A DNA stretch of 64,000 nucleotides from Candidatus Binatia bacterium. GTDB lineage: Bacteria; Desulfobacterota; Binatia; Bin18. A program made the position numbers and the translations under genes. The notes under the pieces were generated by a model, which searched no databases, was not told where the DNA came from, and saw only the letters and a list, made by a program, of their open reading frames with translations. Shown here one piece after another: positions 1-64,000 of this stretch. The stretch covers positions 4,256,001-4,320,000 of the forward strand of contig OY761159.2 of the NCBI GenBank assembly GCA_963664395.2. Direction: 5' to 3'. The number at the start of each line of letters is the position of its first letter. Within the stretch, counting starts at the first letter, position 1.

Positions 1-503
1 TGGCAAAGAATCGAACGACGTTGGAATCCCTGGCTGAGCAGTTTCAATCGAGGCAGGTACACAAAACCTACGGAGCTGTCGTGGTGGGATGCCTGCCGCA
101 GCATGAGGGGGAGATTTCTTTTCCCATTGGCCGGCATCCACAGGACCGGAAGAAAATGTCCATCCACGCCCGGAAGAGCCGTCCGGCGGTCAGTCGGTAT
201 GAAGTCCTGAAGTCGTGCCGCCACGTTTCATTCGTCCAGCTCTTTCCCAAGACCGGTCGGACCCACCAACTGCGGGTTCATCTCGCTGCGCTCAACCACC
301 CGATTATTGGGGATTATCTATATGGGTCTCGTCGGAGAGAGAAAATACTTCCCCCTGAGATTCAGCACTTCCCTCGCCAAGCCTTGCATGCTGAGGCTAT
401 TGAATTCATACACCCCCAAGACCATACCGTGATGACAATTCAGGCTCCTTATCCTGATGACTTTGCTGGGCTCCTGCTGGAATTATCCGCTGTCTGGGAG
501 TGA
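1..503 (+). CDS. RluA/RluD-family 23S rRNA pseudouridine synthase, 5'-truncated by window edge
   Basis: KTGRTHQLRVH, HPIIGDYLYG and RQALHA motifs typical of the RluD C-terminal half. Confidence 0.88.
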   Translation, partial: AKNRTTLESLAEQFQSRQVHKTYGAVVVGCLPQHEGEISFPIGRHPQDRKKMSIHARKSRPAVSRYEVLKSCRHVSFVQLFPKTGRTHQLRVHLAALNHPIIGDYLYGSRRREKILPPEIQHFPRQALHAEAIEFIHPQDHTVMTIQAPYPDDFAGLLLELSAVWE

Positions 504-512
504 GTCTTTTCG

Positions 513-541
513 TTGACAGATTTGTGATGATGTATTATGGT
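513..541 (+). promoter_or_regulatory. sigma70-type promoter upstream of rho
   Basis: TTGACA(513-518)-17 nt-TATGGT(536-541). Confidence 0.65.
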
Positions 542-744
542 AAAAAAAAGATTTCACAGAGGATGAGTCGTCTTCTGTAGACCACTCCGACAAAGAGTTT
601 CTCACCGGTCATACTGCTGTTTCTTGATGGCTTTTCCCCTCTACGGGTAATAAGCGTCCGAGGCGAACGAGCCTAACGCGACGATTCTTAATACCAAGGA
701 ACGCCCCTCCAGTTTCACTGCTGTAGACAAATTGGGAGGAAGAT

Positions 745-2073
745 ATGGGTCGAACGACCACAAAGAGTAATGATGCAAATGGACTCCAGGATGTTCGCAT
801 TAATGGAGTTGGCGAAGATGTCGGTCTGAACCTCAAGTCTCTGAAATCAAAGAAAATTGGAGAACTGACGGAGATCGCACGGAATTTTAATGTCGAAGGC
901 GCATCCAGTCTCCGTAAGCAAGACTTGATCTTTTCTATTCTACAAGCCCAGGCCGAGCAGAGTGGCTTTATCTATGGAGAGGGCGTGCTGGAGATTCTCT
1001 CTGACGGTTTCGGTTTTCTGCGTTCTCCTGACTACAATTATCTGCCCGGACCGGATGACATTTATGTATCCCCGAGCCAGATTCGGCGGTTTAGTTTACG
1101 GACCGGAGACGTCGTGGCCGGGCAAATCCGTCCGCCCAAAGAAGGCGAGCGCTATTTTGCCTTGCTGAAAGTTGAAGCCACGAATTATGAGGAACCTGAA
1201 CGCGCCCGAGACAAAATCCTCTTTGACAATTTGACGCCGCTCTACCCGGAAGAACAACTCCGGCTTGAGCACAATCTTGAGGAATACACCACGCGGACCA
1301 TTGATCTGTTCACTCCCATAGGCAAGGGGCAGCGTGGTTTGATCGTTGCCGCTCCTCGCACGGGCAAGACTATGATGCTGCAAAATTTGGCGCATGGCAT
1401 TGTTCACAATCATAAAGAGGCCATTTTGATCGTCTTATTGATTGACGAGCGACCGGAGGAAGTCACCGATGTGCAGCGCTCAGTCCGTGCCGAGGTCGTG
1501 AGTTCGACGTTTGACGAACCGGCGAATCGGCACGTGCAGGTGGCGGAAATGGTCCTGGAAAAGGCAAAACGTCTGGTCGAGCACGGAAAAGACGTTGTCG
1601 TCTTACTCGACAGTATTACCCGCTTAGCGCGCGCGAATAACGCGGTAGTTCCGCCGAGTGGAAAATTGCTGTCGGGTGGTGTCGATGCCAATGCCTTACG
1701 GATGCCGAAAAAATTCTTTGGAGCGGCACGGAACATTGAAGATGGGGGAAGCTTAACCATTATCGGGACGGCCCTGGTCGATACCGGCAGTCGTATGGAT
1801 GAAGTCATCTTTGAAGAATTCAAAGGGACTGGTAATATGGAAATCCACCTGGACCGCCGCCTGATGGATAAGCGGATTTTCCCGGCCATGGATATTGGCC
1901 GCTCCGGGACACGCAAGGAAGAGATGTTGCTGACTAAGAAGACCTTGGACCGAATGCGGCTTCTCAGACAATTGTTGACCCAAATGAACGCCGTTGAAGC
2001 AATGGAATTTTTTATGGATAAAATCCAGGGGACCAAGGATAATCAAGAATTTCTTGAGTCCATGAATCAATAG
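745..2073 (+). CDS. rho: Transcription termination factor Rho
   Basis: [28 protein letters not shown]-binding motif; [19 protein letters not shown] Walker A; [12 protein letters not shown]. Confidence 0.98.
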
Positions 2074-2175
2074 CCTTCTCTGGCGCGTTGCAAATATTTT
2101 TCGCCTTTGATACAAGATTCCTCCCTGAGATTAAGAATATTCCACCCATAGTGAAGAAAGAAAGGTGCCCTGTAC

Positions 2176-3045
2176 ATGGCTGAAATTACGATTAAGCAAC
2201 TGCTTGAGGCCGGGGTTCACTTCGGCCACCAGACGAGTCGTTGGGACCCAAAGATGAAGCCCTATATTTTTGGTGCCCGAAACGGGATCCACATCATCGA
2301 CTTACAGCAAACCGTGGGCATGCTGCGTGATGCGTGTGGCTTCATTCGTGACCTGGTAGCAGATGGTGGTCAGATTCTCTTTGTCGGGACCAAGAAACAG
2401 GCACAGGAAGTCGTGCGCGAAACAGCCGAGCGCTGTGAGATGTTTTACGTCAATAACCGCTGGCTGGGTGGGATGTTAACGAACTTTCAAACCATCCGGA
2501 AGTCTATCGACCGACTCAAACGAGTCGAGGAGATGCTCGAAACACCTGCCATCGCTGACGCTCTGACGAAGAAAGAACTCCTGGGGATGAGCCGGGAACG
2601 CGATAAGCTGATGAGTGTGTTAGGTGGCATTAAAACTATGCGGAAGCTGCCTGATGCGATATTTGTGGTGGACACCAAGAAGGAAGAAATCGCAGTGCGG
2701 GAGGCGAATAAGCTCGGTCTGCCAGTCGTTGCTGCCATTGATTCAAACTGTGACCCGGATCTTATAGCGCATAAAATTCCAGGCAATGACGATGCCATTC
2801 GCGCCATTCGTCTTTTCGCGAGTGCCATAGCCGATGCCTCCATAGAAGGACGGGCGCTGTATCAAGAGCAGCAACAAGGAGAGGGCGAGGCACTCAATCA
2901 GGCAGAGCTCGAAGGGGCAGAGGCGCAAGCTGGACCGGATATGGCAGAAACTCCTACGCCATCCCCTGCGGCGCAAGCCGAAGACACTCCGACGGAGGCG
3001 ACGCCTGTTGCGGCGACGCCTGTTGCGGAAGGGAGTGATGCGTGA
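2176..3045 (+). CDS. rpsB: 30S ribosomal protein S2
   Basis: [31 protein letters not shown]; acidic low-complexity tail. Confidence 0.98.
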
Positions 3046-3665
3046 GCGATATTTCGATGGCCCAGGTAAAAGAACTCCGCGAGCGTACAGGAGCGGGCAT
3101 TGTCAACTGTAAAAAAGCGCTCGCCGAAAATAATGGTGATATTGAAAAAGCCATTGACTTTCTTCGTGAGAAAGGATTCGCCGCCGCCGCGAAGAGGGCT
3201 GGACGCGCGGCAGAGCAGGGAGTGGTCGGCTCCTATATTCACGGCGGTGGCAAGATCGGCGTCTTGGTTGAAGTGAATTGTGAAACTGACTTTGTGGCCC
3301 GGACTGAGGAATTCCAACAGCTTGTCAAAGATATTGCCATGCAAGTGGCCGCCGCAAGTCCACGTTGCGTGCGTCGAGAAGAGATCGCTGCGGCGGAACT
3401 CGAACGGGAGCGGGCGGTCTACCAGACGCAGGCCGAAGCGTCTGGAAAGCCGGCTCAGGTTATTGAGAAGATGATTTCTGGGAAAGTTGAGAAATTTTAC
3501 CGCGAAGTGTGCTTGCTCGAACAGGCATATATTCGGGAGCCGAGCAAAACGGTACAAGAAATTGTCAATGATACCGTGAGTAAGACGGGCGAAAACATTG
3601 TGGTCCACCGGTTTGCGCGTTTTCAAATTGGAGAAGCAGGAGTTGCTGACAGGGGGGCCGAGTAG
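3042..3665 (+). CDS. tsf: Elongation factor Ts (short form)
   Basis: [21 protein letters not shown]; follows rpsB. Confidence 0.97.
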
Positions 3666-3670
3666 GTCGC

Positions 3671-4402
3671 ATGGCGACGAAGTCTGCACCATACCAGCGC
3701 GTACTGCTCAAGCTGGGGGGAGAAGCGCTCGCTGGTGAACGAGGCTATGGGATTGACGATGCTGTCTTATCTCGCATAGCCGGAGAGATTCAGGAAATCC
3801 ATGCGCTGGGGTGTGAGACCGCTTTGGTCTTAGGTGGAGGTAACATCCTGCGCGGAGTAGAAGCAAGCTCAAGGGGGATTGCGCGGGCGACCGGCGATTA
3901 TATGGGGATGCTGGCAACGGTGATCAACAGCTTGGCCATGCAAGAGGCTTTGGAAAAGTTGGAGATTCCCACGCGCGTGATGTCAGCCCTGGCAGTAGCG
4001 CAGGTGGCAGAACCGTATATTAGACGGCGCGCAACGCGCCATCTTGAGAAAGGCCGCGTCGTTATTTTTGCTTCCGGTACCGGCAATCCGTATTTCACCA
4101 CGGACACTGCAGCCAGCTTGCGGGCTATGGAAATTGGAGCGCAAGCGATTTTCAAAGCAACCAAAGTTGACGGGATCTATAGTGCTGACCCGATGAAAGA
4201 TTCGGGGGCCGAGCGGTATCAAAAATTGACATATATTGAAGTCCTCCAGCAGAATCTCAAGATAATGGACTCCACTGCCATCTCATTGTGTATGGATAAT
4301 AATCTCCCAATCATTGTGTTCAGTATGCTCGAGCCAGGCAATATCCAGCGAGTGGTACGTGGAGAGCCTATCGGAACGGTGGTCAATGGGGGGGAGCTAT
4401 GA
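3671..4402 (+). CDS. pyrH: UMP kinase
   Basis: [36 protein letters not shown]. Confidence 0.97.
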
Positions 4403-4956
4403 GCGCCGAAGTTTTGGAACAAATGAAGCAAGAAATGGAGCAAACGCTTGGGTCGCTCCGGGCCGATTTTTCGAAAGTCCGCACCGGTCGTGCATCTACG
4501 TCGTTAATCGAAGGTGTGATGGTGGAATATTATGGGTCCCCAACCCCGCTGAATCAACTCGCCTCCTTGTCCGTACCAGAAGCACGCCTCCTTGTTGTCC
4601 AACCATACGAAAAAAACATCGTCGGTGCTGTGGAAAAGGCGATTTATCGGGCAGACTTGGGTCTTACTCCAATAAATGATGGCAAAGTCATTCGAGTCCC
4701 CATACCCGAACTAACCGAAGAACGGCGGAGGGACTTTGTCCGAAAAATTCGCAAAAGTGCAGAGGACTACCGAGTTTCCATGCGGAACCATAGACGCGAC
4801 GCCAACGACTATCTCAAGGAAATGCAGAAAGATAAAGAGATTACAGAAGATGAATTGCATGCTACACAGGACCGTGTGCAAAAGGTGACGAATGAGTATA
4901 TCGAAAAACTTGACCATATCCTCAAGCTCAAAGAGGAAGAGTTGATGGTGGTATAA
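4399..4956 (+). CDS. frr: Ribosome recycling factor
   Basis: [22 protein letters not shown]; synteny. Confidence 0.97.
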
Positions 4957-5018
4957 GTGATGATGTTCTCCTGCGATTGTCCAAGTGAGCAATCTATTCT
5001 AACCCGCTCTTTACACGC

Positions 5019-5780
5019 GTGAGTGCTATTATCGAGAAAGATCAATTGCCCCGTCATGTTGCCATCATTATGGATGGCAACGGTCGTTGGGCACAGCGAC
5101 GTGGATTAAGCCGCATTGAAGGCCACAAGCGCGGGAAAGAAGCCGTTCGCAATATTGTTGAGACCAGTCGAAGCATAGGTCTCTCGTATCTCACCCTATA
5201 CGCGTTTTCTTCGGAGAACTGGCAGCGCCCGCCCCGCGAAGTCCGTGCGCTCATGGGACTACTCAATCGCTACCTCCGGACGGAATTACGCCGCATGATG
5301 CAGTATAATATTCGCCTCCGAGCTATCGGCGATTTGGGCCGCCTTCCGGCGAATGTTCGCAAGTCTCTCCTCGATGTTATTGCTGCAACACAAGACAACA
5401 CCGGCCTGACTGTTGTCTTAGCCGTGAGCTATGGTGCGCGGGAAGAAATCGTTGCCGCGGTACAGGCTCTGGCTACGGCGGTGCAGGCCGGGCAACTGCG
5501 GCCCTTCGAGATTGACCAGCAGACTATCGAACAATCGTTGTGGACGGCAGACATTCCCGCCCCGGACCTCCTTATCCGGACCAGTGGAGAGTTCCGTATC
5601 AGTAACTTTATGCTGTGGCAGCTGGCGTACACGGAACTCTATGTGACAGATACCCTGTGGCCAGATTTCGACCGCGCAGCATTTTTACAAGCCTTGGCTG
5701 ATTATCAACAGCGCAATCGGCGTTTTGGTCGGACGGCCGAGCAACTGGTTGAGACTGAGCTCAAACGTGCTGCGCACTAG
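5019..5780 (+). CDS. uppS: Undecaprenyl diphosphate synthase
   Basis: PRHVAIIMDGNGRWA, YAFSSENW, DLLIRTSGEFRISNFMLWQ. Confidence 0.97.
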   Translation: MSAIIEKDQLPRHVAIIMDGNGRWAQRRGLSRIEGHKRGKEAVRNIVETSRSIGLSYLTLYAFSSENWQRPPREVRALMGLLNRYLRTELRRMMQYNIRLRAIGDLGRLPANVRKSLLDVIAATQDNTGLTVVLAVSYGAREEIVAAVQALATAVQAGQLRPFEIDQQTIEQSLWTADIPAPDLLIRTSGEFRISNFMLWQLAYTELYVTDTLWPDFDRAAFLQALADYQQRNRRFGRTAEQLVETELKRAAH

Positions 5781-6576
5781 GCTCCTGACCGCGGCGGGCG
5801 TGCTCCCCCTTCTTATCTTCCTGATAGGCTATGCTCCGGAGTGGGGCTTTTCGAGTGCCATTCTTGTTCTCACCGGTGTCGGTTTATTTGAATACTTCTC
5901 ACTCACGCGGGACCAATATACCCTCTCTCCGGTCATTGGCGAACTGTGGGGTATGCTTGTCGCACTCAGCATGTTATCGAGCGATGCGCGGCTCGTCGGA
6001 GCTACGCTGACCCTCGGCTTTATACTGATTTTTACCCTGAGTCTTCGAGACCGTCATCCCGCGCGAGGAATCCGGACGACCAGCCTCTTCGTGCTTGGCG
6101 TTGTGTATATCGGGTTTCTTTTTCCGCATTTTCTGTGGATCCACCGAGGTCCGGAGGGTGCGGCCTGGGTTTTTTTTATATTACTTGTGGCTATGCTTGG
6201 AGACACCGGAGGGTATGCCATCGGACGGATATGGGGAAAACGGAAACTGCTGCCGCATGTCAGCCCCGCTAAAACAATAGAGGGCAGTATCGGAGCGACC
6301 TGCGGGAACTGCGTGGCTGCTCTCATCGCCGGACAGTATCTACTGCCCGGTCGATCAGCGTTCGAATTAGTGACGCTTGCCCTGATTGTCGGACTATTCG
6401 CCCAGGTGGGTGACTTATGTGAGTCTGCCTTGAAGCGGGCCTGTAGCGCAAAGGACTCGGGCCATTTCTTTCCCGGCCATGGCGGAGTGCTTGATCGTAT
6501 CGATAGTTTGCTTTTCCCGGTTGCCTTTATCTATTACTATACTACTCTGTGGAGTTCAGTCTGGCCCGGAAACTGA
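5767..6576 (+). CDS. cdsA: Phosphatidate cytidylyltransferase
   Basis: VSPAKTIEG and KDSGHFFPGHGGVLDRIDS; GTG start chosen at 5767. Confidence 0.93.
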   Translation: MLRTRLLTAAGVLPLLIFLIGYAPEWGFSSAILVLTGVGLFEYFSLTRDQYTLSPVIGELWGMLVALSMLSSDARLVGATLTLGFILIFTLSLRDRHPARGIRTTSLFVLGVVYIGFLFPHFLWIHRGPEGAAWVFFILLVAMLGDTGGYAIGRIWGKRKLLPHVSPAKTIEGSIGATCGNCVAALIAGQYLLPGRSAFELVTLALIVGLFAQVGDLCESALKRACSAKDSGHFFPGHGGVLDRIDSLLFPVAFIYYYTTLWSSVWPGN

Positions 6577-6589
6577 GGAGCATGTAGGC

Positions 6590-7660
6590 ATGGATCTTTC
6601 GACTTTTGATGTTGCGCTACGAGTGATTATTGTCTTTGGGTTGATTATTTTTGTGCACGAGCTGGGGCACTTCCTGGCCGCCAAATGGGTCGGTGTTGGG
6701 GTCGAGCGGTTCTCGCTCGGATTTGGTCCGAAACTCATTGGCCGCCAGGTCGGCGAAACTGAGTATTTACTCAGCGCAATTCCTCTGGGTGGCTATGTGA
6801 AGATGGTTGGAGAGGAAGTCGGCGAGGAGGTGAATGAGGCTGATCTGTCTCGCTCCTTCACCCATAAATCGTTGCCGAAACGCTTTCTGATTGTCTTTGC
6901 CGGTCCATTTGCCAACTTTCTGATGGCTTTTGTTGTCTTTAGTCTGGCCTTTGCCCAATTTGGCATCAATGTTCCGATTGACCAGCCCAGAGTTGGTGGC
7001 GTAGTGGCGAACATGCCGGCGGAAGCGGCAGGTTTGGAGCGGGAGGACGAGATCCTCAAAGTCGATGGGACTGAAGTCCACACCTGGGAAGAACTGGCTG
7101 AGCAGATCCAGCACAGCAATGGGAATGAAATTCAATTGGTCATTAAAAAGACGAACGGCGGCCAGGTTCTTGCAACAACGGTAACCCCCCAACTGCGTGA
7201 CAACCCCGTCAGCGGACAAGTCTACGTGATTGGTATTGAGCGGGCCTTTACGACCGAGCCTGTTGCGGTGGGGCGGGCGATGGCACTCGGCGCTGAGCAA
7301 ACCTGGTTGTGGACACAACTCATTTTAGACAGCGTGGTAAAGCTTGTGAGTGGAGAGGTTTCAACCAAAGAACTGGGCGGTCCCATTCTCATTGCGCAGG
7401 TGGCTGGCCAGCAGGCGCGTTTGGGACTGGATTATTTACTGCGCTTCACGGCCATCATTAACGTCAACTTGGCAGTCTTTAATCTTCTGCCTATTCCGGT
7501 CCTCGACGGTGGCCATCTGTTGCTTATGTTCATTGAACTCCTCATTGGTCGCCCGTTGAGTAATCGTTCCAAAGAAATGGCGCTGCGCGTAGGCTTTCTG
7601 GTCATCGTCTCGCTCATCGTCTTGGTCTTCTACAACGATATTTCGCGACTTGTCAGCTGA
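6590..7660 (+). CDS. rseP: RIP metalloprotease RseP
   Basis: HELGH, PDZ region, FNLLPIPVLDGGH; ATG 6590 after GAGGAG. Confidence 0.95.
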   Translation: MDLSTFDVALRVIIVFGLIIFVHELGHFLAAKWVGVGVERFSLGFGPKLIGRQVGETEYLLSAIPLGGYVKMVGEEVGEEVNEADLSRSFTHKSLPKRFLIVFAGPFANFLMAFVVFSLAFAQFGINVPIDQPRVGGVVANMPAEAAGLEREDEILKVDGTEVHTWEELAEQIQHSNGNEIQLVIKKTNGGQVLATTVTPQLRDNPVSGQVYVIGIERAFTTEPVAVGRAMALGAEQTWLWTQLILDSVVKLVSGEVSTKELGGPILIAQVAGQQARLGLDYLLRFTAIINVNLAVFNLLPIPVLDGGHLLLMFIELLIGRPLSNRSKEMALRVGFLVIVSLIVLVFYNDISRLVS

Positions 7661-7668
7661 TATCCGCC

Positions 7669-8379
7669 ATGCTCGTTCTCGGCATTGACACTGCTACTCC
7701 GATTGCGAGTGTCGGCCTGATACATGACGGCAGTGTGCTGGCAGAACAATCACGCGCCGCTGCCACGAGTCATGCGGAAAATCTGTTGCCGTTGATTCAG
7801 CACGTTCTCGACCAGTCACAGGTCAGCTTGCCTGAGATCGACGGTATGGGGGTTACGATAGGCCCTGGAGCCTTCTCTGGTCTGCGCATCGCACTCGGCA
7901 CGATAAAAGGCTTTGCCTATGCCCTCTCTCAACGGGTTGCCGGAGTCTCGACGCTCCTGACGCTTGCCCATGCAGTGACAGAGTGGACAGGCAGATTGTG
8001 TGTTGTGCTGGATGCTCGCAAGCGTGCAGTGTATGCCGCTTTCTTTGCGCGTGACGCAGGAGGGCAAATTACCCGCCTGACTGAAGATATGGTCCTCTCT
8101 CCCGAAGAGTTGGTCACCCAAGTCTTTGCTCCATTAGAAACTATTGGCCTCTTCGTTGGGGATGGCGTTGAGCGCTACGGTGCAATAATCCGAGAAAACT
8201 GCAGGCCGAATACAGAGTTTATTCCGCTCACTGCTGTCCCGCCCCGCGGCAGCATTGTCGCCCGCTTAGCTTGGGTGCGGTTCAAGCAGGGAGACCACGA
8301 CGACATATCGCAACTCGTTCCGCATTATATCCGCCGCTCCGATGCGGAGCGCAACCGGCTGAAACAGCGTTCAGAATAG
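7669..8379 (+). CDS. tsaB: tRNA t6A biosynthesis protein TsaB
   Basis: LGIDTAT, GPGAFSGLRI, LDARK. Confidence 0.92.
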   Translation: MLVLGIDTATPIASVGLIHDGSVLAEQSRAAATSHAENLLPLIQHVLDQSQVSLPEIDGMGVTIGPGAFSGLRIALGTIKGFAYALSQRVAGVSTLLTLAHAVTEWTGRLCVVLDARKRAVYAAFFARDAGGQITRLTEDMVLSPEELVTQVFAPLETIGLFVGDGVERYGAIIRENCRPNTEFIPLTAVPPRGSIVARLAWVRFKQGDHDDISQLVPHYIRRSDAERNRLKQRSE

Positions 8380-8567
8380 TCGGGCCTACGAAAAAGAACT
8401 ATACTGCTAGGTCAACAAAAGCGAGTCTTTCAGCGATCTTATGGCCTAGACAGGTTGTGTGAATTTTGGCATCCTGCCCCAGAATCTTGCTGAACAAGCA
8501 ATATCTCAGCGGATTGAGATGAGGACAGACGGACGGACTGTCCTCTTTTTCTATTCACGGATGCTAG

Positions 8568-9533
<966 letters not shown>

Positions 9534-9567
9534 TCACACCAACGGGCAAAAGTAGGGTAAGGGTGTT

Positions 9568-10731
9568 ATGAACATTCACGAATACCAAGCAAAAGAGATA
9601 CTGCGGAAAAATGGGGTGGCCGTGTTGGACGGCAAGGTTGCCACAACCCCGGACGAGGCCGAAGCCGCTGCCAAGGAACTGGGCGGTGGGGTCTGTGTCG
9701 TCAAAGCCCAGATTCACGCCGGTGGGCGTGGCAAAGCCGGTGGCGTTAGGCTGGCCAAGACGCCGCAGGAAGCACGCGAACACGCCGCGGCTCTGCTTGG
9801 CACAACCCTGGTGACACACCAAACTGGGCCCGAGGGCAAGGAAGTCCAAAAGGTCTTTGTTGAGCAGGGCTGTGATATTGATAAAGAGTTCTATCTGGGC
9901 ATGGTCATTGACCGTACGACCTCGCGGATTACGGTTATGGCCAGTTCCGAGGGGGGCGTGGAGATCGAGGAAGTGGCCGAGCGCTCGCCCGAGAAGATTC
10001 TCCGCGCCACAATTGATCCCGCGATTGGCTTCGGGGATTTCCAAGGCCGCCAGCTTGCCTACGGCCTGGGTCTGCCCAAAGACTCGGTCAACAAAGCCGT
10101 GGCGTTTATGCGCGGTTTATACAAGACATTTTCCGAGAGTGATGCCTCCATGGCTGAGATTAATCCGCTGGTGCTCACGAAATCCGGCGATCTTGTCGCC
10201 TTGGATGCCAAGATGGGTTTTGATGACAACGCGCTGTTCCGTCAGGCCGATATTCGCGAGATGCGGGATGTGGCTGAGGAAAACGAGAAAGAAGTCGCTG
10301 CCTCCAAGTTTGACCTCAATTATATTGCCCTGGATGGCAATATTGGCTGCATGGTCAATGGGGCTGGGCTGGCGATGGCGACCATGGACATCATTAAACA
10401 CTACGGGGCTGCGCCCGCGAACTTTCTGGATGTGGGTGGCGGTGCGACCACTGAGAAGGTGACTGAGGCGTTTAAAATTATTCTGTCAGACGAGAATGTC
10501 AAAGGTGTCCTGGTCAATATTTTTGGCGGTATTATGCGTTGCGATGTGGTGGCCAATGGTGTGGTTGAAGCCGCCCGGCAAGTGAATCTGTCGGTCCCGT
10601 TGGTCGTTCGCCTGGAGGGCACGAATGTTGAACTGGGGAAAACGATTCTGGCTGAGTCCGGGCTTGATATTATTTCTGCCGACGATTTAGCCGACGGCGC
10701 GAAGAAGATCGTCGAGGCGATTCGTGCGTAG
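9568..10731 (+). CDS. sucC: Succinyl-CoA synthetase beta subunit
   Basis: [38 protein letters not shown]. Confidence 0.98.
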
Positions 10732-10792
10732 TCGGGCGCATGGGCTAACCCGTTCTTAAAATTCGTCGTGTGAGAAATCGAGGAGCACGCTC

Positions 10793-11662
10793 GTGAGCAT
10801 TCTTGTTGGTAAAGACACCAAGGTCCTGACGCAGGGAATTACCGGCTCAACCGGCCAACTGCATACCCGAGGCTGTAGAGACTACGGCAGCCGGATGGTG
10901 GCCGGGGTCACGCCCGGTCGGGGTGGGACGGATTTCGAGGGCATTCCTATCTTCAATACGGTTGTGGAGGCGGTTGCGGAAACGGGCGCAAACGCCTCCG
11001 TTATCTATGTGCCGCCGCCGTTTGCCGCCGACGCCATCATGGAAGCGGTCGATGCCGAAGTGGAGTTGGTGATTTGCATTACCGAGGGGATTCCGGTGCT
11101 CGATATGGTCCGGGTCAAGCGCTATTTGGCCGGCAAAAAATCTCGCCTTATCGGTCCCAACTGCCCGGGCGTGATTACCCCGGGGGAATGCAAGATTGGG
11201 ATTATGCCGGGCTATATCCACACCCCCGGACCAATCGGCGTTGTGTCGCGAAGTGGGACGTTAACGTATGAAGCCGTGCATCAACTCACCCAGTTGGGTA
11301 TTGGCCAGTCGTCGTGCGTCGGGATAGGCGGCGACCCTGTGAACGGAACCGGCTTTATCGATGTCTTACAGCTCTTCCAGGATGATCCCCAGACCGAAGG
11401 CGTGGTGCTGATTGGTGAAATAGGTGGTTCGGCAGAAGAAGAAGCCGCCGCGTTTATCAGAGAACATATGACCAAGCCGGTGGCTGCGTTTATTGCTGGC
11501 CAAACGGCGCCGAAAGGCAAACGTATGGGACACGCTGGGGCTATTATTGCCGGTGGTAAAGGAACCGTGGCTGAGAAGGTCCAAGCCTTCAAGGATGCGG
11601 GTGTTGCTATTATTTCAAGTCCGGCTGAGATGGGTAAAACCATGGCTGCCGCTATGGGTTAA
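10793..11662 (+). CDS. sucD: Succinyl-CoA synthetase alpha subunit
   Basis: [24 protein letters not shown]. Confidence 0.98.
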
Positions 11663-11703
11663 GGGATTCGGATAGGTCCTCCCACCAAATTTTGTAAAGT
11701 AGG

Positions 11704-11731
11704 CTAGGGGCGGTTCATGAACCGCCCCTAC
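11704..11731. repeat. GTAG-type REP-like palindrome
   Basis: Perfect 26-bp palindrome TAGGGGCGGTTCA|TGAACCGCCCCTA (11705-11730); minus strand begins GTAG. Confidence 0.7.
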
Positions 11732-11738
11732 AAGTTCC

Positions 11739-12839
11739 ATGGCAACACCAGCGACACCACAAGCCCTGTTTCAGCAAGGCGAGCGCGCCCGCCAGAAAAG
11801 CCGCTTTGCCGAAGCGCTCGCGCTCTACCGTCAGGCGTGTCAGGCCGCGAAAGCCGCATCCGTCAGAGAATGTGAACTTGATGCTCACATCGGTATTGGC
11901 GATTGTTTACGCATGCAAGGACAATTTGGGCTGGCCAAACGCGCCTATGAGCGGGCCGGCCGTCTGGCTGGCCGCCTGGCTGATGTGGAAGGGGGGGCGG
12001 AGAGTCTGGCTGGCATTGGCCTCAGCGTCCGCGCTCAGGGGAATCCTCAGCGTGCACTGCCATATCTGGCCGAGGCGCGGGCACTCTATCGTCAGGCTAC
12101 AGTGTACGACCGGGAGAGCTTTATTGTCTGGGCTATGGGTGGGACGTACCGCTTCTGCGGCGACCTCAAAAAAGCGCTGCGCCATTTCAAACAGGCCCTC
12201 AGACTCGCCGAACGTGAGGGGGACACGATTGGAGCCGGATATGCGCTGTGTGGTCTGGGGGGAGCAGCGCGTTTGATGGGCCGGTTTGCGGATACGCAAA
12301 ACTATTACGCTGAAGCAAACGAGGTATTTGAGGTTGAAGACGATGTGTATGGCCGGGCCTATTCATACTGTGGCCTTGGCAATGCGGCCCGTATGCGTCA
12401 AGAGTTTACACCCGCTCTGCGGCTCTTTGCCAAAGCCGAACGGTTGTACATGCGGATTGGTGATAAGGCGAGCTTTGCTTATACAGTCTGGGCGATGGGC
12501 ACGGTCTTCAAAATGCAGGGCGACTTTGAGCGCAGCGTAGCGGCATTCGGACGGGCGCAACAGTTCTTCCGCGAAACACGCGACATCCGCGGCACGGTCT
12601 ACTGTCGTCTGGGAACCGGGGAAGTAGCGTTTTTACAAGGAAAGCAAAAACAAGCCCGGACAGCATTTGCTCGCTGCCACGACTTAGCCCATCGCTTTGG
12701 CTACCAGGCGGAAGCCTGCCACGCGCTTGCTGGCCTTGCCCTGGTAGCTGAGAACCCTGACTGGCGGGCTGTGAAACAAGCCTACCGAAGCTGCGGATTG
12801 TATTTTACCCCTCTCCCGCCACCGCTGAATTTGCCCTGA
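11739..12839 (+). CDS. Tetratricopeptide-repeat protein
   Basis: About eight ~40-aa repeats of type A..GLG...RM.G.F..A. Confidence 0.85.
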   Translation: MATPATPQALFQQGERARQKSRFAEALALYRQACQAAKAASVRECELDAHIGIGDCLRMQGQFGLAKRAYERAGRLAGRLADVEGGAESLAGIGLSVRAQGNPQRALPYLAEARALYRQATVYDRESFIVWAMGGTYRFCGDLKKALRHFKQALRLAEREGDTIGAGYALCGLGGAARLMGRFADTQNYYAEANEVFEVEDDVYGRAYSYCGLGNAARMRQEFTPALRLFAKAERLYMRIGDKASFAYTVWAMGTVFKMQGDFERSVAAFGRAQQFFRETRDIRGTVYCRLGTGEVAFLQGKQKQARTAFARCHDLAHRFGYQAEACHALAGLALVAENPDWRAVKQAYRSCGLYFTPLPPPLNLP

Positions 12840-12860
12840 GGGCAGACCGCGGAACGAACA

Positions 12861-12889
12861 TTGACCCCTGTAGAGAGCGTGGATAGACT
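12861..12889 (+). promoter_or_regulatory. sigma70-type promoter upstream of ndk
   Basis: TTGACC-17 nt-TAGACT. Confidence 0.55.
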
Positions 12890-12916
12890 CTCTTGCAGCA
12901 CGAGATAAGGACGCGT

Positions 12917-13333
12917 ATGACCGAACGAACACTCTCTATTGTGAAGCCTGACGCAGTCAAGAAGAATGTCATTGGTGAAATCCTACGCCGTTTTGAAGCG
13001 GCAGGGCTAAAAATTGTCACCACCAAAATGGTTTCTCTGAGCAAAGCCGAAGCCGAAGGCTTTTATGCGGTCCATAAGGAACGCCCCTTTTTTGGGAGCC
13101 TGACAGACTTTATATCCTCAGGTCCGGTTCTCGTATCCGTGCTTGAGGGTGAAGGGGCAATTCAAGCCCACCGAAAAATTATGGGCGCGACCAACCCTGA
13201 TGAGGCGGATGAGAGCACAATCCGGAAAGATTTTGCCACGAATATTGAACAGAACGCCGTGCATGGCTCCGATGCGCCTGAAACTGCCCGATGGGAGATC
13301 AGCTATTTCTTTAGTGGACTGGAACTCGTCTAA
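12917..13333 (+). CDS. ndk: Nucleoside diphosphate kinase
   Basis: [19 protein letters not shown]. Confidence 0.97.
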
Positions 13334-13398
13334 GTCGTTTCGTCCGAGTCTTGTGCTCGACCCTTGAGCTACGCAGTGTGCGTGTCTGTCTGAGCGGT

Positions 13399-14427
13399 AT
13401 GGATCTCAAAAATTTCACCCAAGACGAGCTGGCCCATTGGCTGACTGCGCGCGGCCATAAATCTTTTCGTGCGCAGCAAATTTTGAAATGGGTGTATCAA
13501 CACCGGCTCACAGACGTGAGGCAGATGAGCAATGTCTCCCTGGCCCTGCGTGAAGAGCTGGCCCAACACTTTACCCTCGCGCGCTTGGATTGTAGCAAAC
13601 AAACCTCGGCGGCTGATGGGACGGAAAAATATCTGTTTACCCTTGCCGATGGACGCCGGATTGAGAGCGTTTTTATTCCAAGTGAGAACCGCCGGACGCT
13701 CTGCATCTCTTCTCAGGCTGGCTGTGGCATGGGCTGTCAATTTTGTGCAACCGCCCAGATACGGCCCGTGCGTAACCTCACCGCCGGGGAAATGGTCAGC
13801 CAAATCTGGGAAGTCCAGTACCGACGGCCACCGCACGAGGCGGTGACCAATGTCGTCTTTATGGGCATGGGCGAACCTTTGGCTAATTATGATCACGTAG
13901 TGAAGGCTGTGACCATTCTGACGTCAGCCTGGGGATTGAATTTCCCTCCCCGCCGAGTGACTGTTTCCACGGTTGGACTGGTCCCGCAAATGCAGCGTTT
14001 GTTGTCCGACACCAAAGCCAACTTGACTATATCCCTGACCGCAACGACGGATGCCGTGCGCGACAGGCTCATGCCGATTAACCGGCGCTATCCGTTGGCC
14101 ACGCTCTTGGGAGCCTGTCGGTCTCTCCCCAGAGCGCCGCGCAATCGGCTGACCTTTGCCTACACTTTGTTGAATGGTGTGAATGACGCTGAGGCCGACG
14201 CAAAACGCCTGGTGTTGCTTCTGCACGGCATCCGGGCCAAGGTCAATCTTATTCCGTTTAATCCTTTCCCTGGGACGCCGTTTTCCTCCTCGCCGCGGGA
14301 CCGGCTCGTGCGTTTTCGTCAAATCTTACTCGATCGGGGCATACATGCCAGCATCCGTGAAAGCCGCGGGCAAGATGTACAGGCAGCCTGTGGGCAACTT
14401 GCCGCGCCCCTGGAGCACGCGGCCTAG
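13399..14427 (+). CDS. rlmN: Radical SAM 23S rRNA/tRNA m2A methyltransferase RlmN
   Basis: CISSQAGCGMGCQFC, MGMGEP, AACGQL. Confidence 0.95.
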   Translation: MDLKNFTQDELAHWLTARGHKSFRAQQILKWVYQHRLTDVRQMSNVSLALREELAQHFTLARLDCSKQTSAADGTEKYLFTLADGRRIESVFIPSENRRTLCISSQAGCGMGCQFCATAQIRPVRNLTAGEMVSQIWEVQYRRPPHEAVTNVVFMGMGEPLANYDHVVKAVTILTSAWGLNFPPRRVTVSTVGLVPQMQRLLSDTKANLTISLTATTDAVRDRLMPINRRYPLATLLGACRSLPRAPRNRLTFAYTLLNGVNDAEADAKRLVLLLHGIRAKVNLIPFNPFPGTPFSSSPRDRLVRFRQILLDRGIHASIRESRGQDVQAACGQLAAPLEHAA

Positions 14428-14441
14428 GAAAAGAGGGAGTC

Positions 14442-15302
14442 ATGATCACACTTGGTGTTATTGGCGGCAGCGGGCTGTACCAGATGGACGGACTTGAACA
14501 CGGCGAGTGGGTGAGCGTTGAGACTCCGTTTGGTGCTCCATCGGATGAATACTTCGTCGGCGAGTTAGACGGCATACGCGTGGTTTTCCTGCCTCGTCAT
14601 GGCCGCGGACATCGTCTCTTGCCCTCCGAGCTGAATTTCCGAGCCAATATCTATGGGATGAAAAAGCTGGGCGTTCGGCGCCTGATTGCCGTCAGTGCGG
14701 TGGGCAGTCTGAAGCAGGAGATTGCGCCCGGCCATATCGTCATCCCGGACCAATTCATCGACCGCACCCGTGGACGCATCGGTACCTTCTTTGGCCGCGG
14801 CATTGTCGCCCACGTCGCCTTTGCCGACCCGGTGTGTCCGCTCTTATCCCAGTCTTTGGTTGAGGCCAGCGCCGGTCTGGATATAGCCGTTCACCCCGGG
14901 GGAACGTATATCTGTATGGAAGGTCCGCAATTTTCCACGCGGGCCGAGTCTCTGCTGTATCGCAGCTGGGGCGCTGACATCATCGGCATGACGAATCTCC
15001 AGGAAGCCAAGCTGGCGCGTGAAGCCGAAATCTGTTTTGCCACCCTGGCCATGGCAACCGATTACGACTGCTGGAATACCGAGGCCGGCGATGTCGTGAT
15101 AGAAGAGGTACTGGCAATTCTCAATAAAAATGTTGCAACCTCCCAACGCATTGTGCGGGACACTACCCAGCGGCTGTCTCCTGAGCAGGTGTGCGGCTGC
15201 GAAACCGCGCTCACAAATGCGATCATCACCGAGCGGGCTATGATTCCAGAAACGGTGAAACACGAACTTGAGCCGATTATTGGGAAATACATTAGTGGAT
15301 GA
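14442..15302 (+). CDS. mtnP: S-methyl-5'-thioadenosine phosphorylase
   Basis: GVIGGSG, RHGRGH, EGPQFSTRAES, TDYDCW. Confidence 0.93.
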   Translation: MITLGVIGGSGLYQMDGLEHGEWVSVETPFGAPSDEYFVGELDGIRVVFLPRHGRGHRLLPSELNFRANIYGMKKLGVRRLIAVSAVGSLKQEIAPGHIVIPDQFIDRTRGRIGTFFGRGIVAHVAFADPVCPLLSQSLVEASAGLDIAVHPGGTYICMEGPQFSTRAESLLYRSWGADIIGMTNLQEAKLAREAEICFATLAMATDYDCWNTEAGDVVIEEVLAILNKNVATSQRIVRDTTQRLSPEQVCGCETALTNAIITERAMIPETVKHELEPIIGKYISG

Positions 15303-15318
15303 ACACAGAGAGGCTGGA

Positions 15319-16218
15319 ATGAGTATTGTCGTTGTCGGTTCGGTCGCCCTGGATTCTATTGAAACGCCGTCTGGTCGGGCTGACGAAGTCCTGGGTGGCT
15401 CGGCGGCCTATTTCGCGGTCGCGGCGAGCTATTTTACACCTGTGAATGTTGTTGCCGTTATTGGTGAAGACTTTCCCCAAGATGCCAGGGCACCCCTGAC
15501 CGCGCCGAATATTAACCTGGACGGATTAGAGGTCGGCGCGGGACGGACGTTTCGGTGGACTGGTCGCTATCACGAAAATCTCAACATCCGAGATACGCTC
15601 GATCTCCAAATGAATGTGGTTGCGGACTTTTCTCCGCAGCTGCCCGCACACTACCGCCGCACGCCCTTTGTGTTTCTTGGGAATATCGATCCCGGTTTGC
15701 AAAGTCAGGTTTTAGACCAAGTCGACGGACCCCGCTTGATTGGCTGCGACACGATTAGTCACTGGATTGAGCATGAGCGCGCTACGCTCGAAGCCGTGCT
15801 GAAACGTGTCGATGTGCTGATCATCAATGATGAAGAGGCGGGCATGCTCAGCGGCGAGTCCAATGTCGTGAAATCCGCGCGCAAGATTTTAGACATGGGG
15901 CCAAAGACGCTGCTCGTCAAGCGTGGTGAATATGGGGTCGTATTGTTCTCACCCCAGTCGGTTTTCGCCGTCCCTGCCTATCCCTTGGAAGAAGTGGTTG
16001 ACCCTACTGGGGCTGGCGATTCCTTTGCCGGCGGGTTTCTCGGCTATGTGGCCGAGTCGAATGATACGTCTGAGGCCGGACTGCGCAAAGCCATTGTCTA
16101 CGGCAGTGTGGTTGCCTCGTTTACTGTGGAAGATTTCAGCTTGCGGCGTTTGCGCGCTCTGAGCCGGGATGACATTGAACAGCGGTATCGCCAGTTCGTG
16201 AGTTTGACCGAATTCTAG
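15319..16218 (+). CDS. PfkB-family carbohydrate/nucleoside kinase
   Basis: VDPTGAGDSFAGG signature. Confidence 0.9.
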   Translation: MSIVVVGSVALDSIETPSGRADEVLGGSAAYFAVAASYFTPVNVVAVIGEDFPQDARAPLTAPNINLDGLEVGAGRTFRWTGRYHENLNIRDTLDLQMNVVADFSPQLPAHYRRTPFVFLGNIDPGLQSQVLDQVDGPRLIGCDTISHWIEHERATLEAVLKRVDVLIINDEEAGMLSGESNVVKSARKILDMGPKTLLVKRGEYGVVLFSPQSVFAVPAYPLEEVVDPTGAGDSFAGGFLGYVAESNDTSEAGLRKAIVYGSVVASFTVEDFSLRRLRALSRDDIEQRYRQFVSLTEF

Positions 16219-16247
16219 ACGGTCAACGCTGAACCTCCATTCTTCTT

Positions 16248-17186
16248 ATGGACCTTTCCATCGTCATCCCAATCTATAATGAAGTCGATAATCTGCGTCC
16301 ACTGTGCCAGGGTGTCCATGCCGTATTGGCGCCTCTGGACTGGAGTTACGAACTCATCCTCATCGACGACGGAAGTCGGGACGGGAGTAGTGAACTGCTG
16401 GCTGAGCTGCACGCCGAAGACGATACGCTCAAGGTCCTCCGCTTTCGACGGAATTTCGGCCAGACGGCAGCGCTCGCTGCCGGGTTTGAATACGCCCATG
16501 GCGACGTGATTGTTTCGCTCGATGGCGATCTCCAGAATGATCCGGTTGATATTCCGCGTTTACTGGCAAAGCTGGACGAGGGGTATGACCTGGTGAACGG
16601 CTGGCGTATGAAGCGACAAGACCCATTTTTGTCCCGGCGTCTGCCGTCTCAGATCGCCAATAAGATTATTTCGTTAACAACCCGGGTCAAACTGCACGAT
16701 TATGGCTGTACGCTCAAGGCGTTTCGGCGCGACGTGGCAAAGGGCCTCAAGCTGTACGGAGAAATGCACCGCTTTATTCCAGCTCTCGCCGGGGACATGG
16801 GCGCGCGGATTGCCGAGCTTCCGGTCACCCATCATGCGCGCAAGCATGGAACATCAAAATACGGCTTAGCTCGGACGTTGTGGGTCGTACTGGATTTGCT
16901 CACAGTCAAATTCATGTCGAGCTATGCGACCCGCCCGAGTCATTTATTTGGCTTTCTCGGTCTGATTGCCGTACTCGTTGGAGGGGGAATAACGACCGTC
17001 CTGGGTATTCAACGCCTCCTGTTTGATGTGCAATTAGCAAATCGTCCAATTTTGCTCTTAGGAATTTTGCTGCTTGTCACCGGCGTCCAACTCCTGACGA
17101 CGGGCTTGATCGCCGAGCTGTTGTCCCGCACCTACCATGAGAGTCAAGAGAAGCCCGTCTACTGGATTAAAGACGTGTTAGAATAG
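16248..17186 (+). CDS. GT2 polyprenol-phosphate glycosyltransferase (ArnC/DPM1-like)
   Basis: IDDGSRD, RNFGQTAA, DGDLQNDP, two C-terminal TM helices. Confidence 0.9.
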   Translation: MDLSIVIPIYNEVDNLRPLCQGVHAVLAPLDWSYELILIDDGSRDGSSELLAELHAEDDTLKVLRFRRNFGQTAALAAGFEYAHGDVIVSLDGDLQNDPVDIPRLLAKLDEGYDLVNGWRMKRQDPFLSRRLPSQIANKIISLTTRVKLHDYGCTLKAFRRDVAKGLKLYGEMHRFIPALAGDMGARIAELPVTHHARKHGTSKYGLARTLWVVLDLLTVKFMSSYATRPSHLFGFLGLIAVLVGGGITTVLGIQRLLFDVQLANRPILLLGILLLVTGVQLLTTGLIAELLSRTYHESQEKPVYWIKDVLE

Positions 17187-17246
17187 ATACGGGTTGTCCC
17201 ATTTCCTCGCGTCGATACGCGAGCACGAGTTGTAAGGAGAAGAGTC

Positions 17247-18188
17247 ATCGCACGCATCTTAATCACCGGTGGGGCGGGGTTTATAGGCTCGCATCTATGT
17301 GAACGTTTTTTGGCCGACGGGGATGAAGTTCTATGTCTGGACAACCTCATTACGGGCGATATGGACAATGTGGCGCACCTGTTTGTCAATCCGCGCTTTT
17401 CCTTTGTCCATCAGGACGTGACGAACTATATTTACGTCAGCGGCCATATTGATGCGATTCTCCACTTTGCCTCGCCGGCGAGTCCGATTGATTACCTCGA
17501 ACTGCCAATTCAGACCCTGAAAGTGGGCTCGCTCGGCACACATAAAGGACTGGGGTTGGCCAGGGTGAAAGACGCCCGTTTCCTGCTCGCTTCTACCTCC
17601 GAGGTCTATGGTGATCCGCTCGTGCACCCTCAGCCAGAGGATTATTGGGGTAATGTGAATCCGATCGGCCCGCGGGGCGTCTATGACGAGGCAAAGCGGT
17701 TTGCCGAAGCCTTGACCATGGCCTACCATCGCAGCCATGGCGTGGCGACCCGTATTGTCCGTATTTTTAATACCTATGGTCCACGCATGCGCTTACGAGA
17801 TGGCCGGGTGGTGCCCAATTTTATTACCCAAGCGTTGCGGGGAGAAGAGTTGACGGTGTATGGGGACGGGAGTCAAACGCGGAGTTTTTGTTTTGTGGAT
17901 GATTTAGTCGAGGGGATCGTCCGCCTCCTGCGCTCGGATCGCACCCAACCAGTGAATCTGGGGAATCCGCATGAATTATCAGTTCGAGAATTTGCTGAGA
18001 CGATCATTCGGCTGATACGCAGTCCCAGTACGATCGCGTTTAAGCCCTTGCCGGTGGATGATCCGAAAGTCCGCCAACCTGATGTGAGTGTTGCCCGCCG
18101 GATATTGGAGTGGGAGCCCCGCGTCTCCCTCGAAGACGGACTCCGCAAAACAATTGCCTATTTCCAAGAAAAGCTGGCGGTTCATTAG
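17247..18188 (+). CDS. UDP-glucuronate decarboxylase family SDR; apparent ATC start
   Basis: In-frame (I)[15 protein letters not shown] upstream of the called TTG; [24 protein letters not shown]. Confidence 0.88.
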
Positions 18189-18259
18189 ATTCCATCTCCA
18201 CATGGGAGAATGGGAGAGATGAGAAAGGCACAGTCGCCGAGCAGTGGAGGACGCAGCTC

Positions 18260-19174
18260 ATGAAGATAGTGGTAACCGGCGGGGCGGGCTTTATTGGCTC
18301 TCACGTGGCTGGGATCTATCTTGTAGCCGGCCATGAGGTCTGGATTGTCGACGACTTATCAACCGGCACACAGATCAACGTCCCTGCCGGCGCCCACTTC
18401 GTCCAAGCCGATATCGCGGATGAAGCGGTTCGGAGGCTGCTCGTTGACGAACAGATTGACGTGGTCAACCATCATGCCGCGCAAATGGATGTGCGTCGCT
18501 CGGTCGCTGACCCGCTGTTTGATGCCCGGGTGAACATTCTGGGACTGCTCAACATTCTTGAAGGGGCGCGGCAGGCCCGCTGTCGGCGCATTATCTTTGC
18601 GTCTTCCGGTGGGACGGTATACGGGGAACAAGAGGCATTTCCGGCAACCGAAGATCATGCCACCTGTCCGATTAGTCCGTATGGAGTCAGCAAGCTGGCG
18701 GGAGAGCGGTATCTGTATTTTTACCACAGGGAGTATGGCATCCCGTCGCTGATCCTGCGCTATGCGAACGTGTACGGACCGCGGCAAGATCCCCACGGCG
18801 AGGCTGGCGTAGTGGCCATTTTTGCCCAGCGCCTTCTGGCGGGAGAAACGATTACGATCAACGGCGACGGCAAGCAGACGCGAGACTATGTGTTTGTCGG
18901 CGACGTGGCCCAAGCCAACCTGGCCGCTTTGACTGCCGACTATACCGGCTCGATCAATATCGGCACGGGCATCGAGACGGAAGTGAATACCGTAGCCGAA
19001 CATTTACAGCGTATAACCGGCTCACGCGACCGTGCGCAGTACGCTGCGGCCAAGCCGGGCGAACAGCGGCGCAGTGCCTTGTCTTGGGATCGGGCCGCGG
19101 ACCTGCTGAACTGGAAACCGCTGGTACGGCTTGGTGACGGACTTGAGCAAACCGTTGCCTCCCTGCGAACATAA
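18260..19174 (+). CDS. NAD-dependent epimerase/dehydratase (UDP-glucose 4-epimerase-like)
   Basis: [28 protein letters not shown]; GGAGG RBS. Confidence 0.9.
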
Positions 19175-19175
19175 T

Positions 19176-20996
19176 ATGAACATTGAGCGGATTCGAAACT
19201 TCAGCATTATCGCCCATATTGATCATGGAAAATCGACATTGGCCGACCAGCTCCTATCCCAGACGGGTTCAATTAGCGCGCGTGAAAGCGGCGCGCAGTT
19301 TCTGGACACCATGGACCTCGAGCAAGAGCGCGGCATTACGATTAAAGCCCGGACCGTACGCCTGCACTATCAGGCTCAGGACGGCGCTGAGTATTATCTG
19401 AATCTGATTGATACTCCCGGGCATGTCGATTTTTCCTATGAGGTTTCGCGCAGTCTGTCCGCCTGCGAAGGCGCCATCCTGGTCGTTGACGCGACCCAAG
19501 GGGTTGAGGCGCAGACGCTGGCAAATACCTATCTTGCGCTTGACCGCCAGCTTGAAATTTTCCCCGTTATTAATAAAATCGATCTTCCCAGTGCCGAACC
19601 TGAGCGTGTTCGGCAAGAGCTCGAAGACCTCATCGGACTGGACGGCAATGACGCGGTCTTAACCAGCGCAAAAGAGGGCAGAGGTATCCCTGAGGTGCTG
19701 GAGGGCATCCTGCGGCTCATGCCTCCTCCCCAGGGAGACCCGAGTGCGCCGGTCAAAGCCTTGCTTTTTGATAGTTGGTTTGATCCCTACCACGGGGCCG
19801 TTGTACTCGTCCGGGTGTTCGACGGGATTCTGAGTCCTGGGATGTCCATTCGGCTCATGTCGAGTGGCAAAGAATATGAAGTCGGGCAGGTCGGTGTTTT
19901 TGCTCCGCATGCACAAGCGGTCAAAGAACTCGGGCCGGGGGAAGTGGGCTTTCTCATGGCCGGCATTAAAGAGGTCAGCGAAGCCCGCATCGGTGACACG
20001 ATTACGGCAGCCAAACGTCCGGCTACGGTCATGTTGCCGGGCTTTAAGGCGGCTAAACCCATGGTCTTTAGCGGCTTGTATCCAGTCGAATCGAAGCAAT
20101 ACGAGGCGATGCGGGACGCGGTCGAAAAACTCCGTTTGAATGATGCCGCTTTTTCGTACGAAAAAGAAACCTCGCTGGCGCTCGGATTTGGTTTTCGCTG
20201 CGGTTTCTTGGGCCTGTTGCACATGGAGATCGTGCAGGAGCGTTTGGAACGAGAGTTTGGCCTTGACCTGATTACCACCACACCAACAGTTGAGTATCAA
20301 GTTCTGACGCTTGATGGAGAAATTTTGCACGTTGAGAATCCGTCCCTTCTCCCTCCGGTGCAGGAGATCGAGTATATAGAAGAGCCTTTTATCCTGGCGA
20401 GTATTCAGGTGCCCGAAGAATATGTCGGGAATGTGATGAAGCTCTGTCAGGAGCGACGAGGGGGACAACGCGAGATGAAATACCTGGGGGCCTCGCGCGT
20501 CGCCCTGGAGTATGAGTTGCCGCTCAATGAGGTTGTGATTGATTTCTATGACCGGATCAAATCGATCAGCCGCGGCTACGCCTCGTTTGATTATGAATTT
20601 CTGGATATGCGTCCGGCCAACTTGGTGAAGATTGATGTCCGAATTAATGGCGATGTCGTAGATGCCTTGTCCCTGATTGTCCACGCCGATCACGCCTATT
20701 CTCGTGGGCGTGATCTCGTACGAAAAATGCGCGCCCTCATCCCGCGTCAAATGTTTGAGGTGGCTATACAGGCAGCCATCGGAAGTCGGGTGATCGCCCG
20801 GGAAACGGTGAAGGCCTTACGCAAAAATGTCACCTCTAAGTGCTATGGCGGGGATATAACCCGTAAACGAAAGCTGCTAGAGAAACAAAAAGAAGGCAAA
20901 CGCCGGATGAAACAGGTTGGGCGGGTGGAAATTCCTCAAGAGGCATTCCTTGCGCTGCTTCAGGTGGGCGAGAGTGAGACGCAACGGCGAGGCTAG
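19176..20996 (+). CDS. lepA: Elongation factor 4 (LepA)
   Basis: [40 protein letters not shown]. Confidence 0.98.
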
Positions 20997-21008
20997 GGAG
21001 TAGCGGAT

Positions 21009-21749
21009 ATGGCCAGAGGAAAAACATCGGCCCACGGCTCTACAGGACCTGCAGGCTCTGTCGGTCTGGCGGACCGGCGAACAGGCGGCGGAGTGCTGTC
21101 AACGCCGACCAGCCAAAAAAAGCAGAAATCGGTCGTTCGTGAATACACGGAAGCGCTTCTCGTCGCGCTATTGCTGGCGCTTTTTATTCGGAGTTTTATC
21201 GTTCAGGCGTTTAAAATTCCATCCGGCTCCATGCTGCCTACGCTCCAGATTGGGGATCATATTCTGGTCAGCAAGTTTGCCTACGGACTGCGCTTGCCCT
21301 ATCCATTTGAGACCCTGGTGTTCGAATGGGCCAGACCAGACCCTGGTGACGTGATTGTTTTTGTCTATCCAAAAGATGAAACCAAAGACTTTATTAAGCG
21401 GGTCGTGGCGGTCGCTGGTGACGAGGTGCAGATTCGCAATAAGCAGCTTTTTGTCAACGGCGTAGCGGATGAGAGTATATATGCCCATTTTGCCAATCCT
21501 GACCGTATTATTCCCGGTCCACGTGACAACTACCCGCCGCTTCTGCCTGACGGGTCTATTGAGCCTGTGGTCGTGCCGCAGGGAAAATTGTTTGTCATGG
21601 GAGATAACCGGGACCATAGCCACGACAGCCGCTTCTGGGGTTTTGTTGATGCGCACGACGTGAAAGGCAAGGCCTTTCTGATTTATTGGTCGTGGGACGG
21701 GCAGGACCGCTGGGTTCGTTGGGAGCGGCTCGGGGCGCTCATTTATTAG
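21009..21749 (+). CDS. lepB: Signal peptidase I
   Basis: IPSGSMLPTL, FIKRVV, MGDNRDHSHDSRFWG. Confidence 0.96.
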   Translation: MARGKTSAHGSTGPAGSVGLADRRTGGGVLSTPTSQKKQKSVVREYTEALLVALLLALFIRSFIVQAFKIPSGSMLPTLQIGDHILVSKFAYGLRLPYPFETLVFEWARPDPGDVIVFVYPKDETKDFIKRVVAVAGDEVQIRNKQLFVNGVADESIYAHFANPDRIIPGPRDNYPPLLPDGSIEPVVVPQGKLFVMGDNRDHSHDSRFWGFVDAHDVKGKAFLIYWSWDGQDRWVRWERLGALIY

Positions 21750-21779
21750 AACCAGTATGAGAACCAGTATGAGAACCAG
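21748..21779 (+). repeat. 12-bp tandem repeat AGAACCAGTATG x2.7
   Basis: Seen directly between lepB stop and gspE RBS. Confidence 0.85.
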
Positions 21780-21790
21780 GAGAAGTCAGA

Positions 21791-23524
21791 GTGCCAAGGC
21801 TCGAAGACATGTTGCTTGAGAGTGGCAAAGTCTCCCAGGACGACTTGCGCCGCATTCAGCTCGTGCAGCAGGAGCGAGGCGAGACGCTTGAGCGCTTACT
21901 GGTGGAGCTGGGATTCATGTCTGAGGACGACCTCCTACCGGTCCTGGCTGAATACTATCGGGCTCCACTTATTAGTGCGCGTGACTTTCCGCAGCAGCCG
22001 CCGCCCTTATCTGATATGAATCCTGGTTTCTTTCGCCAAGCGCGTGTCTGTCCCTTGGCTGTTCAGGATGGCGGACTGACCATTGCCATGGCCGACCCTG
22101 GCGATTTCTACGTTATTGAGGCGTTAGAGAAGGCGACGAAGCTTCAGCTTACACCCCGCCTGGCGCGTGAGCGCGATATCCTTGAAACGTTGAGCGCCTA
22201 TTATGCCGAGGGTGTAACCGATGGGCAGTCCGCCGGTCAGGACGTTGGCGAGGTAGAGTACCTGGAAGATGCGCAAGAAGACGAAGAGCATCTTCGAGAC
22301 CTCGCGAGCGAGGCGCCCGTCATTCGGCTCGTGAATATGCTCATTGCACGGGCTATGGAGCAGCGTGCGTCGGATATTCATATTGAGCCGTTTGAAAAAG
22401 AGCTCCGCGTGCGCTATCGCATTGACGGTATTTTGCATGACGTAGAAGCGCCACCGCGCAAACTGCAAGCTGCCCTTATCTCCCGGGTCAAGCTCATGGC
22501 CAAGCTCAATATTGCGGAACGCCGCCTGCCGCAAGATGGGCGGATCAAGCTGCGGATGTTGGGTCGTGAGGTGGACCTGCGTGTTTCAACCCTGCCGACC
22601 CTCTATGGCGAAAGCGTTGTGCTGCGTATCCTTGACCGCTCGAGCATTGACGTCAGCCTTGAATCGTTGGGCTTTCCCGTGGACACCTTGGCCGCGTTTG
22701 AAAACCTCATTTTTCAGCCGTACGGGATGATTTTGGTCACCGGCCCGACTGGCAGTGGCAAAACAACCACCCTGTATGGTGCCCTGGACAAAATTAACTC
22801 ACCTGAGAAAAAAATTATTACGATTGAAGATCCGGTTGAATACCAGCTCAACGGCGTCAACCAGATCCATGTCAAATCACAAATCGGGCTGACCTTTTCC
22901 GCCGGGCTGCGCTCCATTGTGCGGCAGGACCCGGACGTGATCATGATCGGTGAGATTCGTGATTACGAAACGGCTGAAATCGCCATCCAGTCCGCCCTGA
23001 CCGGCCACCTGGTCTTCTCGACCCTGCATACCAATGATGCTGCCGGCGCGGTATCACGTCTCCTGGAAATGGGAGTGGAAGATTATTTACTGGCTTCGTC
23101 CCTGCTTGGGGTGATGGCCCAGCGGTTGGTGAGACACCTCTGTCCAACGTGTCGCCGTCCGGTCGAAGGTGGGGCCTCGCTCCCTCACCTAGAGCTCCAA
23201 ACGAATGGTCATAGGCCTGAACCCGTGATCTCGTATGAAGCCGGAGAATGCGAAGCATGCGCAATGACCGGCTACCGAGGCCGCAAGGGGATTTTCGAAC
23301 TCCTGCCAGTTGACGAAGGCTTACGCCAACTCATTCTGAAGCGCTCATCAGCCGACATGCTGAAGGGCCACGCAGTCGGGAAGGGGATGCGCACGCTCCG
23401 GGATGACGGCTGGCGCAAAGTCCGCGAAGGCGTCACCACGGTGTCTGAAGTGATGCGTGTCACACAAGACGAACAGTCTTCTTCCGAGGAGTATGGGTCT
23501 GATGTCAGAGGGGCGGCTGCCTGA
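21791..23524 (+). CDS. gspE: Type II secretion ATPase GspE (GspE/PilB family)
   Basis: ASDIHIEP, GPTGSGKTTT, RQDPDVIMIGEIRD, CxxC..CxxC zinc motif. Confidence 0.88.
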   Translation: MPRLEDMLLESGKVSQDDLRRIQLVQQERGETLERLLVELGFMSEDDLLPVLAEYYRAPLISARDFPQQPPPLSDMNPGFFRQARVCPLAVQDGGLTIAMADPGDFYVIEALEKATKLQLTPRLARERDILETLSAYYAEGVTDGQSAGQDVGEVEYLEDAQEDEEHLRDLASEAPVIRLVNMLIARAMEQRASDIHIEPFEKELRVRYRIDGILHDVEAPPRKLQAALISRVKLMAKLNIAERRLPQDGRIKLRMLGREVDLRVSTLPTLYGESVVLRILDRSSIDVSLESLGFPVDTLAAFENLIFQPYGMILVTGPTGSGKTTTLYGALDKINSPEKKIITIEDPVEYQLNGVNQIHVKSQIGLTFSAGLRSIVRQDPDVIMIGEIRDYETAEIAIQSALTGHLVFSTLHTNDAAGAVSRLLEMGVEDYLLASSLLGVMAQRLVRHLCPTCRRPVEGGASLPHLELQTNGHRPEPVISYEAGECEACAMTGYRGRKGIFELLPVDEGLRQLILKRSSADMLKGHAVGKGMRTLRDDGWRKVREGVTTVSEVMRVTQDEQSSSEEYGSDVRGAAA

Positions 23525-23557
23525 CCGGTCCGGCTGAGTCCGGTCGGAAGCGCCTAG

Positions 23558-24424
23558 GGCCTGTCATCAGTTAGTAAGAACCCTTGGGGTTTTCCTCCCC
23601 TGATGAGCTATACTTCTCGCGGTAGCCATAGCGAGGAGGGTTCTCAGCATGACGAAGCGGTATGCCCTACGGGATGACCAGTGGGAGCGGATTCGGGATC
23701 TCTTGCCAGGGCGAGAGGGCCATGTGGGGGGCACGGCGAAGGATAACCGCCGGTTTGTGGAAGCGGTACTGTACCGCTATCGTGCCGGCATTCCCTGGCG
23801 TGACCTCCCCCTGCGGTTTGGGGATTTCCGCGTGGTTCATACTCGGCATATGCGCTGGAGTACGAGCGGGGTGTGGGAGAAGGTGTTCAGGCACCTCGCG
23901 GCCGACGCCGACAACGAATACGCCATGATCGCTGCCACGATTATCCGGGCCCATCAACACGCTGCCGGGGCAAAAGGGGGGACCAAGAGACAGAATGCCT
24001 TGGCCGCTCCCGAGGGGGCTTGAGTACCAAACTCCATGCGACCTGTGATGCCCTGGGCAATCCGACCAGCTTCCATCTCACGCCGGGCCAAGCCTCGGAC
24101 CTCGCTGGCGCGGATGCGCTGCTCCCCGATTTGGTGAAGCACATCCAGGCCTTGCTCGCGGATACCGCGTATGATGCCCAGGAGCGAGTCCTTGACGTGT
24201 TGGAGAAGGCGGAGGTGACGATTGTTATTCCCCCCAAAACGAATCGACGCCAGCCACGCCCCTATGATACGCACCTCTATCAGGCACGCCATCTGATTGA
24301 AAACTTCTTCGCTAAACTGAAACAATATCGTGCGCTTGCCACCCGCTATGACAAACGCGCTGTCAGCTTTCTGGGAGCTATCTATCTAGCCGCCTCGGTG
24401 ATCCTCCTTAACTGATGACACCCC
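23558..24424 (+). mobile_element. IS5-family (IS427 group) insertion sequence, ~867 bp
   Basis: Terminal inverted repeats GGCCTGTCATCAGTTA / GGGGTGTCATCAGTTA; CTAG on both sides (23554-57, 24425-28); internal split transposase. Confidence 0.92.
23649..24415 (+). CDS. IS5/IS427 transposase encoded by two ORFs joined by a -1 frameshift; first DDE Asp apparently mutated
   Basis: ORFA GIPWRDLP..FG, RAHQHAAG; slippery AAAAGGGGGG 23972-81; ORFB GRSRGGLSTKLH, LADTAYD, IENFFAKLKQYR. Confidence 0.88.
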
Positions 24425-25363
24425 CTAGGCTTTTCTTTTCTTTGTGAGATTCTTTTTCGACCTCTGGCCCTTGGCCAGATTGACCTCGGCCACTTCATTC
24501 GGACCCGCAGTCCACGTCCGGTGATGTTGCCAGACGAGGGGATCATGGCCGGGAATGAGACGTTCGAGTTCGCAACTCAACGTCTTGCGGATGCGCTCAT
24601 AGGTAAAGAGCTGGTTAAACGGATTGCCTTGATTATAGCCGGGCGGCCACATCTTCTCGATATTCGAATACCAATACACCGCATCGCCGGCAATGGCAAA
24701 AAGACCGTTGCGGGTTTGGACTTCAAACCATTGCGTCCCAAAGGTATGGGAATCCTTTGCCAAGTGCGCAGTAATGCCCGGCAAGACTTCGACATCACCT
24801 TCAATCAACGTGACTTTGTCCTGGCTCATCGCCATCGCCACATTATGAACGTCCTGCGGGTCCAGTGAGGAGAGAATCCAGCTTCTCTCACCCCCGCCAA
24901 AATCTTTTGGCAAGGACAGGACTCGGAGCCATCCCATATATTCGTCCAGTTGAATATACAGATGCGCGTTTGGAAAGGCCGAGAAATTGCCAATATGATC
25001 GAAATGCAAATGGGTGACGAGGATAGCGTCCACATCGGCCGGGGTGAGTCCGATCTTTGCCAGTACGGTCGGGGCGTCCTCCCACCCAAAGAAGTTATAG
25101 CGCAACAGCCAGTCTTGATTACCGAACCCAACATCAACAAGCACCACGTGCTTTTTCTCACCTTCAGCGCCCCCGACGAGGACGGTGTAGAGCATGGGAA
25201 TCTGGATCGTACCCCGGTTACTCATTAACCCTGAGCCACCAAAAAAGTCATACGGCATGTCCGCCTGGCAATAGGCTAAGGTCCAGATGGAATAATCACT
25301 GGGCGGCTTTTCTCCAACGAGGCGCGGAGATTGAAGACCCCGCCTTTTTTTGACTGCTGGCAT
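24425..25363 (-). CDS. Metallo-beta-lactamase-fold hydrolase, N-acyl homoserine lactonase family
   Basis: THLHFDHIGN, HTFG, AGDAVY, IPGHD. Confidence 0.82.
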   Translation of the reverse strand: MPAVKKRRGLQSPRLVGEKPPSDYSIWTLAYCQADMPYDFFGGSGLMSNRGTIQIPMLYTVLVGGAEGEKKHVVLVDVGFGNQDWLLRYNFFGWEDAPTVLAKIGLTPADVDAILVTHLHFDHIGNFSAFPNAHLYIQLDEYMGWLRVLSLPKDFGGGERSWILSSLDPQDVHNVAMAMSQDKVTLIEGDVEVLPGITAHLAKDSHTFGTQWFEVQTRNGLFAIAGDAVYWYSNIEKMWPPGYNQGNPFNQLFTYERIRKTLSCELERLIPGHDPLVWQHHRTWTAGPNEVAEVNLAKGQRSKKNLTKKRKA

Positions 25364-25664
25364 GGAGGCTTCCTTTCCGTGAAGCTGCTCAATACTCATC
25401 ATGAAGTGCCCCCGCGTACAACCTGCTGTCAAGACTTCTTGCGTCCTGCCGAGCGAGCGTTGGAGGGGCATATGTGCAGTGCCAACTTTTCTGGGGGCTC
25501 GTCTTGTCGCTTGCCGGATATTTCGATAGTGTAATCAAAACTTTACGGCTTCGCGCACGAAGACCGGTGGTGGGTGGAACGTTCCTGAGGTACAAAATGA
25601 GGGCAGGGCCGGTCCGTCGGCTCACCGTACGGATGCAAGGAAGTCAGACCAGAAAGGAGTCAGT

Positions 25665-26786
25665 ATGCGCATTGGTATTCAGATGGTGCTTCAAAATCAT
25701 AAGGAGCACGATGATCGGGTGATGTACAAAAATGAAACCCGCCTCGCGATCGAATCCGAGGAGATGGGTTTCGATATTGTCTGGCCGGTAGAGCACCACT
25801 TTTTTGACTACTCGATTTGCCCGGATAATATGCAGTATCTGAGCTATATCGCCGCCAGGACGGAAAAGCTGCAATTGGCCACCGGTGCTATCATCGTACC
25901 GTGGAACAATCCCATGCGGGCGGTTGAAAAGATGGTCCTGCTTGACCACCTGTCGGATGGCCGTGCGGTCCTTGGGCTCGGACGTGGCCTCGCCCGGCGT
26001 GAGTATGCGGGTTTTGGTGTGGACATGAGCGAAGCGCGCGACCGTTTTAACGAGGCCGCAGAAATTATTGTGAAGGGCTTGGAAGACGGTTTTGTTGAAG
26101 CCGACACCAAGTACTACAAACAGAATCGCATTGAGGTGCGGCCCCGTCCGATCAAGAGCTTCAAAAACCGACGCTACATGGTGTGCATGTCGCCCGAGTC
26201 TTTTGAAGTTGCGGCCAGGCTTGGCCTGGGTGCAATGATGTTCTCTCAGACGACGTGGGATAAAGTTGCTGACGGCGTCCACAACTACCGTGACCTGTAT
26301 CGTCAGCACAATAATGGCGAAGAGGCGCCTCCGGTGAACTGCGCCGACTTTGTCGTCTGCTCGCCCGATGCCAAGAAGGCGGAAGAGATCGCGCGAGAAA
26401 AAATCGTGGGCTACTACTTCAGTGTGATGGATCACTACGAGATGCTGGGCGACCACTTTGCGCAGACGGGCAAATCCTACGCCCACTATGCCGAAGCGGC
26501 CAAGATGATGAAGGAAGCCGGCAACGAGGCCATTCTGGAAGATTTTCTGGCTGCCAATCTGTGGGGCACGCCGGACATGATCATCGAGAAGCTGGAAGCG
26601 CGACGTGGCCAGATCGGTGACTTTGAGGTCAACGGCTGCTTCAGCTTCCAGAGTCAGCCCTTTGATCAGGTCGAAGGCTGCATGCGTCTGTTTGCCAAAG
26701 AAGTCGGCCCGATGATGCACGCCTGGACCCCGCAAGTCCAAGCGCCGGTCGATGTCGCCGCTGCCGAAGCGCGGGTTGGGAAGTAA
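25665..26786 (+). CDS. Luciferase-like (LLM) flavin-dependent oxidoreductase
   Basis: WPVEHHF, LDHLSDGRAVLGLGRG. Confidence 0.88.
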   Translation: MRIGIQMVLQNHKEHDDRVMYKNETRLAIESEEMGFDIVWPVEHHFFDYSICPDNMQYLSYIAARTEKLQLATGAIIVPWNNPMRAVEKMVLLDHLSDGRAVLGLGRGLARREYAGFGVDMSEARDRFNEAAEIIVKGLEDGFVEADTKYYKQNRIEVRPRPIKSFKNRRYMVCMSPESFEVAARLGLGAMMFSQTTWDKVADGVHNYRDLYRQHNNGEEAPPVNCADFVVCSPDAKKAEEIAREKIVGYYFSVMDHYEMLGDHFAQTGKSYAHYAEAAKMMKEAGNEAILEDFLAANLWGTPDMIIEKLEARRGQIGDFEVNGCFSFQSQPFDQVEGCMRLFAKEVGPMMHAWTPQVQAPVDVAAAEARVGK

Positions 26787-26820
26787 ATCCCGCCTGTTTA
26801 AGAAACCCTGTCGGACATGA

Positions 26821-26853
26821 GACGGACGGAGCGTTGCTTCGTCCGTTTTCTTT
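26821..26853 (+). terminator. Intrinsic terminator
   Basis: ACGGACGGAGC-GTT-GCTTCGTCCGT hairpin followed by TTTCTTT. Confidence 0.75.
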
Positions 26854-26860
26854 AAGAAGG

Positions 26861-27406
26861 CTACAACCCACCTGCGCTCAGCAACCGGCCTCTCGGTATT
26901 ATCAGGCACAGCAGCCCATGGACGCCGAGCCACAGCCGATCAAGAGTGCTACCCGGCAGCCACCGGACATCGCCGTAGTAGACGATGTCCCACCACAGAT
27001 GACTTGCCAAGCCTATTCCATACCCGGCCACCAGGATGTGCAGAAACCGTGGCTGCCGTCTGACCAGCAGGACCAGGACAAAGAAAGACACGCTGCTGTG
27101 GAAGAGGGGGTTACGATGGCCGCCAATACCCAGCAGCCTGATATCCAGGTCGGGGAAGACTGTGCCCAGGTAGCACGGAACGAGGGCCACGAAAAAAACG
27201 CCGACAGCCTGACCGGCATTGGCGCGGCTGCCGGCTCCCATGGCTATGTAGCCCATGAGCAACAGGATGCCGACCAGACTGTGTTCGGCCCGGTCAACGC
27301 TCTCTTGCCCGAAGAAGCCGAGGACACCCCAATTGAGTACGAGTGCCAAGCCGAAGGCCCCGGCAAGCGTGACAGGTACGGTGACGACCTGCTTCCCTTG
27401 GAACAT
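26861..27406 (-). CDS. Membrane metal-dependent hydrolase (YdjM-like)
   Basis: H...PDLD...HRNPLFHS...SHLWWD motifs in a hydrophobic protein. Confidence 0.65.
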   Translation of the reverse strand: MFQGKQVVTVPVTLAGAFGLALVLNWGVLGFFGQESVDRAEHSLVGILLLMGYIAMGAGSRANAGQAVGVFFVALVPCYLGTVFPDLDIRLLGIGGHRNPLFHSSVSFFVLVLLVRRQPRFLHILVAGYGIGLASHLWWDIVYYGDVRWLPGSTLDRLWLGVHGLLCLIIPRGRLLSAGGL

Positions 27407-27442
27407 CTCCACTCCGTCTACGGGGTGGCTGCCCAACCCTGA

Positions 27443-28071
27443 TTATCCATTTTTACGTCGTATCCGATACCGCGGAGGTTCGGCCAAAAGGAGACTATGG
27501 CCGGTGAGTTTGCACCAGGCTGGAATATCTGCTGGCGCGCCGGAGTCTTGAGCAATGAGGAGCAGGACTTGGCCCGGCTGCATGGACTTGAGACGCAGGC
27601 GGAGTTTCAAAACCAACTCGCCGCAGGCCATGTCTCCGGCGTCCCAGGTGTCGTTTGGGTCGTTTGGGTCGGCTGGGGTGCCTGCGGCTGGAACTGCCAT
27701 TTCCGTATGAAGCTGTGGAGTCGCCGCAGGCCAGATGCAGCCGGGCTGTTCAATGTTCTGGTTTTCTTGCCGGCTCGCCCACTGCCAACCGCTACGGTAG
27801 CAGGTCTGACGGCGGATGTAATTGTAAGCGTCTGTCAGGAATTCCGCTTGTGAGCGTCCTAATCCGTTGGCAAGACACGCGGCACAGTGCGGCGTTGTTT
27901 TGAATCCGGTTGCAACGCTGAGGACATATTCGTGGAAGCAGACAGACTGCGAGCAGCGGAAGCAGCGTGGGTTGTTGAGCTGTTCGAGTTCCGTGAGGAT
28001 TTCGGCGGTGCGCTGCTCTTCTGCGTCCAGGGCTTCGTCTATGGCAGGGAAGGGGGGGGGGTGGTTTTCAT
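27443..28071 (-). CDS. TusA/SirA-domain sulfur-carrier protein with N-terminal Cys-rich domain; start out of frame across a poly-C10 tract
   Basis: WDAGDMACGELVLKL...DSGAPADIPAWC TusA fold; CFRC..CFH..CAAC; nearest plausible ATG (28071) is frameshifted. Confidence 0.65.
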
Positions 28072-28265
28072 TCTGCTCAGCCGGCTTTCTTAAACTCTGC
28101 GTCTCAAAGATCAGAAAAACTCGTAAAGAATTTTCAACTCCTGCGCATACTGACCATTTTTGACAGTATGGTGCAAGTTGGTGGTAGCAGCAACGATCTT
28201 GACCCTTACAGCCTGAGGGCTTATCGTGCCCGCGAGACGGTACGCTCGTTAAAAATCGAAACTGC

Positions 28266-29483
28266 ATGGAAACACCTGAGAGCAAACCCGGTGGGCCGCT
28301 GGTCGGTATTCGGGTCATTGAATGTGGTGTTCTTTTGGCCGGGCCGTTCTGCGCCCGTCTTTTGGCCGATTTTGGTGCGGAAGTCATTAAGGTCGAAGCG
28401 CCGCACAAAGGTGATCCCATGCGGACGGTCGGCCAATCTTTGGTGGACGGCAAGAGTCTGTGGTGGTCAAGTATCGCGCGTAATAAGAAGTGTATTTCTC
28501 TCAACCTGCGTGACCCGGCAGGGCAGGACATTCTCCGTCGGCTGGTCTCTCAATCCGATGTCCTTGTGGAAAATTTTCGACCGGGGGTGTTTGAAGAATG
28601 GGGCCTCGGCTATGAGACGCTACGGGAGTTGAATCCGGGCCTCGTCTTTGCCCGTGTATCCGGCTATGGACAAACCGGCCCGTACCGAGAGAAACCCGGC
28701 TTTGCCGCGGTGGCCGAGGCCTTTGGAGGGCTGCGCCATCTGGTCGGCTTTCCGGATCGACCATCCTGTCGGGTTGGTATCAGCCTTGGTGACTCTCTTG
28801 CCGGTATGTTTGCTGCGCTCGGGGCGTTAATGGCGCTTTACAATCGCGATGTCAATGGCGGAACCGGCCAGGTGATAGACATGGCTCTGTATGAAGCCGT
28901 ATTTGCCGTGCTCGAGGCGACCCTTACAGAGTACGAAAAAACCGGCTATGTGCGGACGCGGACCGGAACCCTGCTGCCTGGGTTTGCCCCGTCGAATCTC
29001 TACCCGTGTAAAAATGAGCAGTGGATTGTGATTGCTGCCAACACCGATGGGTTGTTCACGCGGCTGTGTAAGCTCATGGGTCGAGAAGAGTTGCTGACCG
29101 ACCCCCGTTTTGAGAATCAGATGGTACGGGCCGAAAACCGCGAGGCCATAGATGCTATTGTCTCGGCCTGGACGGCGACGTATGAACTGTCAGAATTGCT
29201 TCCTCTGGTTGAGGGAGCAACGATTCCTGCCGGTCCGGTCTATAGTATAGAAGACATTGTGAAAGACCCTCATTTTGAAGCACGCGACATGTTGTTGTCT
29301 CTCCATGATCGAGCGCTGGGCGAACTCAAAGTGCCCGGAATCGTCCCCAAACTCAGTGAGACACCTGGCCAGGCACGCTGGCTGGGACCGGAAATCGGGG
29401 AACATAATCAAGAAATCTATTCCGGCTTGTTGCATTTTAGTCCAGACGAGATGGCTGCCTTAACAGAACGCGGCGTCATCTAA
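28266..29483 (+). CDS. CaiB/BaiF family III CoA-transferase
   Basis: LAGPFCARLLADFGAEVIKVE, VENFRPG, SGYGQTGP, catalytic LGDS. Confidence 0.93.
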   Translation: METPESKPGGPLVGIRVIECGVLLAGPFCARLLADFGAEVIKVEAPHKGDPMRTVGQSLVDGKSLWWSSIARNKKCISLNLRDPAGQDILRRLVSQSDVLVENFRPGVFEEWGLGYETLRELNPGLVFARVSGYGQTGPYREKPGFAAVAEAFGGLRHLVGFPDRPSCRVGISLGDSLAGMFAALGALMALYNRDVNGGTGQVIDMALYEAVFAVLEATLTEYEKTGYVRTRTGTLLPGFAPSNLYPCKNEQWIVIAANTDGLFTRLCKLMGREELLTDPRFENQMVRAENREAIDAIVSAWTATYELSELLPLVEGATIPAGPVYSIEDIVKDPHFEARDMLLSLHDRALGELKVPGIVPKLSETPGQARWLGPEIGEHNQEIYSGLLHFSPDEMAALTERGVI

Positions 29484-29513
29484 AAAGCCAAAGAAGCATA
29501 AGGGAGGAACATC

Positions 29514-30719
29514 ATGGCTGAACAACTCCTGTCAGGGATTACCGTCGTTGAGTGCGGCAATATGGTTTCTGCCGCCTATACCGGCAAGCTGCTCGCCGAC
29601 TTTGGCGCGGATGTGGTCAAAGTCGAAGCGCCGAGCGGTGACGTATCCCGACAACATGGCCCCTTTCCGGGAGATACGCCGCATGCCGAAAAGAGCGGTC
29701 TGTTTCTGTATTTGAATGCCAACAAACAAGGAGTGACGCTGAATCTGCGCGCATCCAAAGGGCAGGCTGTCTTGCAGAGTTTATGCGCCCAAGCCGATAT
29801 CCTGCTGCATAATTACAGCCCGCGCGATATGCCCGAGGTCGGCCTGGATTACCAGAAGCTGAGTCAAATCAATCCGGGTCTGATCATGACTTCGATCTCA
29901 TACTTTGGGCAGACCGGACCGCACCGGGACTATCACGGCTATGATCTGACGGCGAGTAATGCCGGGGGATGGGCGTGTATCAGTCCGGGCGCGTCCGATT
30001 ACCCTGACTTTCCGCCACTCACAGCTTTTGGCCATCAGAGCGACTTCCAAGGTGGGGTGCACGCCGGCGTGGCAACGCTGGGCGCGTATTACCATAAATG
30101 TCTGACGGGCGAAGGCCAGCATCTTGATGTCTCCATCCAGGAATGTATTGCCGCCATCCTGGAAATGAATTTCATGCACTACACCTATAGCGGCCTGGAA
30201 ACCTCGCGGTTGGGGCGGCGGTCCATCTACCCCTGGTGCATGCTCGACTGCAAAGACGGCAAACTCTTTGTGATTTGTGTCGAAGAAGACCAGTGGCAGC
30301 GCTTTGCCGAGCTGATGGGCAATCCTGACTGGGCGACCCTGGAGATTTTTGAGGATCGTGTCGTCCGCGGCCAGAATTATGATGCCCTGATACCGTTTCT
30401 CCAAGAGTTCGCCGCGGAGTGGACCGTTGCCGACCTGTATAAAGCCGGTCAGGAACGACGTATCTGCATGGCCCCAGTGAATACCATGGCCGACCTGTTG
30501 GCCTCAGAACACCTGAAATCCCGTGAATTCTTTACTGAAATCAGCCATCAGGTTGCCGGAACGCTACACTACCCGGGCGCACCTTTTAAGGTGGATGAAG
30601 TTGGTTACGCCGTGCGGTGTGCGGCACCACGACTCGGCGAGCATAGTAATGAAGTCTACGCCCGGATTGGGCTCTCCCAAGCCGAGATCGACGAGCTGAA
30701 GCACGGCGGGGTTATGTAG
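29514..30719 (+). CDS. Family III CoA-transferase (BbsE-like N-terminus)
   Basis: LADFGADVVKVE, GPFPGDTPHAEKSGLFLYLNANK, FGQTGP. Confidence 0.9.
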   Translation: MAEQLLSGITVVECGNMVSAAYTGKLLADFGADVVKVEAPSGDVSRQHGPFPGDTPHAEKSGLFLYLNANKQGVTLNLRASKGQAVLQSLCAQADILLHNYSPRDMPEVGLDYQKLSQINPGLIMTSISYFGQTGPHRDYHGYDLTASNAGGWACISPGASDYPDFPPLTAFGHQSDFQGGVHAGVATLGAYYHKCLTGEGQHLDVSIQECIAAILEMNFMHYTYSGLETSRLGRRSIYPWCMLDCKDGKLFVICVEEDQWQRFAELMGNPDWATLEIFEDRVVRGQNYDALIPFLQEFAAEWTVADLYKAGQERRICMAPVNTMADLLASEHLKSREFFTEISHQVAGTLHYPGAPFKVDEVGYAVRCAAPRLGEHSNEVYARIGLSQAEIDELKHGGVM

Positions 30720-30773
30720 TGTATCCGGCCGTCCTGAGCTTCCTGACTGTGGAACAAGACAAAGGAGAACGTC

Positions 30774-31991
30774 ATGGCACGACGACCATTAGAAGGCATT
30801 CGCGTAACCGATTTCACCTGGGCCTGGGCTGGTCCGTATTGTACGCTCCAAATGGCGCATATGGGCGCAGAGGTGATTCGGATTGAGAGTGAAAAACGCC
30901 CGTGTATCACTCGAATGATTCCGCCATTTGCGGACAACGAGCCAGGGCCGAACCGGGCTGGCTATTTTAACCAATACAGTCAAGGCAAGAAAAGTCTCCA
31001 ACTTGATCTGGCTCGGCCCGAGGCGTCCGAAATTGTTAAAAAGCTCATTTCCAAGAGTGATATTGTCGTGCAGAACTTCTCAACCGGCGCCATTGACCGC
31101 ATGGGCTTTGGATATGAAACGCTCAAAGAACTCAAACCCGACATTATTATGATTTCCATTTGTGGTTACGGACAAACCGGTCCCGAACGCAACTATATGG
31201 GCTATGGTCCGGCTTCCGTTCCGCTGGCGGGGATTTCATCTTTGACCGGCTATCCCGGAGTCGGGCCGGCGGAGATCGGTATTTCATACGGCGATCCGAA
31301 CGCGGGTATCTTTGGCTCGTTTGCCGCCATGGCCGCGCTGGCCTATCGCCACCGCACCGGCAAGGGTATTCACGTTGACCTGGCACTCTGGGAGGCCCTG
31401 CTCGTCCTGATGCCCGAAGGCATTATGGATTATGTGATGAATCGGACCCAGCCGGAACGCGCCGGTAATCGGGACCGCTGGATAGCGCCCCATGGCTGTT
31501 TTAAGTGTAAAGGCGATGCAGAGAAGTGGGTGACCATTGTGTGCGGCAGCGACGCGGAATGGCAGGCTTTATGTCAGGCCATGGGCCAACCGGAATTAGC
31601 CACGGACAAACGTTTTGCCGATGCGGCTGCTCGGAAAGCGAACGAGGATGCGCTCGAAGAAGTTATCACGGCCTGGACGAGCGAACGCGACCGCTGGGAG
31701 GTGACGGAGGTGCTGCAGAAAGTTGGTGTGGCTGCCTACCCGTCTCAGAGCAATAAAGACCTGGCAACTAATCCGCATCTCGAAGAACGTGGCTATCTCG
31801 TGCAAAAGGAACATCCCGAATTCGGCAAACGGATTCATGCCGGTATCCCGTGGCAGATGAGCGGCTCGCCGTGTGACGTACAGGCCGCGGCTCCGCAGCG
31901 TGGGCAACACACAGACTATGTGTTGCGGGACCTGCTCGGTTATTCCGGCGACGAGGTGCAAAGACTGCGGGACGGGCAGGTGCTGAGCTAG
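30774..31991 (+). CDS. Family III CoA-transferase (BbsF-like N-terminus)
   Basis: DFTWAWAGP, GYGQTGP, YGDP. Confidence 0.9.
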   Translation: MARRPLEGIRVTDFTWAWAGPYCTLQMAHMGAEVIRIESEKRPCITRMIPPFADNEPGPNRAGYFNQYSQGKKSLQLDLARPEASEIVKKLISKSDIVVQNFSTGAIDRMGFGYETLKELKPDIIMISICGYGQTGPERNYMGYGPASVPLAGISSLTGYPGVGPAEIGISYGDPNAGIFGSFAAMAALAYRHRTGKGIHVDLALWEALLVLMPEGIMDYVMNRTQPERAGNRDRWIAPHGCFKCKGDAEKWVTIVCGSDAEWQALCQAMGQPELATDKRFADAAARKANEDALEEVITAWTSERDRWEVTEVLQKVGVAAYPSQSNKDLATNPHLEERGYLVQKEHPEFGKRIHAGIPWQMSGSPCDVQAAAPQRGQHTDYVLRDLLGYSGDEVQRLRDGQVLS

Positions 31992-32014
31992 CTCCGTGGC
32001 GACGGAGGGCCTAA

Positions 32015-32440
32015 ATGGAGCTTGACGCAAACACAGAATATGGAGGGTTTTGGATTCGGGTCGGAGCGAACGTGATGGATGGGGTGGTCCTCATAATAGT
32101 ATCACTTCTGATTAACATACTGTCACAGCTTGCTTTCTCAGAGGAAGCAGCTGGAGTTGCTGACGCTGTTCCCCAGATATTGCTTTACTGGGTGTATTCA
32201 GCCGTCCTTCATTCCTCCTCTTGGCAAGCCACAATAGGAAAAAAGATGCTTGGGATGAAGGTAGTAGATTACTCTGGGGAGAGAATCTCTTTTGGTCGAG
32301 CAACTGGTCGTTATTTTGCAGGTATTCTATCCGGGTTGATTTTGGGAATAGGACTTATGATGGTCGGGTGGACGAAAAGAAAACAAGGTCTACACGACTT
32401 TATAGCAAAAACTCTAGTAGTCGAGGTCAAGAATGTTTGA
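32015..32440 (+). CDS. RDD-family membrane protein
   Basis: YGGFWIRVGA..D, QATIGK, KQGLHDFIAKT; AT-richer than flanks. Confidence 0.85.
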   Translation: MELDANTEYGGFWIRVGANVMDGVVLIIVSLLINILSQLAFSEEAAGVADAVPQILLYWVYSAVLHSSSWQATIGKKMLGMKVVDYSGERISFGRATGRYFAGILSGLILGIGLMMVGWTKRKQGLHDFIAKTLVVEVKNV

Positions 32441-32541
32441 CCAAATGCACTCTCGCCGTCTTGCATCTCCTCGCTCAACGAGGCCCGGCCTGCCCAGATT
32501 ACCTCAAGGCCTTTATATGGAAACAGAGGCGTAACCCCACC

Positions 32542-32570
32542 TTGCATCCGTAGAGGCTTGTGGCTAGGAT
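32542..32570 (+). promoter_or_regulatory. sigma70-type promoter upstream of CoA-transferase/DUF1302/DUF1329 genes
   Basis: TTGCAT-17 nt-TAGGAT. Confidence 0.5.
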
Positions 32571-32652
32571 CGCGGCAGTTCGTGTAACTGAACCTTCATT
32601 CAGCCATTCGGCCAAACTACACACTATAAGTATTGAGAGAAGGGGACTCAGT

Positions 32653-33897
32653 ATGGCAGGCGCATCACGTCAGGGTATGTTAGCTGGCTATAAGGTGCTG
32701 GACTTTACACAAATTGTTGCCGGACCGACGACGACGCGCCTGCTGGCCGAAATGGGGGCTGAGGTCATCAAAGTCGAACAGGCCCCGAAAGGAGACCCGG
32801 CCCGTCTCAATGGTATTCTGAAAAAAGGCCGCAGCGGCTATTTCGTTCAGCATAATGTATGCAAACAAAGCCTGTGCGTAAATTTGAAGACAGAGGAAGG
32901 GCGTGACATCATACGCGGGCTCATTCCGCATATGGATGTGGTAGTCGAGAACTATAGTCCGGGCGCGATCAAGCGGCTCGGTTTCGCCTATGAAGAACTC
33001 CAAAAGCTGAACCCCCGCATCATTATGTGTTCAATCTCAGCTCTTGGTCAGACCGGCCCGCTGTCCCATGTTCCCGGCTATGATTACATTGCGCAGGCGT
33101 ATTCAGGCTTCAGTGAAGTCACTGGCGAACGCGGCCGGGCACCGGCCATGCCCCAGGCTGCGATTGGCGATGTCAGCACGGGCGTGCATGCCTTCGGGGC
33201 GATTGCCTGCGCGCTATTGCACCGCGAGCGGACAGGAGAAGGCCAGTATATCGACGTGTCGCTGCTGGATGCCTATATCCATTCACACGATTTTACGATT
33301 CAGGCGCATAGCGCCTCGGGCGGCAAGTTCGTCCCGACACGGAGTGGCGCCCATCATATGGGGCTGGCCCCGTGTGGTATCTTTAAGGCAAAGGATGGGT
33401 TTGTGGTCATCGTTGGCGCTCTGGATCATCAATGGCAAGGCGTGGCGCGGACAATGGGACATCCGGAATTTGTGGAAGATCCGCGCTTCCGCACTAACCG
33501 GGATCGCGTCCATCATAAAAAAGAACTCATTGAGGCCATTGAAGCCTGGCTCGACACCATGCCGAACCGGGAAGAAGCGGTTGCCGCCCTGCACCGCGAA
33601 CGGGTGCCGGCTGCGCCTGTCCTGACCATTCCGGAAGTGGTCAATCATCCCCATTTACTTGAGCGGGAAGCCATCCGGCCGATACAGGATAAGGTGTTGG
33701 GCGATTTTGTCCTGCCCGGATTTCCGTTCCGCTTTTCGAGTCCGGCCAGAACGGATGCCCCGTTTGAAGCGCCGGATCTGGGCGAACACAATGCGTCCAT
33801 CCTGCGCGATTATCTGGACTATAGCCCTGACCAACTGGAGCGGTTAGCCCAGGACGGCATCCTTGTCAGCCGCCCAACGCCGGTAGAATACGAGTAA
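32653..33897 (+). CDS. CaiB/BaiF family III CoA-transferase
   Basis: DFTQIVAGP, VENYSPG, IGDV. Confidence 0.92.
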   Translation: MAGASRQGMLAGYKVLDFTQIVAGPTTTRLLAEMGAEVIKVEQAPKGDPARLNGILKKGRSGYFVQHNVCKQSLCVNLKTEEGRDIIRGLIPHMDVVVENYSPGAIKRLGFAYEELQKLNPRIIMCSISALGQTGPLSHVPGYDYIAQAYSGFSEVTGERGRAPAMPQAAIGDVSTGVHAFGAIACALLHRERTGEGQYIDVSLLDAYIHSHDFTIQAHSASGGKFVPTRSGAHHMGLAPCGIFKAKDGFVVIVGALDHQWQGVARTMGHPEFVEDPRFRTNRDRVHHKKELIEAIEAWLDTMPNREEAVAALHRERVPAAPVLTIPEVVNHPHLLEREAIRPIQDKVLGDFVLPGFPFRFSSPARTDAPFEAPDLGEHNASILRDYLDYSPDQLERLAQDGILVSRPTPVEYE

Positions 33898-33910
33898 GGA
33901 AAGATATTTC

Positions 33911-35539
33911 ATGCACGGTAAACGCGGGCTCATATCCGTAGTCTGTCGCGTCCTCGGCGGGCTGTTACTCCTGGCGATCTCGGCCAATGTTTCGCCCTGT
34001 TACGGCTATTTCATGGACAAACAGGTTGATAAGGTCGTGAATACATGGTCACGCTTTGATCGCTTTCTGTCTACCTTTGATCCGGCGGGCCGGTACGTCC
34101 GACAGCCCGTAGAACGTCAGATCCCGGCCCTGACGTTTCGGGGGTTTCTCCGCCAATGGTCTGACGTCCAACTCTCAGGCGACCGCCGTGTCGGCAATCG
34201 GCGAAAAGACTTCCGTTTTTCCCAGATGCAGAATTTGCTGGAATTGGAACTCCACTACCAAGTCTCACCCAATATCGAAATAACCAATATCAATAACTTC
34301 ATATACGACGGTGTGTACAACTGGCAGGATTCTGCCGGTCTGTTTGCCTCCCGGACGAGCGAAACTTTCCGCGCCTATCATAACTTTGAACGCATCGTGC
34401 GCGAGCTGTATGTCAGCTATCGCACCCACAACCTGGATGTGGTTTTGGGCAAGCAGCAGATTGCCTGGGGTAAAATGGACGGCCAGTTCATTGATGTCAT
34501 CAACGGCATGGACAGGCGTGAGTCCGTCCAGCTTGAGTCGAGTGACTACGAGTGGCGCCGGCTGCCGGTCTGGATGGCGAATACGACCTATTTCTTTGGG
34601 GCAAACTCTCTCAACTTCCTGTGGATTCCGAACTTTGAGCAAGACCGCAATCCGGTCCCCGGCTCACCGTGGTATTCGCCCCTGGCTCCGCCCAGGGATA
34701 CGGAGACGAAAGCGCTCCTGGACGGCCGCCAAGACGCGACCGGGGATCAGTTCAGGGAGACGAAGCGGCCGTCTGCGGGCGACTTCGGCGACCATCAATA
34801 CGGCCTGCGGCTTGATGTTTCCATGGAACCGCTCACCTGGGGTCTCATTTATTATTACGCCTGGAATAAAAACCCGACGTCCTTCATTGTCGACCGCGAT
34901 ATCGATGCTGCCGGGGACCCCCATCTGACCTTTCAGCCGCGTTTTACCCGCATGCATCATCTCGGCATCACTGCCGACTATGCTTCCGCGCTCTCGAATA
35001 TGCCGCTTGTCGGCGAACTGCCCATGGTGCTGCGGGTTGAGGGTTTGTGGACCAAAGACGTTCCCTTCGCCGACTTTGACCATCAGCAGGCGGCGCGGGA
35101 CGGGAGTCTCAACTCGGGCATCATTCGGCGCGATACCCTGCGGGCCGCGATTGCGCTGGAGTTCGCCTTTCCCGGCAATACCTCTGCGATTATACAACCC
35201 TCACTCTTGTATACCTTTGACTGGCGTCGCAATCTCGGCGGGGGCTTTGGCGGAGGGATCGGAGATGAAATGAGCCTCCTGCCGGTCTTCTTTGTTGGGC
35301 GCCCGTTTCGCTTCACCCGTGACCGTTTGCGCCTGGAGTTGACCGTCGTTCCCGTTATCAGTCTGCCGCAGAAGAAATGGCAGGGCATCAAAACGAAATT
35401 TGTTTCGAGCTATCGCTTTTCCCAATTTGTTACCGGTCGCCTTATTTATACGGCGTTCAGTAGCGGTGATCGGACTGACCTGTACGGACAATATAACAAA
35501 TGGGACAATATCGGCTGGGAACTGAGTTACGAGTTCTAA
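33911..35539 (+). CDS. Outer-membrane beta-barrel protein, DUF1302-like
   Basis: Signal peptide, RELYV, LGKQQIAWGKMDG, C-terminal LSYEF; adjacent to DUF1329. Confidence 0.72.
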   Translation: MHGKRGLISVVCRVLGGLLLLAISANVSPCYGYFMDKQVDKVVNTWSRFDRFLSTFDPAGRYVRQPVERQIPALTFRGFLRQWSDVQLSGDRRVGNRRKDFRFSQMQNLLELELHYQVSPNIEITNINNFIYDGVYNWQDSAGLFASRTSETFRAYHNFERIVRELYVSYRTHNLDVVLGKQQIAWGKMDGQFIDVINGMDRRESVQLESSDYEWRRLPVWMANTTYFFGANSLNFLWIPNFEQDRNPVPGSPWYSPLAPPRDTETKALLDGRQDATGDQFRETKRPSAGDFGDHQYGLRLDVSMEPLTWGLIYYYAWNKNPTSFIVDRDIDAAGDPHLTFQPRFTRMHHLGITADYASALSNMPLVGELPMVLRVEGLWTKDVPFADFDHQQAARDGSLNSGIIRRDTLRAAIALEFAFPGNTSAIIQPSLLYTFDWRRNLGGGFGGGIGDEMSLLPVFFVGRPFRFTRDRLRLELTVVPVISLPQKKWQGIKTKFVSSYRFSQFVTGRLIYTAFSSGDRTDLYGQYNKWDNIGWELSYEF

Positions 35540-35578
35540 CCGACCTGCGTGAAAGAGCTCTCACCGGACGATCATCTT

Positions 35579-36937
35579 ATGCATAGACGCTTTTTTTTCC
35601 TGACGGTATGGGTCTTTTCTTTTCTCTCCAGCCTGGCGATAGCGATTGCTGGGGCTGCTGAGCAGAACGGCAGCCACCGGCAGACCTGGAAAACGGTAGC
35701 GGAGCTGTCCGAGGCGGAAAAGTCGCGTCTTGATTTCCGGGTCGATACCCCCCGAGATACGACGGTTCCATACCTCCCGGCCGAAGCCTATCCCTTTCAG
35801 CCGCCTTATACCGCGGAAGAGATGGGCTATCGGGCCATGGAATTCCCGCACATCGCCCGCTGGTCGCATGCTATGGCCGATGTGTTCGGCGCCATTACCG
35901 GCAACGGCTTTCTGGATGAAGGCATCACGCTGGGCTATAGCTATTATATCCCGGACGAAGATGGGGTGCCCGGTCAGCTCAGCATGACACCTGGGGAGGC
36001 CTATTTTCGGATGGTCTTCTTTTATACCTATCCGCCTGAGAATCAGGGCCTGCAGGACCTCTGGATCCTGAGACGGACAGACAAAGAGGAAACGACCAAA
36101 CTCGACAATTTTATCTATAGCCCAACATTGCGCCGCGTGCGTCGCCAGCCCCAACCCCGCCGTGATGCCCAATTCCCGAATAACGTCCAGACCTTTGACG
36201 ATGTGGTGGGGCGCGATGCCTGGGAGTTCTCCTGGCGGCTGCTTGGCACGGATGTGCTGCATGAGACCGTTCGTTTCCCAAATACCCGTCCGACAGTCAC
36301 CCTGGCCAAGCCCGACGGGAGTTTTAATGAGATCCCATCCGATCATATTAAAATGCTGGGCGACACGTATCCGCATTATACTGAAGACGGTGGAGTGGCC
36401 TGTTATGTGGTTGAGGCGACCAGACGAAAAGACTGGCTGCCCCACTATCGCATGGGCCGGCTCATCTATTGGCTCGATAAGCACAGTTTTTATCCGTTGC
36501 GAATTGAGCAGTATGACAATGACAACCAACTTCGGGTGATCGAGGTACGCAACGCCTATCTGGTCAATCCGGCACTGGAAGAACGTGGTTATGCCGGACT
36601 GTTCACCGTGTACTATGACATTGCTTTAGACCTGATGAGCTATAGCGCACATGATGCCCATTGGGTGAAGGAGTGGTCCCAAGAAGACCAGGATACGATG
36701 TTTGAGCCTGATTTTATGCGCCGCAATTGGCTCAAGTATCCGCTCAAATCCCAATCTCTGGTCTATTCTCCGGAAAAATTCTTTCTCCGCCCGCTCTTGT
36801 ATCCGGATAAATTCCCGCAGGACCGGAGCGTTGCCATCTCCGCAGAGCTGGAGCAGCGCTATCGTTTGCAGGAAGAAGCCGGACATCTAGTCTTCGACAT
36901 CTCCTCTCCGCTCATTGAGGTCAAAGCGCAACAGTAA
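35579..36937 (+). CDS. DUF1329-like (LolA-like) periplasmic protein, copy 1
   Basis: Signal peptide; YSPTLRRVRR motif; FDDVVGRD. Confidence 0.72.
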   Translation: MHRRFFFLTVWVFSFLSSLAIAIAGAAEQNGSHRQTWKTVAELSEAEKSRLDFRVDTPRDTTVPYLPAEAYPFQPPYTAEEMGYRAMEFPHIARWSHAMADVFGAITGNGFLDEGITLGYSYYIPDEDGVPGQLSMTPGEAYFRMVFFYTYPPENQGLQDLWILRRTDKEETTKLDNFIYSPTLRRVRRQPQPRRDAQFPNNVQTFDDVVGRDAWEFSWRLLGTDVLHETVRFPNTRPTVTLAKPDGSFNEIPSDHIKMLGDTYPHYTEDGGVACYVVEATRRKDWLPHYRMGRLIYWLDKHSFYPLRIEQYDNDNQLRVIEVRNAYLVNPALEERGYAGLFTVYYDIALDLMSYSAHDAHWVKEWSQEDQDTMFEPDFMRRNWLKYPLKSQSLVYSPEKFFLRPLLYPDKFPQDRSVAISAELEQRYRLQEEAGHLVFDISSPLIEVKAQQ

Positions 36938-36938
36938 G

Positions 36939-38282
36939 ATGGCTCTTCACGCGCAACAGCTCTTGTGGCTGCTTGTCTGCTGCCTGCTGTGTTCCGGCAG
37001 TCTGGGGGCCGCGACCGTGGCGGCAGACCAAGACGGTCTGACGCCGCAGAAAACCTGGACAACGGCTGCCGAGCTCACGGCCGAAGAAAAAGGAGTGCTG
37101 GATTTCCGTACGGACACGCCGCGAGATGCCAGCGTGCCCTATCTGCCGGCCGAGTCCTTCCCGTTTCAGCCGCCCTATACGGCGGAAGAAATGGCGCTGC
37201 GAGCCATGGAGTTCCCCCACTCGCCGTTCTGGGACTGCATCCTGATCGACATGGCGTTCTCGGTGACGAATTCAGGATTTATGGACCAACGCGTGACGCT
37301 TATTCCCATTCTGTATTTTCCTGAGAACGGCTTTGGAGAACATCTGTACGCGGCGCAGCCCGGCCAGGAAATCTATCGCTGGCTCTCCCAAAGCGTCTCT
37401 CCACCCGAACGGTACGGGAATCAGACCTTATGGATAGGCTATCGGACAGATAAGACCTTCCGGACGAAAATAGACATGTTCGCCTATTCTCCATCGCTGC
37501 GGCGAATCCGTCGTCAGCCGCAACCGCGGCGGGAAGACCGTTTACCAAACAGTGCCGCAACCTTCGATAATCTGATCGGACGCGATGCCTGGGAGTTCTC
37601 GTGGCGCATTCTCGGGACGGATGTTTTGCATCAGACGGTGCGTTTCCCCAAGACGCGCCAAACCGCGGTGCTGACCGACGAGAAAGGGCAGTACGTTGAA
37701 GTTGACGCCAAAGATCTCTCCCTCATGGGCAAAGAATACCCGCTCTATACCGCCGATGGTGGAGTCAAATGCTATGTGCTCGAAGCCATACCAAAATCCG
37801 ACTGGCTGCGTGACTACTATGCCCATAGGCTTATTTACTGGGTTGACCAATATGCGTTCTTTCCCTTGCGGATGGAAGAATATGACCGACAGGAGAATCT
37901 GAGTTTTGTGAACACCCGGATTGCGAGCCTTGCCAACCCGGCTCTTCAGGAACACGGCTACGCGGTTCAGTTTGACCTGTGGTGGGACGTGTCTATTGAC
38001 TTCCTGTCCGCCTCGACCCACGGTTTTGTCCCCCAGACCTGGTCAGCGGCAGACAAAAAGATATTCTTCAGCTCCGGATTCATGCGCCGCGAGTGGTTCC
38101 TTGTGCCGCCCAAGGGCCTGATGAGTCTCAACTCGCCGGACGAATTCTACCTGCGGCCCCCGCTCGAAGAGGGGAAATTCCCGGACTCGCGCTCTATCAG
38201 TTTGTCCCCTGGTCTACGGGCTCTGATTGAGGCCCAAGAGCGCGAGGGTAAGCTGGTGTTTGAGGAGGGAAGGGACGGCTAA
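36939..38282 (+). CDS. DUF1329-like periplasmic protein, copy 2
   Basis: Paralog of copy 1 (TPRD..VPYLPAE..PFQPPYTAEEM; YSPSLRRIRRQPQPRRED). Confidence 0.72.
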   Translation: MALHAQQLLWLLVCCLLCSGSLGAATVAADQDGLTPQKTWTTAAELTAEEKGVLDFRTDTPRDASVPYLPAESFPFQPPYTAEEMALRAMEFPHSPFWDCILIDMAFSVTNSGFMDQRVTLIPILYFPENGFGEHLYAAQPGQEIYRWLSQSVSPPERYGNQTLWIGYRTDKTFRTKIDMFAYSPSLRRIRRQPQPRREDRLPNSAATFDNLIGRDAWEFSWRILGTDVLHQTVRFPKTRQTAVLTDEKGQYVEVDAKDLSLMGKEYPLYTADGGVKCYVLEAIPKSDWLRDYYAHRLIYWVDQYAFFPLRMEEYDRQENLSFVNTRIASLANPALQEHGYAVQFDLWWDVSIDFLSASTHGFVPQTWSAADKKIFFSSGFMRREWFLVPPKGLMSLNSPDEFYLRPPLEEGKFPDSRSISLSPGLRALIEAQEREGKLVFEEGRDG

Positions 38283-38340
38283 GCGCGTCAGTACAGAGGG
38301 TACCACGGGCGGTTGCGGTTGCCGGTCCCCTCTGCGCGTC

Positions 38341-39456
38341 TTACTCCGTCGTGTGTGTATCTTGCCAGGCGCGGCCCATCGAGTCCGCGGCCAGAATGGC
38401 GTCGGCAACCATGTCAGGCTGCACGGCAAACGGTTCGTTATGGATGGTTTCTCCTTCCGCGGTCGCCCGCGTGGCCACTTGTTCAAGCAGGTCTTCCGGG
38501 AATTCGCTGAGCCCGATCTCGGCCAGGGTGATAGGCAGGCCGACCGCTGATGAAAACTCCAGAACCGGATCGATAACCGAGCGTGGCTGACCTTCGAGCA
38601 CTAATTGAGCCATCAGGCCGTAGGCGACTTTTTCCCCATGATAGTACGGATGGGTGAGCGGGGCTGCGGTGAGGCCATTATGGATGGCATGGGCTGCGGC
38701 AAGCCCTGAGGACTCGAAGCCCAGACCCGACAGCAGGGTGTTGGCTTCGACAAGCCGCTCCAGGGCTGGATTGACAACGTGACGTTCCACGGCCCGTTTC
38801 GCATCCGGACCGTCTTCAACCAGGATGTTGTAGCACAGCTCCGCCAGCTTTTCGGCGCTGCGCGTTGAGGCTCCCCCACGCATATTCTGGACATGACCGG
38901 CAACACAGGTTTTGGCCTCGAACCACGTGGCCAGCGCATCTCCCATCCCTGCCACCAGCAGCCTGGCCGGAGCTTGGGCGACAACATAGGTGTCCACCAC
39001 AACCAAATCCGGGTTCTTCCGATAAAAGCGATATTCCTGGAATACCCCTTCGGGAGTATAAATCACCGACAGCGCGCTGCACGGCGCATCACTTGAGGCA
39101 ATGCTTGGACAGTTGACGACAGGCAGATCAAGGTCGTCGGCGGCGGCCCGGGCCGCATCCAATACCTTCCCGCCGCCCGCTCCGATAATGACCTGAGCCT
39201 TATTCGCCCGCGCCGTTTCTTTGATACGTTCGATTTCAGGGTAGGAGCACTCCCCCCCGAACTGATGGACGACGTGGGTGATGCCGGCATCGTTCAAATG
39301 TTTCTGCCAGACTTCCGAGAGCAGCCGAATGGCACTTTTCCCGGCAACAATACAGGCCGGTCCCTGCAAGCCAATACGCTGCATTTCCGTTCCTAAGGCG
39401 GCAGTGGCGTGCTTCCCTTGTACGTAGTGGCTGGGGGCTGAAAAAACCGAGAGCAT
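38341..39456 (-). CDS. gldA: Glycerol dehydrogenase (GldA-family NAD-dependent diol dehydrogenase)
   Basis: GGECS, GGGKVLD, ASSDAPCSALSVIY, GDALATWFE, HAIHNG, HGEKVA. Confidence 0.9.
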   Translation of the reverse strand: MLSVFSAPSHYVQGKHATAALGTEMQRIGLQGPACIVAGKSAIRLLSEVWQKHLNDAGITHVVHQFGGECSYPEIERIKETARANKAQVIIGAGGGKVLDAARAAADDLDLPVVNCPSIASSDAPCSALSVIYTPEGVFQEYRFYRKNPDLVVVDTYVVAQAPARLLVAGMGDALATWFEAKTCVAGHVQNMRGGASTRSAEKLAELCYNILVEDGPDAKRAVERHVVNPALERLVEANTLLSGLGFESSGLAAAHAIHNGLTAAPLTHPYYHGEKVAYGLMAQLVLEGQPRSVIDPVLEFSSAVGLPITLAEIGLSEFPEDLLEQVATRATAEGETIHNEPFAVQPDMVADAILAADSMGRAWQDTHTTE

Positions 39457-39582
39457 ATGTCCCTCCTTACCGATTGCTATTCCCTCAGATAGAGCAGGCA
39501 GTATAAACTGAGACGGGTTGACGCGGCAAGCAGGAGAGGGCCATTGGGACAAGAGGAGAGACGTTACTGTCGCCCCATATTG

Positions 39583-40437
39583 ATGAGCAGGATTCAGTAT
39601 CGGGTGCTCTGTCTCGTTGTCTTCGCCCTCTGGGGGGCTGGATGTTCTGAATTGCCGGGCGAACCACTCAAGTTAGGTCGGCATACGTATAGTAACGACC
39701 CCAGCGCCGAGCCGTGTCCGCTCGGTGAACGGAGCGGCCAGGGTGGTATGAGCAACGATGAGCGGACCGAACACGGGATTACGTATGCGGTTCGGACGCC
39801 GGCCAACTACAATCCAAAGATTCTTCACCCGCTCCTCATGGTCTATGCCCCAGCAGGCTCAAGTCGGTTTCACTCCGAGCGTCTGACCAATCTGACTTTC
39901 ACGGCAACGACGGCCGGCTTTGTCGTTGCCTACGCTGACTCCCTGCGTCTTTCACTCGAAGCCATTCCTGAACTCGGTACGATTCCACGGCTCATCGCCA
40001 AAAAATGGTGTGTTGATGAGCGGCGTGTCTATCTGACCGGCCATTCTGACGGTGGAACAGTTGCCTTGGCCCTGGCCCTTTTAGACGAGACACGCCACAT
40101 TCCCGCTGCGGTGGCTCCGAGTGCCGCCGGGTTCAGGCAGGCCGACCTCGAAACATTCTCGTGTCCCGAAGCCTTGCCTGCGCTGATTATGCACAGTGCG
40201 GATGACCATCTTTTCCCCGGCTACGGGGCTGATACGGCTGCTTGGCTGGCTTCGTGTAACGAGTGCCAGCCCCGTTCTATTGACAAGGACGAAAACGGTT
40301 GTATGGCCTACTCAGGCTGCACGGCGGCGAACAGAAAGACCATATACTGCGAAGGAACTGGTGCGCATAGGCATTGGCCCGCGCTCAATACGGCTCTCCT
40401 CTCGTTCTTCGTTGATATCGATAGCACCCTTCACTAA
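39583..40437 (+). CDS. Lipoprotein alpha/beta-hydrolase (PHB depolymerase/LpqC-like esterase)
   Basis: Lipobox-like GAG|C; TGHSDGG nucleophile elbow; HSADD; GAHRHWP. Confidence 0.78.
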   Translation: MSRIQYRVLCLVVFALWGAGCSELPGEPLKLGRHTYSNDPSAEPCPLGERSGQGGMSNDERTEHGITYAVRTPANYNPKILHPLLMVYAPAGSSRFHSERLTNLTFTATTAGFVVAYADSLRLSLEAIPELGTIPRLIAKKWCVDERRVYLTGHSDGGTVALALALLDETRHIPAAVAPSAAGFRQADLETFSCPEALPALIMHSADDHLFPGYGADTAAWLASCNECQPRSIDKDENGCMAYSGCTAANRKTIYCEGTGAHRHWPALNTALLSFFVDIDSTLH

Positions 40438-40457
40438 ATAGGGCTCGCGCCCTGGAG

Positions 40458-40486
40458 TTGTCTCCGCTCCCTCAGCCTGCTATCTC
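40458..40486 (+). promoter_or_regulatory. Possible sigma70 promoter for the CuMMO operon
   Basis: TTGTCT-17 nt-TATCTC with TG extended -10. Confidence 0.3.
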
Positions 40487-40528
40487 AGTACCGTTGGTAA
40501 ATGACTGAAATTTCGTAAGAATTGACTG

Positions 40529-41101
40529 ATGCGACGAGCCTGCCGAATCTTCCTTCTCATATCCGCAGTGGCGACGCTCTGCCTGGCTCTTCCTGTGTCA
40601 TCCTGGGCGCACCGGGATAGAGGGCCGGGAGACCTGTGCCGCCGAGAGGTCGGTGCTTCACTCTTGCATATTACGTTCTATCAGACCCAATTTGACCCGG
40701 TCACAGAATATTGTGAAGAAATTCCGCGGGTGGGCAATGCTTTCCTGGTCGTGGACGTGACTCCGGATCTATGGGAAATGCCGTTCGGCGTCCAACTCGT
40801 TGCCTCAGATGAATCTGGACAGTCGAGTACGATACTGTCGCTGCCTTCACAAGTGTATGAACGTGGCGTGGCCAACGCTGAAGTCTTTGTGAAGGCCGGC
40901 ATGAGCTATGAAGTGCGTGTCGCGCTTGGACTTGAAGGTGAACCAGAACCGCGTAAATTTTTATTTCCCTTTCAGGTTGCAGCATGGTACAAGGCTATGG
41001 TCGGGCCAGCGCTGATTGTGATCGGAGTCGTTATCGTCATTGCGATATCGGTAATCCGTTATCAGATCACCTCTCGGAGCAGAGAAGCGCTGGTGGAATA
41101 A
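40529..41101 (+). CDS. PmoD/AmoD-like periplasmic copper protein, copy 1
   Basis: SSWA|H signal cleavage; C-x9-H-ITFYQ...EYCEEIP..G pattern; C-terminal TM helix. Confidence 0.78.
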   Translation: MRRACRIFLLISAVATLCLALPVSSWAHRDRGPGDLCRREVGASLLHITFYQTQFDPVTEYCEEIPRVGNAFLVVDVTPDLWEMPFGVQLVASDESGQSSTILSLPSQVYERGVANAEVFVKAGMSYEVRVALGLEGEPEPRKFLFPFQVAAWYKAMVGPALIVIGVVIVIAISVIRYQITSRSREALVE

Positions 41102-41151
41102 AGAGAGAGAGTGTAAAGTAACGTCGTTATTACTATTGAGGAGGGATACGC

Positions 41152-42000
41152 ATGGCTCAGGCGCAAGCAGTACAAAACGTACCGAAAGGTTCTGGCGATG
41201 GTTCTCTGACAAGTGGCAGCTCAGTCAACCCGACTGATTGGTCAGTCGGGTGGCATCCTCTATTCTGGGGGTGTGGGCTTATTATGCTTGCCAACGTCTT
41301 TTTCTGGTGTTGGAACTATGCCTTTATGTTCACGGCCGGACTGAACTCAGCGAGTGCTGAATTCACGCTGTATTACCGGACGCTGTTCTGGGGCGAACTA
41401 ATTGTCTTAGGCGTGTTTAGTGGCGTGTGGTTTGGCTGGCTCATGCGGAATGGCCGGGCCGTTGAGGGACAAGAATGCTCACCCGCCGAGGAGACGCGTC
41501 GCATCGCGATTTTGTGGAGCCTGATTGGCGCGACGAGTCTGGCAATCTATATGGAAGCCAGCTTCTGGCCGAACTGGGACGGCTCGTGGCACCAGACCAT
41601 GGTGCGTGACACCGCGCTCACACCGACCCACATCCCGATGTTCTACTTTTTCTTCCCGCTCTCCGTCGTGTTAGCAGTTGGCACCTACGTCTACGGGCGA
41701 TTCCACATTCCGGCGCTGTACGGCAAGGATAAAGGCTTTCCCTGGTCGTTCTTTTTGCTGATCAGTGCCTGTGTGCTCGAATGCATGGCCGTTGCCGCCA
41801 ATGAGTGGGGCCATAGCCTGTGGATCTCCGAAGAGATTTTCTCCGTTCCGTTTCACTGGCCGTTTGTGATTTATGGCTGGCTTGCCGCCGGCATGTTTGC
41901 GGTGTGGGGTGAAACCCTGGTGCGCATGTTCGAGGTCGAGAAGGCCGAAGAGGCTGCTCATCCGGAATCTTCACTCGAGTCGCCGCTAGCTGCTGATTAA
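41152..42000 (+). CDS. xmoC: Copper membrane monooxygenase subunit C (PmoC/AmoC homolog)
   Basis: ASFWPNWDGSWHQTMVRDTALTPTH and NEWGHSLWISEEIFSVPFHW match the PmoC CuC/CuD motifs. Confidence 0.95.
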   Translation: MAQAQAVQNVPKGSGDGSLTSGSSVNPTDWSVGWHPLFWGCGLIMLANVFFWCWNYAFMFTAGLNSASAEFTLYYRTLFWGELIVLGVFSGVWFGWLMRNGRAVEGQECSPAEETRRIAILWSLIGATSLAIYMEASFWPNWDGSWHQTMVRDTALTPTHIPMFYFFFPLSVVLAVGTYVYGRFHIPALYGKDKGFPWSFFLLISACVLECMAVAANEWGHSLWISEEIFSVPFHWPFVIYGWLAAGMFAVWGETLVRMFEVEKAEEAAHPESSLESPLAAD

Positions 42001-42062
42001 TAATCGGCTCAGGTTTGGCTCGATAAACGTATCGACAATCCTCGTGCAGAGAGGAAGTGCGC

Positions 42063-42866
42063 ATGGCGGCAGACACCACAACCGTAACGGACATCACCGG
42101 TGCAGCCGAACGGCAACGTCGGCTCGAACTCAAGGAGCTGCTGAACAAGAAATACAAGTGGCTTGGTTGGAAGTGGGATCTTGTCTTCTGGACGACGGCT
42201 ATTTTCGTAGTTGCCGGTGCCGCTGACATCACCAAGCAGCTGTTTGCCGGTGACTGGGATCACTGGACGGATTGGAAAGATCAGCAGTGGTGGCCGGTGA
42301 TCACGGCTTTTGCCACGATTATCATTCCGTCGGCGCTCCAGTACATTCAGTGGGCAGCTTGGCGATTCCCGACTGGCGCGACCTACACCGCCTGCTGTCT
42401 CTTTCTGGCTGCCTGGGCCGGGCGTTATTTCCAGTGGGACTTGGCGGCCAACTATCCGCTGAATTTCGTGTGGCCGGCCTCCGTCGTCTGCGCTGGAATC
42501 CTGATGGACTGGACCTTAATGAAGACCAAGAGTTTTATCCTCACCTCGTTAATCGGTGCCCATGTCTGGGCGATCGCGGTGTGGGCCTATAATTACGTCC
42601 CCTTAGCCGCCTTTCTCCAGCCGGCCTATTTCATGGACCATGTGGTGACGGTTGCCGACGTCCAGGGCATTGCCTATATCCGCTCCCAGACGCCGGAATA
42701 CCTCCGGCTTATTGAGCGGGGTGCGTTGCGGAGTTTCCTGGGCGAGACGCAATACGTTTCCCTGGCCTTTGGGGGAACGGCGGCCTTTGTTGGCTACTGG
42801 ATCGGTCAGTTTATTGGCCGTTATCTGGCGGTATGGCCTATTCGGCGTTATCTGAAGATCGTGTGA
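42063..42866 (+). CDS. xmoA: Copper membrane monooxygenase subunit A (PmoA/AmoA homolog), divergent
   Basis: GDWDHWTDWKDQQWWP, RFPTGAT, YPLNFVWP, ADVQG..YIRSQTPEYLRLIERGALRSF. Confidence 0.95.
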   Translation: MAADTTTVTDITGAAERQRRLELKELLNKKYKWLGWKWDLVFWTTAIFVVAGAADITKQLFAGDWDHWTDWKDQQWWPVITAFATIIIPSALQYIQWAAWRFPTGATYTACCLFLAAWAGRYFQWDLAANYPLNFVWPASVVCAGILMDWTLMKTKSFILTSLIGAHVWAIAVWAYNYVPLAAFLQPAYFMDHVVTVADVQGIAYIRSQTPEYLRLIERGALRSFLGETQYVSLAFGGTAAFVGYWIGQFIGRYLAVWPIRRYLKIV

Positions 42867-42867
42867 G

Positions 42868-43227
42868 ATGAATATTATGTGCGGCATGTCTTTCAAACGT
42901 CAGCAATCTGCCCGGTATGTCAGCGTCTTCTCTTTCTTCATCGCGCTGCTTGCCGGTGTGTCTCTCTATCCTTCCCTCGCGCATGCCCACGGTATGAACG
43001 CCGCTGAAATGGCCCCGCCTATTATTACCGCGGGCATACTGGCGTTCGTCTGCTACTGGCTCGTGGTTTTGTGGCCGGCATCGAAAGGTGCCGAAACCGG
43101 CCTGCAGTGGCCGCCGGAAACGGACCGGGCTATTCGCATCAAACGCAAGCCTCGCTTACGGGTCATAGAAACGAAGCCTCAGCTCCCGGACGAACAGCCT
43201 GAGAGCAGGCAGGTGGCCGATGGCTAA
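42868..43227 (+). CDS. Small membrane protein inserted between xmoA and xmoB (start uncertain)
   Basis: Hydrophobic leader ending AHA|HGM, second TM helix, basic tail; stop overlaps xmoB start by 8 nt. Confidence 0.65.
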   Translation: MNIMCGMSFKRQQSARYVSVFSFFIALLAGVSLYPSLAHAHGMNAAEMAPPIITAGILAFVCYWLVVLWPASKGAETGLQWPPETDRAIRIKRKPRLRVIETKPQLPDEQPESRQVADG

Positions 43228-44479
43228 GCGGTTCGTGATCGGTAGTGTCGGCGTGTTAGGCGTCATCCTGGCCGTTGTCGTCGCCAAGACGCCCAGCGCC
43301 TTTGCCCATGGTGAGGCTGCCGACGAACCGTTCTTGAAAAACATGACTACGGCTTTCTTCAACGTCAGCGTTTCGCCGACCGAAATCGAGGTGGGAGAGC
43401 CGGTCAAGGTGACGGGCTCGGTCAAAATCCTCGAGACCTGGCCGCATACGCTGGAGACCCCGGAAATCGCTTCCATCATGCCGGTCGTCCCCGGGCCGGT
43501 CTTTGTACTCAGGGAGCGTTTTGTCAACGGAACGGCCGCCATCGGCTCGTTTTTCGCCCAAAAGGGGGACATTTACGAGTTTGAAATGGAGCTGGTTGGC
43601 AAAGAGCCAGGGGACTGGCATGTGCATCCCGGTATCGCCATCTATGGGACCGGTACCCTGATTGGGCCTGGCGAATGGGTTAAAGTCAAACCAAGTGCTG
43701 AACCCTTCTCATTCCCGCTCACACTGATGTCTGGTGAGACGATTGAACTCGGTACGTATGGAGGATCATTCGTCTGGTGGTGGTCGTTTGCCGGATTTGT
43801 CTTGGGGGTTATCTGGATACTGTACTGGACGACGAATAAAAGAACGGTGACCAATCTCGCAGTCACTGTCCAGCTGCCAGTGAATGACGATGCCCCCGAT
43901 ATTGGCCTCATCACGCCGCGTGACCATATGTGGATGAATGTTATCGTTGGCGTGACCCTGGTTATGCTGGTTGTCGGTTGGACGTATGCCACATCAAATG
44001 CGCCAGTTCGCTGGCCGCAGCAAACGGACTGGTTTACTCCGGAATTCATTTCTTCTGGTGAGAAAATTGTTGAGGCCCGGGCCAGCGGGGCGACGTATGA
44101 CGAAGCGAGTGAAACGCTTGAGATGAAGGTCCAAGTGACGAATGTTGTTGAGAGCGACATCGAACTCAAGCAACTGACTATAGCGATGGCGACCTTCGTG
44201 AACGGACCGGAAGCCGAACAGGCGAAAGCCGGTCCGAGTGATTTTGTTGGTCGGCTCGAAGTCCAGCCGGACGGGCCGATTGCTCCGGGCGAAAATAAAG
44301 AGCTGACCCTGACTATTTCAAGTAGTATTTTCAGCGAAGAGCGTCTCATCCCGACGCAAGCACCGCAGCAGTTTATTGGCGCAGTCTTACGCTTTGAGAA
44401 TGGGAACGACGGTCATGAGTTAGTGACGGTCCGTTCAAACGTCGTCCCCACTCAGTTCCGTTCTACCTATCTGCCATAA
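43220..44479 (+). CDS. xmoB: Copper membrane monooxygenase subunit B (PmoB/AmoB homolog)
   Basis: AFA|HGE mature N-terminal His, PGPVF, PGDWHVH (CuB), two central TM helices, second cupredoxin domain PIAPGENK. Confidence 0.95.
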   Translation: MAKRFVIGSVGVLGVILAVVVAKTPSAFAHGEAADEPFLKNMTTAFFNVSVSPTEIEVGEPVKVTGSVKILETWPHTLETPEIASIMPVVPGPVFVLRERFVNGTAAIGSFFAQKGDIYEFEMELVGKEPGDWHVHPGIAIYGTGTLIGPGEWVKVKPSAEPFSFPLTLMSGETIELGTYGGSFVWWWSFAGFVLGVIWILYWTTNKRTVTNLAVTVQLPVNDDAPDIGLITPRDHMWMNVIVGVTLVMLVVGWTYATSNAPVRWPQQTDWFTPEFISSGEKIVEARASGATYDEASETLEMKVQVTNVVESDIELKQLTIAMATFVNGPEAEQAKAGPSDFVGRLEVQPDGPIAPGENKELTLTISSSIFSEERLIPTQAPQQFIGAVLRFENGNDGHELVTVRSNVVPTQFRSTYLP

Positions 44480-44520
44480 GCTCCAGAGCGGGGACAGACC
44501 TCCCCGCGGGTGGAGCCTCG

Positions 44521-45093
44521 TTGGACAGCGTTGTGAAACTCTTCTCCCTTGTTGCCATGCTCCTCGTCCCAACGGGAGCATGGGGACATGGGGGTGTCGC
44601 CATGGATATGGACCCCTGCATAGAGCGGGCCGGCGCCTATCTGATCCATTTTTCTGCCTACCAGCCGCAAGAGTACGCAACCGAAGAATTCTGTCGGAGC
44701 GTTCCTCTGACCGGGAGTACGATTCTCGTTTTTGATCTGATTGATCCCGAATTGCGCAAGAAATCAGCTGCGGTGCGCATTATTAAGGAAACCAATACTG
44801 CTGAACCTCGACTGTTGCTCGATATCCCGGCACGGGTGTATCCCAGCGGCGTGGTGAATGCTGAAGTCCATTTTGACACACCTGGCCAGTATACGGCCCT
44901 GATGACGCTTGACGGGGTTGATGGGTCTGTGCGGTTTCCCATTCGAGTCGCTTCACTCTCAAATACCATGCTGGTCCTGATCGCGGGCCTGATCATCGGC
45001 TGCGGCGCTGGCTATTATGTCGTCGGTGGCAAACTCGGTTGGCCACCGTTTTCGGTGAAAAAGGTTCCGTCACTCACATTGGTCAAGGGATAG
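44521..45093 (+). CDS. PmoD/AmoD-like periplasmic copper protein, copy 2
   Basis: AWG|HGGVAM; C-x9-H-FSAYQP...EEFC..P..G...VFDLIDPELR; C-terminal TM. Confidence 0.82.
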   Translation: MDSVVKLFSLVAMLLVPTGAWGHGGVAMDMDPCIERAGAYLIHFSAYQPQEYATEEFCRSVPLTGSTILVFDLIDPELRKKSAAVRIIKETNTAEPRLLLDIPARVYPSGVVNAEVHFDTPGQYTALMTLDGVDGSVRFPIRVASLSNTMLVLIAGLIIGCGAGYYVVGGKLGWPPFSVKKVPSLTLVKG

Positions 45094-45151
45094 GTGCGAA
45101 ACCACCTATCCCCCCTTTTCCTAACGCTCTGTTCACAGTACATATTGAACG

Positions 45152-46846
45152 ATGTGGCTGCGTGGTCTTCTCTTTTTCTGCCTTCTTCTGAGTGTACTCG
45201 CTATCGGTACGCTTTTTCTGCTTCCTCGTGCCTGGCTCCCCCGCCCGATACAAGACTTTGCGTATCAATATATCGGCGAAGAGTCCTACCAAAAGCCGCC
45301 TCCCAGTCGCGAAATAAGCCCTGTCAGTGTGGAGCCATTTTGTCTGGACAGACACCCAGACTGGCGGAAACCTCAGACTATTGAGGGCGTTGCCGTGGAA
45401 GCATCACCGGTTTGTGATCCAGATAATCCAGCCGACATTGCGGCCTTTGTCAAAGGGACGAATAATATTGCTCTGCACACGCTCATGGAGACGCGGCTCA
45501 CGCCCAATACGGTGGTGAAGGAGAACGACCGAGACGGGGATGGCGACCCGGATGAGATTCACATCCGACTTGAAGTCATAGAATTGAACGGACACTCACC
45601 GGATGACCCCGCCCCATTCCCCGCCTATTTCATTGCGCCTGGCGTACAGCCCGGGCTGTGGGTTTTTGCTCCAAAATCACGCGGCATGGCGACGGAGAAT
45701 TTTGAAAGTGAACAGGCGCACCCGACCTTGAGAGCCCCGTCTCCGGTGATTCGTATAGAGCAGGGTGATACGCTCCGGGTGACCTTGGAGAATACACACT
45801 ATCTGCCGCATACCATTCACTTCCATGGGGTTGACCATCCCTTTGTTGACGCCGCCGGCGAGGGAAACGACGGTGTTCCCATTGTGAGTGAAATGCCAGT
45901 CACACCAGGGGAGAGTCGCACCTATGAGATGACCCCGCGTCAAACGGGCACGATGTTTTACCACTGCCACGTCCAACCTCATGTCCATATTCTGATGGGA
46001 CTCCAGGGCATGTTTGTTGTTGAAGAGAACCGGCCGAATAACTGGCTCCAAACGCTCAATATTGGAGCCGGTCGGGTGCGCGCTGTCTCTGCGGCAGTCA
46101 GAGAGTCGTATGATCGGGAATTCGACCTGCACTACCAAGACATCGACCCGGCGTTGAATAACATTATTCAGACCGCGACGGATCCCAGATTAATCGCCGA
46201 AGCGACGAATCGGGGTTATGACATTACGGATCAAGAACCTGACTATTTCTTACTAAACGGACGGTCATTTCCCTATACGACCCGCGAGTCGCTTGTTGTT
46301 GTTGCCCCAAATGAACGGGTCAAACTGCGTGTCCTCAACGGCGGAGCGGAAGGAATCTCTCTGCATACGCATGGGCATAAAGTCAAAATCACGCATTATG
46401 ACGGCGTCGAACATAATCCGGCTGCTCAAATCACCCGCGATGTGGTATGGCTGAGCCCCGCCCAACGGGTAGATCTTCTCCTCAATACAACTGATGACGG
46501 ACTGCATAATTATGGGCAAGGCATCTGGCTGCTCCACGACCATAAGGAAAAGGCCATCACAACTGATGGGATCAACCCTGGTGGCAATATCAGTGCCATT
46601 GTCTATCAGGATTACTTGGACGCATCCGGTCAGCCGAAAACGCAGGGGATGGATTGGGCGCCGTTTTTCACCAAGGAGTATTATCAAAAAAAGCTTCCCA
46701 TCTGGGCTGGCCTGGAGGACTTTAACCTTTTTGGAGAGGCGGGTACTCGTTCCCTGCCCTTGAGTTCCGCACTCATACTCGGGATAGGTATCGGCTTCCT
46801 CATCGGCGCGGCTTGTGCCTTTGGGCGATTTACCCGACGCCGATGA
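45152..46846 (+). CDS. Membrane-anchored two-domain multicopper oxidase (T1 site in domain 1)
   Basis: HTIHFHG; YHCHVQPHVHILMG; LHTHGH; LHDH (no Cys); TM helices at both termini. Confidence 0.85.
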   Translation: MWLRGLLFFCLLLSVLAIGTLFLLPRAWLPRPIQDFAYQYIGEESYQKPPPSREISPVSVEPFCLDRHPDWRKPQTIEGVAVEASPVCDPDNPADIAAFVKGTNNIALHTLMETRLTPNTVVKENDRDGDGDPDEIHIRLEVIELNGHSPDDPAPFPAYFIAPGVQPGLWVFAPKSRGMATENFESEQAHPTLRAPSPVIRIEQGDTLRVTLENTHYLPHTIHFHGVDHPFVDAAGEGNDGVPIVSEMPVTPGESRTYEMTPRQTGTMFYHCHVQPHVHILMGLQGMFVVEENRPNNWLQTLNIGAGRVRAVSAAVRESYDREFDLHYQDIDPALNNIIQTATDPRLIAEATNRGYDITDQEPDYFLLNGRSFPYTTRESLVVVAPNERVKLRVLNGGAEGISLHTHGHKVKITHYDGVEHNPAAQITRDVVWLSPAQRVDLLLNTTDDGLHNYGQGIWLLHDHKEKAITTDGINPGGNISAIVYQDYLDASGQPKTQGMDWAPFFTKEYYQKKLPIWAGLEDFNLFGEAGTRSLPLSSALILGIGIGFLIGAACAFGRFTRRR

Positions 46847-47580
46847 GGGAATACCAAATGGATTTCTTTCTGAGGAAGAATGATTATAGGGGGACGGTGG
46901 CGTCCGGGAGAAGGCAGCTCCATAGGGCCGTCTCTACACTGATTGTCTATACCGTGTCCACATTGCTTTCCGGCGCGATCGGCTCGGCTCAAGAGCATGC
47001 TCATCACCATAAACATCATGGGATGCAGCTCGATACTGCGGGTATGGTGATGAATGAAAATACGGACCAGCTCCCCCGGGGCTGCCCCCGCATTTCAGGT
47101 GAGCACGAGCTTACCGTTCGTGCCGGAAAAGAATTTGCCCACCCAGGGACGATGTTCGCGTATGATCGGAACGAATGGGATTTTAAGCCATGTACGAAAC
47201 TCACGGTGACGCTCATTAATACGGACAGTGTTCGTCACCAGTGGATGCTGCACGGCCTTCCGCGCTATATCTACCCCCAGGGCATGTTTACGCTTGAAGT
47301 CGCGGGCAAAGGGCAGCGGACAGGTACCTTTATCCTTCCGCCCGGAGACAAGACCTATCTGGTGCACTGTGATGTTCCTCAGCATATGGAAAAGGGAATG
47401 AAGGCCCAGCTCAAGGTCGGGGCTGGAAATGGGGATCTGCCCAGCATTCCCGGGGTGACCGGACCGCGTCTGCGGGACCCGTATTCAATGGCCTGGAACT
47501 GGTGGACGCATGGTGCTGTCTTTGTATTCGGTATCGTCAGTATGATCTTCGTGGGAAGAAGGTTGCGCCTTTTTCCCTAG
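46843..47580 (+). CDS. Membrane-anchored cupredoxin with His-rich N-terminus (start uncertain)
   Basis: QEHAHHHKHHG; HQW...HCDVPQHMEKGM type-1 Cu ligands; C-terminal TM; ATGA overlap with the MCO stop. Confidence 0.82.
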   Translation: MREYQMDFFLRKNDYRGTVASGRRQLHRAVSTLIVYTVSTLLSGAIGSAQEHAHHHKHHGMQLDTAGMVMNENTDQLPRGCPRISGEHELTVRAGKEFAHPGTMFAYDRNEWDFKPCTKLTVTLINTDSVRHQWMLHGLPRYIYPQGMFTLEVAGKGQRTGTFILPPGDKTYLVHCDVPQHMEKGMKAQLKVGAGNGDLPSIPGVTGPRLRDPYSMAWNWWTHGAVFVFGIVSMIFVGRRLRLFP

Positions 47581-47610
47581 GAGTTCGGGGCGTCATATGC
47601 CCTCTTTCTC

Positions 47611-47639
47611 TTGACCTCCAGTCTAAAAATAAGTAGGGT
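47611..47639 (+). promoter_or_regulatory. sigma70-type promoter upstream of the PQQ dehydrogenase
   Basis: TTGACC-17 nt-TAGGGT. Confidence 0.5.
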
Positions 47640-47685
47640 TCGACCACATTTTTCGATTGTCAATTACTCCGAGGAGGCATTATCC

Positions 47686-49398
47686 ATGCGAGGTTACTGG
47701 TTGTCGATATTTTTACAGGTGGCAGTCTCTCTCATGCTTCTCTCTCCAACCGCACTTTACGCTGACGCGCCTGCCAAGAACGCTGACGCGCTTCAGCCGG
47801 TTACGCACGAGCGTTTGGTCAAAGGAACGGCCAACTACGCTGACTGGCTGATGTACGGTGGGAATTATGAAGGCTGGCGATTTAGTCCCCTAACGGATAT
47901 TGACCGCCAGAATGTCAAAAAACTCCAGGCCGCCTGGATTTTTCAAACCGGGGTGCCAGCCCAAATGCAAGCCTCACCCGTGGTTGCCGATGGCGTGATG
48001 TATCTTACCGCGGCCTACAACAAGCTCTTTGCTTTAGACGCCGTAACTGGCAAACCGCTCTGGAAATATGACCATGATCTGCCGGACGATCTGCGGATTT
48101 GCTGCGGACCGGGCAACCGGGGAGCTGCGCTGGCTGGGGATAAGGTCATTATGGCCACGCTGGATGCGCGTATTGTCGCACTCAACAGGAAAACCGGTGC
48201 AGTCGTGTGGAATACCCAAGCCGACGACTATGCCGACGGCTTCAGCTTTACCCTGTCACCACTGATTGTTCGAGACAACGTCATTGTTGGTATTGCGGGC
48301 GGTGAATACGGTATTCGCGGCTATATTGATGCCTATGATCTTAAGACCGGAAAACGCAAATGGCGTCGTTATACGGTGCCTGACGAAGGCGAGCCTGGTG
48401 CCGAGACCTGGGCTGGTGATTCGTATAAACAAGGCGGCGGACCGGCTTGGGTGACTGGCTCGTATGATGCGGATCTTGACCTGGTTTATTGGGCAACGGG
48501 TAATCCGGCCCCGGACTGGAACGGGGATGGACGTGAGGGTGATAATCTCTACACCAACTCGGTGTTAGCTCTTGAGCCTGATAGCGGTGAGATCAAATGG
48601 TACTTCCAATTCACCCCGCACGACGTCTGGGACTATGATGGCAACACGGGGATATTTCTGCTCGACGTGATGCGCAGTGGCCAGTCTGTCAAAGCCTTAG
48701 CCCAGCCCAATCGGAACGGATATATGTATGTCCTTAATCGTGGGGATGGAAAGTTCCTGCACGGCTCCCAATACGTTGAGCAGCTCAACTGGGCGAAAGG
48801 GCTGGACGAAAATGGCCGGCCGCTTATTGACCCCAAGTATGTTCCCATGGAGGGAGGCAATCCTGAATTAATCTGTCCCGGGAATGCGGGGGGACAAAAC
48901 GGATCGTATGCTGCGGCCTACAGCCCGCTTGCCAATCTCATCTTTGTCCCGACGATTGAGAGTTGCGGAAAAATGGAAAAGGCCAAATCTATTTTCATCA
49001 AAGGCATCCCATTCTGGGGCGGGGGGCCTGGACAAACGCAGGGCGACCTCGGCACAGCATACGGTCACGTCACGGCCATAGACCCCACCAGGGGTGAAGT
49101 GAAGTGGCGCTATAAGGACGAGTGGCCGATGGTTGGTGGGGCACTCGCTACAGCCGGGGGACTCGTATTTACCGGCAACCAAAAGGGATTCGCTCTTGCC
49201 TTGGATGACGCGACGGGTGCGGTCTTGTGGAGGTTCCAAACTGGCTCGGCTGTTCGGGGACAACCGATTACATACAAAGTTGGTGGTAAACAATATGTTG
49301 CTGTTCCCAGTGGCGCCGGGGGGTTGGTCGTGGATATCGTCGGTAAATATCCCCAAACAACACCGGGTAGCTCTGTTGTGGTATTTGCGCTCCCGTGA
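47686..49398 (+). CDS. PQQ-dependent alcohol dehydrogenase, predicted lanthanide-dependent
   Basis: Signal peptide; RICCG vicinal Cys; GGEYG; GNPAP; TPHDVWDYDG carries the extra Ln-binding Asp. Confidence 0.92.
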   Translation: MRGYWLSIFLQVAVSLMLLSPTALYADAPAKNADALQPVTHERLVKGTANYADWLMYGGNYEGWRFSPLTDIDRQNVKKLQAAWIFQTGVPAQMQASPVVADGVMYLTAAYNKLFALDAVTGKPLWKYDHDLPDDLRICCGPGNRGAALAGDKVIMATLDARIVALNRKTGAVVWNTQADDYADGFSFTLSPLIVRDNVIVGIAGGEYGIRGYIDAYDLKTGKRKWRRYTVPDEGEPGAETWAGDSYKQGGGPAWVTGSYDADLDLVYWATGNPAPDWNGDGREGDNLYTNSVLALEPDSGEIKWYFQFTPHDVWDYDGNTGIFLLDVMRSGQSVKALAQPNRNGYMYVLNRGDGKFLHGSQYVEQLNWAKGLDENGRPLIDPKYVPMEGGNPELICPGNAGGQNGSYAAAYSPLANLIFVPTIESCGKMEKAKSIFIKGIPFWGGGPGQTQGDLGTAYGHVTAIDPTRGEVKWRYKDEWPMVGGALATAGGLVFTGNQKGFALALDDATGAVLWRFQTGSAVRGQPITYKVGGKQYVAVPSGAGGLVVDIVGKYPQTTPGSSVVVFALP

Positions 49399-49441
49399 GC
49401 GCTAGAGCTGAGCCAAGATCAGTCAAAGATAAATCAGAGGT

Positions 49442-49471
49442 GGAGAGGCGCAGCATGGCCCCTCCTTTTTT
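49442..49471 (+). terminator. Intrinsic terminator ending the CuMMO/ADH locus
   Basis: GGAGAGGC...GCCCCTCC stem (one mismatch) followed by T6. Confidence 0.6.
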
Positions 49472-49494
49472 GTTGCGTACGCTCAATACCAGCC

Positions 49495-50121
49495 CTAACC
49501 CAAAACTTGCATAATGCGCTGGCTGACCTCATCCGGAGCCGCGTTGCCATCCACCCGTTTAAGAATCCCTTGGGCTTCATAAAAAGGGACAATAGGCGCC
49601 GTTTCCGAGTGGTATTTTTCGAGCCTGGCTCGACAGGCTTCTTCGGTATCGTCCTTGCGCTGAATCACCCGACCGGCAATAGCTGCCGGCGGCGGCTTGA
49701 ATTTAATATGGTAAATATCTCCGGTATCGGGGTCCATGCGTCGACCGGTAATGCGTTCAACAATTAAATCGTCCGGGACTTCAATTTGCAGCACCACATC
49801 CAAGGCAACCCCGGCTTTGTGCAGTTCGGCCTCCAGGGCCTCGGCCTGGGGTCGGGTGCGCGGAAAACCGTCTAGCATAAATCCTTTTATGCAGTCCGGT
49901 TTTTCAATACGCTCTATCACCATCGCAATGACGAGCTCATCAGGCACCAATCCACCTGCCTTCATATATCCGTCTGCCTGCTTGCCTAACCCTGTCCCTT
50001 CACTCACAGCAGCGCGTAGCATATCACCGGTTGAGATATGGGAAATCTTGAACTGCTCGACGAGATGAACAGCCTGTGTCCCTTTGCCTGCCCCCGGTGG
50101 CCCAACTAAAATCATCCGCAT
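49495..50121 (-). CDS. adk: Adenylate kinase
   Basis: GPPGAGKGTQ, HISTGDMLR, LDGFPRT, QRKDD. Confidence 0.96.
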   Translation of the reverse strand: MRMILVGPPGAGKGTQAVHLVEQFKISHISTGDMLRAAVSEGTGLGKQADGYMKAGGLVPDELVIAMVIERIEKPDCIKGFMLDGFPRTRPQAEALEAELHKAGVALDVVLQIEVPDDLIVERITGRRMDPDTGDIYHIKFKPPPAAIAGRVIQRKDDTEEACRARLEKYHSETAPIVPFYEAQGILKRVDGNAAPDEVSQRIMQVLG

Positions 50122-50289
50122 AGGTGTCAATCCTCCCTCTAGCGACAGCGAGCTGTCGCCTGAAATCATGAAGATGTCAGGAATACTATCGAAGAACACG
50201 GTGAAAGAACACTGTCACTGCTAGGCGTGCCAAGAAGCTCGTGCTAGGGTCGGGGGCTCTTTACCAAAAAGAAAGAGAGGGAGGGATAC

Positions 50290-51147
50290 ATGAAAATAGG
50301 GGTTTTCGAGTTCTGTATTGATAGATCAGTTGATCCGGCTATCATCGCAAAACGTGCGGAGGAGTTGGGCTTTGCCTCCTATTGGGTGCCTGAACATGCG
50401 ATTATTCCGATTCAAACCAGTTCGCCCTATCCAGGCTCGGAAGACGGCATGATTCCAGACGAGTATGGCCGCATCACTGATCCATTTGTGTCTTTGGCTC
50501 GGGCATCGGCAGTGACCAAGACGATTGAACTCGGCACGGGGATTTGCCTGATCCCGGAGCGCAATCCGCTTGAATTAGCCAAAGAAGTAGCGACCCTGGA
50601 TCACTTCTCGGGCGGTCGTTTCATCTTTGGTATTGGTGCCGGCTGGCTGAGAGAAGAGACCGAGATCATGGGGGGTAACTTTGATCACCGCTGGGGACAA
50701 ACCAAGGATGCCATCCTGGCCATGAAGGAACTCTGGACGCAGGACGAGGCCGAATATCACGGCAAGTACTATGACTTCCCCGCGGTCCGTTCATTCCCAA
50801 AGCCGGTGCGAAAACCGCACCCGCCGGTGTATATGGGCGGCTCATCAAAGTATGTCTTTAAGCGGGTGGTCGAATGGGGCGACGGTTGGATGCCCGTTCT
50901 TTCACCGGTGGAATACATTAAAGAAGGTCGGCAGCGCCTCAACCAGATGGCCGAACAGGCTGGCCGTGATCCAAAAGAAATCTCTGTCCTGGCCTTTGGC
51001 TTGCCCGAAAAGTTCCGGACCAAAGAAGAAATCAGTGAACTGAAATCGGCTGGCGTGGACCATGTCACCATATGGCTGATGCAGAGTGAGGAGGGCGAGG
51101 GCGCTGTCCTCGCAGAATTGGAGTCTCTGGCGAAAGAAGTGCTGTAG
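50290..51147 (+). CDS. LLM-class oxidoreductase, probably F420-dependent
   Basis: YWVPEH, LAKEVATLDHFSGGR, GIGAGWLREE, PKPVRKPHPP. Confidence 0.82.
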   Translation: MKIGVFEFCIDRSVDPAIIAKRAEELGFASYWVPEHAIIPIQTSSPYPGSEDGMIPDEYGRITDPFVSLARASAVTKTIELGTGICLIPERNPLELAKEVATLDHFSGGRFIFGIGAGWLREETEIMGGNFDHRWGQTKDAILAMKELWTQDEAEYHGKYYDFPAVRSFPKPVRKPHPPVYMGGSSKYVFKRVVEWGDGWMPVLSPVEYIKEGRQRLNQMAEQAGRDPKEISVLAFGLPEKFRTKEEISELKSAGVDHVTIWLMQSEEGEGAVLAELESLAKEVL

Positions 51148-51177
51148 GGGGAACGGGTTTCAAACGAGACAGGGAAG

Positions 51178-51204
51178 GGGCAGTCCTGTGACTGCCCTTT
51201 TTTT
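51178..51204 (+). terminator. Intrinsic terminator
   Basis: GGGCAGTC-CTGT-GACTGCCC followed by T7. Confidence 0.78.
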
Positions 51205-51218
51205 CTAGGAGAAGAAGT

Positions 51219-52229
51219 ATGATCAAATTTGGCATCATGGCCATGCCCCAGCATCCCCGAACGGATTCGCCTGTCAAACGATTCAAAGAAGCCGTCGAAC
51301 TGACTCGATTAGCCCGTGATGCTGGACTCGACTCGATTGCCTGCGGTCAGCACTTCCTTGCCCCGCCGTATCAGAACATCCAAAGCCTGCCTTTGCTGTC
51401 GCGGCTGGCGGCTGAGAGTGGCTCGATGTCACTCGTGCTGTCGGTGATTCTGCTCCCGCTGTATAGCCCGGTTGGTCTGGCGGAAGATGTCGCTTCGCTC
51501 GATGTCATAAGCGAAGGACGCGCCGTTTTTGGCGTTGGGCTCGGCTACCGGGATATCGAGTATCAGGGATTCAATACTCGTCGACGTGACCGTATTCCGC
51601 GCTTCGAGGAGTCCCTGGAGCTCATACGTCGCCTCTGGACAGAAGAGAATGTGTTCTTCCGGGGCAGCCATTTCAGTCTGGAAAACGCGACGAGTACGAT
51701 TCGGCCCGTCCAGCAACCGCATCCGCCTATCTGGATTGCTGCGAACAATGATAGCGCCATTGAGCGTGCCGGCCGGCTGGGGTGTTCGTGGCTGGTAAAT
51801 CCGCACGCCACCACCCACACCTTGCAACGACAGATGGCGCTGTATAAAGCCACTTTGGCCGCCGCTGGTCATACCGACGCGCTGGAGGTCCCTATCATCA
51901 AAGAAATGCATGTCGCCAAAACGCATGACGAATCGCTGGCGATTGCCCAGCCGTATCTGGAGAAAAAATATCAAGCCTATGCTGACTGGGGACAGGACAA
52001 GGAATTACCCGGCGAGGAATCGTTTCGCGTATCGTTTGAGGAACTGGCCAAGGACCGCTTCATTCTTGGCAGTATCGAAGAAGTTATTGAGCAAATCGAA
52101 GTCCATCATCACCAACTCGGCATTGACCATTTTATTTTCCGCATCTGGTGGCCAGGCATGGAAGCCTCTCATGCCTACCGCGTAGTGGAACTGCTGGGCG
52201 AGCACATTATTCCGTATTTTCGAAAATGA
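51219..52229 (+). CDS. LLM-class flavin-dependent oxidoreductase
   Basis: GQHF, LDVISEGR..GVGLGYR, PVQQPHPPIW. Confidence 0.85.
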   Translation: MIKFGIMAMPQHPRTDSPVKRFKEAVELTRLARDAGLDSIACGQHFLAPPYQNIQSLPLLSRLAAESGSMSLVLSVILLPLYSPVGLAEDVASLDVISEGRAVFGVGLGYRDIEYQGFNTRRRDRIPRFEESLELIRRLWTEENVFFRGSHFSLENATSTIRPVQQPHPPIWIAANNDSAIERAGRLGCSWLVNPHATTHTLQRQMALYKATLAAAGHTDALEVPIIKEMHVAKTHDESLAIAQPYLEKKYQAYADWGQDKELPGEESFRVSFEELAKDRFILGSIEEVIEQIEVHHHQLGIDHFIFRIWWPGMEASHAYRVVELLGEHIIPYFRK

Positions 52230-52284
52230 GCGAGGAGCGAGGAGAGATGCCGCGATGTCCTGTCTCTCCTCGTTTAATGTCTGG

Positions 52285-52857
52285 CTAACTCGCCTGCAAA
52301 CGTTCAACCAGTTCCTGGGTGGGCAAGACCTCGGCAAACATCGACGCTTGGGTAATCAGGGTGGAGCGGTGCAATTCGCCGTGCGCTATTTTTCCCAGGG
52401 TGGGATGTTCACCGTCGCGCGTCGCGGTGGCATCATTCAGAAACAGGACGCGAAAATCCCGATGAAAACCCTCCCGCGCGGTCGTGTCGCAGCACATATG
52501 CGTCATATAGCCCGAGATGACTAAAGTCTCGATTCCATCTTTTCGCAGCGTTTCTTCCAGGTCAGTTTTGGAAAATGACCCAGGATAATTCTTGACGATA
52601 CGCTGGTCTTCAGGTCTGGGTCTGAGACGGGTGTGGAGTTCAAAGCCGTTGGTCCCTCGAATGAACAGCCCCCGCTCGGGATTCAGAACCTCGTGCTGAA
52701 CATAGATGACTTTTACGCCCGTTTGTTGGCTGGCTTCAATCGCTGCTTCGATTTTGTCCAGCGCGGCGTTCCCGTCAGGAATGGGCCATTTGCCCTCAAA
52801 GTATTCATTCTGAACGTCTATGACGATCAGCGCTGTTTTCTTGGGATCAAGAGCCAT
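52285..52857 (-). CDS. Isochorismatase-family cysteine hydrolase
   Basis: ALIVIDVQNEY, K..GSF, GYMTHMCCDTTAR. Confidence 0.88.
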   Translation of the reverse strand: MALDPKKTALIVIDVQNEYFEGKWPIPDGNAALDKIEAAIEASQQTGVKVIYVQHEVLNPERGLFIRGTNGFELHTRLRPRPEDQRIVKNYPGSFSKTDLEETLRKDGIETLVISGYMTHMCCDTTAREGFHRDFRVLFLNDATATRDGEHPTLGKIAHGELHRSTLITQASMFAEVLPTQELVERLQAS

Positions 52858-52994
52858 GAGTTCCTCCTCTTCATTCTCACTCGATACGTGTGAGCTGTAA
52901 CGGAAGAGGGGCGGAAGAGTCAAGCGCTGGACAAGCTTGACTTCTGACTCGGGTGGGATAGATGGAAGATTCTAGCCCGTATGGAGGAAGCCGT

Positions 52995-53309
52995 ATGATT
53001 TATGAACTGCGAACCTATCAGCTCGCCTTTGGCGGCCTGCCTGAATATCTCGAAGTTGCGAAAACGATGATCCTACCCGGTGTAGCCGAACACGGGATCA
53101 AGCCCGCTGGCTTCTGGTATAGCGAGATCGGTCAGCTGAACGAAGTCGTCCACCTCTGGGCCTATAACGACCTGAATGAACGGCAGGCAAAGTGGGCAAG
53201 CTGGGCCAAGGATCCGCGCCGGGCCGAGGTGGCCAAGCGGCTGCGTGGGGTGATCCTCAGTCAGAGTAATAAAATTCTGAGTCCGACGGAATTTTCCCCC
53301 ATGCAATAG
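52995..53309 (+). CDS. NIPSNAP-family protein
   Basis: MIYELRTY...EIGQLNEVVHLWAY...ILSPTEFSP. Confidence 0.88.
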   Translation: MIYELRTYQLAFGGLPEYLEVAKTMILPGVAEHGIKPAGFWYSEIGQLNEVVHLWAYNDLNERQAKWASWAKDPRRAEVAKRLRGVILSQSNKILSPTEFSPMQ

Positions 53310-53336
53310 GCTGCTTGTCTGCTCATCCTGCTGATT

Positions 53337-53669
53337 ATGTTGAAGAAGCTTTGTGTTCTCTGTTGGGCGCTTGCCGGCTTGGCTACCGGCTGTGGCCCCG
53401 CGCCTACACCGGATATTCTTGAGGGAGAGGGGCTTGTCGAAAAGGTCATTGTACCGGATAGACGGCTTGTTATCGCACACGAGGACATTCCAGGCTTTAT
53501 GGATGCCATGACCATGAGCTTTGAGGTCAATAAGCCGAGCCTCTTACATCTGTTCAAGCCGGGAGATCGCATTCGCTTTACCCTAGAGCGGACAAAGCTG
53601 ACAGTGTATTTGGTCGCTGCTGAGAAAATTGCAGTACGAACAGCAGAGGGGGAACGGCAGGGCGAATAG
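53337..53669 (+). CDS. CusF-like copper-binding lipoprotein
   Basis: LATG|C lipobox; IAHEDIPGFMDAMTMSF; PGDRIRFTL. Confidence 0.8.
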   Translation: MLKKLCVLCWALAGLATGCGPAPTPDILEGEGLVEKVIVPDRRLVIAHEDIPGFMDAMTMSFEVNKPSLLHLFKPGDRIRFTLERTKLTVYLVAAEKIAVRTAEGERQGE

Positions 53670-53688
53670 CGCTAAGCGGAGTGACGTA

Positions 53689-54006
53689 TTACTCGGGCTC
53701 GTCTGCGTCCTTTTTAGGCCAAAAGAAGCGCCAGATTTTGACCGGAGCGCGTAACGGCGAAAAGGACGCGGGCTGATCTTCCTTTTCGAGTTCCTGATCA
53801 TACAGGCGGTCCTCGTACATTTGCTCCCAGGTTGTCCCGTCGTAGTCATCATCTTCAAAATCATCAACCCGATTGGGTGATGATGATCCCCACTTCCACA
53901 TCCCCAGGTTGTCTTCCGTATCACCATGACGTGAAGGCTGCGCCAGGACGGGTACGCTGAGAGCAAGACTGCAACAGATAATGCTCAGGAGCAAGGCACG
54001 TATCAT
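53689..54006 (-). CDS. Hypothetical secreted acidic protein
   Basis: Signal peptide ending VLA|Q, acidic body, AAGG RBS-like site. Confidence 0.5.
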   Translation of the reverse strand: MIRALLLSIICCSLALSVPVLAQPSRHGDTEDNLGMWKWGSSSPNRVDDFEDDDYDGTTWEQMYEDRLYDQELEKEDQPASFSPLRAPVKIWRFFWPKKDADEPE

Positions 54007-54155
54007 TACTTTGCCTTTTCTACCACAGTCTTTCGCTCCGGCCAATGTAAGCACTCTCACATCGTCTGAGACGAGATAGGCCGAGACATGGCCAAACTAT
54101 CCATTCCATGCCATTCCATGCTACGAAGGCAAGGCGTAGAAGGAGAATCCAGGCG

Positions 54156-54278
54156 GTGAGTTTGGCATCAACTCTTGTCTTTGGCTTCTTGCTCGGGCTC
54201 AGGCATGCTTTTGATGCAGACCCCCTCAACTCCGCCCCCCAGACGGTTCGATCAGCTTTGCGTTTTATTCCCGCTTAA
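54156..54278 (+). pseudogene. Relic N-terminus of a NiCoT/UreH/RcnA-type Ni/Co permease
   Basis: AGGAGA RBS; translates MSLASTLVFGFLLGLRHAFDAD(P), matching the RHA(F/V)DADH motif, then stops after 40 codons. Confidence 0.68.
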
Positions 54279-54354
54279 CTAGCCCGTATGGCAATTGACA
54301 GTTGGGTCGAAGTCCCCGATTACGTTCGAGCTTAATACACTGTGAGTGAGTCTT

Positions 54355-55515
54355 ATGAAAATTGCCTACTTCGATGCTTTCTCCGGTATCAGCGGCGACA
54401 TGGTCATGGGTGCATTCCTCGACCTGGGTGTATCGCTTGATCTGCTGAAAGCCGAATTCTCTAAGCTGCCGCTCGATGGTTATACTGTGCATCAATCTGA
54501 GCGTGTTCAAAGTGGTATTCGTGCGGTCAAATTCGATGTGGAAGTTACCACGAAACACCACGAACGCAGCTTTCATTCCATTGCCGAAATGCTGGACGCA
54601 AGCACTCTGAGTATGGCGGTGAAAACAACGGCGCTCAAGATTTTTACCCGCTTAGCTGAAGCCGAGGCCCATGTTCACAACACCTCTGTTGAGGACGTCC
54701 ACTTTCATGAAGTTGGTGCGGTTGACTCGATTCTCGACATTGTTGGTGCTGCCGTAGGCTTTGAGGCATTAGGGATACAGGCCCAGTACACGAGTCCTCT
54801 TCCCATGGGGAGCGGATTCGTGTCCTCCCGCCATGGCACGTTGCCCGTGCCCGGTCCTGCCACTGCGGAACTCGTAAAAGGACTGCCCGTTCGATTCGAA
54901 GATGGCCAGTCTGAGCTGGTCACTCCTACAGGGGCGGCTATTCTCGCTGCGTTGGCCCAGCCGAAGCCACCATCCTTTTCTATTACTCAGATCGGCTATG
55001 GAGCGGGAGAACGTACCCTGCCTGACCGGCCCAATGTATTACGGGTCTGTCTCGGCCATCTGATCTCTGAGGTTCAACACGAACAACTGCTTGTACTGGA
55101 GACGAACATTGATGACCTCAACCCAGAGTGGTACGAACATGTCATGGAGCAGCTCTTTGCTGCAGGTGCCCGGGATGTCTTTCTCGCACCCATTCAAATG
55201 AAGAAAAATCGGCCGGGAATTCTCCTATGGGTTTTATGCGACCCAAAGGACCAAGGACAGCTTTCCGGTATTATCTTTAACGAGACTTCGACATTAGGAG
55301 TCCGAGTCTATCCGGTTGATCGTCTGGCACTCCGACGGGAGCAGAAAGAGGTGCAGACCGAGTACGGCACGGTCAGAGTCAAAATTGCCTATCAGCCCGA
55401 CGGACAAGTCAGCGTTGCTCCAGAATATGACGACTGCAAACACCTCGCTCAAGAAAAAAATATTCCTCTCAAACTAGTGTATGCAGCGGCTACGCAGAGT
55501 GTGAAGGGCAGGTAA
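54355..55515 (+). CDS. larC: Nickel-pincer cofactor Ni insertase LarC (single fused ORF)
   Basis: DAFSGISGDM, HFHEVGAVDSILD, ELVTPTGAA, ETNIDD, MKKNRPG, PEYDD. Confidence 0.93.
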   Translation: MKIAYFDAFSGISGDMVMGAFLDLGVSLDLLKAEFSKLPLDGYTVHQSERVQSGIRAVKFDVEVTTKHHERSFHSIAEMLDASTLSMAVKTTALKIFTRLAEAEAHVHNTSVEDVHFHEVGAVDSILDIVGAAVGFEALGIQAQYTSPLPMGSGFVSSRHGTLPVPGPATAELVKGLPVRFEDGQSELVTPTGAAILAALAQPKPPSFSITQIGYGAGERTLPDRPNVLRVCLGHLISEVQHEQLLVLETNIDDLNPEWYEHVMEQLFAAGARDVFLAPIQMKKNRPGILLWVLCDPKDQGQLSGIIFNETSTLGVRVYPVDRLALRREQKEVQTEYGTVRVKIAYQPDGQVSVAPEYDDCKHLAQEKNIPLKLVYAAATQSVKGR

Positions 55516-55553
55516 TGGATCGATCGGGTGATGGGGGAGGAATGACGAATCTC

Positions 55554-55997
55554 TTACGAAACAAGATCGGCCAGAACCTCAGCGGGGTGGGTGCGGGGAT
55601 TGACGGAGGCATACGCCTGCTGGACTGTGCCCTCTTCATCAATCAGATAACTGATCCGATTAGCATAGCCTGCGCCGACATCATCACAGGCGTTATACGC
55701 CAGACCTATACTCCGAGTCGTGTCACACAGGAGAGGGTACGGAAAACTGAACTTTTTCGCAAAAGCGGCATTTTCCTCAACCGTATCAAAGCTGACACCC
55801 AGAACCTCAACATTTTGTGATTTGAAGGCTTCAATCTGATCGCGGAACCCACGACCTTCAATCGTTCAGCCAGGGGTGTCGGCTTTTGGATAAAACCATA
55901 AAAGGACCTTCTTGCCTCGTAAAGTCGACAAAGACAGCTCGGTGCCTTCGTGTGTCATGACCGTAAAGTCTGGTGCGGTGTCTCCTACGTGTAACAT
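55554..55997 (-). CDS. bcp: BCP/PrxQ peroxiredoxin with selenocysteine (UGA at 55866-68), 147 aa
   Basis: FYPKADTPG-UGA-TIEGRGFRD...VLGVSFD...ANRISYLIDEEG continues in frame to TAA; UGA sits at the peroxidatic Cys position. Confidence 0.88.
55838..55856 (-). promoter_or_regulatory. Candidate bacterial SECIS hairpin
   Basis: GGUCGUGG-GUU-CCGCGAUC stem-loop starting 9 nt after the UGA, with G first in the apical loop. Confidence 0.6.
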
Positions 55998-56043
55998 GAT
56001 GCTTGTTCTCCTTTTGACAGTGGTCATACTGAGCTGTTTCCCG

Positions 56044-57960
56044 TTATAACACACTCAGCAGATTCCGCTGGTTATATTCAATCTTTGCTTGCTCTTTCAA
56101 GTATTTCGTGAACTCCCGAGAGGCCGCGATTTTTTTCCTCTGAAGGAGAGACTTGCGAAGGTCATCACGCCGCTCTTCGAGCTGCTCCGGATCGGCGGGA
56201 ATATGTTCTTTAAGCACGACAATAAAAGCATCGCCCCCCCATGCGTAACTTTGGGAGGCGACAGGGTCTTCCGGCTTTAACCGGAACGCTGCGGTTTTAA
56301 GATCTGGCAAGGTACCGATCTTTGGGATGTAGCCGCCCCGCCGCGCAAACGCCCCAGTCTCTTCTACTGCGAGTGCCTCGGCCTTTGCCAAACTCACCAA
56401 ATCTTTTGTCTCTTTGAGTTTTGCCAGGAGTTTTTCAGCCTTCTCTTTGGCTAAAATCTCTGCTTGCTCACTCCGGTACTGCTCTTCAACCTCTTCTTGT
56501 ACTTCAGCAAACTCCGGTACCCGAGAGGGAACTCGTTCCTCGAGCGACACGAGGAACCAGGTGTCGCCAATTTGGACGGGGTCGCTGATTTGCCCCCGTG
56601 CCTGTCCGAAGGCTGTCTCAATGAGTTTTGGACGACGACCAAGGCCTGGAATTGTTTCGTTCTGAGTAACAAGCGGAGTTTCTTCCGCCTCCAATCCAGC
56701 AGATTCGGCAAACTGTACGAGCGTCATACCATCTGTCATTTTCTTCCGATCCTCTCGCACCCGTTCCTCTGCAATAGCGCGACTTTTCTGTTCCCGCAAT
56801 TCTTCGGCGACCTCATCGGCGACTTCTTCAAGCGGTTTTATGTGCTCGGGTTGGATTGCCTCAACCTTGATGATGTGGAATCCGAAGGGTGTTTCTACCA
56901 GGCCGCTCAGTTGTCCGACTGCCATGTCGAAAGCTGCCTCTTCAAAAGGCTTGACCATACGGCCCCGCCCAAAGAAGCCGAGATCGCCGCCTTTGCTTGC
57001 CGTGCCAGTATCTTGCGAATACTCCTCGGCAAGAGCGGCAAAATCTTCTCCACCACGTGCCCGTTCGAGAATCCCGGTAGCCGTGCTACGAGTGTCGGCT
57101 CTACTCTCATCTGAGGCGCTGTCCGCGACAGAGAACAGAATGTGACGAGCTTGTACCTGTTTCTCTTCCGTAAATCGATCGTCTTTACGGGTCTCGTAAA
57201 AATCGCGCACGTCCTCCTCAGATACCGAGACCGCTGCTTCAAAGTCTTCCGGTGCGTACGTGATATAACGTAATCGGACACGCTCCGGTATCCGAAAAGA
57301 TTCCTTGTTGCTGGTGTAGAAGTCGCTCACTTGCTGCTCGTTGACTGTGACCCTATCAACCAGATCTACCGAGGATATTTTGAGGAAAGAGAGATTCACT
57401 TGTTCTTGTTCGAAGCGAAACAATTCCTCTACTTCGTAATCCGTAGCGCGGACTGATCCGTCAATGAACTTTTGGAATCTCTCGATAACGAGCTGGTCAC
57501 GTTGCTGCTCCTCGAACTCCTGAGGGGTCATCCGTAGATAGCGTAATAGCCGACGGTAAAGGTCCGGGCTGAAAGAGCCGTACCCTTGAAAGGCAGGAGA
57601 GCTGGAGATCTCTTGGCGCACGTCTTCATCCGATGCACTGAAACCAATCCGACGCGCTTCTTTGGCCAAAAGCTTGGCATCAATGAGCTGATCGAGTGTC
57701 TGTTGTCGCAGATTCAATTGCTGTACGAGCTCTGAAGTAAAACGCTCTTTATAGATTTCTCGGTAGTTGGACTCGACATTCCGATAAGCGCGCTGGAATT
57801 CCTGAAGAGTGATAAGCTCATCATCGACCATCGCTACTATTTGCACCTGTGAGTCGTCTCCAAAGCTCCCAATACCAAAGAACACGAAGACAAGCGCAAT
57901 GATCAAAAAAAGCACTTTGATCCACACTGACTGGACCCTGCGACGCATAAAGTCAAGCAT
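56044..57960 (-). CDS. ppiD: PpiD/SurA-like membrane-anchored peptidyl-prolyl isomerase
   Basis: MLDFMRR N-terminal TM; VQARHIL...YSQD...GGDLGFF..GRMVKPFE parvulin domain. Confidence 0.88.
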   Translation of the reverse strand: MLDFMRRRVQSVWIKVLFLIIALVFVFFGIGSFGDDSQVQIVAMVDDELITLQEFQRAYRNVESNYREIYKERFTSELVQQLNLRQQTLDQLIDAKLLAKEARRIGFSASDEDVRQEISSSPAFQGYGSFSPDLYRRLLRYLRMTPQEFEEQQRDQLVIERFQKFIDGSVRATDYEVEELFRFEQEQVNLSFLKISSVDLVDRVTVNEQQVSDFYTSNKESFRIPERVRLRYITYAPEDFEAAVSVSEEDVRDFYETRKDDRFTEEKQVQARHILFSVADSASDESRADTRSTATGILERARGGEDFAALAEEYSQDTGTASKGGDLGFFGRGRMVKPFEEAAFDMAVGQLSGLVETPFGFHIIKVEAIQPEHIKPLEEVADEVAEELREQKSRAIAEERVREDRKKMTDGMTLVQFAESAGLEAEETPLVTQNETIPGLGRRPKLIETAFGQARGQISDPVQIGDTWFLVSLEERVPSRVPEFAEVQEEVEEQYRSEQAEILAKEKAEKLLAKLKETKDLVSLAKAEALAVEETGAFARRGGYIPKIGTLPDLKTAAFRLKPEDPVASQSYAWGGDAFIVVLKEHIPADPEQLEERRDDLRKSLLQRKKIAASREFTKYLKEQAKIEYNQRNLLSVL

Positions 57961-58100
57961 GCCTGTTGACCTCCTATTTTATCATGCCATAGTTGATAGG
58001 TGAAGAAAAAGAAACAACATTACAAGAACTTGCCCAAATATTGAAATTTTGCTAGAAACCTTACCCTACTGGGTGTCGCCGTGGGGGATGGGGGAAATAA

Positions 58101-59138
<1,038 letters not shown>

Positions 59139-59176
59139 GAACGATGCGAACGTTCGCAACACCCTGAGTGTGAATC

Positions 59177-60028
59177 ATGCGCGAGGTTCTCCATAGATAT
59201 CGTCTATTCCTGTCCTGTGGATTCTTTCTTTTCGTGTCGTTACTGCTGGCAACGATAAACGCCCGATCTCCGTACCGTATGGACCCTACTGGAGTACTGT
59301 TTCTTGAAGTGATGCAACCCCTTCAAGTCGGAGTCACGGCGCTGACCCAGGGCACCAGAAAAATGCTGGGTCAATATCGCGATTTGCTCTCCGTCCATCA
59401 AACGAATAAAGTTCTCCGTGCCCGGCTTGAATCGCTTGAGCAGATACAAGAACGGTTGGTTGAATTAGAGCTGTCGAATCAGCGTTTAGAGCTTCTGCTC
59501 GGTTTACGGGCGCAAAGCTCAGGAACGCCAATTGCCGCTCGTGTGATCGGACGAAACCCCGGGACGTGGACACACACGGCTGTGTTAGACAAAGGGGAAC
59601 GGCACGGAATTCAGAAAGGAATGGCGGTGCTCACCCCAGCTGGTGTTGTGGGCCAAGTTGTGTCTGTTGGCCCACATGCCTCCCACCTCCTCCTCATCTC
59701 CGCCGCCAATAGTGGAGTTGATGCACTCGTGCAGCGTTCGCGTGTCTCCGGCATCGTGTCTGGGGCCATTGTTGGAAACTGTCAATTGAAATATGTTCAG
59801 CGCGATAGTGACGTAGAGGTAGGGGATGTGATCATCACCTCTGGGCTTGATGGGGTCTTTCCGAAAGGACAGCAGATTGGGCGTGTGACGCGCGTAGCCA
59901 CACGAGATGACGAGATGTTCCAGGATGTAGAGGTGGTGCTCAGTGCCGAACTTGCAAAGATCGAAGAAGTCTTGGTGGTTGCTCCGGCTGCCATCCGAGC
60001 AGGAGCCGAGCACCTTCGAAACGAATAG
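59177..60028 (+). CDS. mreC: Rod shape-determining protein MreC
   Basis: TM, coiled coil, ITSGLDGVFPKG; synteny. Confidence 0.93.
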   Translation: MREVLHRYRLFLSCGFFLFVSLLLATINARSPYRMDPTGVLFLEVMQPLQVGVTALTQGTRKMLGQYRDLLSVHQTNKVLRARLESLEQIQERLVELELSNQRLELLLGLRAQSSGTPIAARVIGRNPGTWTHTAVLDKGERHGIQKGMAVLTPAGVVGQVVSVGPHASHLLLISAANSGVDALVQRSRVSGIVSGAIVGNCQLKYVQRDSDVEVGDVIITSGLDGVFPKGQQIGRVTRVATRDDEMFQDVEVVLSAELAKIEEVLVVAPAAIRAGAEHLRNE

Positions 60029-60512
60029 GCTCCGAACGTTTGGACTCTTCGGAGTATGCGGAGCTGGGGCGGTACTCTTACAGACAAGTGTTTTCTACCA
60101 TCTTCCATTTGTTCCTGATCTTTTACTCATCTTGTGTGTCTATCTTGGGATTTACCACGGAGCCCTGGCTGGGGCGGCGAGCGCTTTTTTCCTGGGGTAT
60201 GTGCTCGATAGTTGTTCGGGAGCTCCGGTGGGAATATGGACCTTTACCATGAGTCTTGTTTTTACCACGACGAAGCTCCTGTCTCAAAGTCTGTTGATGC
60301 ATAATCCCTTGTCCGTTTTCGGACTCGTCGCCTGTGCCGTATTCTTGAAGGCAGTCACTTCTCTCGCGCTGCTCGAAACACACTGGGCATTGGCTCTCAT
60401 TTGGCCTTTTTTCACATACTATGTATTGTGGGATTTACTTCTGGCCCTCCTTCTGACCCCACCCATATTTGCCCTCCTCGCAACAGGGGAGCGCGCTGTA
60501 GCTAGAGCATAA
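59943..60512 (+). CDS. mreD: Rod shape-determining protein MreD (true start uncertain)
   Basis: Hydrophobic, PDLLLILCVY, GYVLD..SG; between mreC and mrdA. Confidence 0.8.
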   Translation: MPNLQRSKKSWWLLRLPSEQEPSTFETNRLRTFGLFGVCGAGAVLLQTSVFYHLPFVPDLLLILCVYLGIYHGALAGAASAFFLGYVLDSCSGAPVGIWTFTMSLVFTTTKLLSQSLLMHNPLSVFGLVACAVFLKAVTSLALLETHWALALIWPFFTYYVLWDLLLALLLTPPIFALLATGERAVARA

Positions 60513-62375
60513 ATGGACGAGCGGTCAGAGGTCTTTGCGTCTCAGGAAACGCTTGCCGCGTGCTACCGTCGCATTGGTGTTATCAGTCTGATCGTCTTGT
60601 TTGTTTTTTGCGCTCTCGGCTTTCGCTTGTGGCAGCTCCAAATCGTTGAGGGCGCCCGCTTCCGAACTCTGTCGGAAAAGAATCGGATTCGCCTGAAGCG
60701 GCTTCCGTCCATACGAGGGCTCATGCTTGATCGAACAGGGCGTGTCGTCGTAGAGAATCGCCCGTCGTTTGATGTTGTTCTGGTCCCAGAAGATACGAAA
60801 GATCGCCTGACAACGCTCCGGACTCTGGTGTCGTATTTGCCCGAGACCGCGGGCCTTTTAGAAGGGAAGGTCCCACGTAATCCACGTCGCCCTGCGTACG
60901 AAGGCATCTTTGTAGCCCGGGATGTCTCTTGGGATACGCTGGTCGCGATTGAAGCCCATCAGCTCGACCTCCCCGGTGTCACCGTTGAGGTGAGTTCGAA
61001 ACGTTCCTATGCCGCAGGGAACTTTGCTTCACACCTATTAGGCTATGTCGGTGAAGTGAATAATACTGAAATGGCTCAATATAAGGGGTACCGGCCTGGC
61101 GACCTGGTTGGCAAGGTCGGGTTAGAGAAGGTCTGGGAAGAAGCCCTGCGTGGGTATAATGGCGGGCAACAGATCGAAGTTGATGCAACGGGAAGAAAGT
61201 TGCGCATTTTGGACGAAGTCAAGACCCAGCCCGGGTACAATTTGCGTCTGACGCTTGATCTTGAACTGCAAGAACAGGTCGAACGTGCTCTAGGAGAGGC
61301 GGAGGGAGCCGTTGTTGTCCTTGCAGTAGAAACCGGAGAAGTCCTGGCTCTGGCCAATCGCCCAGCCTTCAATCCGAATCTCTTTGCGCGTGGTATCAAA
61401 TCCAACGAATGGCGTGCGCTCGTTGAGAATCCTCTGCACCCGCTTACCAATCGGGCCCTCCGGGGCCAATATCCTCCAGGCTCCATCTTCAAGCCCATCA
61501 TGGCACTGGCGGCGCTGGAGGAGAAGATTGTTACTCCTGAGACGCAGTTCAGGTGTCAGGGGGGCCTGCCCTTTGGTGGGCGAACCTTTCACTGTTGGAA
61601 GCGGTCCGGACATGGCCTGGTAGATTTGAAAAAAGCCTTAGTCCAGTCGTGCGACGTATACTTCTATCAGATTGGACAACGTCTCGGAATACAGAAAATC
61701 GCTCAGTCCGCGCGTCGGTTTTGGTTAGGCCAAGACCTGGGTCTTGCCCTCGATGCGTCGTCAGGCGTGATCCCCGACGTCGCATGGAAACGGCGTCATT
61801 TCAACGCACCATGGTATGCCGGTGAGACGCTGTCCGTTGTGATCGGGCAAAGCTATGTTGTGACAACACCACTCCAGATGGCTGTTGCGACTGCAGCCAT
61901 AGCAAACGGAGGAGTCGTCTATCGCCCCTTATTCGTCAAACAAGTTATAGGCGTTGATGGAGAGCCTATTCAGACCTTTGCCCCAGAGATTATTACACGA
62001 GCCAACTTCTCTGAAGAGCATCTCCGAATTGTTCGAGACAGTATGCGAGAGGTGGTGCATGGCGAGCGGGGAACGGGAAAGAAAGCCTTCCTGCCTCATA
62101 TTGAAGTAGCCGGTAAGACGGGAACCTCTCAGGTGGTGAGTGGTATACGGGGTAAAGATGAATATGTTCCCCGCCGCCACCGCGATCATGCCTGGTTTAT
62201 AGCATTCGCACCGGCACAGGCCCCTGAGATTGCTGTCGCGTGTCTGCTTGAACATGCCGGCCGGGGGGGTGGCGCCGTTGCTGCGCCTGTTGTTCGTCAG
62301 ATTTTGGAGGCATATTTTCACATCTCTGAGCAACGGAATCTGGAAAATGATGGGATTCGACAGACGCCTAGTTGA
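60513..62375 (+). CDS. mrdA: Penicillin-binding protein 2
   Basis: YPPGSIFK, SCD, KTGTSQ. Confidence 0.95.
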   Translation: MDERSEVFASQETLAACYRRIGVISLIVLFVFCALGFRLWQLQIVEGARFRTLSEKNRIRLKRLPSIRGLMLDRTGRVVVENRPSFDVVLVPEDTKDRLTTLRTLVSYLPETAGLLEGKVPRNPRRPAYEGIFVARDVSWDTLVAIEAHQLDLPGVTVEVSSKRSYAAGNFASHLLGYVGEVNNTEMAQYKGYRPGDLVGKVGLEKVWEEALRGYNGGQQIEVDATGRKLRILDEVKTQPGYNLRLTLDLELQEQVERALGEAEGAVVVLAVETGEVLALANRPAFNPNLFARGIKSNEWRALVENPLHPLTNRALRGQYPPGSIFKPIMALAALEEKIVTPETQFRCQGGLPFGGRTFHCWKRSGHGLVDLKKALVQSCDVYFYQIGQRLGIQKIAQSARRFWLGQDLGLALDASSGVIPDVAWKRRHFNAPWYAGETLSVVIGQSYVVTTPLQMAVATAAIANGGVVYRPLFVKQVIGVDGEPIQTFAPEIITRANFSEEHLRIVRDSMREVVHGERGTGKKAFLPHIEVAGKTGTSQVVSGIRGKDEYVPRRHRDHAWFIAFAPAQAPEIAVACLLEHAGRGGGAVAAPVVRQILEAYFHISEQRNLENDGIRQTPS

Positions 62376-63450
62376 GCATTTTGACTGGCTATTATTTTGC
62401 CTGACAGTCGGGCTGCTGTGTATTGGCCTGCTTGGAATCTACAGCGCAACGTATGAAGGGCCATCGCAGGCTAGTCCGCAGTTGATCCGTCAGCTCATCT
62501 GGGTCGCGGTGGGCTTTTGCGGGATGGGTCTCGCGTTTGCCATTGACTATCGTCGGCTTGAGCGCTGGGCCTATCTCTTGTACGGGGCGGGGCTGGGTCT
62601 GCTCATTTTAGTGCCGCTCATTGGCTCCTTTGGTGGAGGAGCACGCCGCTGGATCCATATTGGGGTGTTTTCTCTCCAGCCGTCTGAATTCATGAAAATT
62701 GGCCTGCTCCTCGTGCTGGCCCGGTTGTATCACCGCTCTGTCCCGACTGAGGGGTACGGCATCAGAGAGATTCTCGTTCCAGCCGTATTTGTGGCCCTGC
62801 CGGCGATATTCATCCTCTGGCAGCCGAATCTTGGGACGGCTATCACGCTGGGACTCCTCTTTCTCACTCTGACCTTTGCGGCGGGTCTTCGCTTACGGTC
62901 TTTGTCCATTCTTGCCCTGGTCGGCAGTGGCATCCTGCCCTTTGTCTGGACCTATCTCAAACCCTACCAGCAGCAACGAGTCCTGTCGTTCTTGTATCCG
63001 GACGTTGATCCACTCGGCGCAGGCTATCATATGATTCAATCAAAGGTGACGGTTGGATCAGGGATGTTCTGGGGCAAAGGGTTCCTGTTGGGGACGCAGA
63101 ATCGTCTCGACTTTCTCCCTGAAAAGCATACGGACTTTGTCTTTGCCGTATTCGCTGAAGAGTGGGGATTTGTGGGGGCGCTTGGATTGTTAGTATTGTA
63201 CTTCCTCCTGCTGGCGCGTCTGCTCGTCATTGCCCTACGGGCGCGTGAACGGTTCGGTTTGCTCCTCACCGTTGGGGTCGCTGGGATCGTATTCTGGCAG
63301 CTCGTGATCAATATCGGGATGAATGTTGGAGTGCTACCTGTTGTAGGAGTTCCCTTGCCTCTCTTGAGCTACGGGGGCTCCTCTCTGCTCACCACGATGG
63401 TAGCGATCGGTCTGGCGCTCAATGTGAGCACCAGACGTTTCTTATTTTGA
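62347..63450 (+). CDS. rodA: Rod shape-determining protein RodA
   Basis: LQPSEFMK, FLPEKHTDF, SYGGSS. Confidence 0.95.
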   Translation: MMGFDRRLVEHFDWLLFCLTVGLLCIGLLGIYSATYEGPSQASPQLIRQLIWVAVGFCGMGLAFAIDYRRLERWAYLLYGAGLGLLILVPLIGSFGGGARRWIHIGVFSLQPSEFMKIGLLLVLARLYHRSVPTEGYGIREILVPAVFVALPAIFILWQPNLGTAITLGLLFLTLTFAAGLRLRSLSILALVGSGILPFVWTYLKPYQQQRVLSFLYPDVDPLGAGYHMIQSKVTVGSGMFWGKGFLLGTQNRLDFLPEKHTDFVFAVFAEEWGFVGALGLLVLYFLLLARLLVIALRARERFGLLLTVGVAGIVFWQLVINIGMNVGVLPVVGVPLPLLSYGGSSLLTTMVAIGLALNVSTRRFLF

Positions 63451-63466
63451 ACGCCGGCCGGCTGTA

Positions 63467-63790
63467 TCAGACGATGTCGTCAATGGCTTTCACCAACTGA
63501 GCTTTAGGAACAGCGCCTACAATTTGCTGCTTGACCTCGCCACCCTTGAACAAAATAAGATTAGGAATGCCACGAACCCCGTACTGTGCCGGTGTCTGAG
63601 GATTGTCGTCAACATTCATTTTTACAATTTTGAGCTTGCCATCATACTCGCTGGCGAGTTCCTCAACAATCGGAGCAATAGCCCGACAGGGGCCACACCA
63701 CGGCGCCCAAAAATCGATCAGAACCGGGATGGCTGCCTTCAGGACGTCGCCGTCAAAACTGGAATCCGAAACCTGCTGAATATCGGCCAT
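63467..63790 (-). CDS. trxA: Thioredoxin
   Basis: [10 protein letters not shown]. Confidence 0.95.
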
Positions 63791-63892
63791 AGCCTGCCTC
63801 CTCACAACAAAATTTTTTCTTCTCATAGCAGACACAAGCGGGTGAACCTATACCCTTGACACCGGACGAGAGGCAATTTACGGGAAGGATCT

Positions 63893-64000
63893 ATGCAGGT
63901 GCTTGTTACTGGTGCGTCTGGTTTTGTTGGTGGGGCTGTCGCTCGTGCACTTGTTCAGTCCGGCTTACACGTCCGCGTCTTCATGCGTCAGGGGGCAGAT
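63893..64000 (+). CDS. NAD-dependent epimerase/dehydratase (HpnA/DFR-like), 3'-truncated by window edge
   Basis: MQVLVTGASGFVGGAVARAL after AAGGA RBS. Confidence 0.65.
   Translation, partial: MQVLVTGASGFVGGAVARALVQSGLHVRVFMRQGAD

Follow-up and report, generated by a model that had tools for sequence, protein, structure and literature searches.

A Binatia-type copper membrane monooxygenase operon with associated copper proteins and a lanthanide-type alcohol dehydrogenase

The locus described here encodes the already reported copper membrane monooxygenase (CuMMO) of uncultured Binatia, and we give a probability of about 0.6 to the explanation that it combines a Binatia CuMMO operon, a second unit of copper proteins, and periplasmic alcohol oxidation. 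It lies in a window of 64,000 nucleotides (the whole stretch of DNA analyzed) from a Candidatus Binatia genome, and the working unit is about 40.5 to 49.4 kb of the window rather than the 33.9 to 49.4 kb set out in a preliminary description made from the sequence alone. The operon would comprise pmoD1-xmoC-xmoA-orfX-xmoB-pmoD2 and specify a Binatia-type enzyme, in which XmoCAB probably hydroxylates a small substrate at the membrane and both PmoDs most likely deliver or hold copper for it. After an intervening hairpin, a membrane-anchored MCO and a cupredoxin, apparently coupled through an ATGA overlap, would form a second unit, which together with the esterase makes up a cassette. The alcohol product would be oxidized in the periplasm by the adjacent PedH-like, lanthanide-type PQQ alcohol dehydrogenase (PQQ-ADH), with the gldA product as a loosely linked, presumably accessory cytoplasmic partner.

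Composition and Extent of the Locus

All 14 genes named in the preliminary description are present at the coordinates and on the strands that it gave, and the Pfam-annotated ORFs agree that gldA alone is on the minus strand (Table 1). The terminator said to close the locus corresponds to the U6-tailed hairpin (z -2.1), with 7 of 200 shuffled sequences folding equally well. The HAO and c-type cytochrome Pfam families are not matched by any window ORF of 100 aa or longer (60 in all), in keeping with the earlier statement that hao is missing, and Pfam revealed no copCD in the window.

Table 1. Features of the locus (positions in the window)
Feature	Position	Strand	Evidence or remark
DUF1302	33911-35539	+	Pfam
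DUF1329/LolA-like gene, first	35549-36937	+	Pfam
DUF1329/LolA-like gene, second	36915-38282	+	Pfam
gldA-type NAD-dependent glycerol/1,2-diol dehydrogenase (Fe-ADH)	38341-39552	-	NF006941, 489 bits vs cut-off 336
Serine esterase, feruloyl-esterase/PHA-depolymerase type	39544-40437	+	Weak Pfam (alpha/beta-hydrolase), NCBIfam, PDB
pmoD1, PmoD homologue	40529-41101	+	Profile match to PDB 6CPD
xmoC, CuMMO subunit C	41152-42000	+	Pfam AmoC, 143.7 bits
xmoA, CuMMO subunit A	42057-42866	+	Pfam AMO, 179 bits
orfX, candidate extra CuMMO subunit	42868-43227	+	1-nt gap to xmoA stop, 8-nt xmoB overlap
xmoB, CuMMO subunit B, CuB histidines	43220-44479	+	Pfam Monooxygenase_B, 236 bits
pmoD2, second PmoD paralogue	44521-45093	+	Same motif class as pmoD1
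Strong hairpin directly 3' of pmoD2	45087-45112	+	10-bp stem, -17.4 kcal/mol, z -3.0
Membrane-anchored two-domain MCO	45152-46846	+	Pfam Cu-oxidase_3, Cu-oxidase_2, Cu-oxidase (three domains)
Membrane-anchored single-domain cupredoxin, type 1 copper motif	46843-47580 (ORF from 46813)	+	Pfam
Lanthanide-type PQQ alcohol dehydrogenase	47611-49398	+	TIGR03075, 594 bits vs cut-off 480
Hairpin with U6 tail, between convergent PQQ-ADH and adenylate kinase genes	49442-49471	+	-15.8 kcal/mol

Linkage was counted over 80 related genome loci; a class sample of 201 genomes was also covered, 35 of which carry window-type XmoA. The constant core is xmoC-xmoA-orfX-xmoB (xmoC in 77, xmoA in 80, and xmoB in 75 loci), with a PmoD homologue 5' of xmoC as its usual companion (50 loci). 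pmoD2, which lies between xmoB and the MCO gene in 21 loci, the MCO (26), and the cupredoxin (24) occur in the window's family and those near it. The lanthanide-type PQQ-ADH (19 loci, 16 downstream and 3 upstream), gldA (21), and the esterase (21) are linked to a lesser degree. What is conserved alongside the CuMMO is an additional small membrane protein, proteins that handle copper, and an alcohol dehydrogenase; the adjoining outer-membrane uptake genes are not. The neighborhood proposed earlier is therefore upheld in part: the copper proteins and the alcohol dehydrogenase stay with the CuMMO in relatives, but DUF1302 and DUF1329 do not.

The preliminary description had taken the whole of 33911-49398 as one self-contained 15.5-kb module. 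In its fullest form, with the DUF1302 barrel and the DUF1329 proteins bringing the CuMMO its substrate through the outer membrane, we regard this reading as highly improbable. The genes are indeed adjacent and on the same strand save gldA, the DUF1302/DUF1329 genes are syntenic in the 16 closest of the 80 loci, and a DUF1329 gene lies about 7 kb 3' of xmoB in one soil locus (L041). However, those 16 loci are the only ones in which they adjoin the CuMMO, adenylate kinase and luciferase-like genes are equally syntenic there, and the convergent gldA stands between DUF1302 and the CuMMO. No DUF1302 is near the CuMMO locus of a relative with 90% XmoA identity (L012/G134), and in other genera of the family (g3 among them) the DUF1302 orthologue is at least 0.85 Mb away (G025, G118) or on another contig. 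All 24 family genomes have a DUF1302 orthologue, including two (G070, G158) in which neither window-type XmoA nor MCO was found; so do G028, which yielded no window-type XmoA, and G046, whose XmoA match is only 34%. Such retention of flanking genes apart from the CuMMO is what the preliminary description itself had named as telling against its proposal, and for the outer-membrane part it is what we observe. DUF1302 starts 14 bases past a same-strand family III CoA-transferase gene, so that the left border of the stretch first described is arbitrary; one RNA-library contig spans this junction, and the genome's DUF1302 paralogue at 2628799-2633381 again abuts CoA-transferase genes. DUF1302 and both DUF1329 genes were rejected as members of the module, since relatives have them unlinked or keep them where no CuMMO was detected; they end the row of CoA-transferase genes that lies upstream.

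The Monooxygenase Core and OrfX

In alignment, XmoCAB is shown to retain the CuB, CuC, and CuD ligand sets: all 22 XmoC sequences share D143/H147/H160 and N217/H221/H235, which coincide with the matching PmoC columns of 4PHZ, and H30, H134, and H136 of XmoB are invariant in 21 of 21 and align with PmoB. In a tree of XmoA whose few named references were NBB4, Rhodococcus WAY2, Methylomagnum pXMO, and Haliea ETY-M, with no sequence from Nocardioides CF8 or SAR324 and no canonical Pmo or Amo among them, the Binatia clade falls within a 36-row clade separate from actinobacterial HMO. It shares a half of the tree with the latter, yet the identity is only 42-45% (37.5% to Methylomagnum pXMO). Judged by its sequence, XmoA is outside the characterized clades among those sampled, and the subunits score below all NCBIfam Amo/Pmo equivalog cut-offs (CH4_NH3mon_ox: A, 164 vs 318; B, 179 vs 395; C, 140 vs 281), so the divergence noted earlier is borne out.

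RNA-library data, which are assembled contigs with possible DNA carry-over and a depth that cannot rank genes, include one contig bridging pmoD1-xmoC-xmoA (X2, record 11), with bridging contigs coming from two studies, and another reaching from xmoC to the start of pmoD2 (X3, record 20; 3578 nt, 4 mismatches). A further contig continues past the PQQ-ADH gene into adk, which lies convergent to it.

The protein encoded between xmoA and xmoB has a signal peptide ending in AxA, after which the predicted mature chain opens with a His-Gly that is invariant in the alignment; a Pro-Pro, a single membrane helix, and a basic tail are its other features. Among metagenome loci of Binatia type the gene was seen in 34 of 38, against 0 of 41 in the sister clade; for those that include xmoB the count is 26 of 26, set against 0 of 36 in the sister clade. 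OrfX is thus specific to the Binatia subclade, a specificity for which we found no report in the literature searched. It has no match in Pfam or PDB, and its profile matches no solved AMO chain. Translationally coupled to its neighbors, it is predicted to be a single-helix membrane protein with histidine as its mature N-terminus and is probably an additional subunit particular to this lineage, comparable to archaeal AmoX and to the single-helix supernumerary subunits observed in native pMMO and AMO (PMC11725843). No sequence relation to solved pMMO/AMO chains was found, and the likeness to AmoX is one of description.

The Copper Proteins

Neither pmoD-like ORF matches Pfam or NCBIfam, and a profile of both with their orthologues matches the solved PmoD 6CPD (E = 7.7e-19). 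PmoD1 has a signal peptide, is predicted to begin with a histidine once mature, carries a Cx9H...C motif, and ends in a membrane helix, with H28, C37, H47, and C62 invariant; pmoD2 is 27-28% identical to it. According to Fisher et al. (PMC6189053), the PmoD family is marked by two invariant cysteines and a C-terminal helix, members of the Cx9H...C class bind copper without a CuA site, and MCO genes neighbor some of the classes. In soil relatives the upstream PmoD is fused to SCO1/SenC.

The earlier assignment of a two-domain MCO stands, its best solved relatives being 2ZWN and 3G5W. The protein shows HxH motifs and HCH, and its conserved extension at the N-terminus, roughly 190 aa long, matches no known family. 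It is single copy in the genome. Of 24 genomes in the window's family, 22 have both the MCO and window-type XmoA, and in the other two neither was found. The cupredoxin (Pfam Cu-oxidase_2, 21.6 bits; Copper-bind, E 0.035) probably starts at an ATG that overlaps the MCO stop codon, and it follows the MCO in 24 of the 80 loci. The esterase has a GHSDG motif and a signal-like N-terminus.

The same proteins accompany a second, distant Binatia CuMMO lineage (G019, G064, G001), with the order C-A-B-PmoD-MCO-cupredoxin-esterase; its PmoD occupies the position matching pmoD2, and identities to the window are 59-60% for the MCO, 55-62% for the cupredoxin, 44-47% for the esterase, 40-42% for XmoA, and 28-30% for XmoB. 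No report of this cassette on a second lineage was found in the literature searched. The linkage suggests that the cassette would serve CuMMOs as such. The MCO and cupredoxin are not obligatory for the CuMMO, since neither was found in any of 25 genomes of a soil family (f9), 9 of which carry window-type XmoA. The hairpin after pmoD2 is stronger than the one closing the locus (0 of 200 shuffles fold as well), and RNA-library contig depth, a weak measure, drops at it in four of four runs; it may serve as an attenuator or terminator where the CuMMO operon gives way to the MCO gene.

We give even odds to an electron relay as the role of the MCO and cupredoxin; copper redox control or loading is a plausible but less favored role. 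The stricter proposal that the MCO, cupredoxin, and PmoDs serve copper homeostasis or loading only, with no electron transfer and with the alcohol dehydrogenase adjacent by chance, we consider rather unlikely, even though PmoD homologues frequently have MCO, PCuAC, and CopC genes in their vicinity, a known copper-homeostasis pattern reported in PMC6189053 that makes an electron relay unnecessary as an explanation. The PmoD-SCO1 fusion of soil relatives, the soil-family genomes that have the CuMMO and no detected MCO, and the division of the MCO from the operon by the hairpin and depth drop also speak for it. Against it, electron transfer is the more typical setting for a dedicated single-domain type 1 cupredoxin whose translation is coupled to that of the MCO, the PQQ-ADH remains linked in two different arrangements, and Pfam shows no cytochrome c gene for that enzyme in the locus.

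Alcohol Oxidation

The PQQ-ADH is closest to PedH-type ethanol dehydrogenases, not XoxF (PedH 6ZCV, 1.8e-122; XoxF, ~1e-98), and its WDYDG motif and vicinal Cys pair align with PedH. The lanthanide label is given because of this WDYDG alignment, the aspartate of which we take to be diagnostic of the lanthanide type. Adjacency to the CuMMO is restricted to two genera; the genome encodes PqqC and, elsewhere, a paralogue 71% identical to the enzyme. Soil relatives have a GMC oxidoreductase where the window genome has the PQQ-ADH (GMC in 41 of 80 loci), a swap at Binatia CuMMO loci for which no report was found in the literature searched. The GMC oxidoreductase, like Mdo at actinobacterial HMO loci, would fill the same alcohol-oxidizing role.

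gldA is transcribed divergently from the esterase-CuMMO genes, and its linkage extends over several genera (L030-L032 included); in another genome of the window's genus (G134), it lies with DUF1302 on a contig other than that of the CuMMO. This linkage is the whole basis of the idea of a diol product.

Substrate and Alternative Functions

A short-chain hydrocarbon is the likeliest substrate of the CuMMO. Our best guess, a tentative one, is an alkane or alkene of C2-C4 size or another small volatile of that kind; there is a considerable chance of something else, and methane is a doubtful candidate. Sponge and floodplain literature treats the Binatia CuMMO as pMMO, annotating it as pmoA (PMC9999580, PMC11264602), and a Binatota bin in a sponge is reported to transcribe its own pmoA (PMC9999580). 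That the locus is a true particulate methane monooxygenase, with the neighboring PQQ enzyme as methanol dehydrogenase, is consistent with these annotations, with the retention of every copper ligand set, and with the adjoining lanthanide-type dehydrogenase, yet we judge it improbable. XmoA is far from the sole proteobacterial reference used and nearer the hydrocarbon group, and published work groups Binatia sequences with butane or hydrocarbon monooxygenases. All three subunits score under the NCBIfam cut-offs, the PQQ enzyme is closer to PedH than to XoxF and is replaced by a GMC oxidoreductase in relatives, and neither Fae nor Mch was found in the 95.9% complete genome.

Still harder to credit is copper-only ammonia/hydroxylamine oxidation, as proposed for AOA, by a CuMMO with a two-domain cupredoxin protein and a plastocyanin-like carrier. 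A like gene set and C-A-X-B order are described in Angelarchaeales and AOA (PMC9038741), the best solved relatives of the MCO include the Nitrosomonas europaea enzyme 3G5W, and no HAO was found in the window; but the conserved neighbors are alcohol-oxidizing enzymes (PQQ, GMC) and gldA, the XmoA clade groups with the hydrocarbon group, and solved AMO chains give no match to the OrfX profile.

Relation to Known Systems

The lineage and the enzyme are those of the published Binatota/Binatia CuMMO (Murphy et al. 2021, mBio, PMC8262859; PMC11264602; bioRxiv 10.64898/2026.02.02.703227), for which these sources report CAB, CAxB, and CAxxB orders, pmoD in 5 of 11 genomes, two copies in some, and affiliation with the hydrocarbon/butane group. 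As the preliminary description had allowed, presence alone is not new, the Binatia CuMMO, its CAxB order, and pmoD having been published in 2021 (PMC8262859). The text of these papers, supplements aside, does not describe x as a conserved protein family and makes no mention of two PmoD paralogues or their motif class, the MCO-cupredoxin-esterase cassette, the second lineage, or the PQQ/GMC swap.

As in pmoCAB/amoCAB loci with pmoD/amoD/amoE and copCD (Fisher et al. 2018, PMC6189053), a PmoD-family protein is encoded with the CuMMO. The motif here, however, is Cx9H...C in place of the CuA-forming Cx7MxH...C, and the operon is flanked by two paralogues, with copCD not seen in the window. The archaeal C-A-X-B loci of Angelarchaeales (Diamond et al. 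2022, PMC9038741) similarly encode a small membrane protein between A and B, and cupredoxin-type proteins occur alongside the CuMMO as do the blue copper proteins of AOA; the host here differs in being a bacterium with alcohol-oxidizing neighbors. The actinobacterial hmoCAB of Mycolicibacterium chubuense NBB4 and Rhodococcus likewise specifies a CuMMO of three subunits and has a gene for an alcohol dehydrogenase nearby. In it, however, A and B are not separated by another gene, PmoD, MCO, and cupredoxin are all missing, and the alcohol enzyme is NDMA dependent and cytoplasmic, in contrast to the PQQ-dependent, periplasmic one of the present locus. In NBB4 and Rhodococcus WAY2, mdo adjoins hmoCAB divergently, and small hypothetical genes lie 3' of hmoB.

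Locus architecture and genomic setting

The window (G000:C1:4256001-4320000) belongs to a genome of 5.04 Mb that is 95.9% complete, and ORF listing together with family scans placed every gene named in the preliminary description at its coordinates and on its strand. Upstream of the DUF1302 gene runs an unbroken plus-strand row of four family III CoA-transferase genes and an RDD gene (28266-33897), the last CoA-transferase gene being separated from the DUF1302 start by 14 bases. Downstream of the PQQ dehydrogenase gene lie a convergent adenylate kinase gene and two luciferase-like monooxygenase genes. The genome holds more than 30 CoA-transferase paralogs and more than 30 luciferase-like paralogs. 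A DDE_Tnp_1 transposase fragment of 180 amino acids (23873-24415) sits between genes for a type II/IV secretion ATPase and a metallo-beta-lactamase-fold protein.

Genes of the monooxygenase locus, with the evidence for each
Feature	Position	Strand	Evidence
DUF1302	33911-35539	+	ORF listing, family scans
Two DUF1329/LolA-like genes	35549-36937, 36915-38282	+	ORF listing, family scans
gldA-type glycerol dehydrogenase	38341-39552	-	NF006941 above cut-off
Alpha/beta-hydrolase (esterase)	39544-40437	+	Family scans
pmoD1, 190-aa ORF	40529-41101	+	PmoD profile match
xmoC	41152-42000	+	AmoC
xmoA	42057-42866	+	AMO
orfX, 119-aa ORF	42868-43227	+	ORF listing
xmoB	43220-44479	+	Monooxygenase_B
pmoD2, second 190-aa ORF	44521-45093	+	PmoD profile match
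Multicopper oxidase (MCO)	45152-46846	+	Family scans
Cupredoxin	46813-47580	+	Family scans
PQQ dehydrogenase (PQQ-ADH)	47611-49398	+	TIGR03075

Identity and phylogenetic position of the monooxygenase

The C, A, and B subunits, encoded together, are members of the copper membrane monooxygenase (CuMMO) superfamily, and each exceeds its Pfam gathering score (AmoC, 143.7 versus 26.7 bits; AMO, 179.1 versus 27.5 bits; Monooxygenase_B, 236.2 versus 22.7 bits). XmoB H30, H134, and H136 (the CuB set) are invariant in 21 orthologs and align with solved PmoB; XmoC D143, H147, and H160 (CuC) and N217, H221, and H235 (CuD) are invariant in 22 and align with solved PmoC. We take these columns to be the copper ligands, in keeping with the pMMO literature (CuB, N-terminal His plus HxH; CuC, Asp, His, His; CuD, Asn, His, His). 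Every score against the canonical bacterial Amo/Pmo equivalogs of NCBIfam lies below cut-off (AmoA_BACT, 190 versus 290; CH4_NH3mon_ox_A, 164 versus 318; AmoB_BACT, 263 versus 336; AmoC_BACT, 156 versus 319). Numerous sequences share 60-75% identity with XmoA, among them those of Caldinitratiruptor microaerophilus, Carbonactinospora thermoautotrophica, and Lentzea, as well as MAGs labeled Dormibacteraeota, Egibacteraceae, and Acidobacteria. Identity is 42-45% to the plasmid-borne actinobacterial hydrocarbon monooxygenases (HMOs) of Rhodococcus, Mycobacterium dioxanotrophicus, and M. chubuense NBB4 and 37.5% to Methylomagnum pxmA.

A quick XmoA tree (LG+G4, 98 rows, midpoint root) was built from hand-chosen rows: each fifth XmoA search match plus all named ones, six Binatia loci, three plasmid references, and all full-length relatives of the XmoA of a second CuMMO copy in the window genome. 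Within this thin reference set, which omits canonical Pmo and Amo, CF8, SAR324, and Polaromonas, the window XmoA falls in a Binatia clade of 12 rows (SH-aLRT 100), itself nested in a 36-row clade (stem 1.06, SH-aLRT 100) with four named references outside it. The 36-row clade is separate from the NBB4/Rhodococcus HMO clade, which does not contain the window XmoA, and also from Haliea ETY-M and the pXMO group.

Binatia CuMMOs are already in print. Murphy et al. 2021 (PMC8262859) report the gene orders CAB, CAxB, and CAxxB, pmoD in 5 of 11 genomes, two CuMMO copies in two genomes, and an affiliation with the Actinobacteria/SAR324 butane-monooxygenase group or TUSC; a sponge Binatota bin transcribed its own pmoA (PMC9999580), and later work terms the substrate of the Binatia enzyme unknown (PMC11264602; bioRxiv 10.64898/2026.02.02.703227). 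Both the enzyme and its unusual gene arrangement have thus been published, and neither presence, CAxB order, nor pmoD is new here. Binatia occur widely in soils, sediments, and sponges, and published work counts their “pmoA” as a methane sink.

Copper proteins and OrfX

The two PmoD paralogs are 27-28% identical to each other and have no Pfam or NCBIfam match at thresholds as loose as E = 10. Their earlier label of pmoD-like nonetheless proved correct through a profile-to-PDB search, the only search to recover it, in which a profile of both paralogs and their orthologs matched the solved PmoD domain 6CPD at E = 7.7e-19. On the grounds of this homology, two invariant cysteines (C37 and C62, in 19 of 19 sequences), and a visible hydrophobic C-terminal stretch that would form a membrane helix, both are assigned to the PmoD family. 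Each has nine residues between the invariant Cys and His, a second invariant Cys, and no Met at -2. The CuA-forming Cx7MxH...C motif is absent from both, which fall in the Cx9H...C class as defined by Fisher et al. 2018 (PMC6189053), a class reported there to bind copper with no CuA spectrum. The upstream PmoD of soil Binataceae carries a fused SCO1/SenC domain (L041:7774-9027), which points to copper delivery.

From its N to its C terminus, the MCO consists of a helix, a conserved extension (about 190 amino acids) that matches no known family, a pair of cupredoxin domains, and a second helix. Among solved structures, it is nearest to the two-domain enzymes 2ZWN and 3G5W; residues 195-295 and 362-504 form the domains aligned with 2ZWN, with HFH and HCH motifs in the first and HTH and HDH in the second. 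It is predicted to belong with these two-domain enzymes, its type 1 Cys lying in the first domain. A type 1 motif and a C-terminal helix characterize the cupredoxin, whose likely ATG overlaps the MCO stop as ATGA. The MCO, cupredoxin, and PmoD genes are found at a single locus in the window genome. Five soil loci carry a YtcA-HlyD-FUSC-OEP efflux set after xmoB, complete in four.

The orfX gene starts 1 base past the xmoA stop and overlaps xmoB by 8 bases, and its orthologs fill the A-B gap throughout the Binatia clade. In an alignment of 30 OrfX sequences, an AxA-terminated signal peptide precedes an invariant His-Gly at the predicted start of the mature protein; a Pro-Pro, a single hydrophobic helix that ends with Trp-Pro, and a basic tail follow. 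The profile matched 559 proteins; the 120 matches listed are all without a Pfam domain, and the sole organism named among them is Candidatus Binatia. It found no solved structure at E up to 10 and, in Pfam at the same limit, chance-level matches only. When 79 metagenome loci, recovered with a query from the sister clade (the CuMMO clade next to the Binatia-type one), were split at 72% XmoA identity to the window's, OrfX was present in 34 of the 38 loci at or above this value and in all 26 of those that also include xmoB, versus none of the 41 below it, where A and B abut and PmoD, GMC oxidoreductase, and MCO are likewise absent. OrfX is thus a Binatia-subclade addition. At the loci that encode it, XmoB has diverged sharply, with about 38% identity to the sister clade versus about 67% for XmoA. 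We infer that OrfX may be a CuMMO subunit; complex prediction of residues 41-119 against XmoC, XmoA, and XmoB with custom alignments gave a score of 0.00 in two runs without controls, which is uninformative either way. OrfX as a conserved subclade-specific protein is not described in the literature searched, supplements aside. Sister-clade carriers in culture (Caldinitratiruptor, Carbonactinospora, and Lentzea) could serve as natural controls, the extra genes being absent from the metagenome loci of that clade examined.

Conservation of the neighborhood

Twenty-two window proteins were searched against the 80 best XmoA-encoding loci of a species-level genome collection (XmoA 71-97% identical), taking up to 10 kb on each side, with some contigs shorter, and matches over at least half of the query. 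Among these 80 loci, xmoA is present in all, xmoC in 77, xmoB in 75, pmoD1 upstream of xmoC in 50, the MCO in 26, the cupredoxin in 24, and pmoD2 between xmoB and MCO in 21 once cross-hits were resolved. The esterase is found in 21, gldA also in 21 (including L030-L032, with XmoA 82-84% identical), and PQQ-ADH in 19, where it lies downstream in 16 and upstream beside gldA in three (L022, L024, and L034). DUF1302, DUF1329a, and the adjacent CoA-transferase occur in 16 loci, all with XmoA at least 90% identical, and adenylate kinase in 15; because these genes share the same near relatives, their conservation represents synteny without a functional signal. One locus with full flanks (L012, XmoA 90%) has the esterase-to-PQQ block and, upstream, neither gldA nor DUF1302.

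A phyletic comparison of 201 genomes of the class, with window-type XmoA set at 73% identity or more, separates these genes further. Window-type XmoA occurs in 35 genomes, 22 of them among the 24 of the window's family, and the MCO ortholog in 28, in that family the same 22; neither was found in G070 (97% complete, 170 contigs) or G158 (82% complete). None of the 25 genomes of the soil family f9 yielded the MCO despite window-type XmoA in 9 of them, so that the MCO is specific to CuMMO carriers and yet not obligatory. The DUF1302 ortholog is present in all 24 family genomes, including G070 and G158. In the related genus g3, it is far from xmoA: 0.85 Mb off in G118, 3.4 Mb along a 4.3-Mb contig in G025, and on a different contig in both G043 and G178. 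G134 belongs to the window's own genus, and there contig 9 carries DUF1302 and gldA, with xmoA, MCO, and PQQ-ADH on contig 24. A DUF1302 paralog elsewhere in the window genome adjoins two CoA-transferase genes. The DUF1302 and DUF1329 proteins, earlier proposed as the uptake component of the system, are linked to it in the closest relatives only, and that component is refuted by the criterion that the preliminary description itself set. The reading of the whole locus as one oxidation module survives, in spirit, for its right two-thirds and fails for its left third; the real functional unit is narrowed, and a false component, the outer-membrane uptake genes, is taken out.

In-frame stops interrupt gldA in two relatives (G070:C134:252-1367, TGA; G172:C153:7797-8966, TAG) and PQQ-ADH orthologs in two (G134:C24:42255-44000, TGA and TAA; G094:C1:3269794-3271548, TGA), which may reflect decay or sequencing error. 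G070, with its interrupted gldA, is the genome of the window's genus in which window-type xmoA and MCO were not found.

Alcohol oxidizers and adjoining enzymes

The PQQ enzyme scores 594 against the TIGR03075 cut-off of 480 and, among solved structures only, is closer to the lanthanide-dependent PedH of Pseudomonas putida (413 bits) than to XoxF (333-334 bits). Its WDYDG aligns with the WDFDG of PedH, and the vicinal Cys pair (CC) is aligned as well. An Asp two residues past the catalytic Asp is diagnostic of lanthanide-dependent PQQ alcohol dehydrogenases, and the enzyme is of this type as judged from its residues. The window genome encodes PqqC, and neither Fae nor Mch was found in its 95.9%-complete assembly. 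Soil relatives have instead a GMC oxidoreductase, 71-95% identical to that of the soil locus L041, within 41 of the 80 loci, either beside PmoD-SCO1 or a few kb past xmoB; the window genome has no such gene. At L041:6227-9027 and 40 other loci, this highly conserved oxidoreductase adjoins the PmoD-SCO1/SenC fusion. The hmoCAB genes of NBB4 and Rhodococcus WAY2 have as their neighbor mdo, which encodes an NDMA-dependent methanol dehydrogenase. That three unrelated alcohol oxidizers occupy one position argues for an alcohol, oxidized at once, as the CuMMO product, and their interchangeability argues for hydrocarbon-to-alcohol chemistry. This interchange of PQQ, GMC, and Mdo enzymes is not described in the literature searched, supplements aside.

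The divergent gldA, for which acetone-to-acetol and alkene-to-diol chemistry were considered, is linked to the CuMMO in three genera and at L030-L032 and leaves it in G134. The alpha/beta-hydrolase was rejected as an epoxide hydrolase: it has a serine-type GHSDG motif, and its weak relatives are feruloyl/acetyl-xylan esterases and a PHA depolymerase model.

Transcription units

Twelve RNA runs hold at least half of the sampled words of 40500-49400, and four runs from two studies were examined. These data consist of assembled contigs only, with possible DNA carry-over, and starts, strands, and levels cannot be read from them. Single contigs bridge pmoD1-xmoC-xmoA (run X2, 40441-42304) and xmoC-xmoA-orfX-xmoB into pmoD2 (X3, 41001-44578, 4 mismatches), and another runs along xmoC-xmoA-orfX-xmoB (X5, 41113-43347); the MCO-cupredoxin, cupredoxin-PQQ, and CoA-transferase-DUF1302 junctions are also bridged. 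Caution is called for by two contigs (X1 record 7 and X2 record 15, 48166-50155) that extend from the 3' part of PQQ-ADH across a hairpin into the convergent adenylate kinase gene, which could represent read-through, antisense RNA, or DNA in the libraries. In each of the four runs, word depth, a weak measure, is 16-70 for the pmoD1-xmoCAXB contigs versus 0-8 for MCO and cupredoxin, a several-fold difference. Depth drops where the region has its strongest terminator-like hairpin (45087-45112), and weaker hairpins follow the cupredoxin gene (47587-47603) and the PQQ gene (about 49442-49471, U6); together these features suggest two or three transcription units rather than one. X3 and X5 have stretches without RNA contigs, such as 33768-35035, and a gap of this kind is no sign of silence. 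A sigma-70 promoter scan was uninformative (10 sites versus 10.4 expected).

An accessory cassette shared by distant monooxygenases

In three genomes of the family f3 (G019, G064, and G001), the MCO ortholog lies 2-3 kb from a different CuMMO, whose XmoA shares 40-42% identity with the window's and 46-48% with that of the second copy in the window genome. The loci of this third Binatia lineage are L086 (G019:C5:78000-97000), L087 (G064:C2), and L088 (G001:C11). Their order is xmoC-xmoA-xmoB without orfX, with an A-B gap of about 110 bp, followed by PmoD and then MCO, cupredoxin, and esterase. Identity to the window proteins is 35-43% for PmoD, 59-60% for MCO, 55-62% for cupredoxin, and 44-47% for esterase, compared with 28-30% for XmoB and 30-33% for XmoC, so that the accessory proteins are far better conserved than these enzyme subunits. 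Of all the evidence, this shared cassette argues most strongly that PmoD, MCO, and cupredoxin work with CuMMOs in general; unexpectedly, the same holds for the esterase. Its occurrence in two distant CuMMO lineages is not described in the literature searched, supplements aside.

The second CuMMO operon of the window genome (G000:C1:2386400-2389366; L090:8401-11367, minus strand) has the order C-A-B, no orfX, and none of PmoD, MCO, cupredoxin, or esterase at its locus. Relatives of its XmoA, which shares 38% identity with the window's, are very few (three clusters reach at least 75% identity, and the next is at 57%). Its flanks encode a beta-lactamase-family protein, an RND efflux pair, a PLD-like protein, a Zn-ADH, and luciferase-like monooxygenases. 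Both CuMMO types occur in 14 of the 16 other sampled genomes of the genus; G070 has the second type only and G150 the window type only.

It is conceivable, though unlikely (we put the probability at roughly 0.15), that OrfX, the PmoDs, MCO, and cupredoxin form a copper-only support system, mobile between CuMMO lineages, that would load copper and pass electrons from PQQ-ADH through the cupredoxin to the CuMMO, with OrfX as an obligate fourth subunit whose N-terminal His would contribute a metal site. To our knowledge, the physiological reductant pathway has never been pinned down for any CuMMO. The route from PQQ-ADH through cupredoxin to CuMMO would, if real, be that pathway, and a cupredoxin that linked alcohol oxidation with the CuMMO would be relevant to the old question of where CuMMOs obtain their electrons. 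The original observation is sound, and the locus serves chiefly as a better-defined target for expression and structural studies, with two handles for experiments: the MCO-cupredoxin-esterase cassette common to two distant CuMMO lineages and the four-gene core with its lineage-specific small subunit.

Several MAG records with a Binatia-type locus (L017, L023, L031, L037, L042, and L062) are labeled Klebsiella pneumoniae, Enterobacteriaceae, Thermodesulfobacteriota, Acidobacteriota, or Verrucomicrobiae and are probably misbinned or mislabeled contigs.

Follow-up and report, generated by a model that had tools for sequence, protein, structure and literature searches.

Gene Content and Family Assignment

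The window, i.e., the whole stretch of 64,000 nucleotides that was analysed, contains an intact and conserved copper membrane monooxygenase (CuMMO) operon of an uncultured Binatia bacterium, whose lineage is already known from metagenomes. The ORF list gives a contiguous gene order C-A-x-B (xmoC, xmoA, orfX, xmoB), in which the three subunit genes lie exactly where the original prediction had placed them; the 119-aa ORF between xmoA and xmoB was absent from it. The genes and features of the locus are as follows.

40529..41101, + strand: pmoD-type gene 1, 190 aa; conserved upstream of xmoC in Binatia loci
41152..42000, + strand: xmoC, 282 aa; CuC and CuD ligands intact, N141 equivalent to E154 (Pfam AmoC, 7.9e-42)
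42057..42866, + strand: xmoA, 269 aa; D57-I-T59-K60-Q61 replaces H38-I-H40-A-M42 and A119 replaces E100 (Pfam AMO, 1.8e-52)
42261..42263, + strand: xmoA codon 69, CAC (His); TTC in relatives (Phe; F50 of M. capsulatus Bath)
42868..43227, + strand: orfX, 119 aa, the 'x' in CAxB; a conserved ORF between xmoA and xmoB of the Binatia loci
43220..44479, + strand: xmoB, 419 aa; H30/H134/H136 kept, A45 and K69 at the bis-His positions (Pfam Monooxygenase_B, 9.2e-70)
44521..45093, + strand: pmoD-type gene 2, paralogous to gene 1, 190 aa; its position downstream of xmoB is conserved among the closer loci
45087..45112, + strand: terminator-like hairpin at the end of pmoD2, 10 pairs, 6 of them G-C (consensus scan)
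45152..46846, + strand: multicopper oxidase, 564 aa (Pfam Cu-oxidase_3, Cu-oxidase_2 and Cu-oxidase); syntenic in the closer Binatia loci
46813..47580, + strand: cupredoxin-like protein, 255 aa (weak Pfam Cu-oxidase_2, 1.9e-4); syntenic
47611..49398, + strand: ethanol-dehydrogenase-like, PQQ-dependent alcohol dehydrogenase of 595 aa carrying a WDYDG motif; synteny kept in the closest loci

The three subunits score well above the Pfam gathering cut-offs, with 143.7 bits for XmoC against AmoC (PF04896; cut-off 26.7), 179.1 bits for XmoA against AMO (PF02461; 27.5), and 236.2 bits for XmoB against Monooxygenase_B (PF04744; 22.7). In the PDB they match pMMO and AMO chains best (E 4.4e-38 for XmoC with PmoC; best E 1.3e-53 for XmoB), and the features of the CuMMO superfamily, namely the three Pfam subunits together, the CuC and CuD ligands, and the CuB histidine brace, are all present. 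At the same time, the scores fall below the cut-offs of the canonical AMO/pMMO equivalogs (NF041557, NF041640, NF041641, and TIGR03078-80): XmoA reaches 190.1 bits of the 290 set for NCBIfam AmoA_BACT, XmoB 262.7 of 336 for AmoB_BACT, and XmoC 156.1 of 319, the TIGR03078-80 cut-offs being likewise missed.

By XmoA identity and the C-A-x-B layout, the operon is assigned to the "Actinobacteria/SAR324-type" (butane/hydrocarbon-monooxygenase-like) CuMMO clade of Murphy et al. (2021, mBio, PMC8262859). XmoA is 71-97% identical to proteins of Binatia/Binataceae MAGs and 59-69% identical to those of Actinomycetota, Dormibacterota, and Nocardioides MAGs; the values fall to 42% for the NBB4 hydrocarbon monooxygenase (HMO), 31% for a Pxm sequence, and 29% for a canonical AmoA representative, and a second CuMMO in the same genome is only 33-34% identical to that of the window. 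The text of PMC8262859 available to us describes the CAxB layout and two Binatota CuMMO clades; its Actinobacteria/SAR324-type enzymes, from the same phylum, have the C-A-x-B order with a hypothetical gene between A and B, a pmoD, and conserved PmoB H33/H137/H139, and we see no essential difference between them and the operon in the window. That text considers the PmoB histidines only and does not tabulate the PmoA patch, PmoC E154, or CuD. It also places the butane monooxygenase (pBMO) of Nocardioides sp. CF8 in the same clade. The link to the butane enzyme rests on the published tree and on a Nocardioides sp. MAG (L078), whose XmoA is 60% identical to ours and which has D-I-T-K-L, D47, D49, N at XmoC position 154, and all CuB, CuC, and CuD ligands, as in the window. 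In contrast to the window, the actinobacterial loci lack orfX and the PmoD, multicopper oxidase, and PQQ neighbours.

Copper Ligands and the Proposed Tricopper Site

The register of the subunits was determined from HMMER alignments to solved pMMO chains, which bore out every residue call of the original prediction, made there by eye. Residues 47-149 of XmoA match 28-130 of M. capsulatus Bath PmoA (1yew_B) in an ungapped alignment. XmoB follows Bath PmoB (3rgb_A) with an offset of +3 past one gap. The Bath numbers of XmoC were derived from the 1yew_C ranges (query 48-255, chain 59-265) and the indels of an alignment to Methylocystis PmoC, in which FTEQDGTWH..TPSH and NEWGH..PLH stand against WPNWDGSWH..TPTH and NEWGH..PFH of XmoC. 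Against Bath pMMO (1yew, 3rgb, 7ev9), the protein belongs to the same fold family (E 2e-42 for PmoA, 1.9e-53 for PmoB, and 9e-30 for PmoC) and its CuB, CuC, and CuD ligands are identical; the differences are the extra orfX, the two flanking pmoD-type genes, and a set of replacements in all three subunits.

The retained ligands are those that had been named earlier: D156, H160, and H173 (D143, H147, and H160 of XmoC) and N227, H231, and H245 (N217, H221, and H235) for CuC and CuD, and XmoB H33, H137, and H139 (H30, H134, and H136) for CuB. The replacements are confirmed as well. In XmoA they are H38 to D57, H40 to T59, M42 to Q61, F50 to H69, and E100 to A119, to which the alignment adds N103 to G122, with D47 (D66), D49 (D68), and R104 (R123) kept; in XmoC, E154 is N141. 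In XmoB, H48 is A45 and H72 is K69, so that the bis-His (CuA) site of M. capsulatus PmoB is absent from XmoB.

A polar patch between PmoA and PmoC was reportedly put forward as a tricopper site by Chan's group. This site ("site D" or CuE) we take to consist of PmoA H38, M42, D47, D49, and E100 together with PmoC E154. As claimed, four of these six residues are replaced (H38D, M42Q, E100A, and E154N); D47 and D49, and in addition R104, are all that is kept. Three of the four replacing residues (D, Q, and N) are still possible O/N donors. In the available part of a quantum-refinement study (PMC12576850), His38, Met42, Glu100, Asn103, and Arg104 are named for the site, and the bis-His site is called non-conserved in the part of a recent review that was available (PMC13058606).

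Gene Integrity and the Private F50H Change

The substitutions might be explained by drift in decaying relics. Apart from the subunit scores under the curated equivalog cut-offs, two private changes in XmoA, the radical F50H and D37G, point in this direction. Against this, the frames are open and under strong purifying selection: in comparison with ten relatives, dN/dS is 0.030-0.080 for xmoC, 0.021-0.077 for xmoA, and 0.047-0.120 for xmoB, i.e., 0.02-0.12 overall, in agreement with the original view of the genes as apparently intact. At columns conserved to at least 97%, no private changes occur in XmoC and XmoB and two occur in XmoA, and relatives show similar numbers. The replacing residues are near-invariant over 74-79 loci. 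Finally, one 3578-base contig of RNA library run X3 covers positions 41001-44578 with four differences, and the xmo genes were also found in contigs of RNA library runs X17 and X19, although such contigs may contain DNA; Binatota pmoA transcripts in sponges are reported in the accessible text of PMC9999580. Decay is contradicted by these observations, and we give it next to no credence.

F50H is a private TTC-to-CAC change of the window's lineage. Codon 69 is TTC in all 16 close loci that were checked, and position 50 is F in 79/79 related loci and F or M in 116/116 database proteins; runs X3, X19, and X4 likewise have CAC, and TTC occurs in run X17. The change puts a new histidine beside D66 and D68.

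Conservation of the Residue Pattern in the Clade

Eighty related loci were kept, of which 74, 79, and 72 entered the column counts for XmoC, XmoA, and XmoB, respectively; for the PmoA positions, 116 database proteins were compared together with the window (117 in all). N141, D143, H147, H160, N217, E218, H221, and H235 of XmoC are each present in 74/74 loci, and H30, H134, and H136 of XmoB in 72/72. In XmoA, D57 occurs in 78 of the 79 loci and T59, D66, and D68 in all of them. In the larger set, 94 proteins have D and 20 have N at position 38, 116 have T at position 40, and all 117 keep D47 and D49. At the bis-His positions of XmoB, the 72 loci have A, G, or S (45) and K, R, or Q (69), and the composition of the patch over the clade is D57, T59, K/R60, Q/L61, D66, D68, A/S/T119, and XmoC N141. 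Thus all the substitutions except F50H are a shared trait of the whole clade (72-79 loci and 116 database proteins), which includes Binatia and their Actinomycetota and Dormibacterota relatives. The residue pattern is a lineage trait of an already published clade and no peculiarity of this genome.

Beyond the clade, loss of some of these residues is the rule among non-canonical CuMMOs. Among 25 cluster representatives of the whole family, H38 is kept in 15, M42 in 9, D49 in 15, and E100 in 8, and the full H38/M42/D47/D49/E100 set is found in two. The characterised HMO of Mycolicibacterium chubuense NBB4, encoded by hmoCAB on plasmid pMYCCH.01 (L083; CAB order), has the CuB, CuC, and CuD ligands, as the window does, and has N, S, and Q in place of H40, D49, and E100, respectively, but it keeps H38, M42, D47, and PmoC E154, whereas the window's clade is changed at H38, M42, and E154. 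This is an outcome that the original prediction had itself named as speaking against it. Set out as a formal table, the counts present the "tricopper" residues as peculiar to canonical pMMO/AMO and not a feature of the family, with CuB, CuC, and CuD invariant in the clade.

The patch itself is re-made, not erased, with near-invariant D57, T59, K/R60, D66, D68, and XmoC N141-W142. A metal site has thus not been cleanly knocked out; since the replacement residues are constrained, the patch matters for something, and since three carboxylates and amides are kept in it, some metal site may be located there.

Implications for the Active Site

Given the correct register, the intact genes, and the invariant CuB, CuC, and CuD ligands, the data are compatible with a PmoC-centred active site. 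To this extent the original proposal is supported; as a noteworthy natural test it is not, as the state is fixed in the clade, the patch is re-made, and the conclusion is already held. Read as a case in which nature has knocked out the tricopper site, with informative new evidence for the PmoC-centred site and a reshaped substrate pocket, the original proposal would, if it were new, touch on the long-running dispute about the place of methane oxidation in pMMO. It would draw on the replacement of four of the six residues in intact genes, on the change of N103 to G, and on the invariance of the CuC and CuD ligands. However, the same state is found clade-wide and partial loss is common in the family, D47 and D49 remain, and D57, Q61, and N141 could still act as ligands, so the knock-out is not clean. 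Moreover, the PmoC-centred site is given as the consensus in the available text of the 2026 review (PMC13058606), which also reports that mutation of the CuB site of NBB4 HMO did not completely abolish activity, in support of an active site in subunit C, and quantum refinement gave no support for the trinuclear site in 7ev9, according to the part of PMC12576850 at hand. The knock-out proposal seems to us unlikely, if not without some weight. The dispute has largely moved to CuC/CuD of PmoC through direct structural, spectroscopic, and mutagenesis evidence, and the residue changes described here are real but add little to a largely settled question.

Proposed Function and Substrate

We prefer, with a probability of about 80%, an explanation of the whole locus in which the operon core is that of the clade. 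In it, O2 activation and substrate hydroxylation would occur at the copper site(s) of XmoC, as in other CuMMOs, and the PmoA patch would be a polar or structural network under constraint at the A-C interface, with no tricopper cluster. The substrate would be a small (C2-C4) hydrocarbon or a related compound sooner than methane or ammonia; the product alcohol may pass to the adjacent ethanol-dehydrogenase-like PQQ enzyme; and the two PmoD-type proteins, the multicopper oxidase, and the cupredoxin-like protein may serve in copper handling or electron transfer.

Judging from gene context and relatedness, the likely substrates are small hydrocarbons or alcohol precursors. One hint is the syntenic PQQ alcohol dehydrogenase, which scores 593.7 bits against NCBIfam PQQ_enz_alc_DH (cut-off 480) and has as its best PDB match 6zcv_A, "Quinoprotein ethanol dehydrogenase" (413 bits; about 333 for XoxF entries); further PQQ dehydrogenase paralogues are present in the same genome. 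Another hint is the clade membership of Nocardioides CF8, whose bmoA-encoded enzyme oxidises C2-C4 alkanes and not methane, as stated in the accessible part of PMC8262859.

Methane monooxygenase activity in a methanotrophic organism has also been considered for such enzymes: in the text at hand, sponge-symbiont studies interpret Binatota pmoA transcripts as a sign of methane oxidation (PMC9999580), and Murphy et al. leave methane open and report a methanol dehydrogenase homologue in five of nine such genomes (PMC8262859). All copper-site ligands common to pMMO are indeed present. Yet the three subunits are far under the pMMO/AMO equivalog cut-offs, XmoA is only about 29-31% identical to the canonical AmoA representative and the Pxm sequence, methane is not oxidised by the closest relative named in the literature whose physiology has been studied (PMC8262859), the linked PQQ enzyme resembles ethanol dehydrogenase and not XoxF, and the genome's second, different CuMMO could be the methane enzyme. 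Methane is thus a distinctly unlikely substrate. Oxidation of acetone or other C3 oxygenates, as by PMO3 of Methylacidiphilum, has a precedent in an acetone-oxidising CuMMO homologue (PMC8630023, as far as its available text goes), but the linked genes here and in the closest relatives are the multicopper oxidase, the cupredoxin-like protein, and the PQQ alcohol dehydrogenase, and no GMC-type dehydrogenase was found among the 38 neighbouring ORFs scanned (the window lists 63 ORFs of at least 100 aa). This reading we regard as very unlikely.

A more speculative variant, which we consider decidedly doubtful, holds that the patch is a re-engineered site, either a proton/water relay or a hard-metal site feeding CuC/CuD, with OrfX as a fourth subunit, a non-methane substrate, and F50H as tuning. 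The residues concerned would be D57, T59, K/R60, D66, D68, and XmoC N141-W142.

Accessory Genes

OrfX and the two PmoD paralogues have been explored less than the rest of the locus. OrfX has a signal peptide ending in AHA, followed by HG..E..PP, one membrane helix (..CYW.V.LWP), and a basic tail; it looks like a clade-specific, His-first membrane peptide. Its gene evolves under dN/dS of 0.13-0.27, and the protein has no match in Pfam, PDB, or Atlas. In nine Actinomycetota-type loci, 27-159 bases separate xmoA and xmoB, without a comparable ORF.

Neither of the two flanking 190-aa ORFs, which are 24% identical in alignment A1, reaches a Pfam or NCBIfam model. Nevertheless, profile A1, built from 23 homologues and containing both of them, matches PmoD of Methylocystis sp. 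Rockwell (6cpd_A) with E 6.6e-19 over 117 profile positions, and hydrophobic N- and C-terminal segments are present in the alignment; on this profile match the ORFs are assigned to the PmoD/AmoD family. The first has a signal peptide, a predicted mature N-terminal His, and a C-terminal membrane helix (dN/dS 0.11-0.19), and its invariant C37 aligns with a Cys of 6cpd; the Met residues beside that Cys are unmatched in the alignment. As a further difference from Rockwell PmoD, two paralogues flank the operon in the window. The hairpin at the end of pmoD2 is weak evidence for a terminator, as 14 terminator-like sites were found in all versus 5.2 expected in shuffles. Finally, the two CuMMOs of the genome are deeply divergent (33% identity) and unlike each other at exactly the positions discussed here, which makes the genome a convenient source for side-by-side expression.

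The CuMMO Cluster and Its Ligand Residues

Nine genes on the forward strand, spanning window positions 40529-49398, constitute one cluster with the following order:

40529-41101, + strand: PmoD-type gene 1 (190 aa), upstream of xmoC
41152-42000, + strand: xmoC, Pfam AmoC
42057-42866, + strand: xmoA, Pfam AMO
42868-43227, + strand: orfX (119 aa), between xmoA and xmoB
43220-44479, + strand: xmoB, Pfam Monooxygenase_B
44521-45093, + strand: PmoD-type gene 2 (190 aa), downstream of xmoB
Last three genes of the cluster, + strand, in this order: multicopper oxidase, cupredoxin-like protein, PQQ-dependent alcohol dehydrogenase

The three core proteins match AmoC, AMO, and Monooxygenase_B far over the Pfam gathering scores, and their significant phmmer matches among all PDB chains are pMMO/AMO subunits, with the one exception of a designer repeat protein that matches XmoA marginally (E 9e-4). 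At the same time, they score well below the curated NCBI equivalog cut-offs for bacterial AMO/pMMO (XmoC, 156 versus 319 bits; XmoA, 190 versus 290; XmoB, 263 versus 336). By its sequence, the enzyme belongs to the copper membrane monooxygenases (CuMMO) as a divergent member. A promoter scan yielded two sites, a number not above the chance expectation, and both lie on the minus strand.

Residues 28-130 of PmoA from M. capsulatus Bath (1yew_B) align with XmoA 47-149 without a gap, so that the register of XmoA is unambiguous, and no register error was found in the formal alignment. In this alignment H38, H40, M42, F50, E100, and N103 of Bath PmoA are changed to D57, T59, Q61, H69, A119, and G122, respectively, and D47, D49, and R104 are retained as D66, D68, and R123. 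In the alignment of XmoB with 3rgb_A, the CuB histidines H33, H137, and H139 are retained as H30, H134, and H136; the bis-His positions H48 and H72 are changed to A45 and K69. In XmoC both His-containing motifs are retained, and WPNWDGSWH stands opposite FTEQDGTWH of Methylocystis PmoC; the Bath numbers used for XmoC were derived from the match ranges of 1yew_C and the indels of the Methylocystis alignment, not from a residue-level alignment with Bath PmoC. The residue calls of the original prediction for all three subunits are verified by these alignments to solved pMMO chains.

Conservation of the Replacements in the Clade

The residues concerned include the polar patch at PmoA/PmoC that has been proposed as a tricopper site (PmoA H38, M42, D47, D49, and E100 with PmoC E154). 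Searching at the protein level gave 204 relatives, with 59-93% identity for the 120 of them that were listed, and 80 loci were kept from a scan of species-representative genomes. The latter come from Candidatus Binatia/Binataceae MAGs, some of them under other labels (71-97% identity), and from nine Actinomycetota, Dormibacterota, Nocardioides, and Vicinamibacterales MAGs (59-69%). Columns were counted in 117 sequences, namely the window protein and those 116 of the listed proteins that have 230 aa or more.

Residues at PmoA positions (Bath numbering) in the clade (n=117) and in representatives of the whole CuMMO family (n=25)
Position 38: clade D 94, N 20, F 2, gap 1; H38 kept in 15/25 representatives
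Position 40: clade T 116, gap 1; H40 kept in 9/25
Position 42: clade L 97, Q 14, others 6; M42 kept in 9/25
Position 47: clade D 117; D47 kept in 23/25
Position 49: clade D 117; D49 kept in 15/25
Position 50: clade F 105, M 11, H 1 (the window); F50 kept in 18/25, His in 0
Position 100: clade S 56, A 36, T 18, V 5, Q 2; E100 kept in 8/25

Stop-free HSPs covering at least 80% of the query were available at 74 (XmoC), 79 (XmoA), and 72 (XmoB) of the 80 loci. XmoC N141 (E154 in Bath), D143, H147, H160, N217, E218, H221, and H235 show no variation in 74/74 loci, XmoA D57 is present in 78/79 and T59, D66, and D68 in 79/79, and XmoB H30, H134, and H136 occur in 72/72, the bis-His positions being occupied by A/G/S and K/R/Q. 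The column and locus counts together indicate that every substitution except F50H is a fixed trait of the whole clade.

This locus adds one more member to an already published CuMMO clade. The Binatota enzymes of the 'Actinobacteria/SAR324' type were described as grouping with bmoA of Nocardioides CF8, with a CAxB layout and sometimes with pmoD (Murphy et al. 2021, PMC8262859); in the sections of that paper covered here, PmoB H33/H137/H139 are the only residues reported as checked. No row named CF8 appeared in a homologue search started from the XmoA of a Nocardioides MAG.

Tricopper Residues across the CuMMO Family

When 1.84 billion cluster representatives were searched with phmmer, 172 matched, of which 150 were listed; 26 of these were long enough, the remainder being fragments, and 25 covering the N-terminal region were aligned, P0173 being left out for its late start. 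R104 is kept in 20/25 representatives. The full H38/M42/D47/D49/E100 set occurs in only two of the 25, P0193, which exceeds the AmoA_BACT cut-off with 374 bits, and P0228, which is a chimeric prediction containing a fragment of canonical appearance. Two of the representatives, P0210 and P0219, have aspartate at position 38; both look aberrant or chimeric and were set aside as evidence on H38/E154 covariation outside the clade. Two further listed representatives contain CuMMO subunits that are fused or of unusual length: P0161 (514 aa) combines AmoC and AmoA matches in a single chain, and P0181 (985 aa) carries its AmoA domain at residues 676-904.

Comparators taken from plasmid records show similar mosaics. 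The characterised HMO of Mycolicibacterium chubuense NBB4, reportedly expressed in Mycolicibacterium smegmatis, keeps H38, M42, D47, and PmoC E154, whereas H40N, D49S, and E100Q are changed; a Methylomagnum Pxm carries M42A and E100T alongside unchanged H38, H40, D47, D49, and E154. Together with the counts over representatives, this indicates that enzymes other than canonical pMMO/AMO have, as a rule, lost some of the 'tricopper' residues. Except for F50H, the substitutions are not a peculiarity of this genome but fixed across the clade, and the characterised NBB4 enzyme also shows partial loss. On the aligned sequences, it is the combination of H38D with PmoC E154N that appears as specific to the clade.

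A second complete CAB operon, lacking orfX, lies on the minus strand of the same chromosome (C1:2386400-2389366) and is 32-33% identical to the window operon, scoring 223.5 bits versus the AmoA_BACT cut-off of 290. It keeps PmoA H38, M42, D47, D49, and F50 and PmoC E154, with H40S and E100A changed; thus one cell possesses both states of the patch. Murphy et al. 2021 also define a second, TUSC-type Binatota CuMMO clade (PMC8262859), and by this scheme the second operon may be a TUSC-type enzyme.

Gene Integrity and the Private F50H Change

The genes are not decaying. Nei-Gojobori dN/dS values between the window and ten relatives (dS above about 1.5 being unreliable) are as follows.

dN/dS of the cluster genes, with the number of comparisons having unsaturated dS
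xmoC: 0.030-0.080, 8/10
xmoA: 0.021-0.077, 10/10
xmoB: 0.047-0.120, 10/10
orfX: 0.13-0.27, 8/10
PmoD-type genes: 0.10-0.28, 9/10 (pmoD1) and 8/10 (pmoD2)

The range of 0.021-0.120 for the core genes agrees with the earlier view that they are intact. Private changes at columns at least 97% conserved number none in XmoC, two in XmoA (D37G and F69H), and none in XmoB, within the 0-3 seen in control relatives (n=30). D37G (codon 37, window 42165-42167) precedes the first helix, within the N-terminal region, and its column is Asp in 77/79 relatives.

The other private change, F50H, results from CAC at XmoA codon 69 (window 42261-42263) opposite TTC in 16/16 close loci checked, and is therefore a two-base change at a position otherwise invariant among the clade loci. 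CAC is unchanged in sequencing runs X3, X19, and X4 from three studies, and a related strain in run X17 has TTC, so that the variant is real and lineage-specific. In Chan's model F50 is part of the aromatic pocket; nothing relevant on Phe50/Trp51 of pMMO was found in the open literature.

The stretch is present in runs of eight studies, six of these runs being RNA libraries. In RNA run X3 one 3578-base contig with four differences covers 41001-44578, and the genes are also covered by contigs of RNA runs X17 and X19, DNA carry-over being possible in all three; X19 is labelled 'sponge metagenome'. The stops at 41001 and 44578 occur in X3 only and not in X17, and are not taken as transcript boundaries. 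Transcription of Binatota pmoA in sponges has been published (PMC9999580).

Meaning of the Patch

The replacement residues form a constrained set (XmoA D57, T59, D66, D68, and R123 and XmoC N141), position 60 is K/R in 90/117 sequences, and W142 adjoins N141 in 65/65 Binatia-type loci. Such conservation indicates that the patch has a role. Of the six ligand positions proposed, five still have an oxygen or nitrogen donor (D, Q, D, D, N), so that the enzyme is not a natural variant in which metal binding is cleanly knocked out. We infer that the patch would form a polar network buried where subunits A and C meet, a reading which would fit a quantum refinement of 7ev9, in which waters with hydrogen bonds to His38, Asn103, Arg104, and Glu100 gave the best model of the 'CuE' densities (PMC12576850).

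A 2026 review of AMO regards trinuclear clusters as a reading held by a minority, describes the bis-His site as non-conserved and verrucomicrobial pMMOs as lacking CuB, and cites HMO mutagenesis in support of an active site in subunit C (PMC13058606). The original prediction took the locus as a natural test favouring a PmoC-centred site. This interpretation is supported in part: the genes are intact, the residue changes are real, and the conclusion is consistent with the field consensus on subunit C but is not new; the patch is replaced rather than lost. The open-access literature, subscription papers and supplements being outside our scope, yielded no table of the PmoA patch for this clade and no explicit statement that the tricopper residues are unconserved in CuMMO clades: the portions of PMC7170481 covered here contain none, and 'not conserved' in those of PMC12576850 refers to other sites.

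Accessory Genes

Both 190-aa ORFs are PmoD homologues, recognised solely by a profile of their alignment (A1) against PDB 6cpd (E 6.6e-19), with no Pfam or NCBIfam model matched. These paralogues, 24% identical, lie on either side of the core operon, and the invariant residues of the alignment include H28, D35, C37, H47, E60, and C62.

The signal peptide of OrfX ends in AHA, and the mature protein is predicted to start with His-Gly; a single membrane helix and a basic tail follow, and P50, P51, T54, Y63, W64, L68, W69, and P70 are invariant. By eye from the alignments, the predicted mature N-terminus is His in XmoB, OrfX, and both PmoD-type proteins. OrfX is kept in Binatia loci; in the nine actinobacterial-type loci xmoA and xmoB are nearly gapless, with no comparable ORF. 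A profile search of PDB and a comparison with the ESM Atlas gave no usable match for OrfX, and Pfam matches at E up to 10 were at chance level. In co-folding with XmoC, XmoA, and XmoB, OrfX scored 0.00 as a partner, its own fold being uncertain, a result that speaks neither for binding nor against it. OrfX may be a fourth subunit.

Likely Function

The gene content of the cluster is syntenic across the closest Binatia loci. The adjoining PQQ dehydrogenase is most similar to quinoprotein ethanol dehydrogenase 6zcv (413 bits, versus about 333 for XoxF) and has the motif WDYDG; the second Asp of this motif marks lanthanide-dependent enzymes. An Fe-type alcohol dehydrogenase is encoded upstream of the CuMMO cluster. 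From these features and the substrates of the studied clade member, we infer a putative hydrocarbon-type monooxygenase. That member was reported to oxidise C2-C4 alkanes and not methane (Murphy et al., PMC8262859), which speaks against methane as the substrate here; methane is nevertheless still a rival, as is acetone.

At least five further PQQ-dehydrogenase paralogues are encoded in the genome, at G000:C1:2976362-2977963 on the chromosome and four other places among them, and one of the paralogues is 71% identical to the enzyme adjoining the CuMMO operon. Four paralogous family III CoA-transferase genes stand in a row at window 28266-33897 (+ strand), interrupted by an RDD-family gene, and are followed at 33911-38282, upstream of the CuMMO cluster, by genes for a DUF1302 protein and two DUF1329/LolA-like outer-membrane proteins. 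The 38 Pfam-scanned ORFs, out of 63 window ORFs of at least 100 aa listed, show no mobile-element trace other than a DDE transposase fragment of 180 aa (23873-24415, + strand; Pfam DDE_Tnp_1).

Follow-up and report, generated by a model that had tools for sequence, protein, structure and literature searches.

The gene at positions 47686-49398 of the window (the whole stretch of 64,000 nucleotides of Candidatus Binatia DNA that was analysed) is predicted to encode a PQQ alcohol dehydrogenase of the lanthanide type, periplasmic and similar to PedH/ExaF, which is located in the gene cluster of a copper membrane monooxygenase (CuMMO). On balance, and with modest confidence, we favour the explanation that this paralogue-derived enzyme oxidises the alcohols formed by the CuMMO, with a cytochrome c from another locus of the genome taking up the electrons. 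The cupredoxin encoded immediately upstream appears to belong primarily to a PmoD/multicopper oxidase copper module that accompanies the CuMMO, and not to be dedicated to the dehydrogenase.

The dehydrogenase and its metal site

The open reading frame extends from an ATG at 47686 to a stop codon at 49398, and the sequence GAGGAGG is present 7-13 nt 5' of the ATG. Profile searches assigned 593.9 bits to the match of its product with TIGR03075 (cut-off 480.05) and 298 bits to that with PF01011. The top match among solved relatives was PedH (6zcv/6zcw; 413 bits, residues 37-549), followed by XoxF (334 bits) and MxaF (293 bits), and it is by these bit scores that the enzyme is placed among known ones. 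No xoxJ/xoxG or mxaJ/mxaG/mxaI genes adjoin the dehydrogenase gene. The product is thus closer to PedH than to the methanol dehydrogenases, as the first-pass annotation had supposed when it remarked that the protein does not look like XoxF or MxaF proper. The N terminus carries a hydrophobic leader, MRGYWLSIFLQVAVSLMLLSPTALYA (read by eye), and the protein is predicted to be exported to the periplasm, the mature enzyme comprising about residues 28-570. It contains no fused haem domain and no CxxCH, and its vicinal pair C139-C140 (RICCGPGN) aligns with the CC of PedH, XoxF and ADH IIB.

Residue-by-residue alignments revealed a complete set of lanthanide ligands, namely E207, N273, D316 and D318. 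The first two (within GGEYG and TGNPAP, respectively) align with their counterparts in PedH and XoxF, while the motif WDYDG is contained in the segment FTPHDVWDYDGNTG, translated straight from the DNA (48628-48642). The second Asp of this motif aligns with WDFDG of PedH and WDYDG of XoxF; the type II quinohaemoprotein ADH IIB (1kv9), which we take to be a Ca enzyme, has WDFTA there. That the extra Asp predicts lanthanide dependence has been established from XoxF, ExaF and PedH. The earlier claim that WDYDG bears an extra, lanthanide-type Asp was therefore borne out, with all four ligand positions aligning with PedH and XoxF.

The motif HD[VI]WDYDG is present in all 19 full-length orthologues and in all 24 Binatia-type paralogues examined. 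The motif with the extra Asp is also found in the XoxF and in the paralogue of the same genome, and of five PQQ-dehydrogenase paralogues that were inspected not one has an MxaF-type Ala at that position. We infer that the metal of the dehydrogenase is a lanthanide. It might instead depend on Ca or be promiscuous for metals despite the extra Asp, as the title of one report on a PedE-type enzyme of broad metal selectivity (PMC10409515) could suggest; with all four lanthanide-type ligands in place and the Ala missing from the inspected paralogues, this is very improbable. A crude search of the genome, too weak to count as absence, returned no lanmodulin-like proteins (at least three EF-hand loops).

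The CuMMO gene cluster and its transcription

The cluster has the order PmoD, xmoCAxB, PmoD, two-domain multicopper oxidase, cupredoxin and then dehydrogenase (Table 1). Subunit B of the CuMMO scores under the AmoB and PmoB equivalog cut-offs, and the enzyme may be assigned to an alkane-type clade on the basis of PMC8262859. The small 'x' frame is conserved in related loci (29-73% identity). Both 190-aa neighbours of xmoCAxB can be placed in the PmoD family on the basis of homology to PmoD, a CxnC core and a C-terminal helix; they match each other at 31-38% identity (tblastn), and the one downstream of subunit B matches PmoD 6cpd (E 6e-11) with Cys and His aligned. Among solved structures, the oxidase is most closely related to 2zwn, a two-domain laccase, and to 3g5w, an oxidase of Nitrosomonas europaea.

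Table 1. Positions in the window of the features of the CuMMO cluster and the dehydrogenase gene
Feature	Position	Strand	Evidence
Iron-containing (cytoplasmic) alcohol dehydrogenase, cluster edge	38341..39552	-	PF00465, 96 bits; syntenic in genera g1 and g256
Second PmoD-family protein, paralogue of 44521-45093	40529..41101	+	tblastn; Cx9H...C motif
CuMMO subunit C	41152..42000	+	PF04896, 144 bits
CuMMO subunit A	42057..42866	+	PF02461, 179 bits
Small membrane ORF between A and B ('x' of CAxB)	42868..43227	+	ORF list
CuMMO subunit B	43220..44479	+	PF04744, 236 bits
PmoD homologue, Cx9HxnC motif	44521..45093	+	PmoD 6cpd match
Membrane-anchored two-domain multicopper oxidase	45152..46846	+	Pfam Cu-oxidase_3, Cu-oxidase_2, Cu-oxidase
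Membrane-tethered type-1 cupredoxin (predicted)	46858..47580	+	Invariant ligands, predicted fold
Terminator-like hairpin, T-rich tail, directly 3' of the cupredoxin stop	47587..47603	+	Hairpin search
Promoter-like element, TTGACC + 17 nt + TAGGGT	47611..47639	+	Conservation across aligned loci
Type I PQQ alcohol dehydrogenase, PedH/ExaF-like (predicted), signal peptide	47686..49398	+	570 aa; TIGR03075 match
WDYDG, catalytic Asp316 and extra lanthanide-type Asp318	48628..48642	+	Translation; alignments to PedH, XoxF and ADH IIB

The dehydrogenase gene lies inside the CuMMO cluster in all 17 orthologue loci with a 10-kb upstream flank, which come from close relatives, are syntenic over the whole region and do not represent independent observations. 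The cupredoxin and dehydrogenase genes adjoin in genus g1; one locus (L022) has a 3.6-kb insertion between the two. The sister genus g256 carries the orthologue (75-79% identity) on the opposite side of the same cluster in all three genomes, 8-9 kb from the cupredoxin gene. CuMMO clusters of the same type that lack such a dehydrogenase were found in family f5 (13/13 loci) and in loci L078-L081. In the distant relatives from loci L061-L069 (33-45% identity) the motif is absent, and their neighbourhoods are uninformative.

Between the cupredoxin and dehydrogenase genes we detected a terminator-like hairpin (one found in the search, 0.4 expected in shuffles) followed by a promoter-like element below the consensus threshold of the promoter search, whose TTGACC and TAGGGT hexamers are invariant in 10/10 aligned loci with variable flanks. 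This succession makes it plausible that the dehydrogenase has a separate, conserved promoter, in agreement with the candidate promoter proposed in the first-pass annotation. RNA-library contigs from two runs of a single study start at 47645 and 47649, hinting only weakly at a transcript start there, and one RNA contig (47535-48168) spans the hairpin. The dehydrogenase is covered by such contigs in all four runs from two studies, and the same four runs cover xmoCAB; contig depths, which are unfit for ranking expression, were 17-80 for xmoCAB, 0-7 for the oxidase and cupredoxin, and 2-17 for the dehydrogenase.

The substrate of the dehydrogenase is probably the alcohols made by the CuMMO. PedH-type enzymes are broad in substrate, and the element behind the hairpin, the differing position of the gene in the two genera and the existence of same-type CuMMO clusters that do without it would also suit a general alcohol/aldehyde scavenger, whose location beside the CuMMO in two genera reflects rearrangement without functional meaning. 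We consider such a scavenger improbable, given that despite the rearrangement neither genus shows more than about 10 kb between the gene and xmoCAB, that the gene of the cytoplasmic Fe-ADH has remained there too, and that xmoCAB and the dehydrogenase are covered in the same four RNA-library runs.

The cupredoxin and its copper module

The protein encoded upstream of the dehydrogenase consists of an N-terminal helix, a His-rich stretch, a cupredoxin domain and a C-terminal helix; its soluble domain covers about residues 56-205. The ligands H127/H132, C171, H176 and M181 are invariant in 50/50 aligned homologues, and a structure model (pLDDT 76.9) retrieved auracyanin (1qhq/2aan, TM 0.63-0.64) and AcoP (7z3f, 0.65) in Foldseek. 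Judged by its ligand set and modelled fold, the cupredoxin appears to be of the type-1 (blue), electron-carrier kind, and the blue-copper protein that had been noted immediately upstream is thereby substantiated.

The cupredoxin family numbers 3459 clusters, and ADE13852.1 of Nitrosococcus halophilus (62% identity) is one of its members. The module made up of PmoD, two-domain multicopper oxidase and cupredoxin was also found in methanotroph-like contigs and in N. halophilus. Among metagenome loci, a PmoD-like gene is located 5' of the cupredoxin in 38 of 52 and the oxidase directly 5' of it in 28 of 45, while the dehydrogenase is directly 3' in a single one of the 46 with sufficient downstream sequence. 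Loci L075-L081 have the cupredoxin with no adjoining dehydrogenase, and three of them (L078, L080 and L081) combine it with the oxidase in the absence of an orthologous dehydrogenase. The idea that the cupredoxin is a conserved or dedicated partner of the dehydrogenase did not hold: in many organisms it follows PmoD and the oxidase with no dehydrogenase next to it. Its distribution points to membership, primarily, of the copper module that accompanies the CuMMO. Since it is encoded downstream of a PmoD homologue, it is a candidate CuMMO accessory, and as such it might bear on the electron supply of these enzymes.

Cytochromes and the electron acceptor

Among ORFs of at least 50 aa in the whole 64-kb window, CxxCH was found only in an antisense ORF (7816-8121), and C-x(2-4)-CH occurs in none of the ORFs between 36000 and 58000. 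The window contains no xoxG, xoxJ or pedF-like genes and the cluster no SBP_bac_3 or cytochrome gene, which confirms the initial impression that no such gene or CxxCH protein lies nearby. The adjacent cytochrome c gene typical of ped/exa operons is likewise missing from the whole window. Elsewhere in the genome, pqqABCDE are present, which answers the suggestion that pqq genes be sought there; no match to TIGR04494 (PedF) reached the cut-off in a profile search of the genome. The genome PF13442 search and the CxxCH pattern both missed the CX3CH cytochrome described below and are not exhaustive; the window was re-scanned with C-x(2-4)-CH.

A paralogue of the dehydrogenase (65-70% identical), present in 19/20 assemblies having the orthologue, is encoded at C1:2976149-2977969 in an operon with an XoxJ-like protein, a cytochrome c and a beta-propeller protein (TIGR03866-type). 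The cytochrome (139 aa, class I; PF13442, 35 bits; cytochrome cL 2c8s, E 0.007) has an unusual CX3CH haem motif, is kept in 22/24 paralogue loci, and is encoded at C1:2978906-2979325, 1.33 Mb from the dehydrogenase. The first-pass annotation had set its copper route against a dedicated cytochrome encoded elsewhere, and what we found comes close to the latter: a cytochrome c does adjoin the close paralogue, but not the dehydrogenase itself. In a quick tree, which has open forks and does not fix whether the CuMMO-linked or the cytochrome-linked state is ancestral, a CuMMO-linked clade (23 rows, SH-aLRT 98) stands beside a cytochrome-linked clade (22 rows, 96), both within a Binatia-type clade of 48 rows (SH-aLRT 99; some records labelled otherwise).

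For all members of the CuMMO-linked dehydrogenase clade, the cluster contains the cupredoxin gene as well, an arrangement which would equally fit a switch of acceptor to copper.

The fusion partners found among relatives of the dehydrogenase appear to be mostly haem proteins. Of the 150 nearest family representatives, 58 have at least 650 aa and 43 of these contain CxxCH; Pfam scans of 49 representatives detected a cytochrome c domain in 32. Fusions of a dehydrogenase with a cupredoxin number four among the 150 (P0245, P0214, P0253 and P0211), and the copper domain of P0245, which also ends in a membrane helix, matches the cupredoxin family weakly (E about 1e-5).

The acceptor of the dehydrogenase is most likely a cytochrome c encoded elsewhere. 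Alternatively, the cupredoxin might have replaced the cytochrome as physiological acceptor, with electrons passing on to the multicopper oxidase, a terminal oxidase or the CuMMO. This route is kept in consideration by the four fusions among distant relatives, and it gains from the adjoining genes in genus g1, from the periplasmic location predicted for both proteins by their sequences, from an intact type-1 site in a fold like that of the respiratory carriers auracyanin and AcoP, and from the loss, in the CuMMO-linked clade, of the three neighbours (XoxJ-like protein, cytochrome and propeller) still found in its sister clade. A precedent exists in the type II PQQ alcohol dehydrogenases, for which azurin is named as the natural acceptor in a passage of a review (PMC8348568). 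We nevertheless regard the cupredoxin as the less probable acceptor, though one to be taken seriously. The dehydrogenase follows it in only one of the 46 suitable metagenome loci, the family extends to methanotroph-like contigs and N. halophilus, the dehydrogenase gene of genus g256 is found across the cluster at a distance of 8-9 kb, and fusions with a cytochrome are far more numerous than those with a cupredoxin (43 versus 4). Moreover, the N-terminal stretch of the cupredoxin is variable, His-rich and Met-rich, which also fits copper handling. A search of a paper library for a cupredoxin acceptor of lanthanide-dependent PQQ dehydrogenases yielded no paper that mentions a cupredoxin.

According to the explanation that we favour, with a cytochrome c as acceptor, the dehydrogenase would have arisen as a paralogue of the canonical operon (dehydrogenase, XoxJ-like protein, cytochrome c and beta-propeller protein) and would have been recruited, without the accessory genes, to the cluster of a hydrocarbon-type CuMMO, where a separate, conserved promoter appears to drive its transcription. 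The CuMMO would release a primary alcohol into the periplasm, and the dehydrogenase would oxidise it to the aldehyde. The electrons would then pass to a c-type cytochrome encoded elsewhere, the first candidate being the 139-aa cytochrome with the CX3CH motif that is encoded beside the paralogue.

Implications

The linkage described here physically ties a lanthanide-type alcohol dehydrogenase to a hydrocarbon-type CuMMO in an uncultured, globally distributed phylum. From this linkage it may be predicted that both copper and rare earths are needed for alkane (or methane) oxidation in these bacteria, and the two enzymes form a concrete pair to express.

Two further leads may matter more than the dehydrogenase itself. 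The first is an uncharacterised family of membrane-tethered cupredoxins, with approximately 50-60% identity across Binatia, methanotroph-like contigs and N. halophilus; the other is a cytochrome c that resembles PedF/XoxG and whose CX3CH haem motif is conserved.

A haem-free copper/lanthanide chain in the periplasm, leading from the dehydrogenase through the cupredoxin to the CuMMO (directly or via PmoD) or to the multicopper oxidase, is a further conceivable reading, which we rate as a long shot. Were it to operate towards the CuMMO, alcohol oxidation would pay for the next alkane hydroxylation; were it to end at the oxidase, the two-domain multicopper oxidase would be a small periplasmic oxygen reductase. 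If such a chain exists, the widespread PmoD-oxidase-cupredoxin module would be the route, long sought, by which electrons enter copper membrane monooxygenases.

Comparison with known systems

The dehydrogenase most resembles PedH of Pseudomonas putida KT2440 and the ExaF-type enzymes, with which it shares the Glu, Asn, Asp and extra Asp of the metal site and the vicinal Cys-Cys; like PedH, it is a periplasmic type I enzyme (as predicted) with no haem domain. Unlike PedH, it falls within the Binatia-type clade, has no adjacent pedF-type cytochrome and is located in a CuMMO cluster.

The lanthanide methanol dehydrogenase XoxF, which works with XoxG and XoxJ, belongs to the same superfamily and has the DYD motif in common with the dehydrogenase, but the match is weaker (334 bits, versus 413 for PedH) and the Cys pair has a different context. 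XoxF has ACCDVVNR in place of RICCGPGN, and the XoxF of this genome (C1:1312984-1314801, with a fused XoxJ-XoxG) forms a long separate branch in the quick tree. XoxF with XoxG/XoxJ and PQQ synthesis have been reported in Binatota, according to excerpts of PMC8262859.

The same excerpts (Murphy et al. 2021) describe a Binatota 'Actinobacteria/SAR324-type' CuMMO, which comes from the same phylum and has the same CAxB order; the downstream oxidase, cupredoxin and PedH-like dehydrogenase found here are not mentioned in them. Both 190-aa neighbours are homologues of the PmoD/AmoD copper proteins (PDB 6cpd; Fisher et al. 2018, PMC6189053) and have the Cx9HxnC motif of a class defined in that work. 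According to its excerpted text, proteins of this class bind copper but form no CuA site, and PmoD classes occur near multicopper oxidase genes; a conserved downstream cupredoxin is not mentioned there.

ADH IIB (1kv9) with its azurin acceptor provides the precedent for electron transfer from a PQQ alcohol dehydrogenase to a blue copper protein (PMC8348568, in the passage cited above), but it possesses a fused haem domain and has no extra Asp (WDFTA), while the enzyme described here has no haem domain. The cupredoxin, in turn, has the fold (as modelled), the His/Cys/His/Met site and the membrane tether of auracyanin and AcoP, which are respiratory, membrane-tethered single-domain cupredoxins. 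It is only 14-20% identical to them and differs by an additional His-rich stretch at its N terminus and by a second pair of Cys residues (C76, C112), which is conserved.

The dehydrogenase and its gene cluster

The dehydrogenase is encoded by an exact open reading frame (ATG at 47686, stop codon ending at 49398) preceded by GAGGAGG, in an assembly of 5.04 Mb that is 96% complete. Its 570-aa product carries a hydrophobic leader, as read from the sequence, and scores 594 bits against TIGR03075 (PQQ-dependent dehydrogenase, methanol/ethanol family; cut-off 480) and 298 bits against the Pfam PQQ profile. The first-pass annotation had described a lanthanide-signature PQQ alcohol dehydrogenase that is neither XoxF nor MxaF proper, and both statements are upheld. 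The nearest solved structure is Pseudomonas putida PedH (6zcv/6zcw, 413 and 411 bits), compared with 337 bits for ADH IIB, 333-334 for XoxF, 330 for ExaA and 293 for MxaF. Moreover, residues E207, N273, D316 and D318 and the C139-C140 pair were all matched in residue-by-residue alignments. Judged from these sequence features, the enzyme is a predicted new member of the lanthanide-type PedH/ExaF-like dehydrogenases.

The gene closes a same-strand series which runs, 5' to 3', from a PmoD-family gene through the CuMMO subunit genes, a second PmoD homologue, a multicopper oxidase and a cupredoxin. One of the best solved relatives of the oxidase, 3g5w, is the Nitrosomonas europaea oxidase. Scores of the CuMMO subunits stay well short of the AmoABC and PmoABC equivalog cut-offs; a study of Binatota (PMC8262859) describes the CAxB gene order and an alkane-type (Actinobacteria/SAR324) CuMMO clade. 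We propose that a lanthanide-type PedH/ExaF-like dehydrogenase was recruited into a putative hydrocarbon-type CuMMO cluster, where it most likely oxidises the alcohol product of the CuMMO.

Features of the dehydrogenase region and of the cytochrome gene beside its paralogue
Feature	Position	Strand	Remarks
PmoD-family gene	40529-41101	as dehydrogenase	
CuMMO subunits C, A, small membrane ORF, B	41152-44479	as dehydrogenase	
Second PmoD homologue	44521-45093	as dehydrogenase	PmoD 6cpd, E 6e-11
Membrane-anchored two-domain multicopper oxidase	45152-46846	as dehydrogenase	best solved relatives 2zwn, 3g5w
Cupredoxin, 240 aa	46858-47580	as dehydrogenase	
Hairpin with T-rich tail	47587-47603		3' of cupredoxin stop codon
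TTGACC	47611-47616		promoter-like hexamer, 3' of hairpin
TAGGGT	47634-47639		promoter-like hexamer, 17 nt after TTGACC
WDYDG of dehydrogenase	48628-48642		translation
139-aa cytochrome c, PedF/XoxG-like	G000:C1:2978906-2979325 (L015:3907-4326)		between XoxJ-like and beta-propeller genes

Further upstream lie a cytoplasmic Fe-ADH gene and DUF1302/DUF1329 outer-membrane genes; one DUF1302 outer-membrane protein and two DUF1329/LolA-like proteins (33911-38282) may form an uptake system for hydrophobic substrates. The genome also contains a second CuMMO operon, of CAB order (C1:2386400-2389366, - strand), which is 32-33% identical to the first and scores 331 bits with the PmoB Pfam model, against 236 for the operon described here. 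No dehydrogenase, oxidase or cupredoxin was found near it.

The two promoter-like hexamers between cupredoxin and dehydrogenase are unchanged in 10 of 10 aligned loci, with diverging flanks, and together fall below the consensus threshold of the promoter scan. Contigs from four metatranscriptome libraries (two studies) cover xmoCAB and the dehydrogenase with 95-99% identity or better. One of them (47535-48168) crosses the cupredoxin-dehydrogenase intergenic region. Two others, both of the same study, have their first bases at 47645 and 47649, although contigs cannot fix transcript starts or levels.

The cupredoxin and its genomic partners

The cupredoxin consists of an N-terminal helix, a His-rich stretch, the cupredoxin domain and a C-terminal helix, and its residues H127/H132, C171, H176 and M181 are unchanged in all 50 homologues compared (50/50). 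Its family (3459 clusters at E <= 0.001) appears uncharacterised and includes Nitrosococcus halophilus ADE13852.1 (62% identity). In the sister genus g256 the His-rich N-terminal stretch is enlarged into tandem HADHRMDAEP repeats (L075:8826-9689), an expansion which suggests a variable metal-capturing tail.

The adjacency of the two genes had led to the idea that the cupredoxin may be the electron acceptor of the dehydrogenase. Within the genus of the studied genome, all 17 orthologue loci whose upstream flank is complete share the order xmoCAxB, PmoD, oxidase, cupredoxin, dehydrogenase. These loci are not independent observations, since synteny between the genomes extends across the entire region. 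In L022, one of the 17, an insertion of approximately 3.6 kb (6389-10001) separates the last two genes. A class-wide search detected CuMMO in 90 of 401 genomes (including one unpublished genome, G595), and 20 CuMMO loci of the window type, taken from other genera, served for comparison. In the three g256 loci a luciferase-like gene directly follows the cupredoxin, and the orthologous dehydrogenase (75-79% identity) is placed upstream of Fe-ADH, on the opposite side of the CuMMO cluster, with neither a cytochrome nor a cupredoxin adjoining. Three loci (L078, L080 and L081) contain both oxidase and cupredoxin; the best dehydrogenase in the two genomes searched (those of L078 and L081) reaches only 67% identity, on another contig. 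CuMMO alone is present in L079 and in 13 loci of family f5.

Across 80 metagenome loci the recurrent arrangement starts with a PmoD-like gene and an optional oxidase, after which come the cupredoxin, a VTT/DedA-like protein and a 252-aa protein; several of these contigs are methanotroph-like, and in one a canonical pmoBA pair lies at a distance of 5 kb. The dehydrogenase directly follows the cupredoxin in one of the 46 loci whose 3' sequence extends for 2 kb or more. The oxidase directly precedes the cupredoxin in 28 of 45 loci, and a PmoD-like gene lies 5' of it in 38 of 52. The cupredoxin is thus tied to PmoD and the oxidase rather than to the dehydrogenase, and by its distribution to CuMMO-using organisms.

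The conserved module (44521-47580; L095-L174) comprises a PmoD homologue, an optional two-domain multicopper oxidase and a membrane-tethered type-1 cupredoxin. Besides Binatia, methanotroph-like metagenome contigs and Nitrosococcus halophilus carry it; in these occurrences outside Binatia, the VTT/DedA-like protein and the 252-aa protein of unknown function come next.

Cytochromes, relatives and the electron acceptor

The claim that the dehydrogenase has no cytochrome partner holds for its surroundings: a C-x(2-4)-CH motif is missing from every ORF between 36000 and 58000, and the only CxxCH ORF in the 64-kb window is antisense (7816-8121). Elsewhere in the genome there are five more PQQ-propeller loci, among them two with cytochrome c genes alongside. 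Downstream of the XoxF-like gene (WDYDGVNE) lies a fused XoxJ-XoxG gene (a TIGR03871 match of 308 bits and a cytochrome c domain); in its single 427-aa product (C1:1311659-1312942, - strand) a XoxG-like cytochrome c is joined with a XoxJ-like binding protein. The paralogue (C1:2976149-2977969; WDYDG, 65-70% identical to the window enzyme) precedes three genes, for a XoxJ-like binding protein, a class I cytochrome c of 139 aa and a beta-propeller protein of the TIGR03866 type. This cytochrome (PF13442 35 bits; cytochrome cL 2c8s, E 0.007) has the haem motif CSGYCH, i.e. CX3CH instead of CXXCH; its type occurs in 22 of 24 paralogue loci, each time with C[AS]GYCH. The paralogue itself was found in 19 of 20 assemblies with the orthologue, and pqqABCDE, which the annotation had advised seeking elsewhere in the genome, lies approximately 10 kb from it. 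A whole-genome search with the PedF model TIGR04494 gave nothing at or above cut-off.

Two other loci were observed: four tandem genes of approximately 650 aa each, with a cytochrome c domain and a partial PQQ-like beta-propeller match (C1:1035151-1042350), and a PQQ dehydrogenase with WDWDE instead of WDYDG (C1:825324-827713), directly preceded by genes for a Rieske [2Fe-2S] protein and a luciferase-like monooxygenase.

In a quick maximum-likelihood tree (58 rows), the CuMMO-linked enzymes of both genera form one clade (23 rows, SH-aLRT 98) adjoining a cytochrome-linked clade (22 rows, SH-aLRT 96). Two more small lineages, one likewise with a XoxJ-like protein and a cytochrome, join them within a Binatia-type clade of 48 rows (SH-aLRT 99). 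Since the forks between the groups are open, the ancestral state is only inferred.

Of the 150 closest representatives in the whole protein universe, clustered at 50% identity, 58 have a length of at least 650 aa. CxxCH is present in 43 of these 58; of the 49 scanned with Pfam, 32 were confirmed to have a cytochrome c domain. Four representatives (P0245, P0214, P0253 and P0211; 38-43% identical to the window enzyme) have a C-terminal cupredoxin domain of the Cupredoxin_1, Copper-bind or SoxE type. P0245 combines WDYDG with the copper motif CDVGTHRFQGM and a terminal membrane helix, and its copper domain weakly matches the window cupredoxin family (E ~1e-5, 150-sequence database). These fusion counts indicate that relatives this close are usually partnered with haem and that copper partners exist. 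A review (PMC8348568) gives azurin as the natural acceptor of type II PQQ alcohol dehydrogenase.

We tentatively favour, at somewhat under even chances, a cytochrome c encoded elsewhere as the acceptor, with the CX3CH cytochrome of the paralogue as first candidate and the XoxG domain as second. Transfer to the neighbouring cupredoxin, which has the gene order of its genus and the copper fusions in its favour and the metagenome neighbour counts against it, seems rather unlikely; other carriers take the remaining probability.

Comparison with known systems

The structure model of the cupredoxin (pLDDT 76.9) resembles in fold both auracyanin (TM 0.63-0.64) and AcoP (TM 0.65). At the diagnostic position of the dehydrogenase, XoxF likewise reads WDYDG, whereas ADH IIB, which we take to be a Ca enzyme, has WDFTA and lacks the second Asp. 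PedH reads WDFDG and thus differs from the WDYDG of the window enzyme, but shares with it the Asp at this position.
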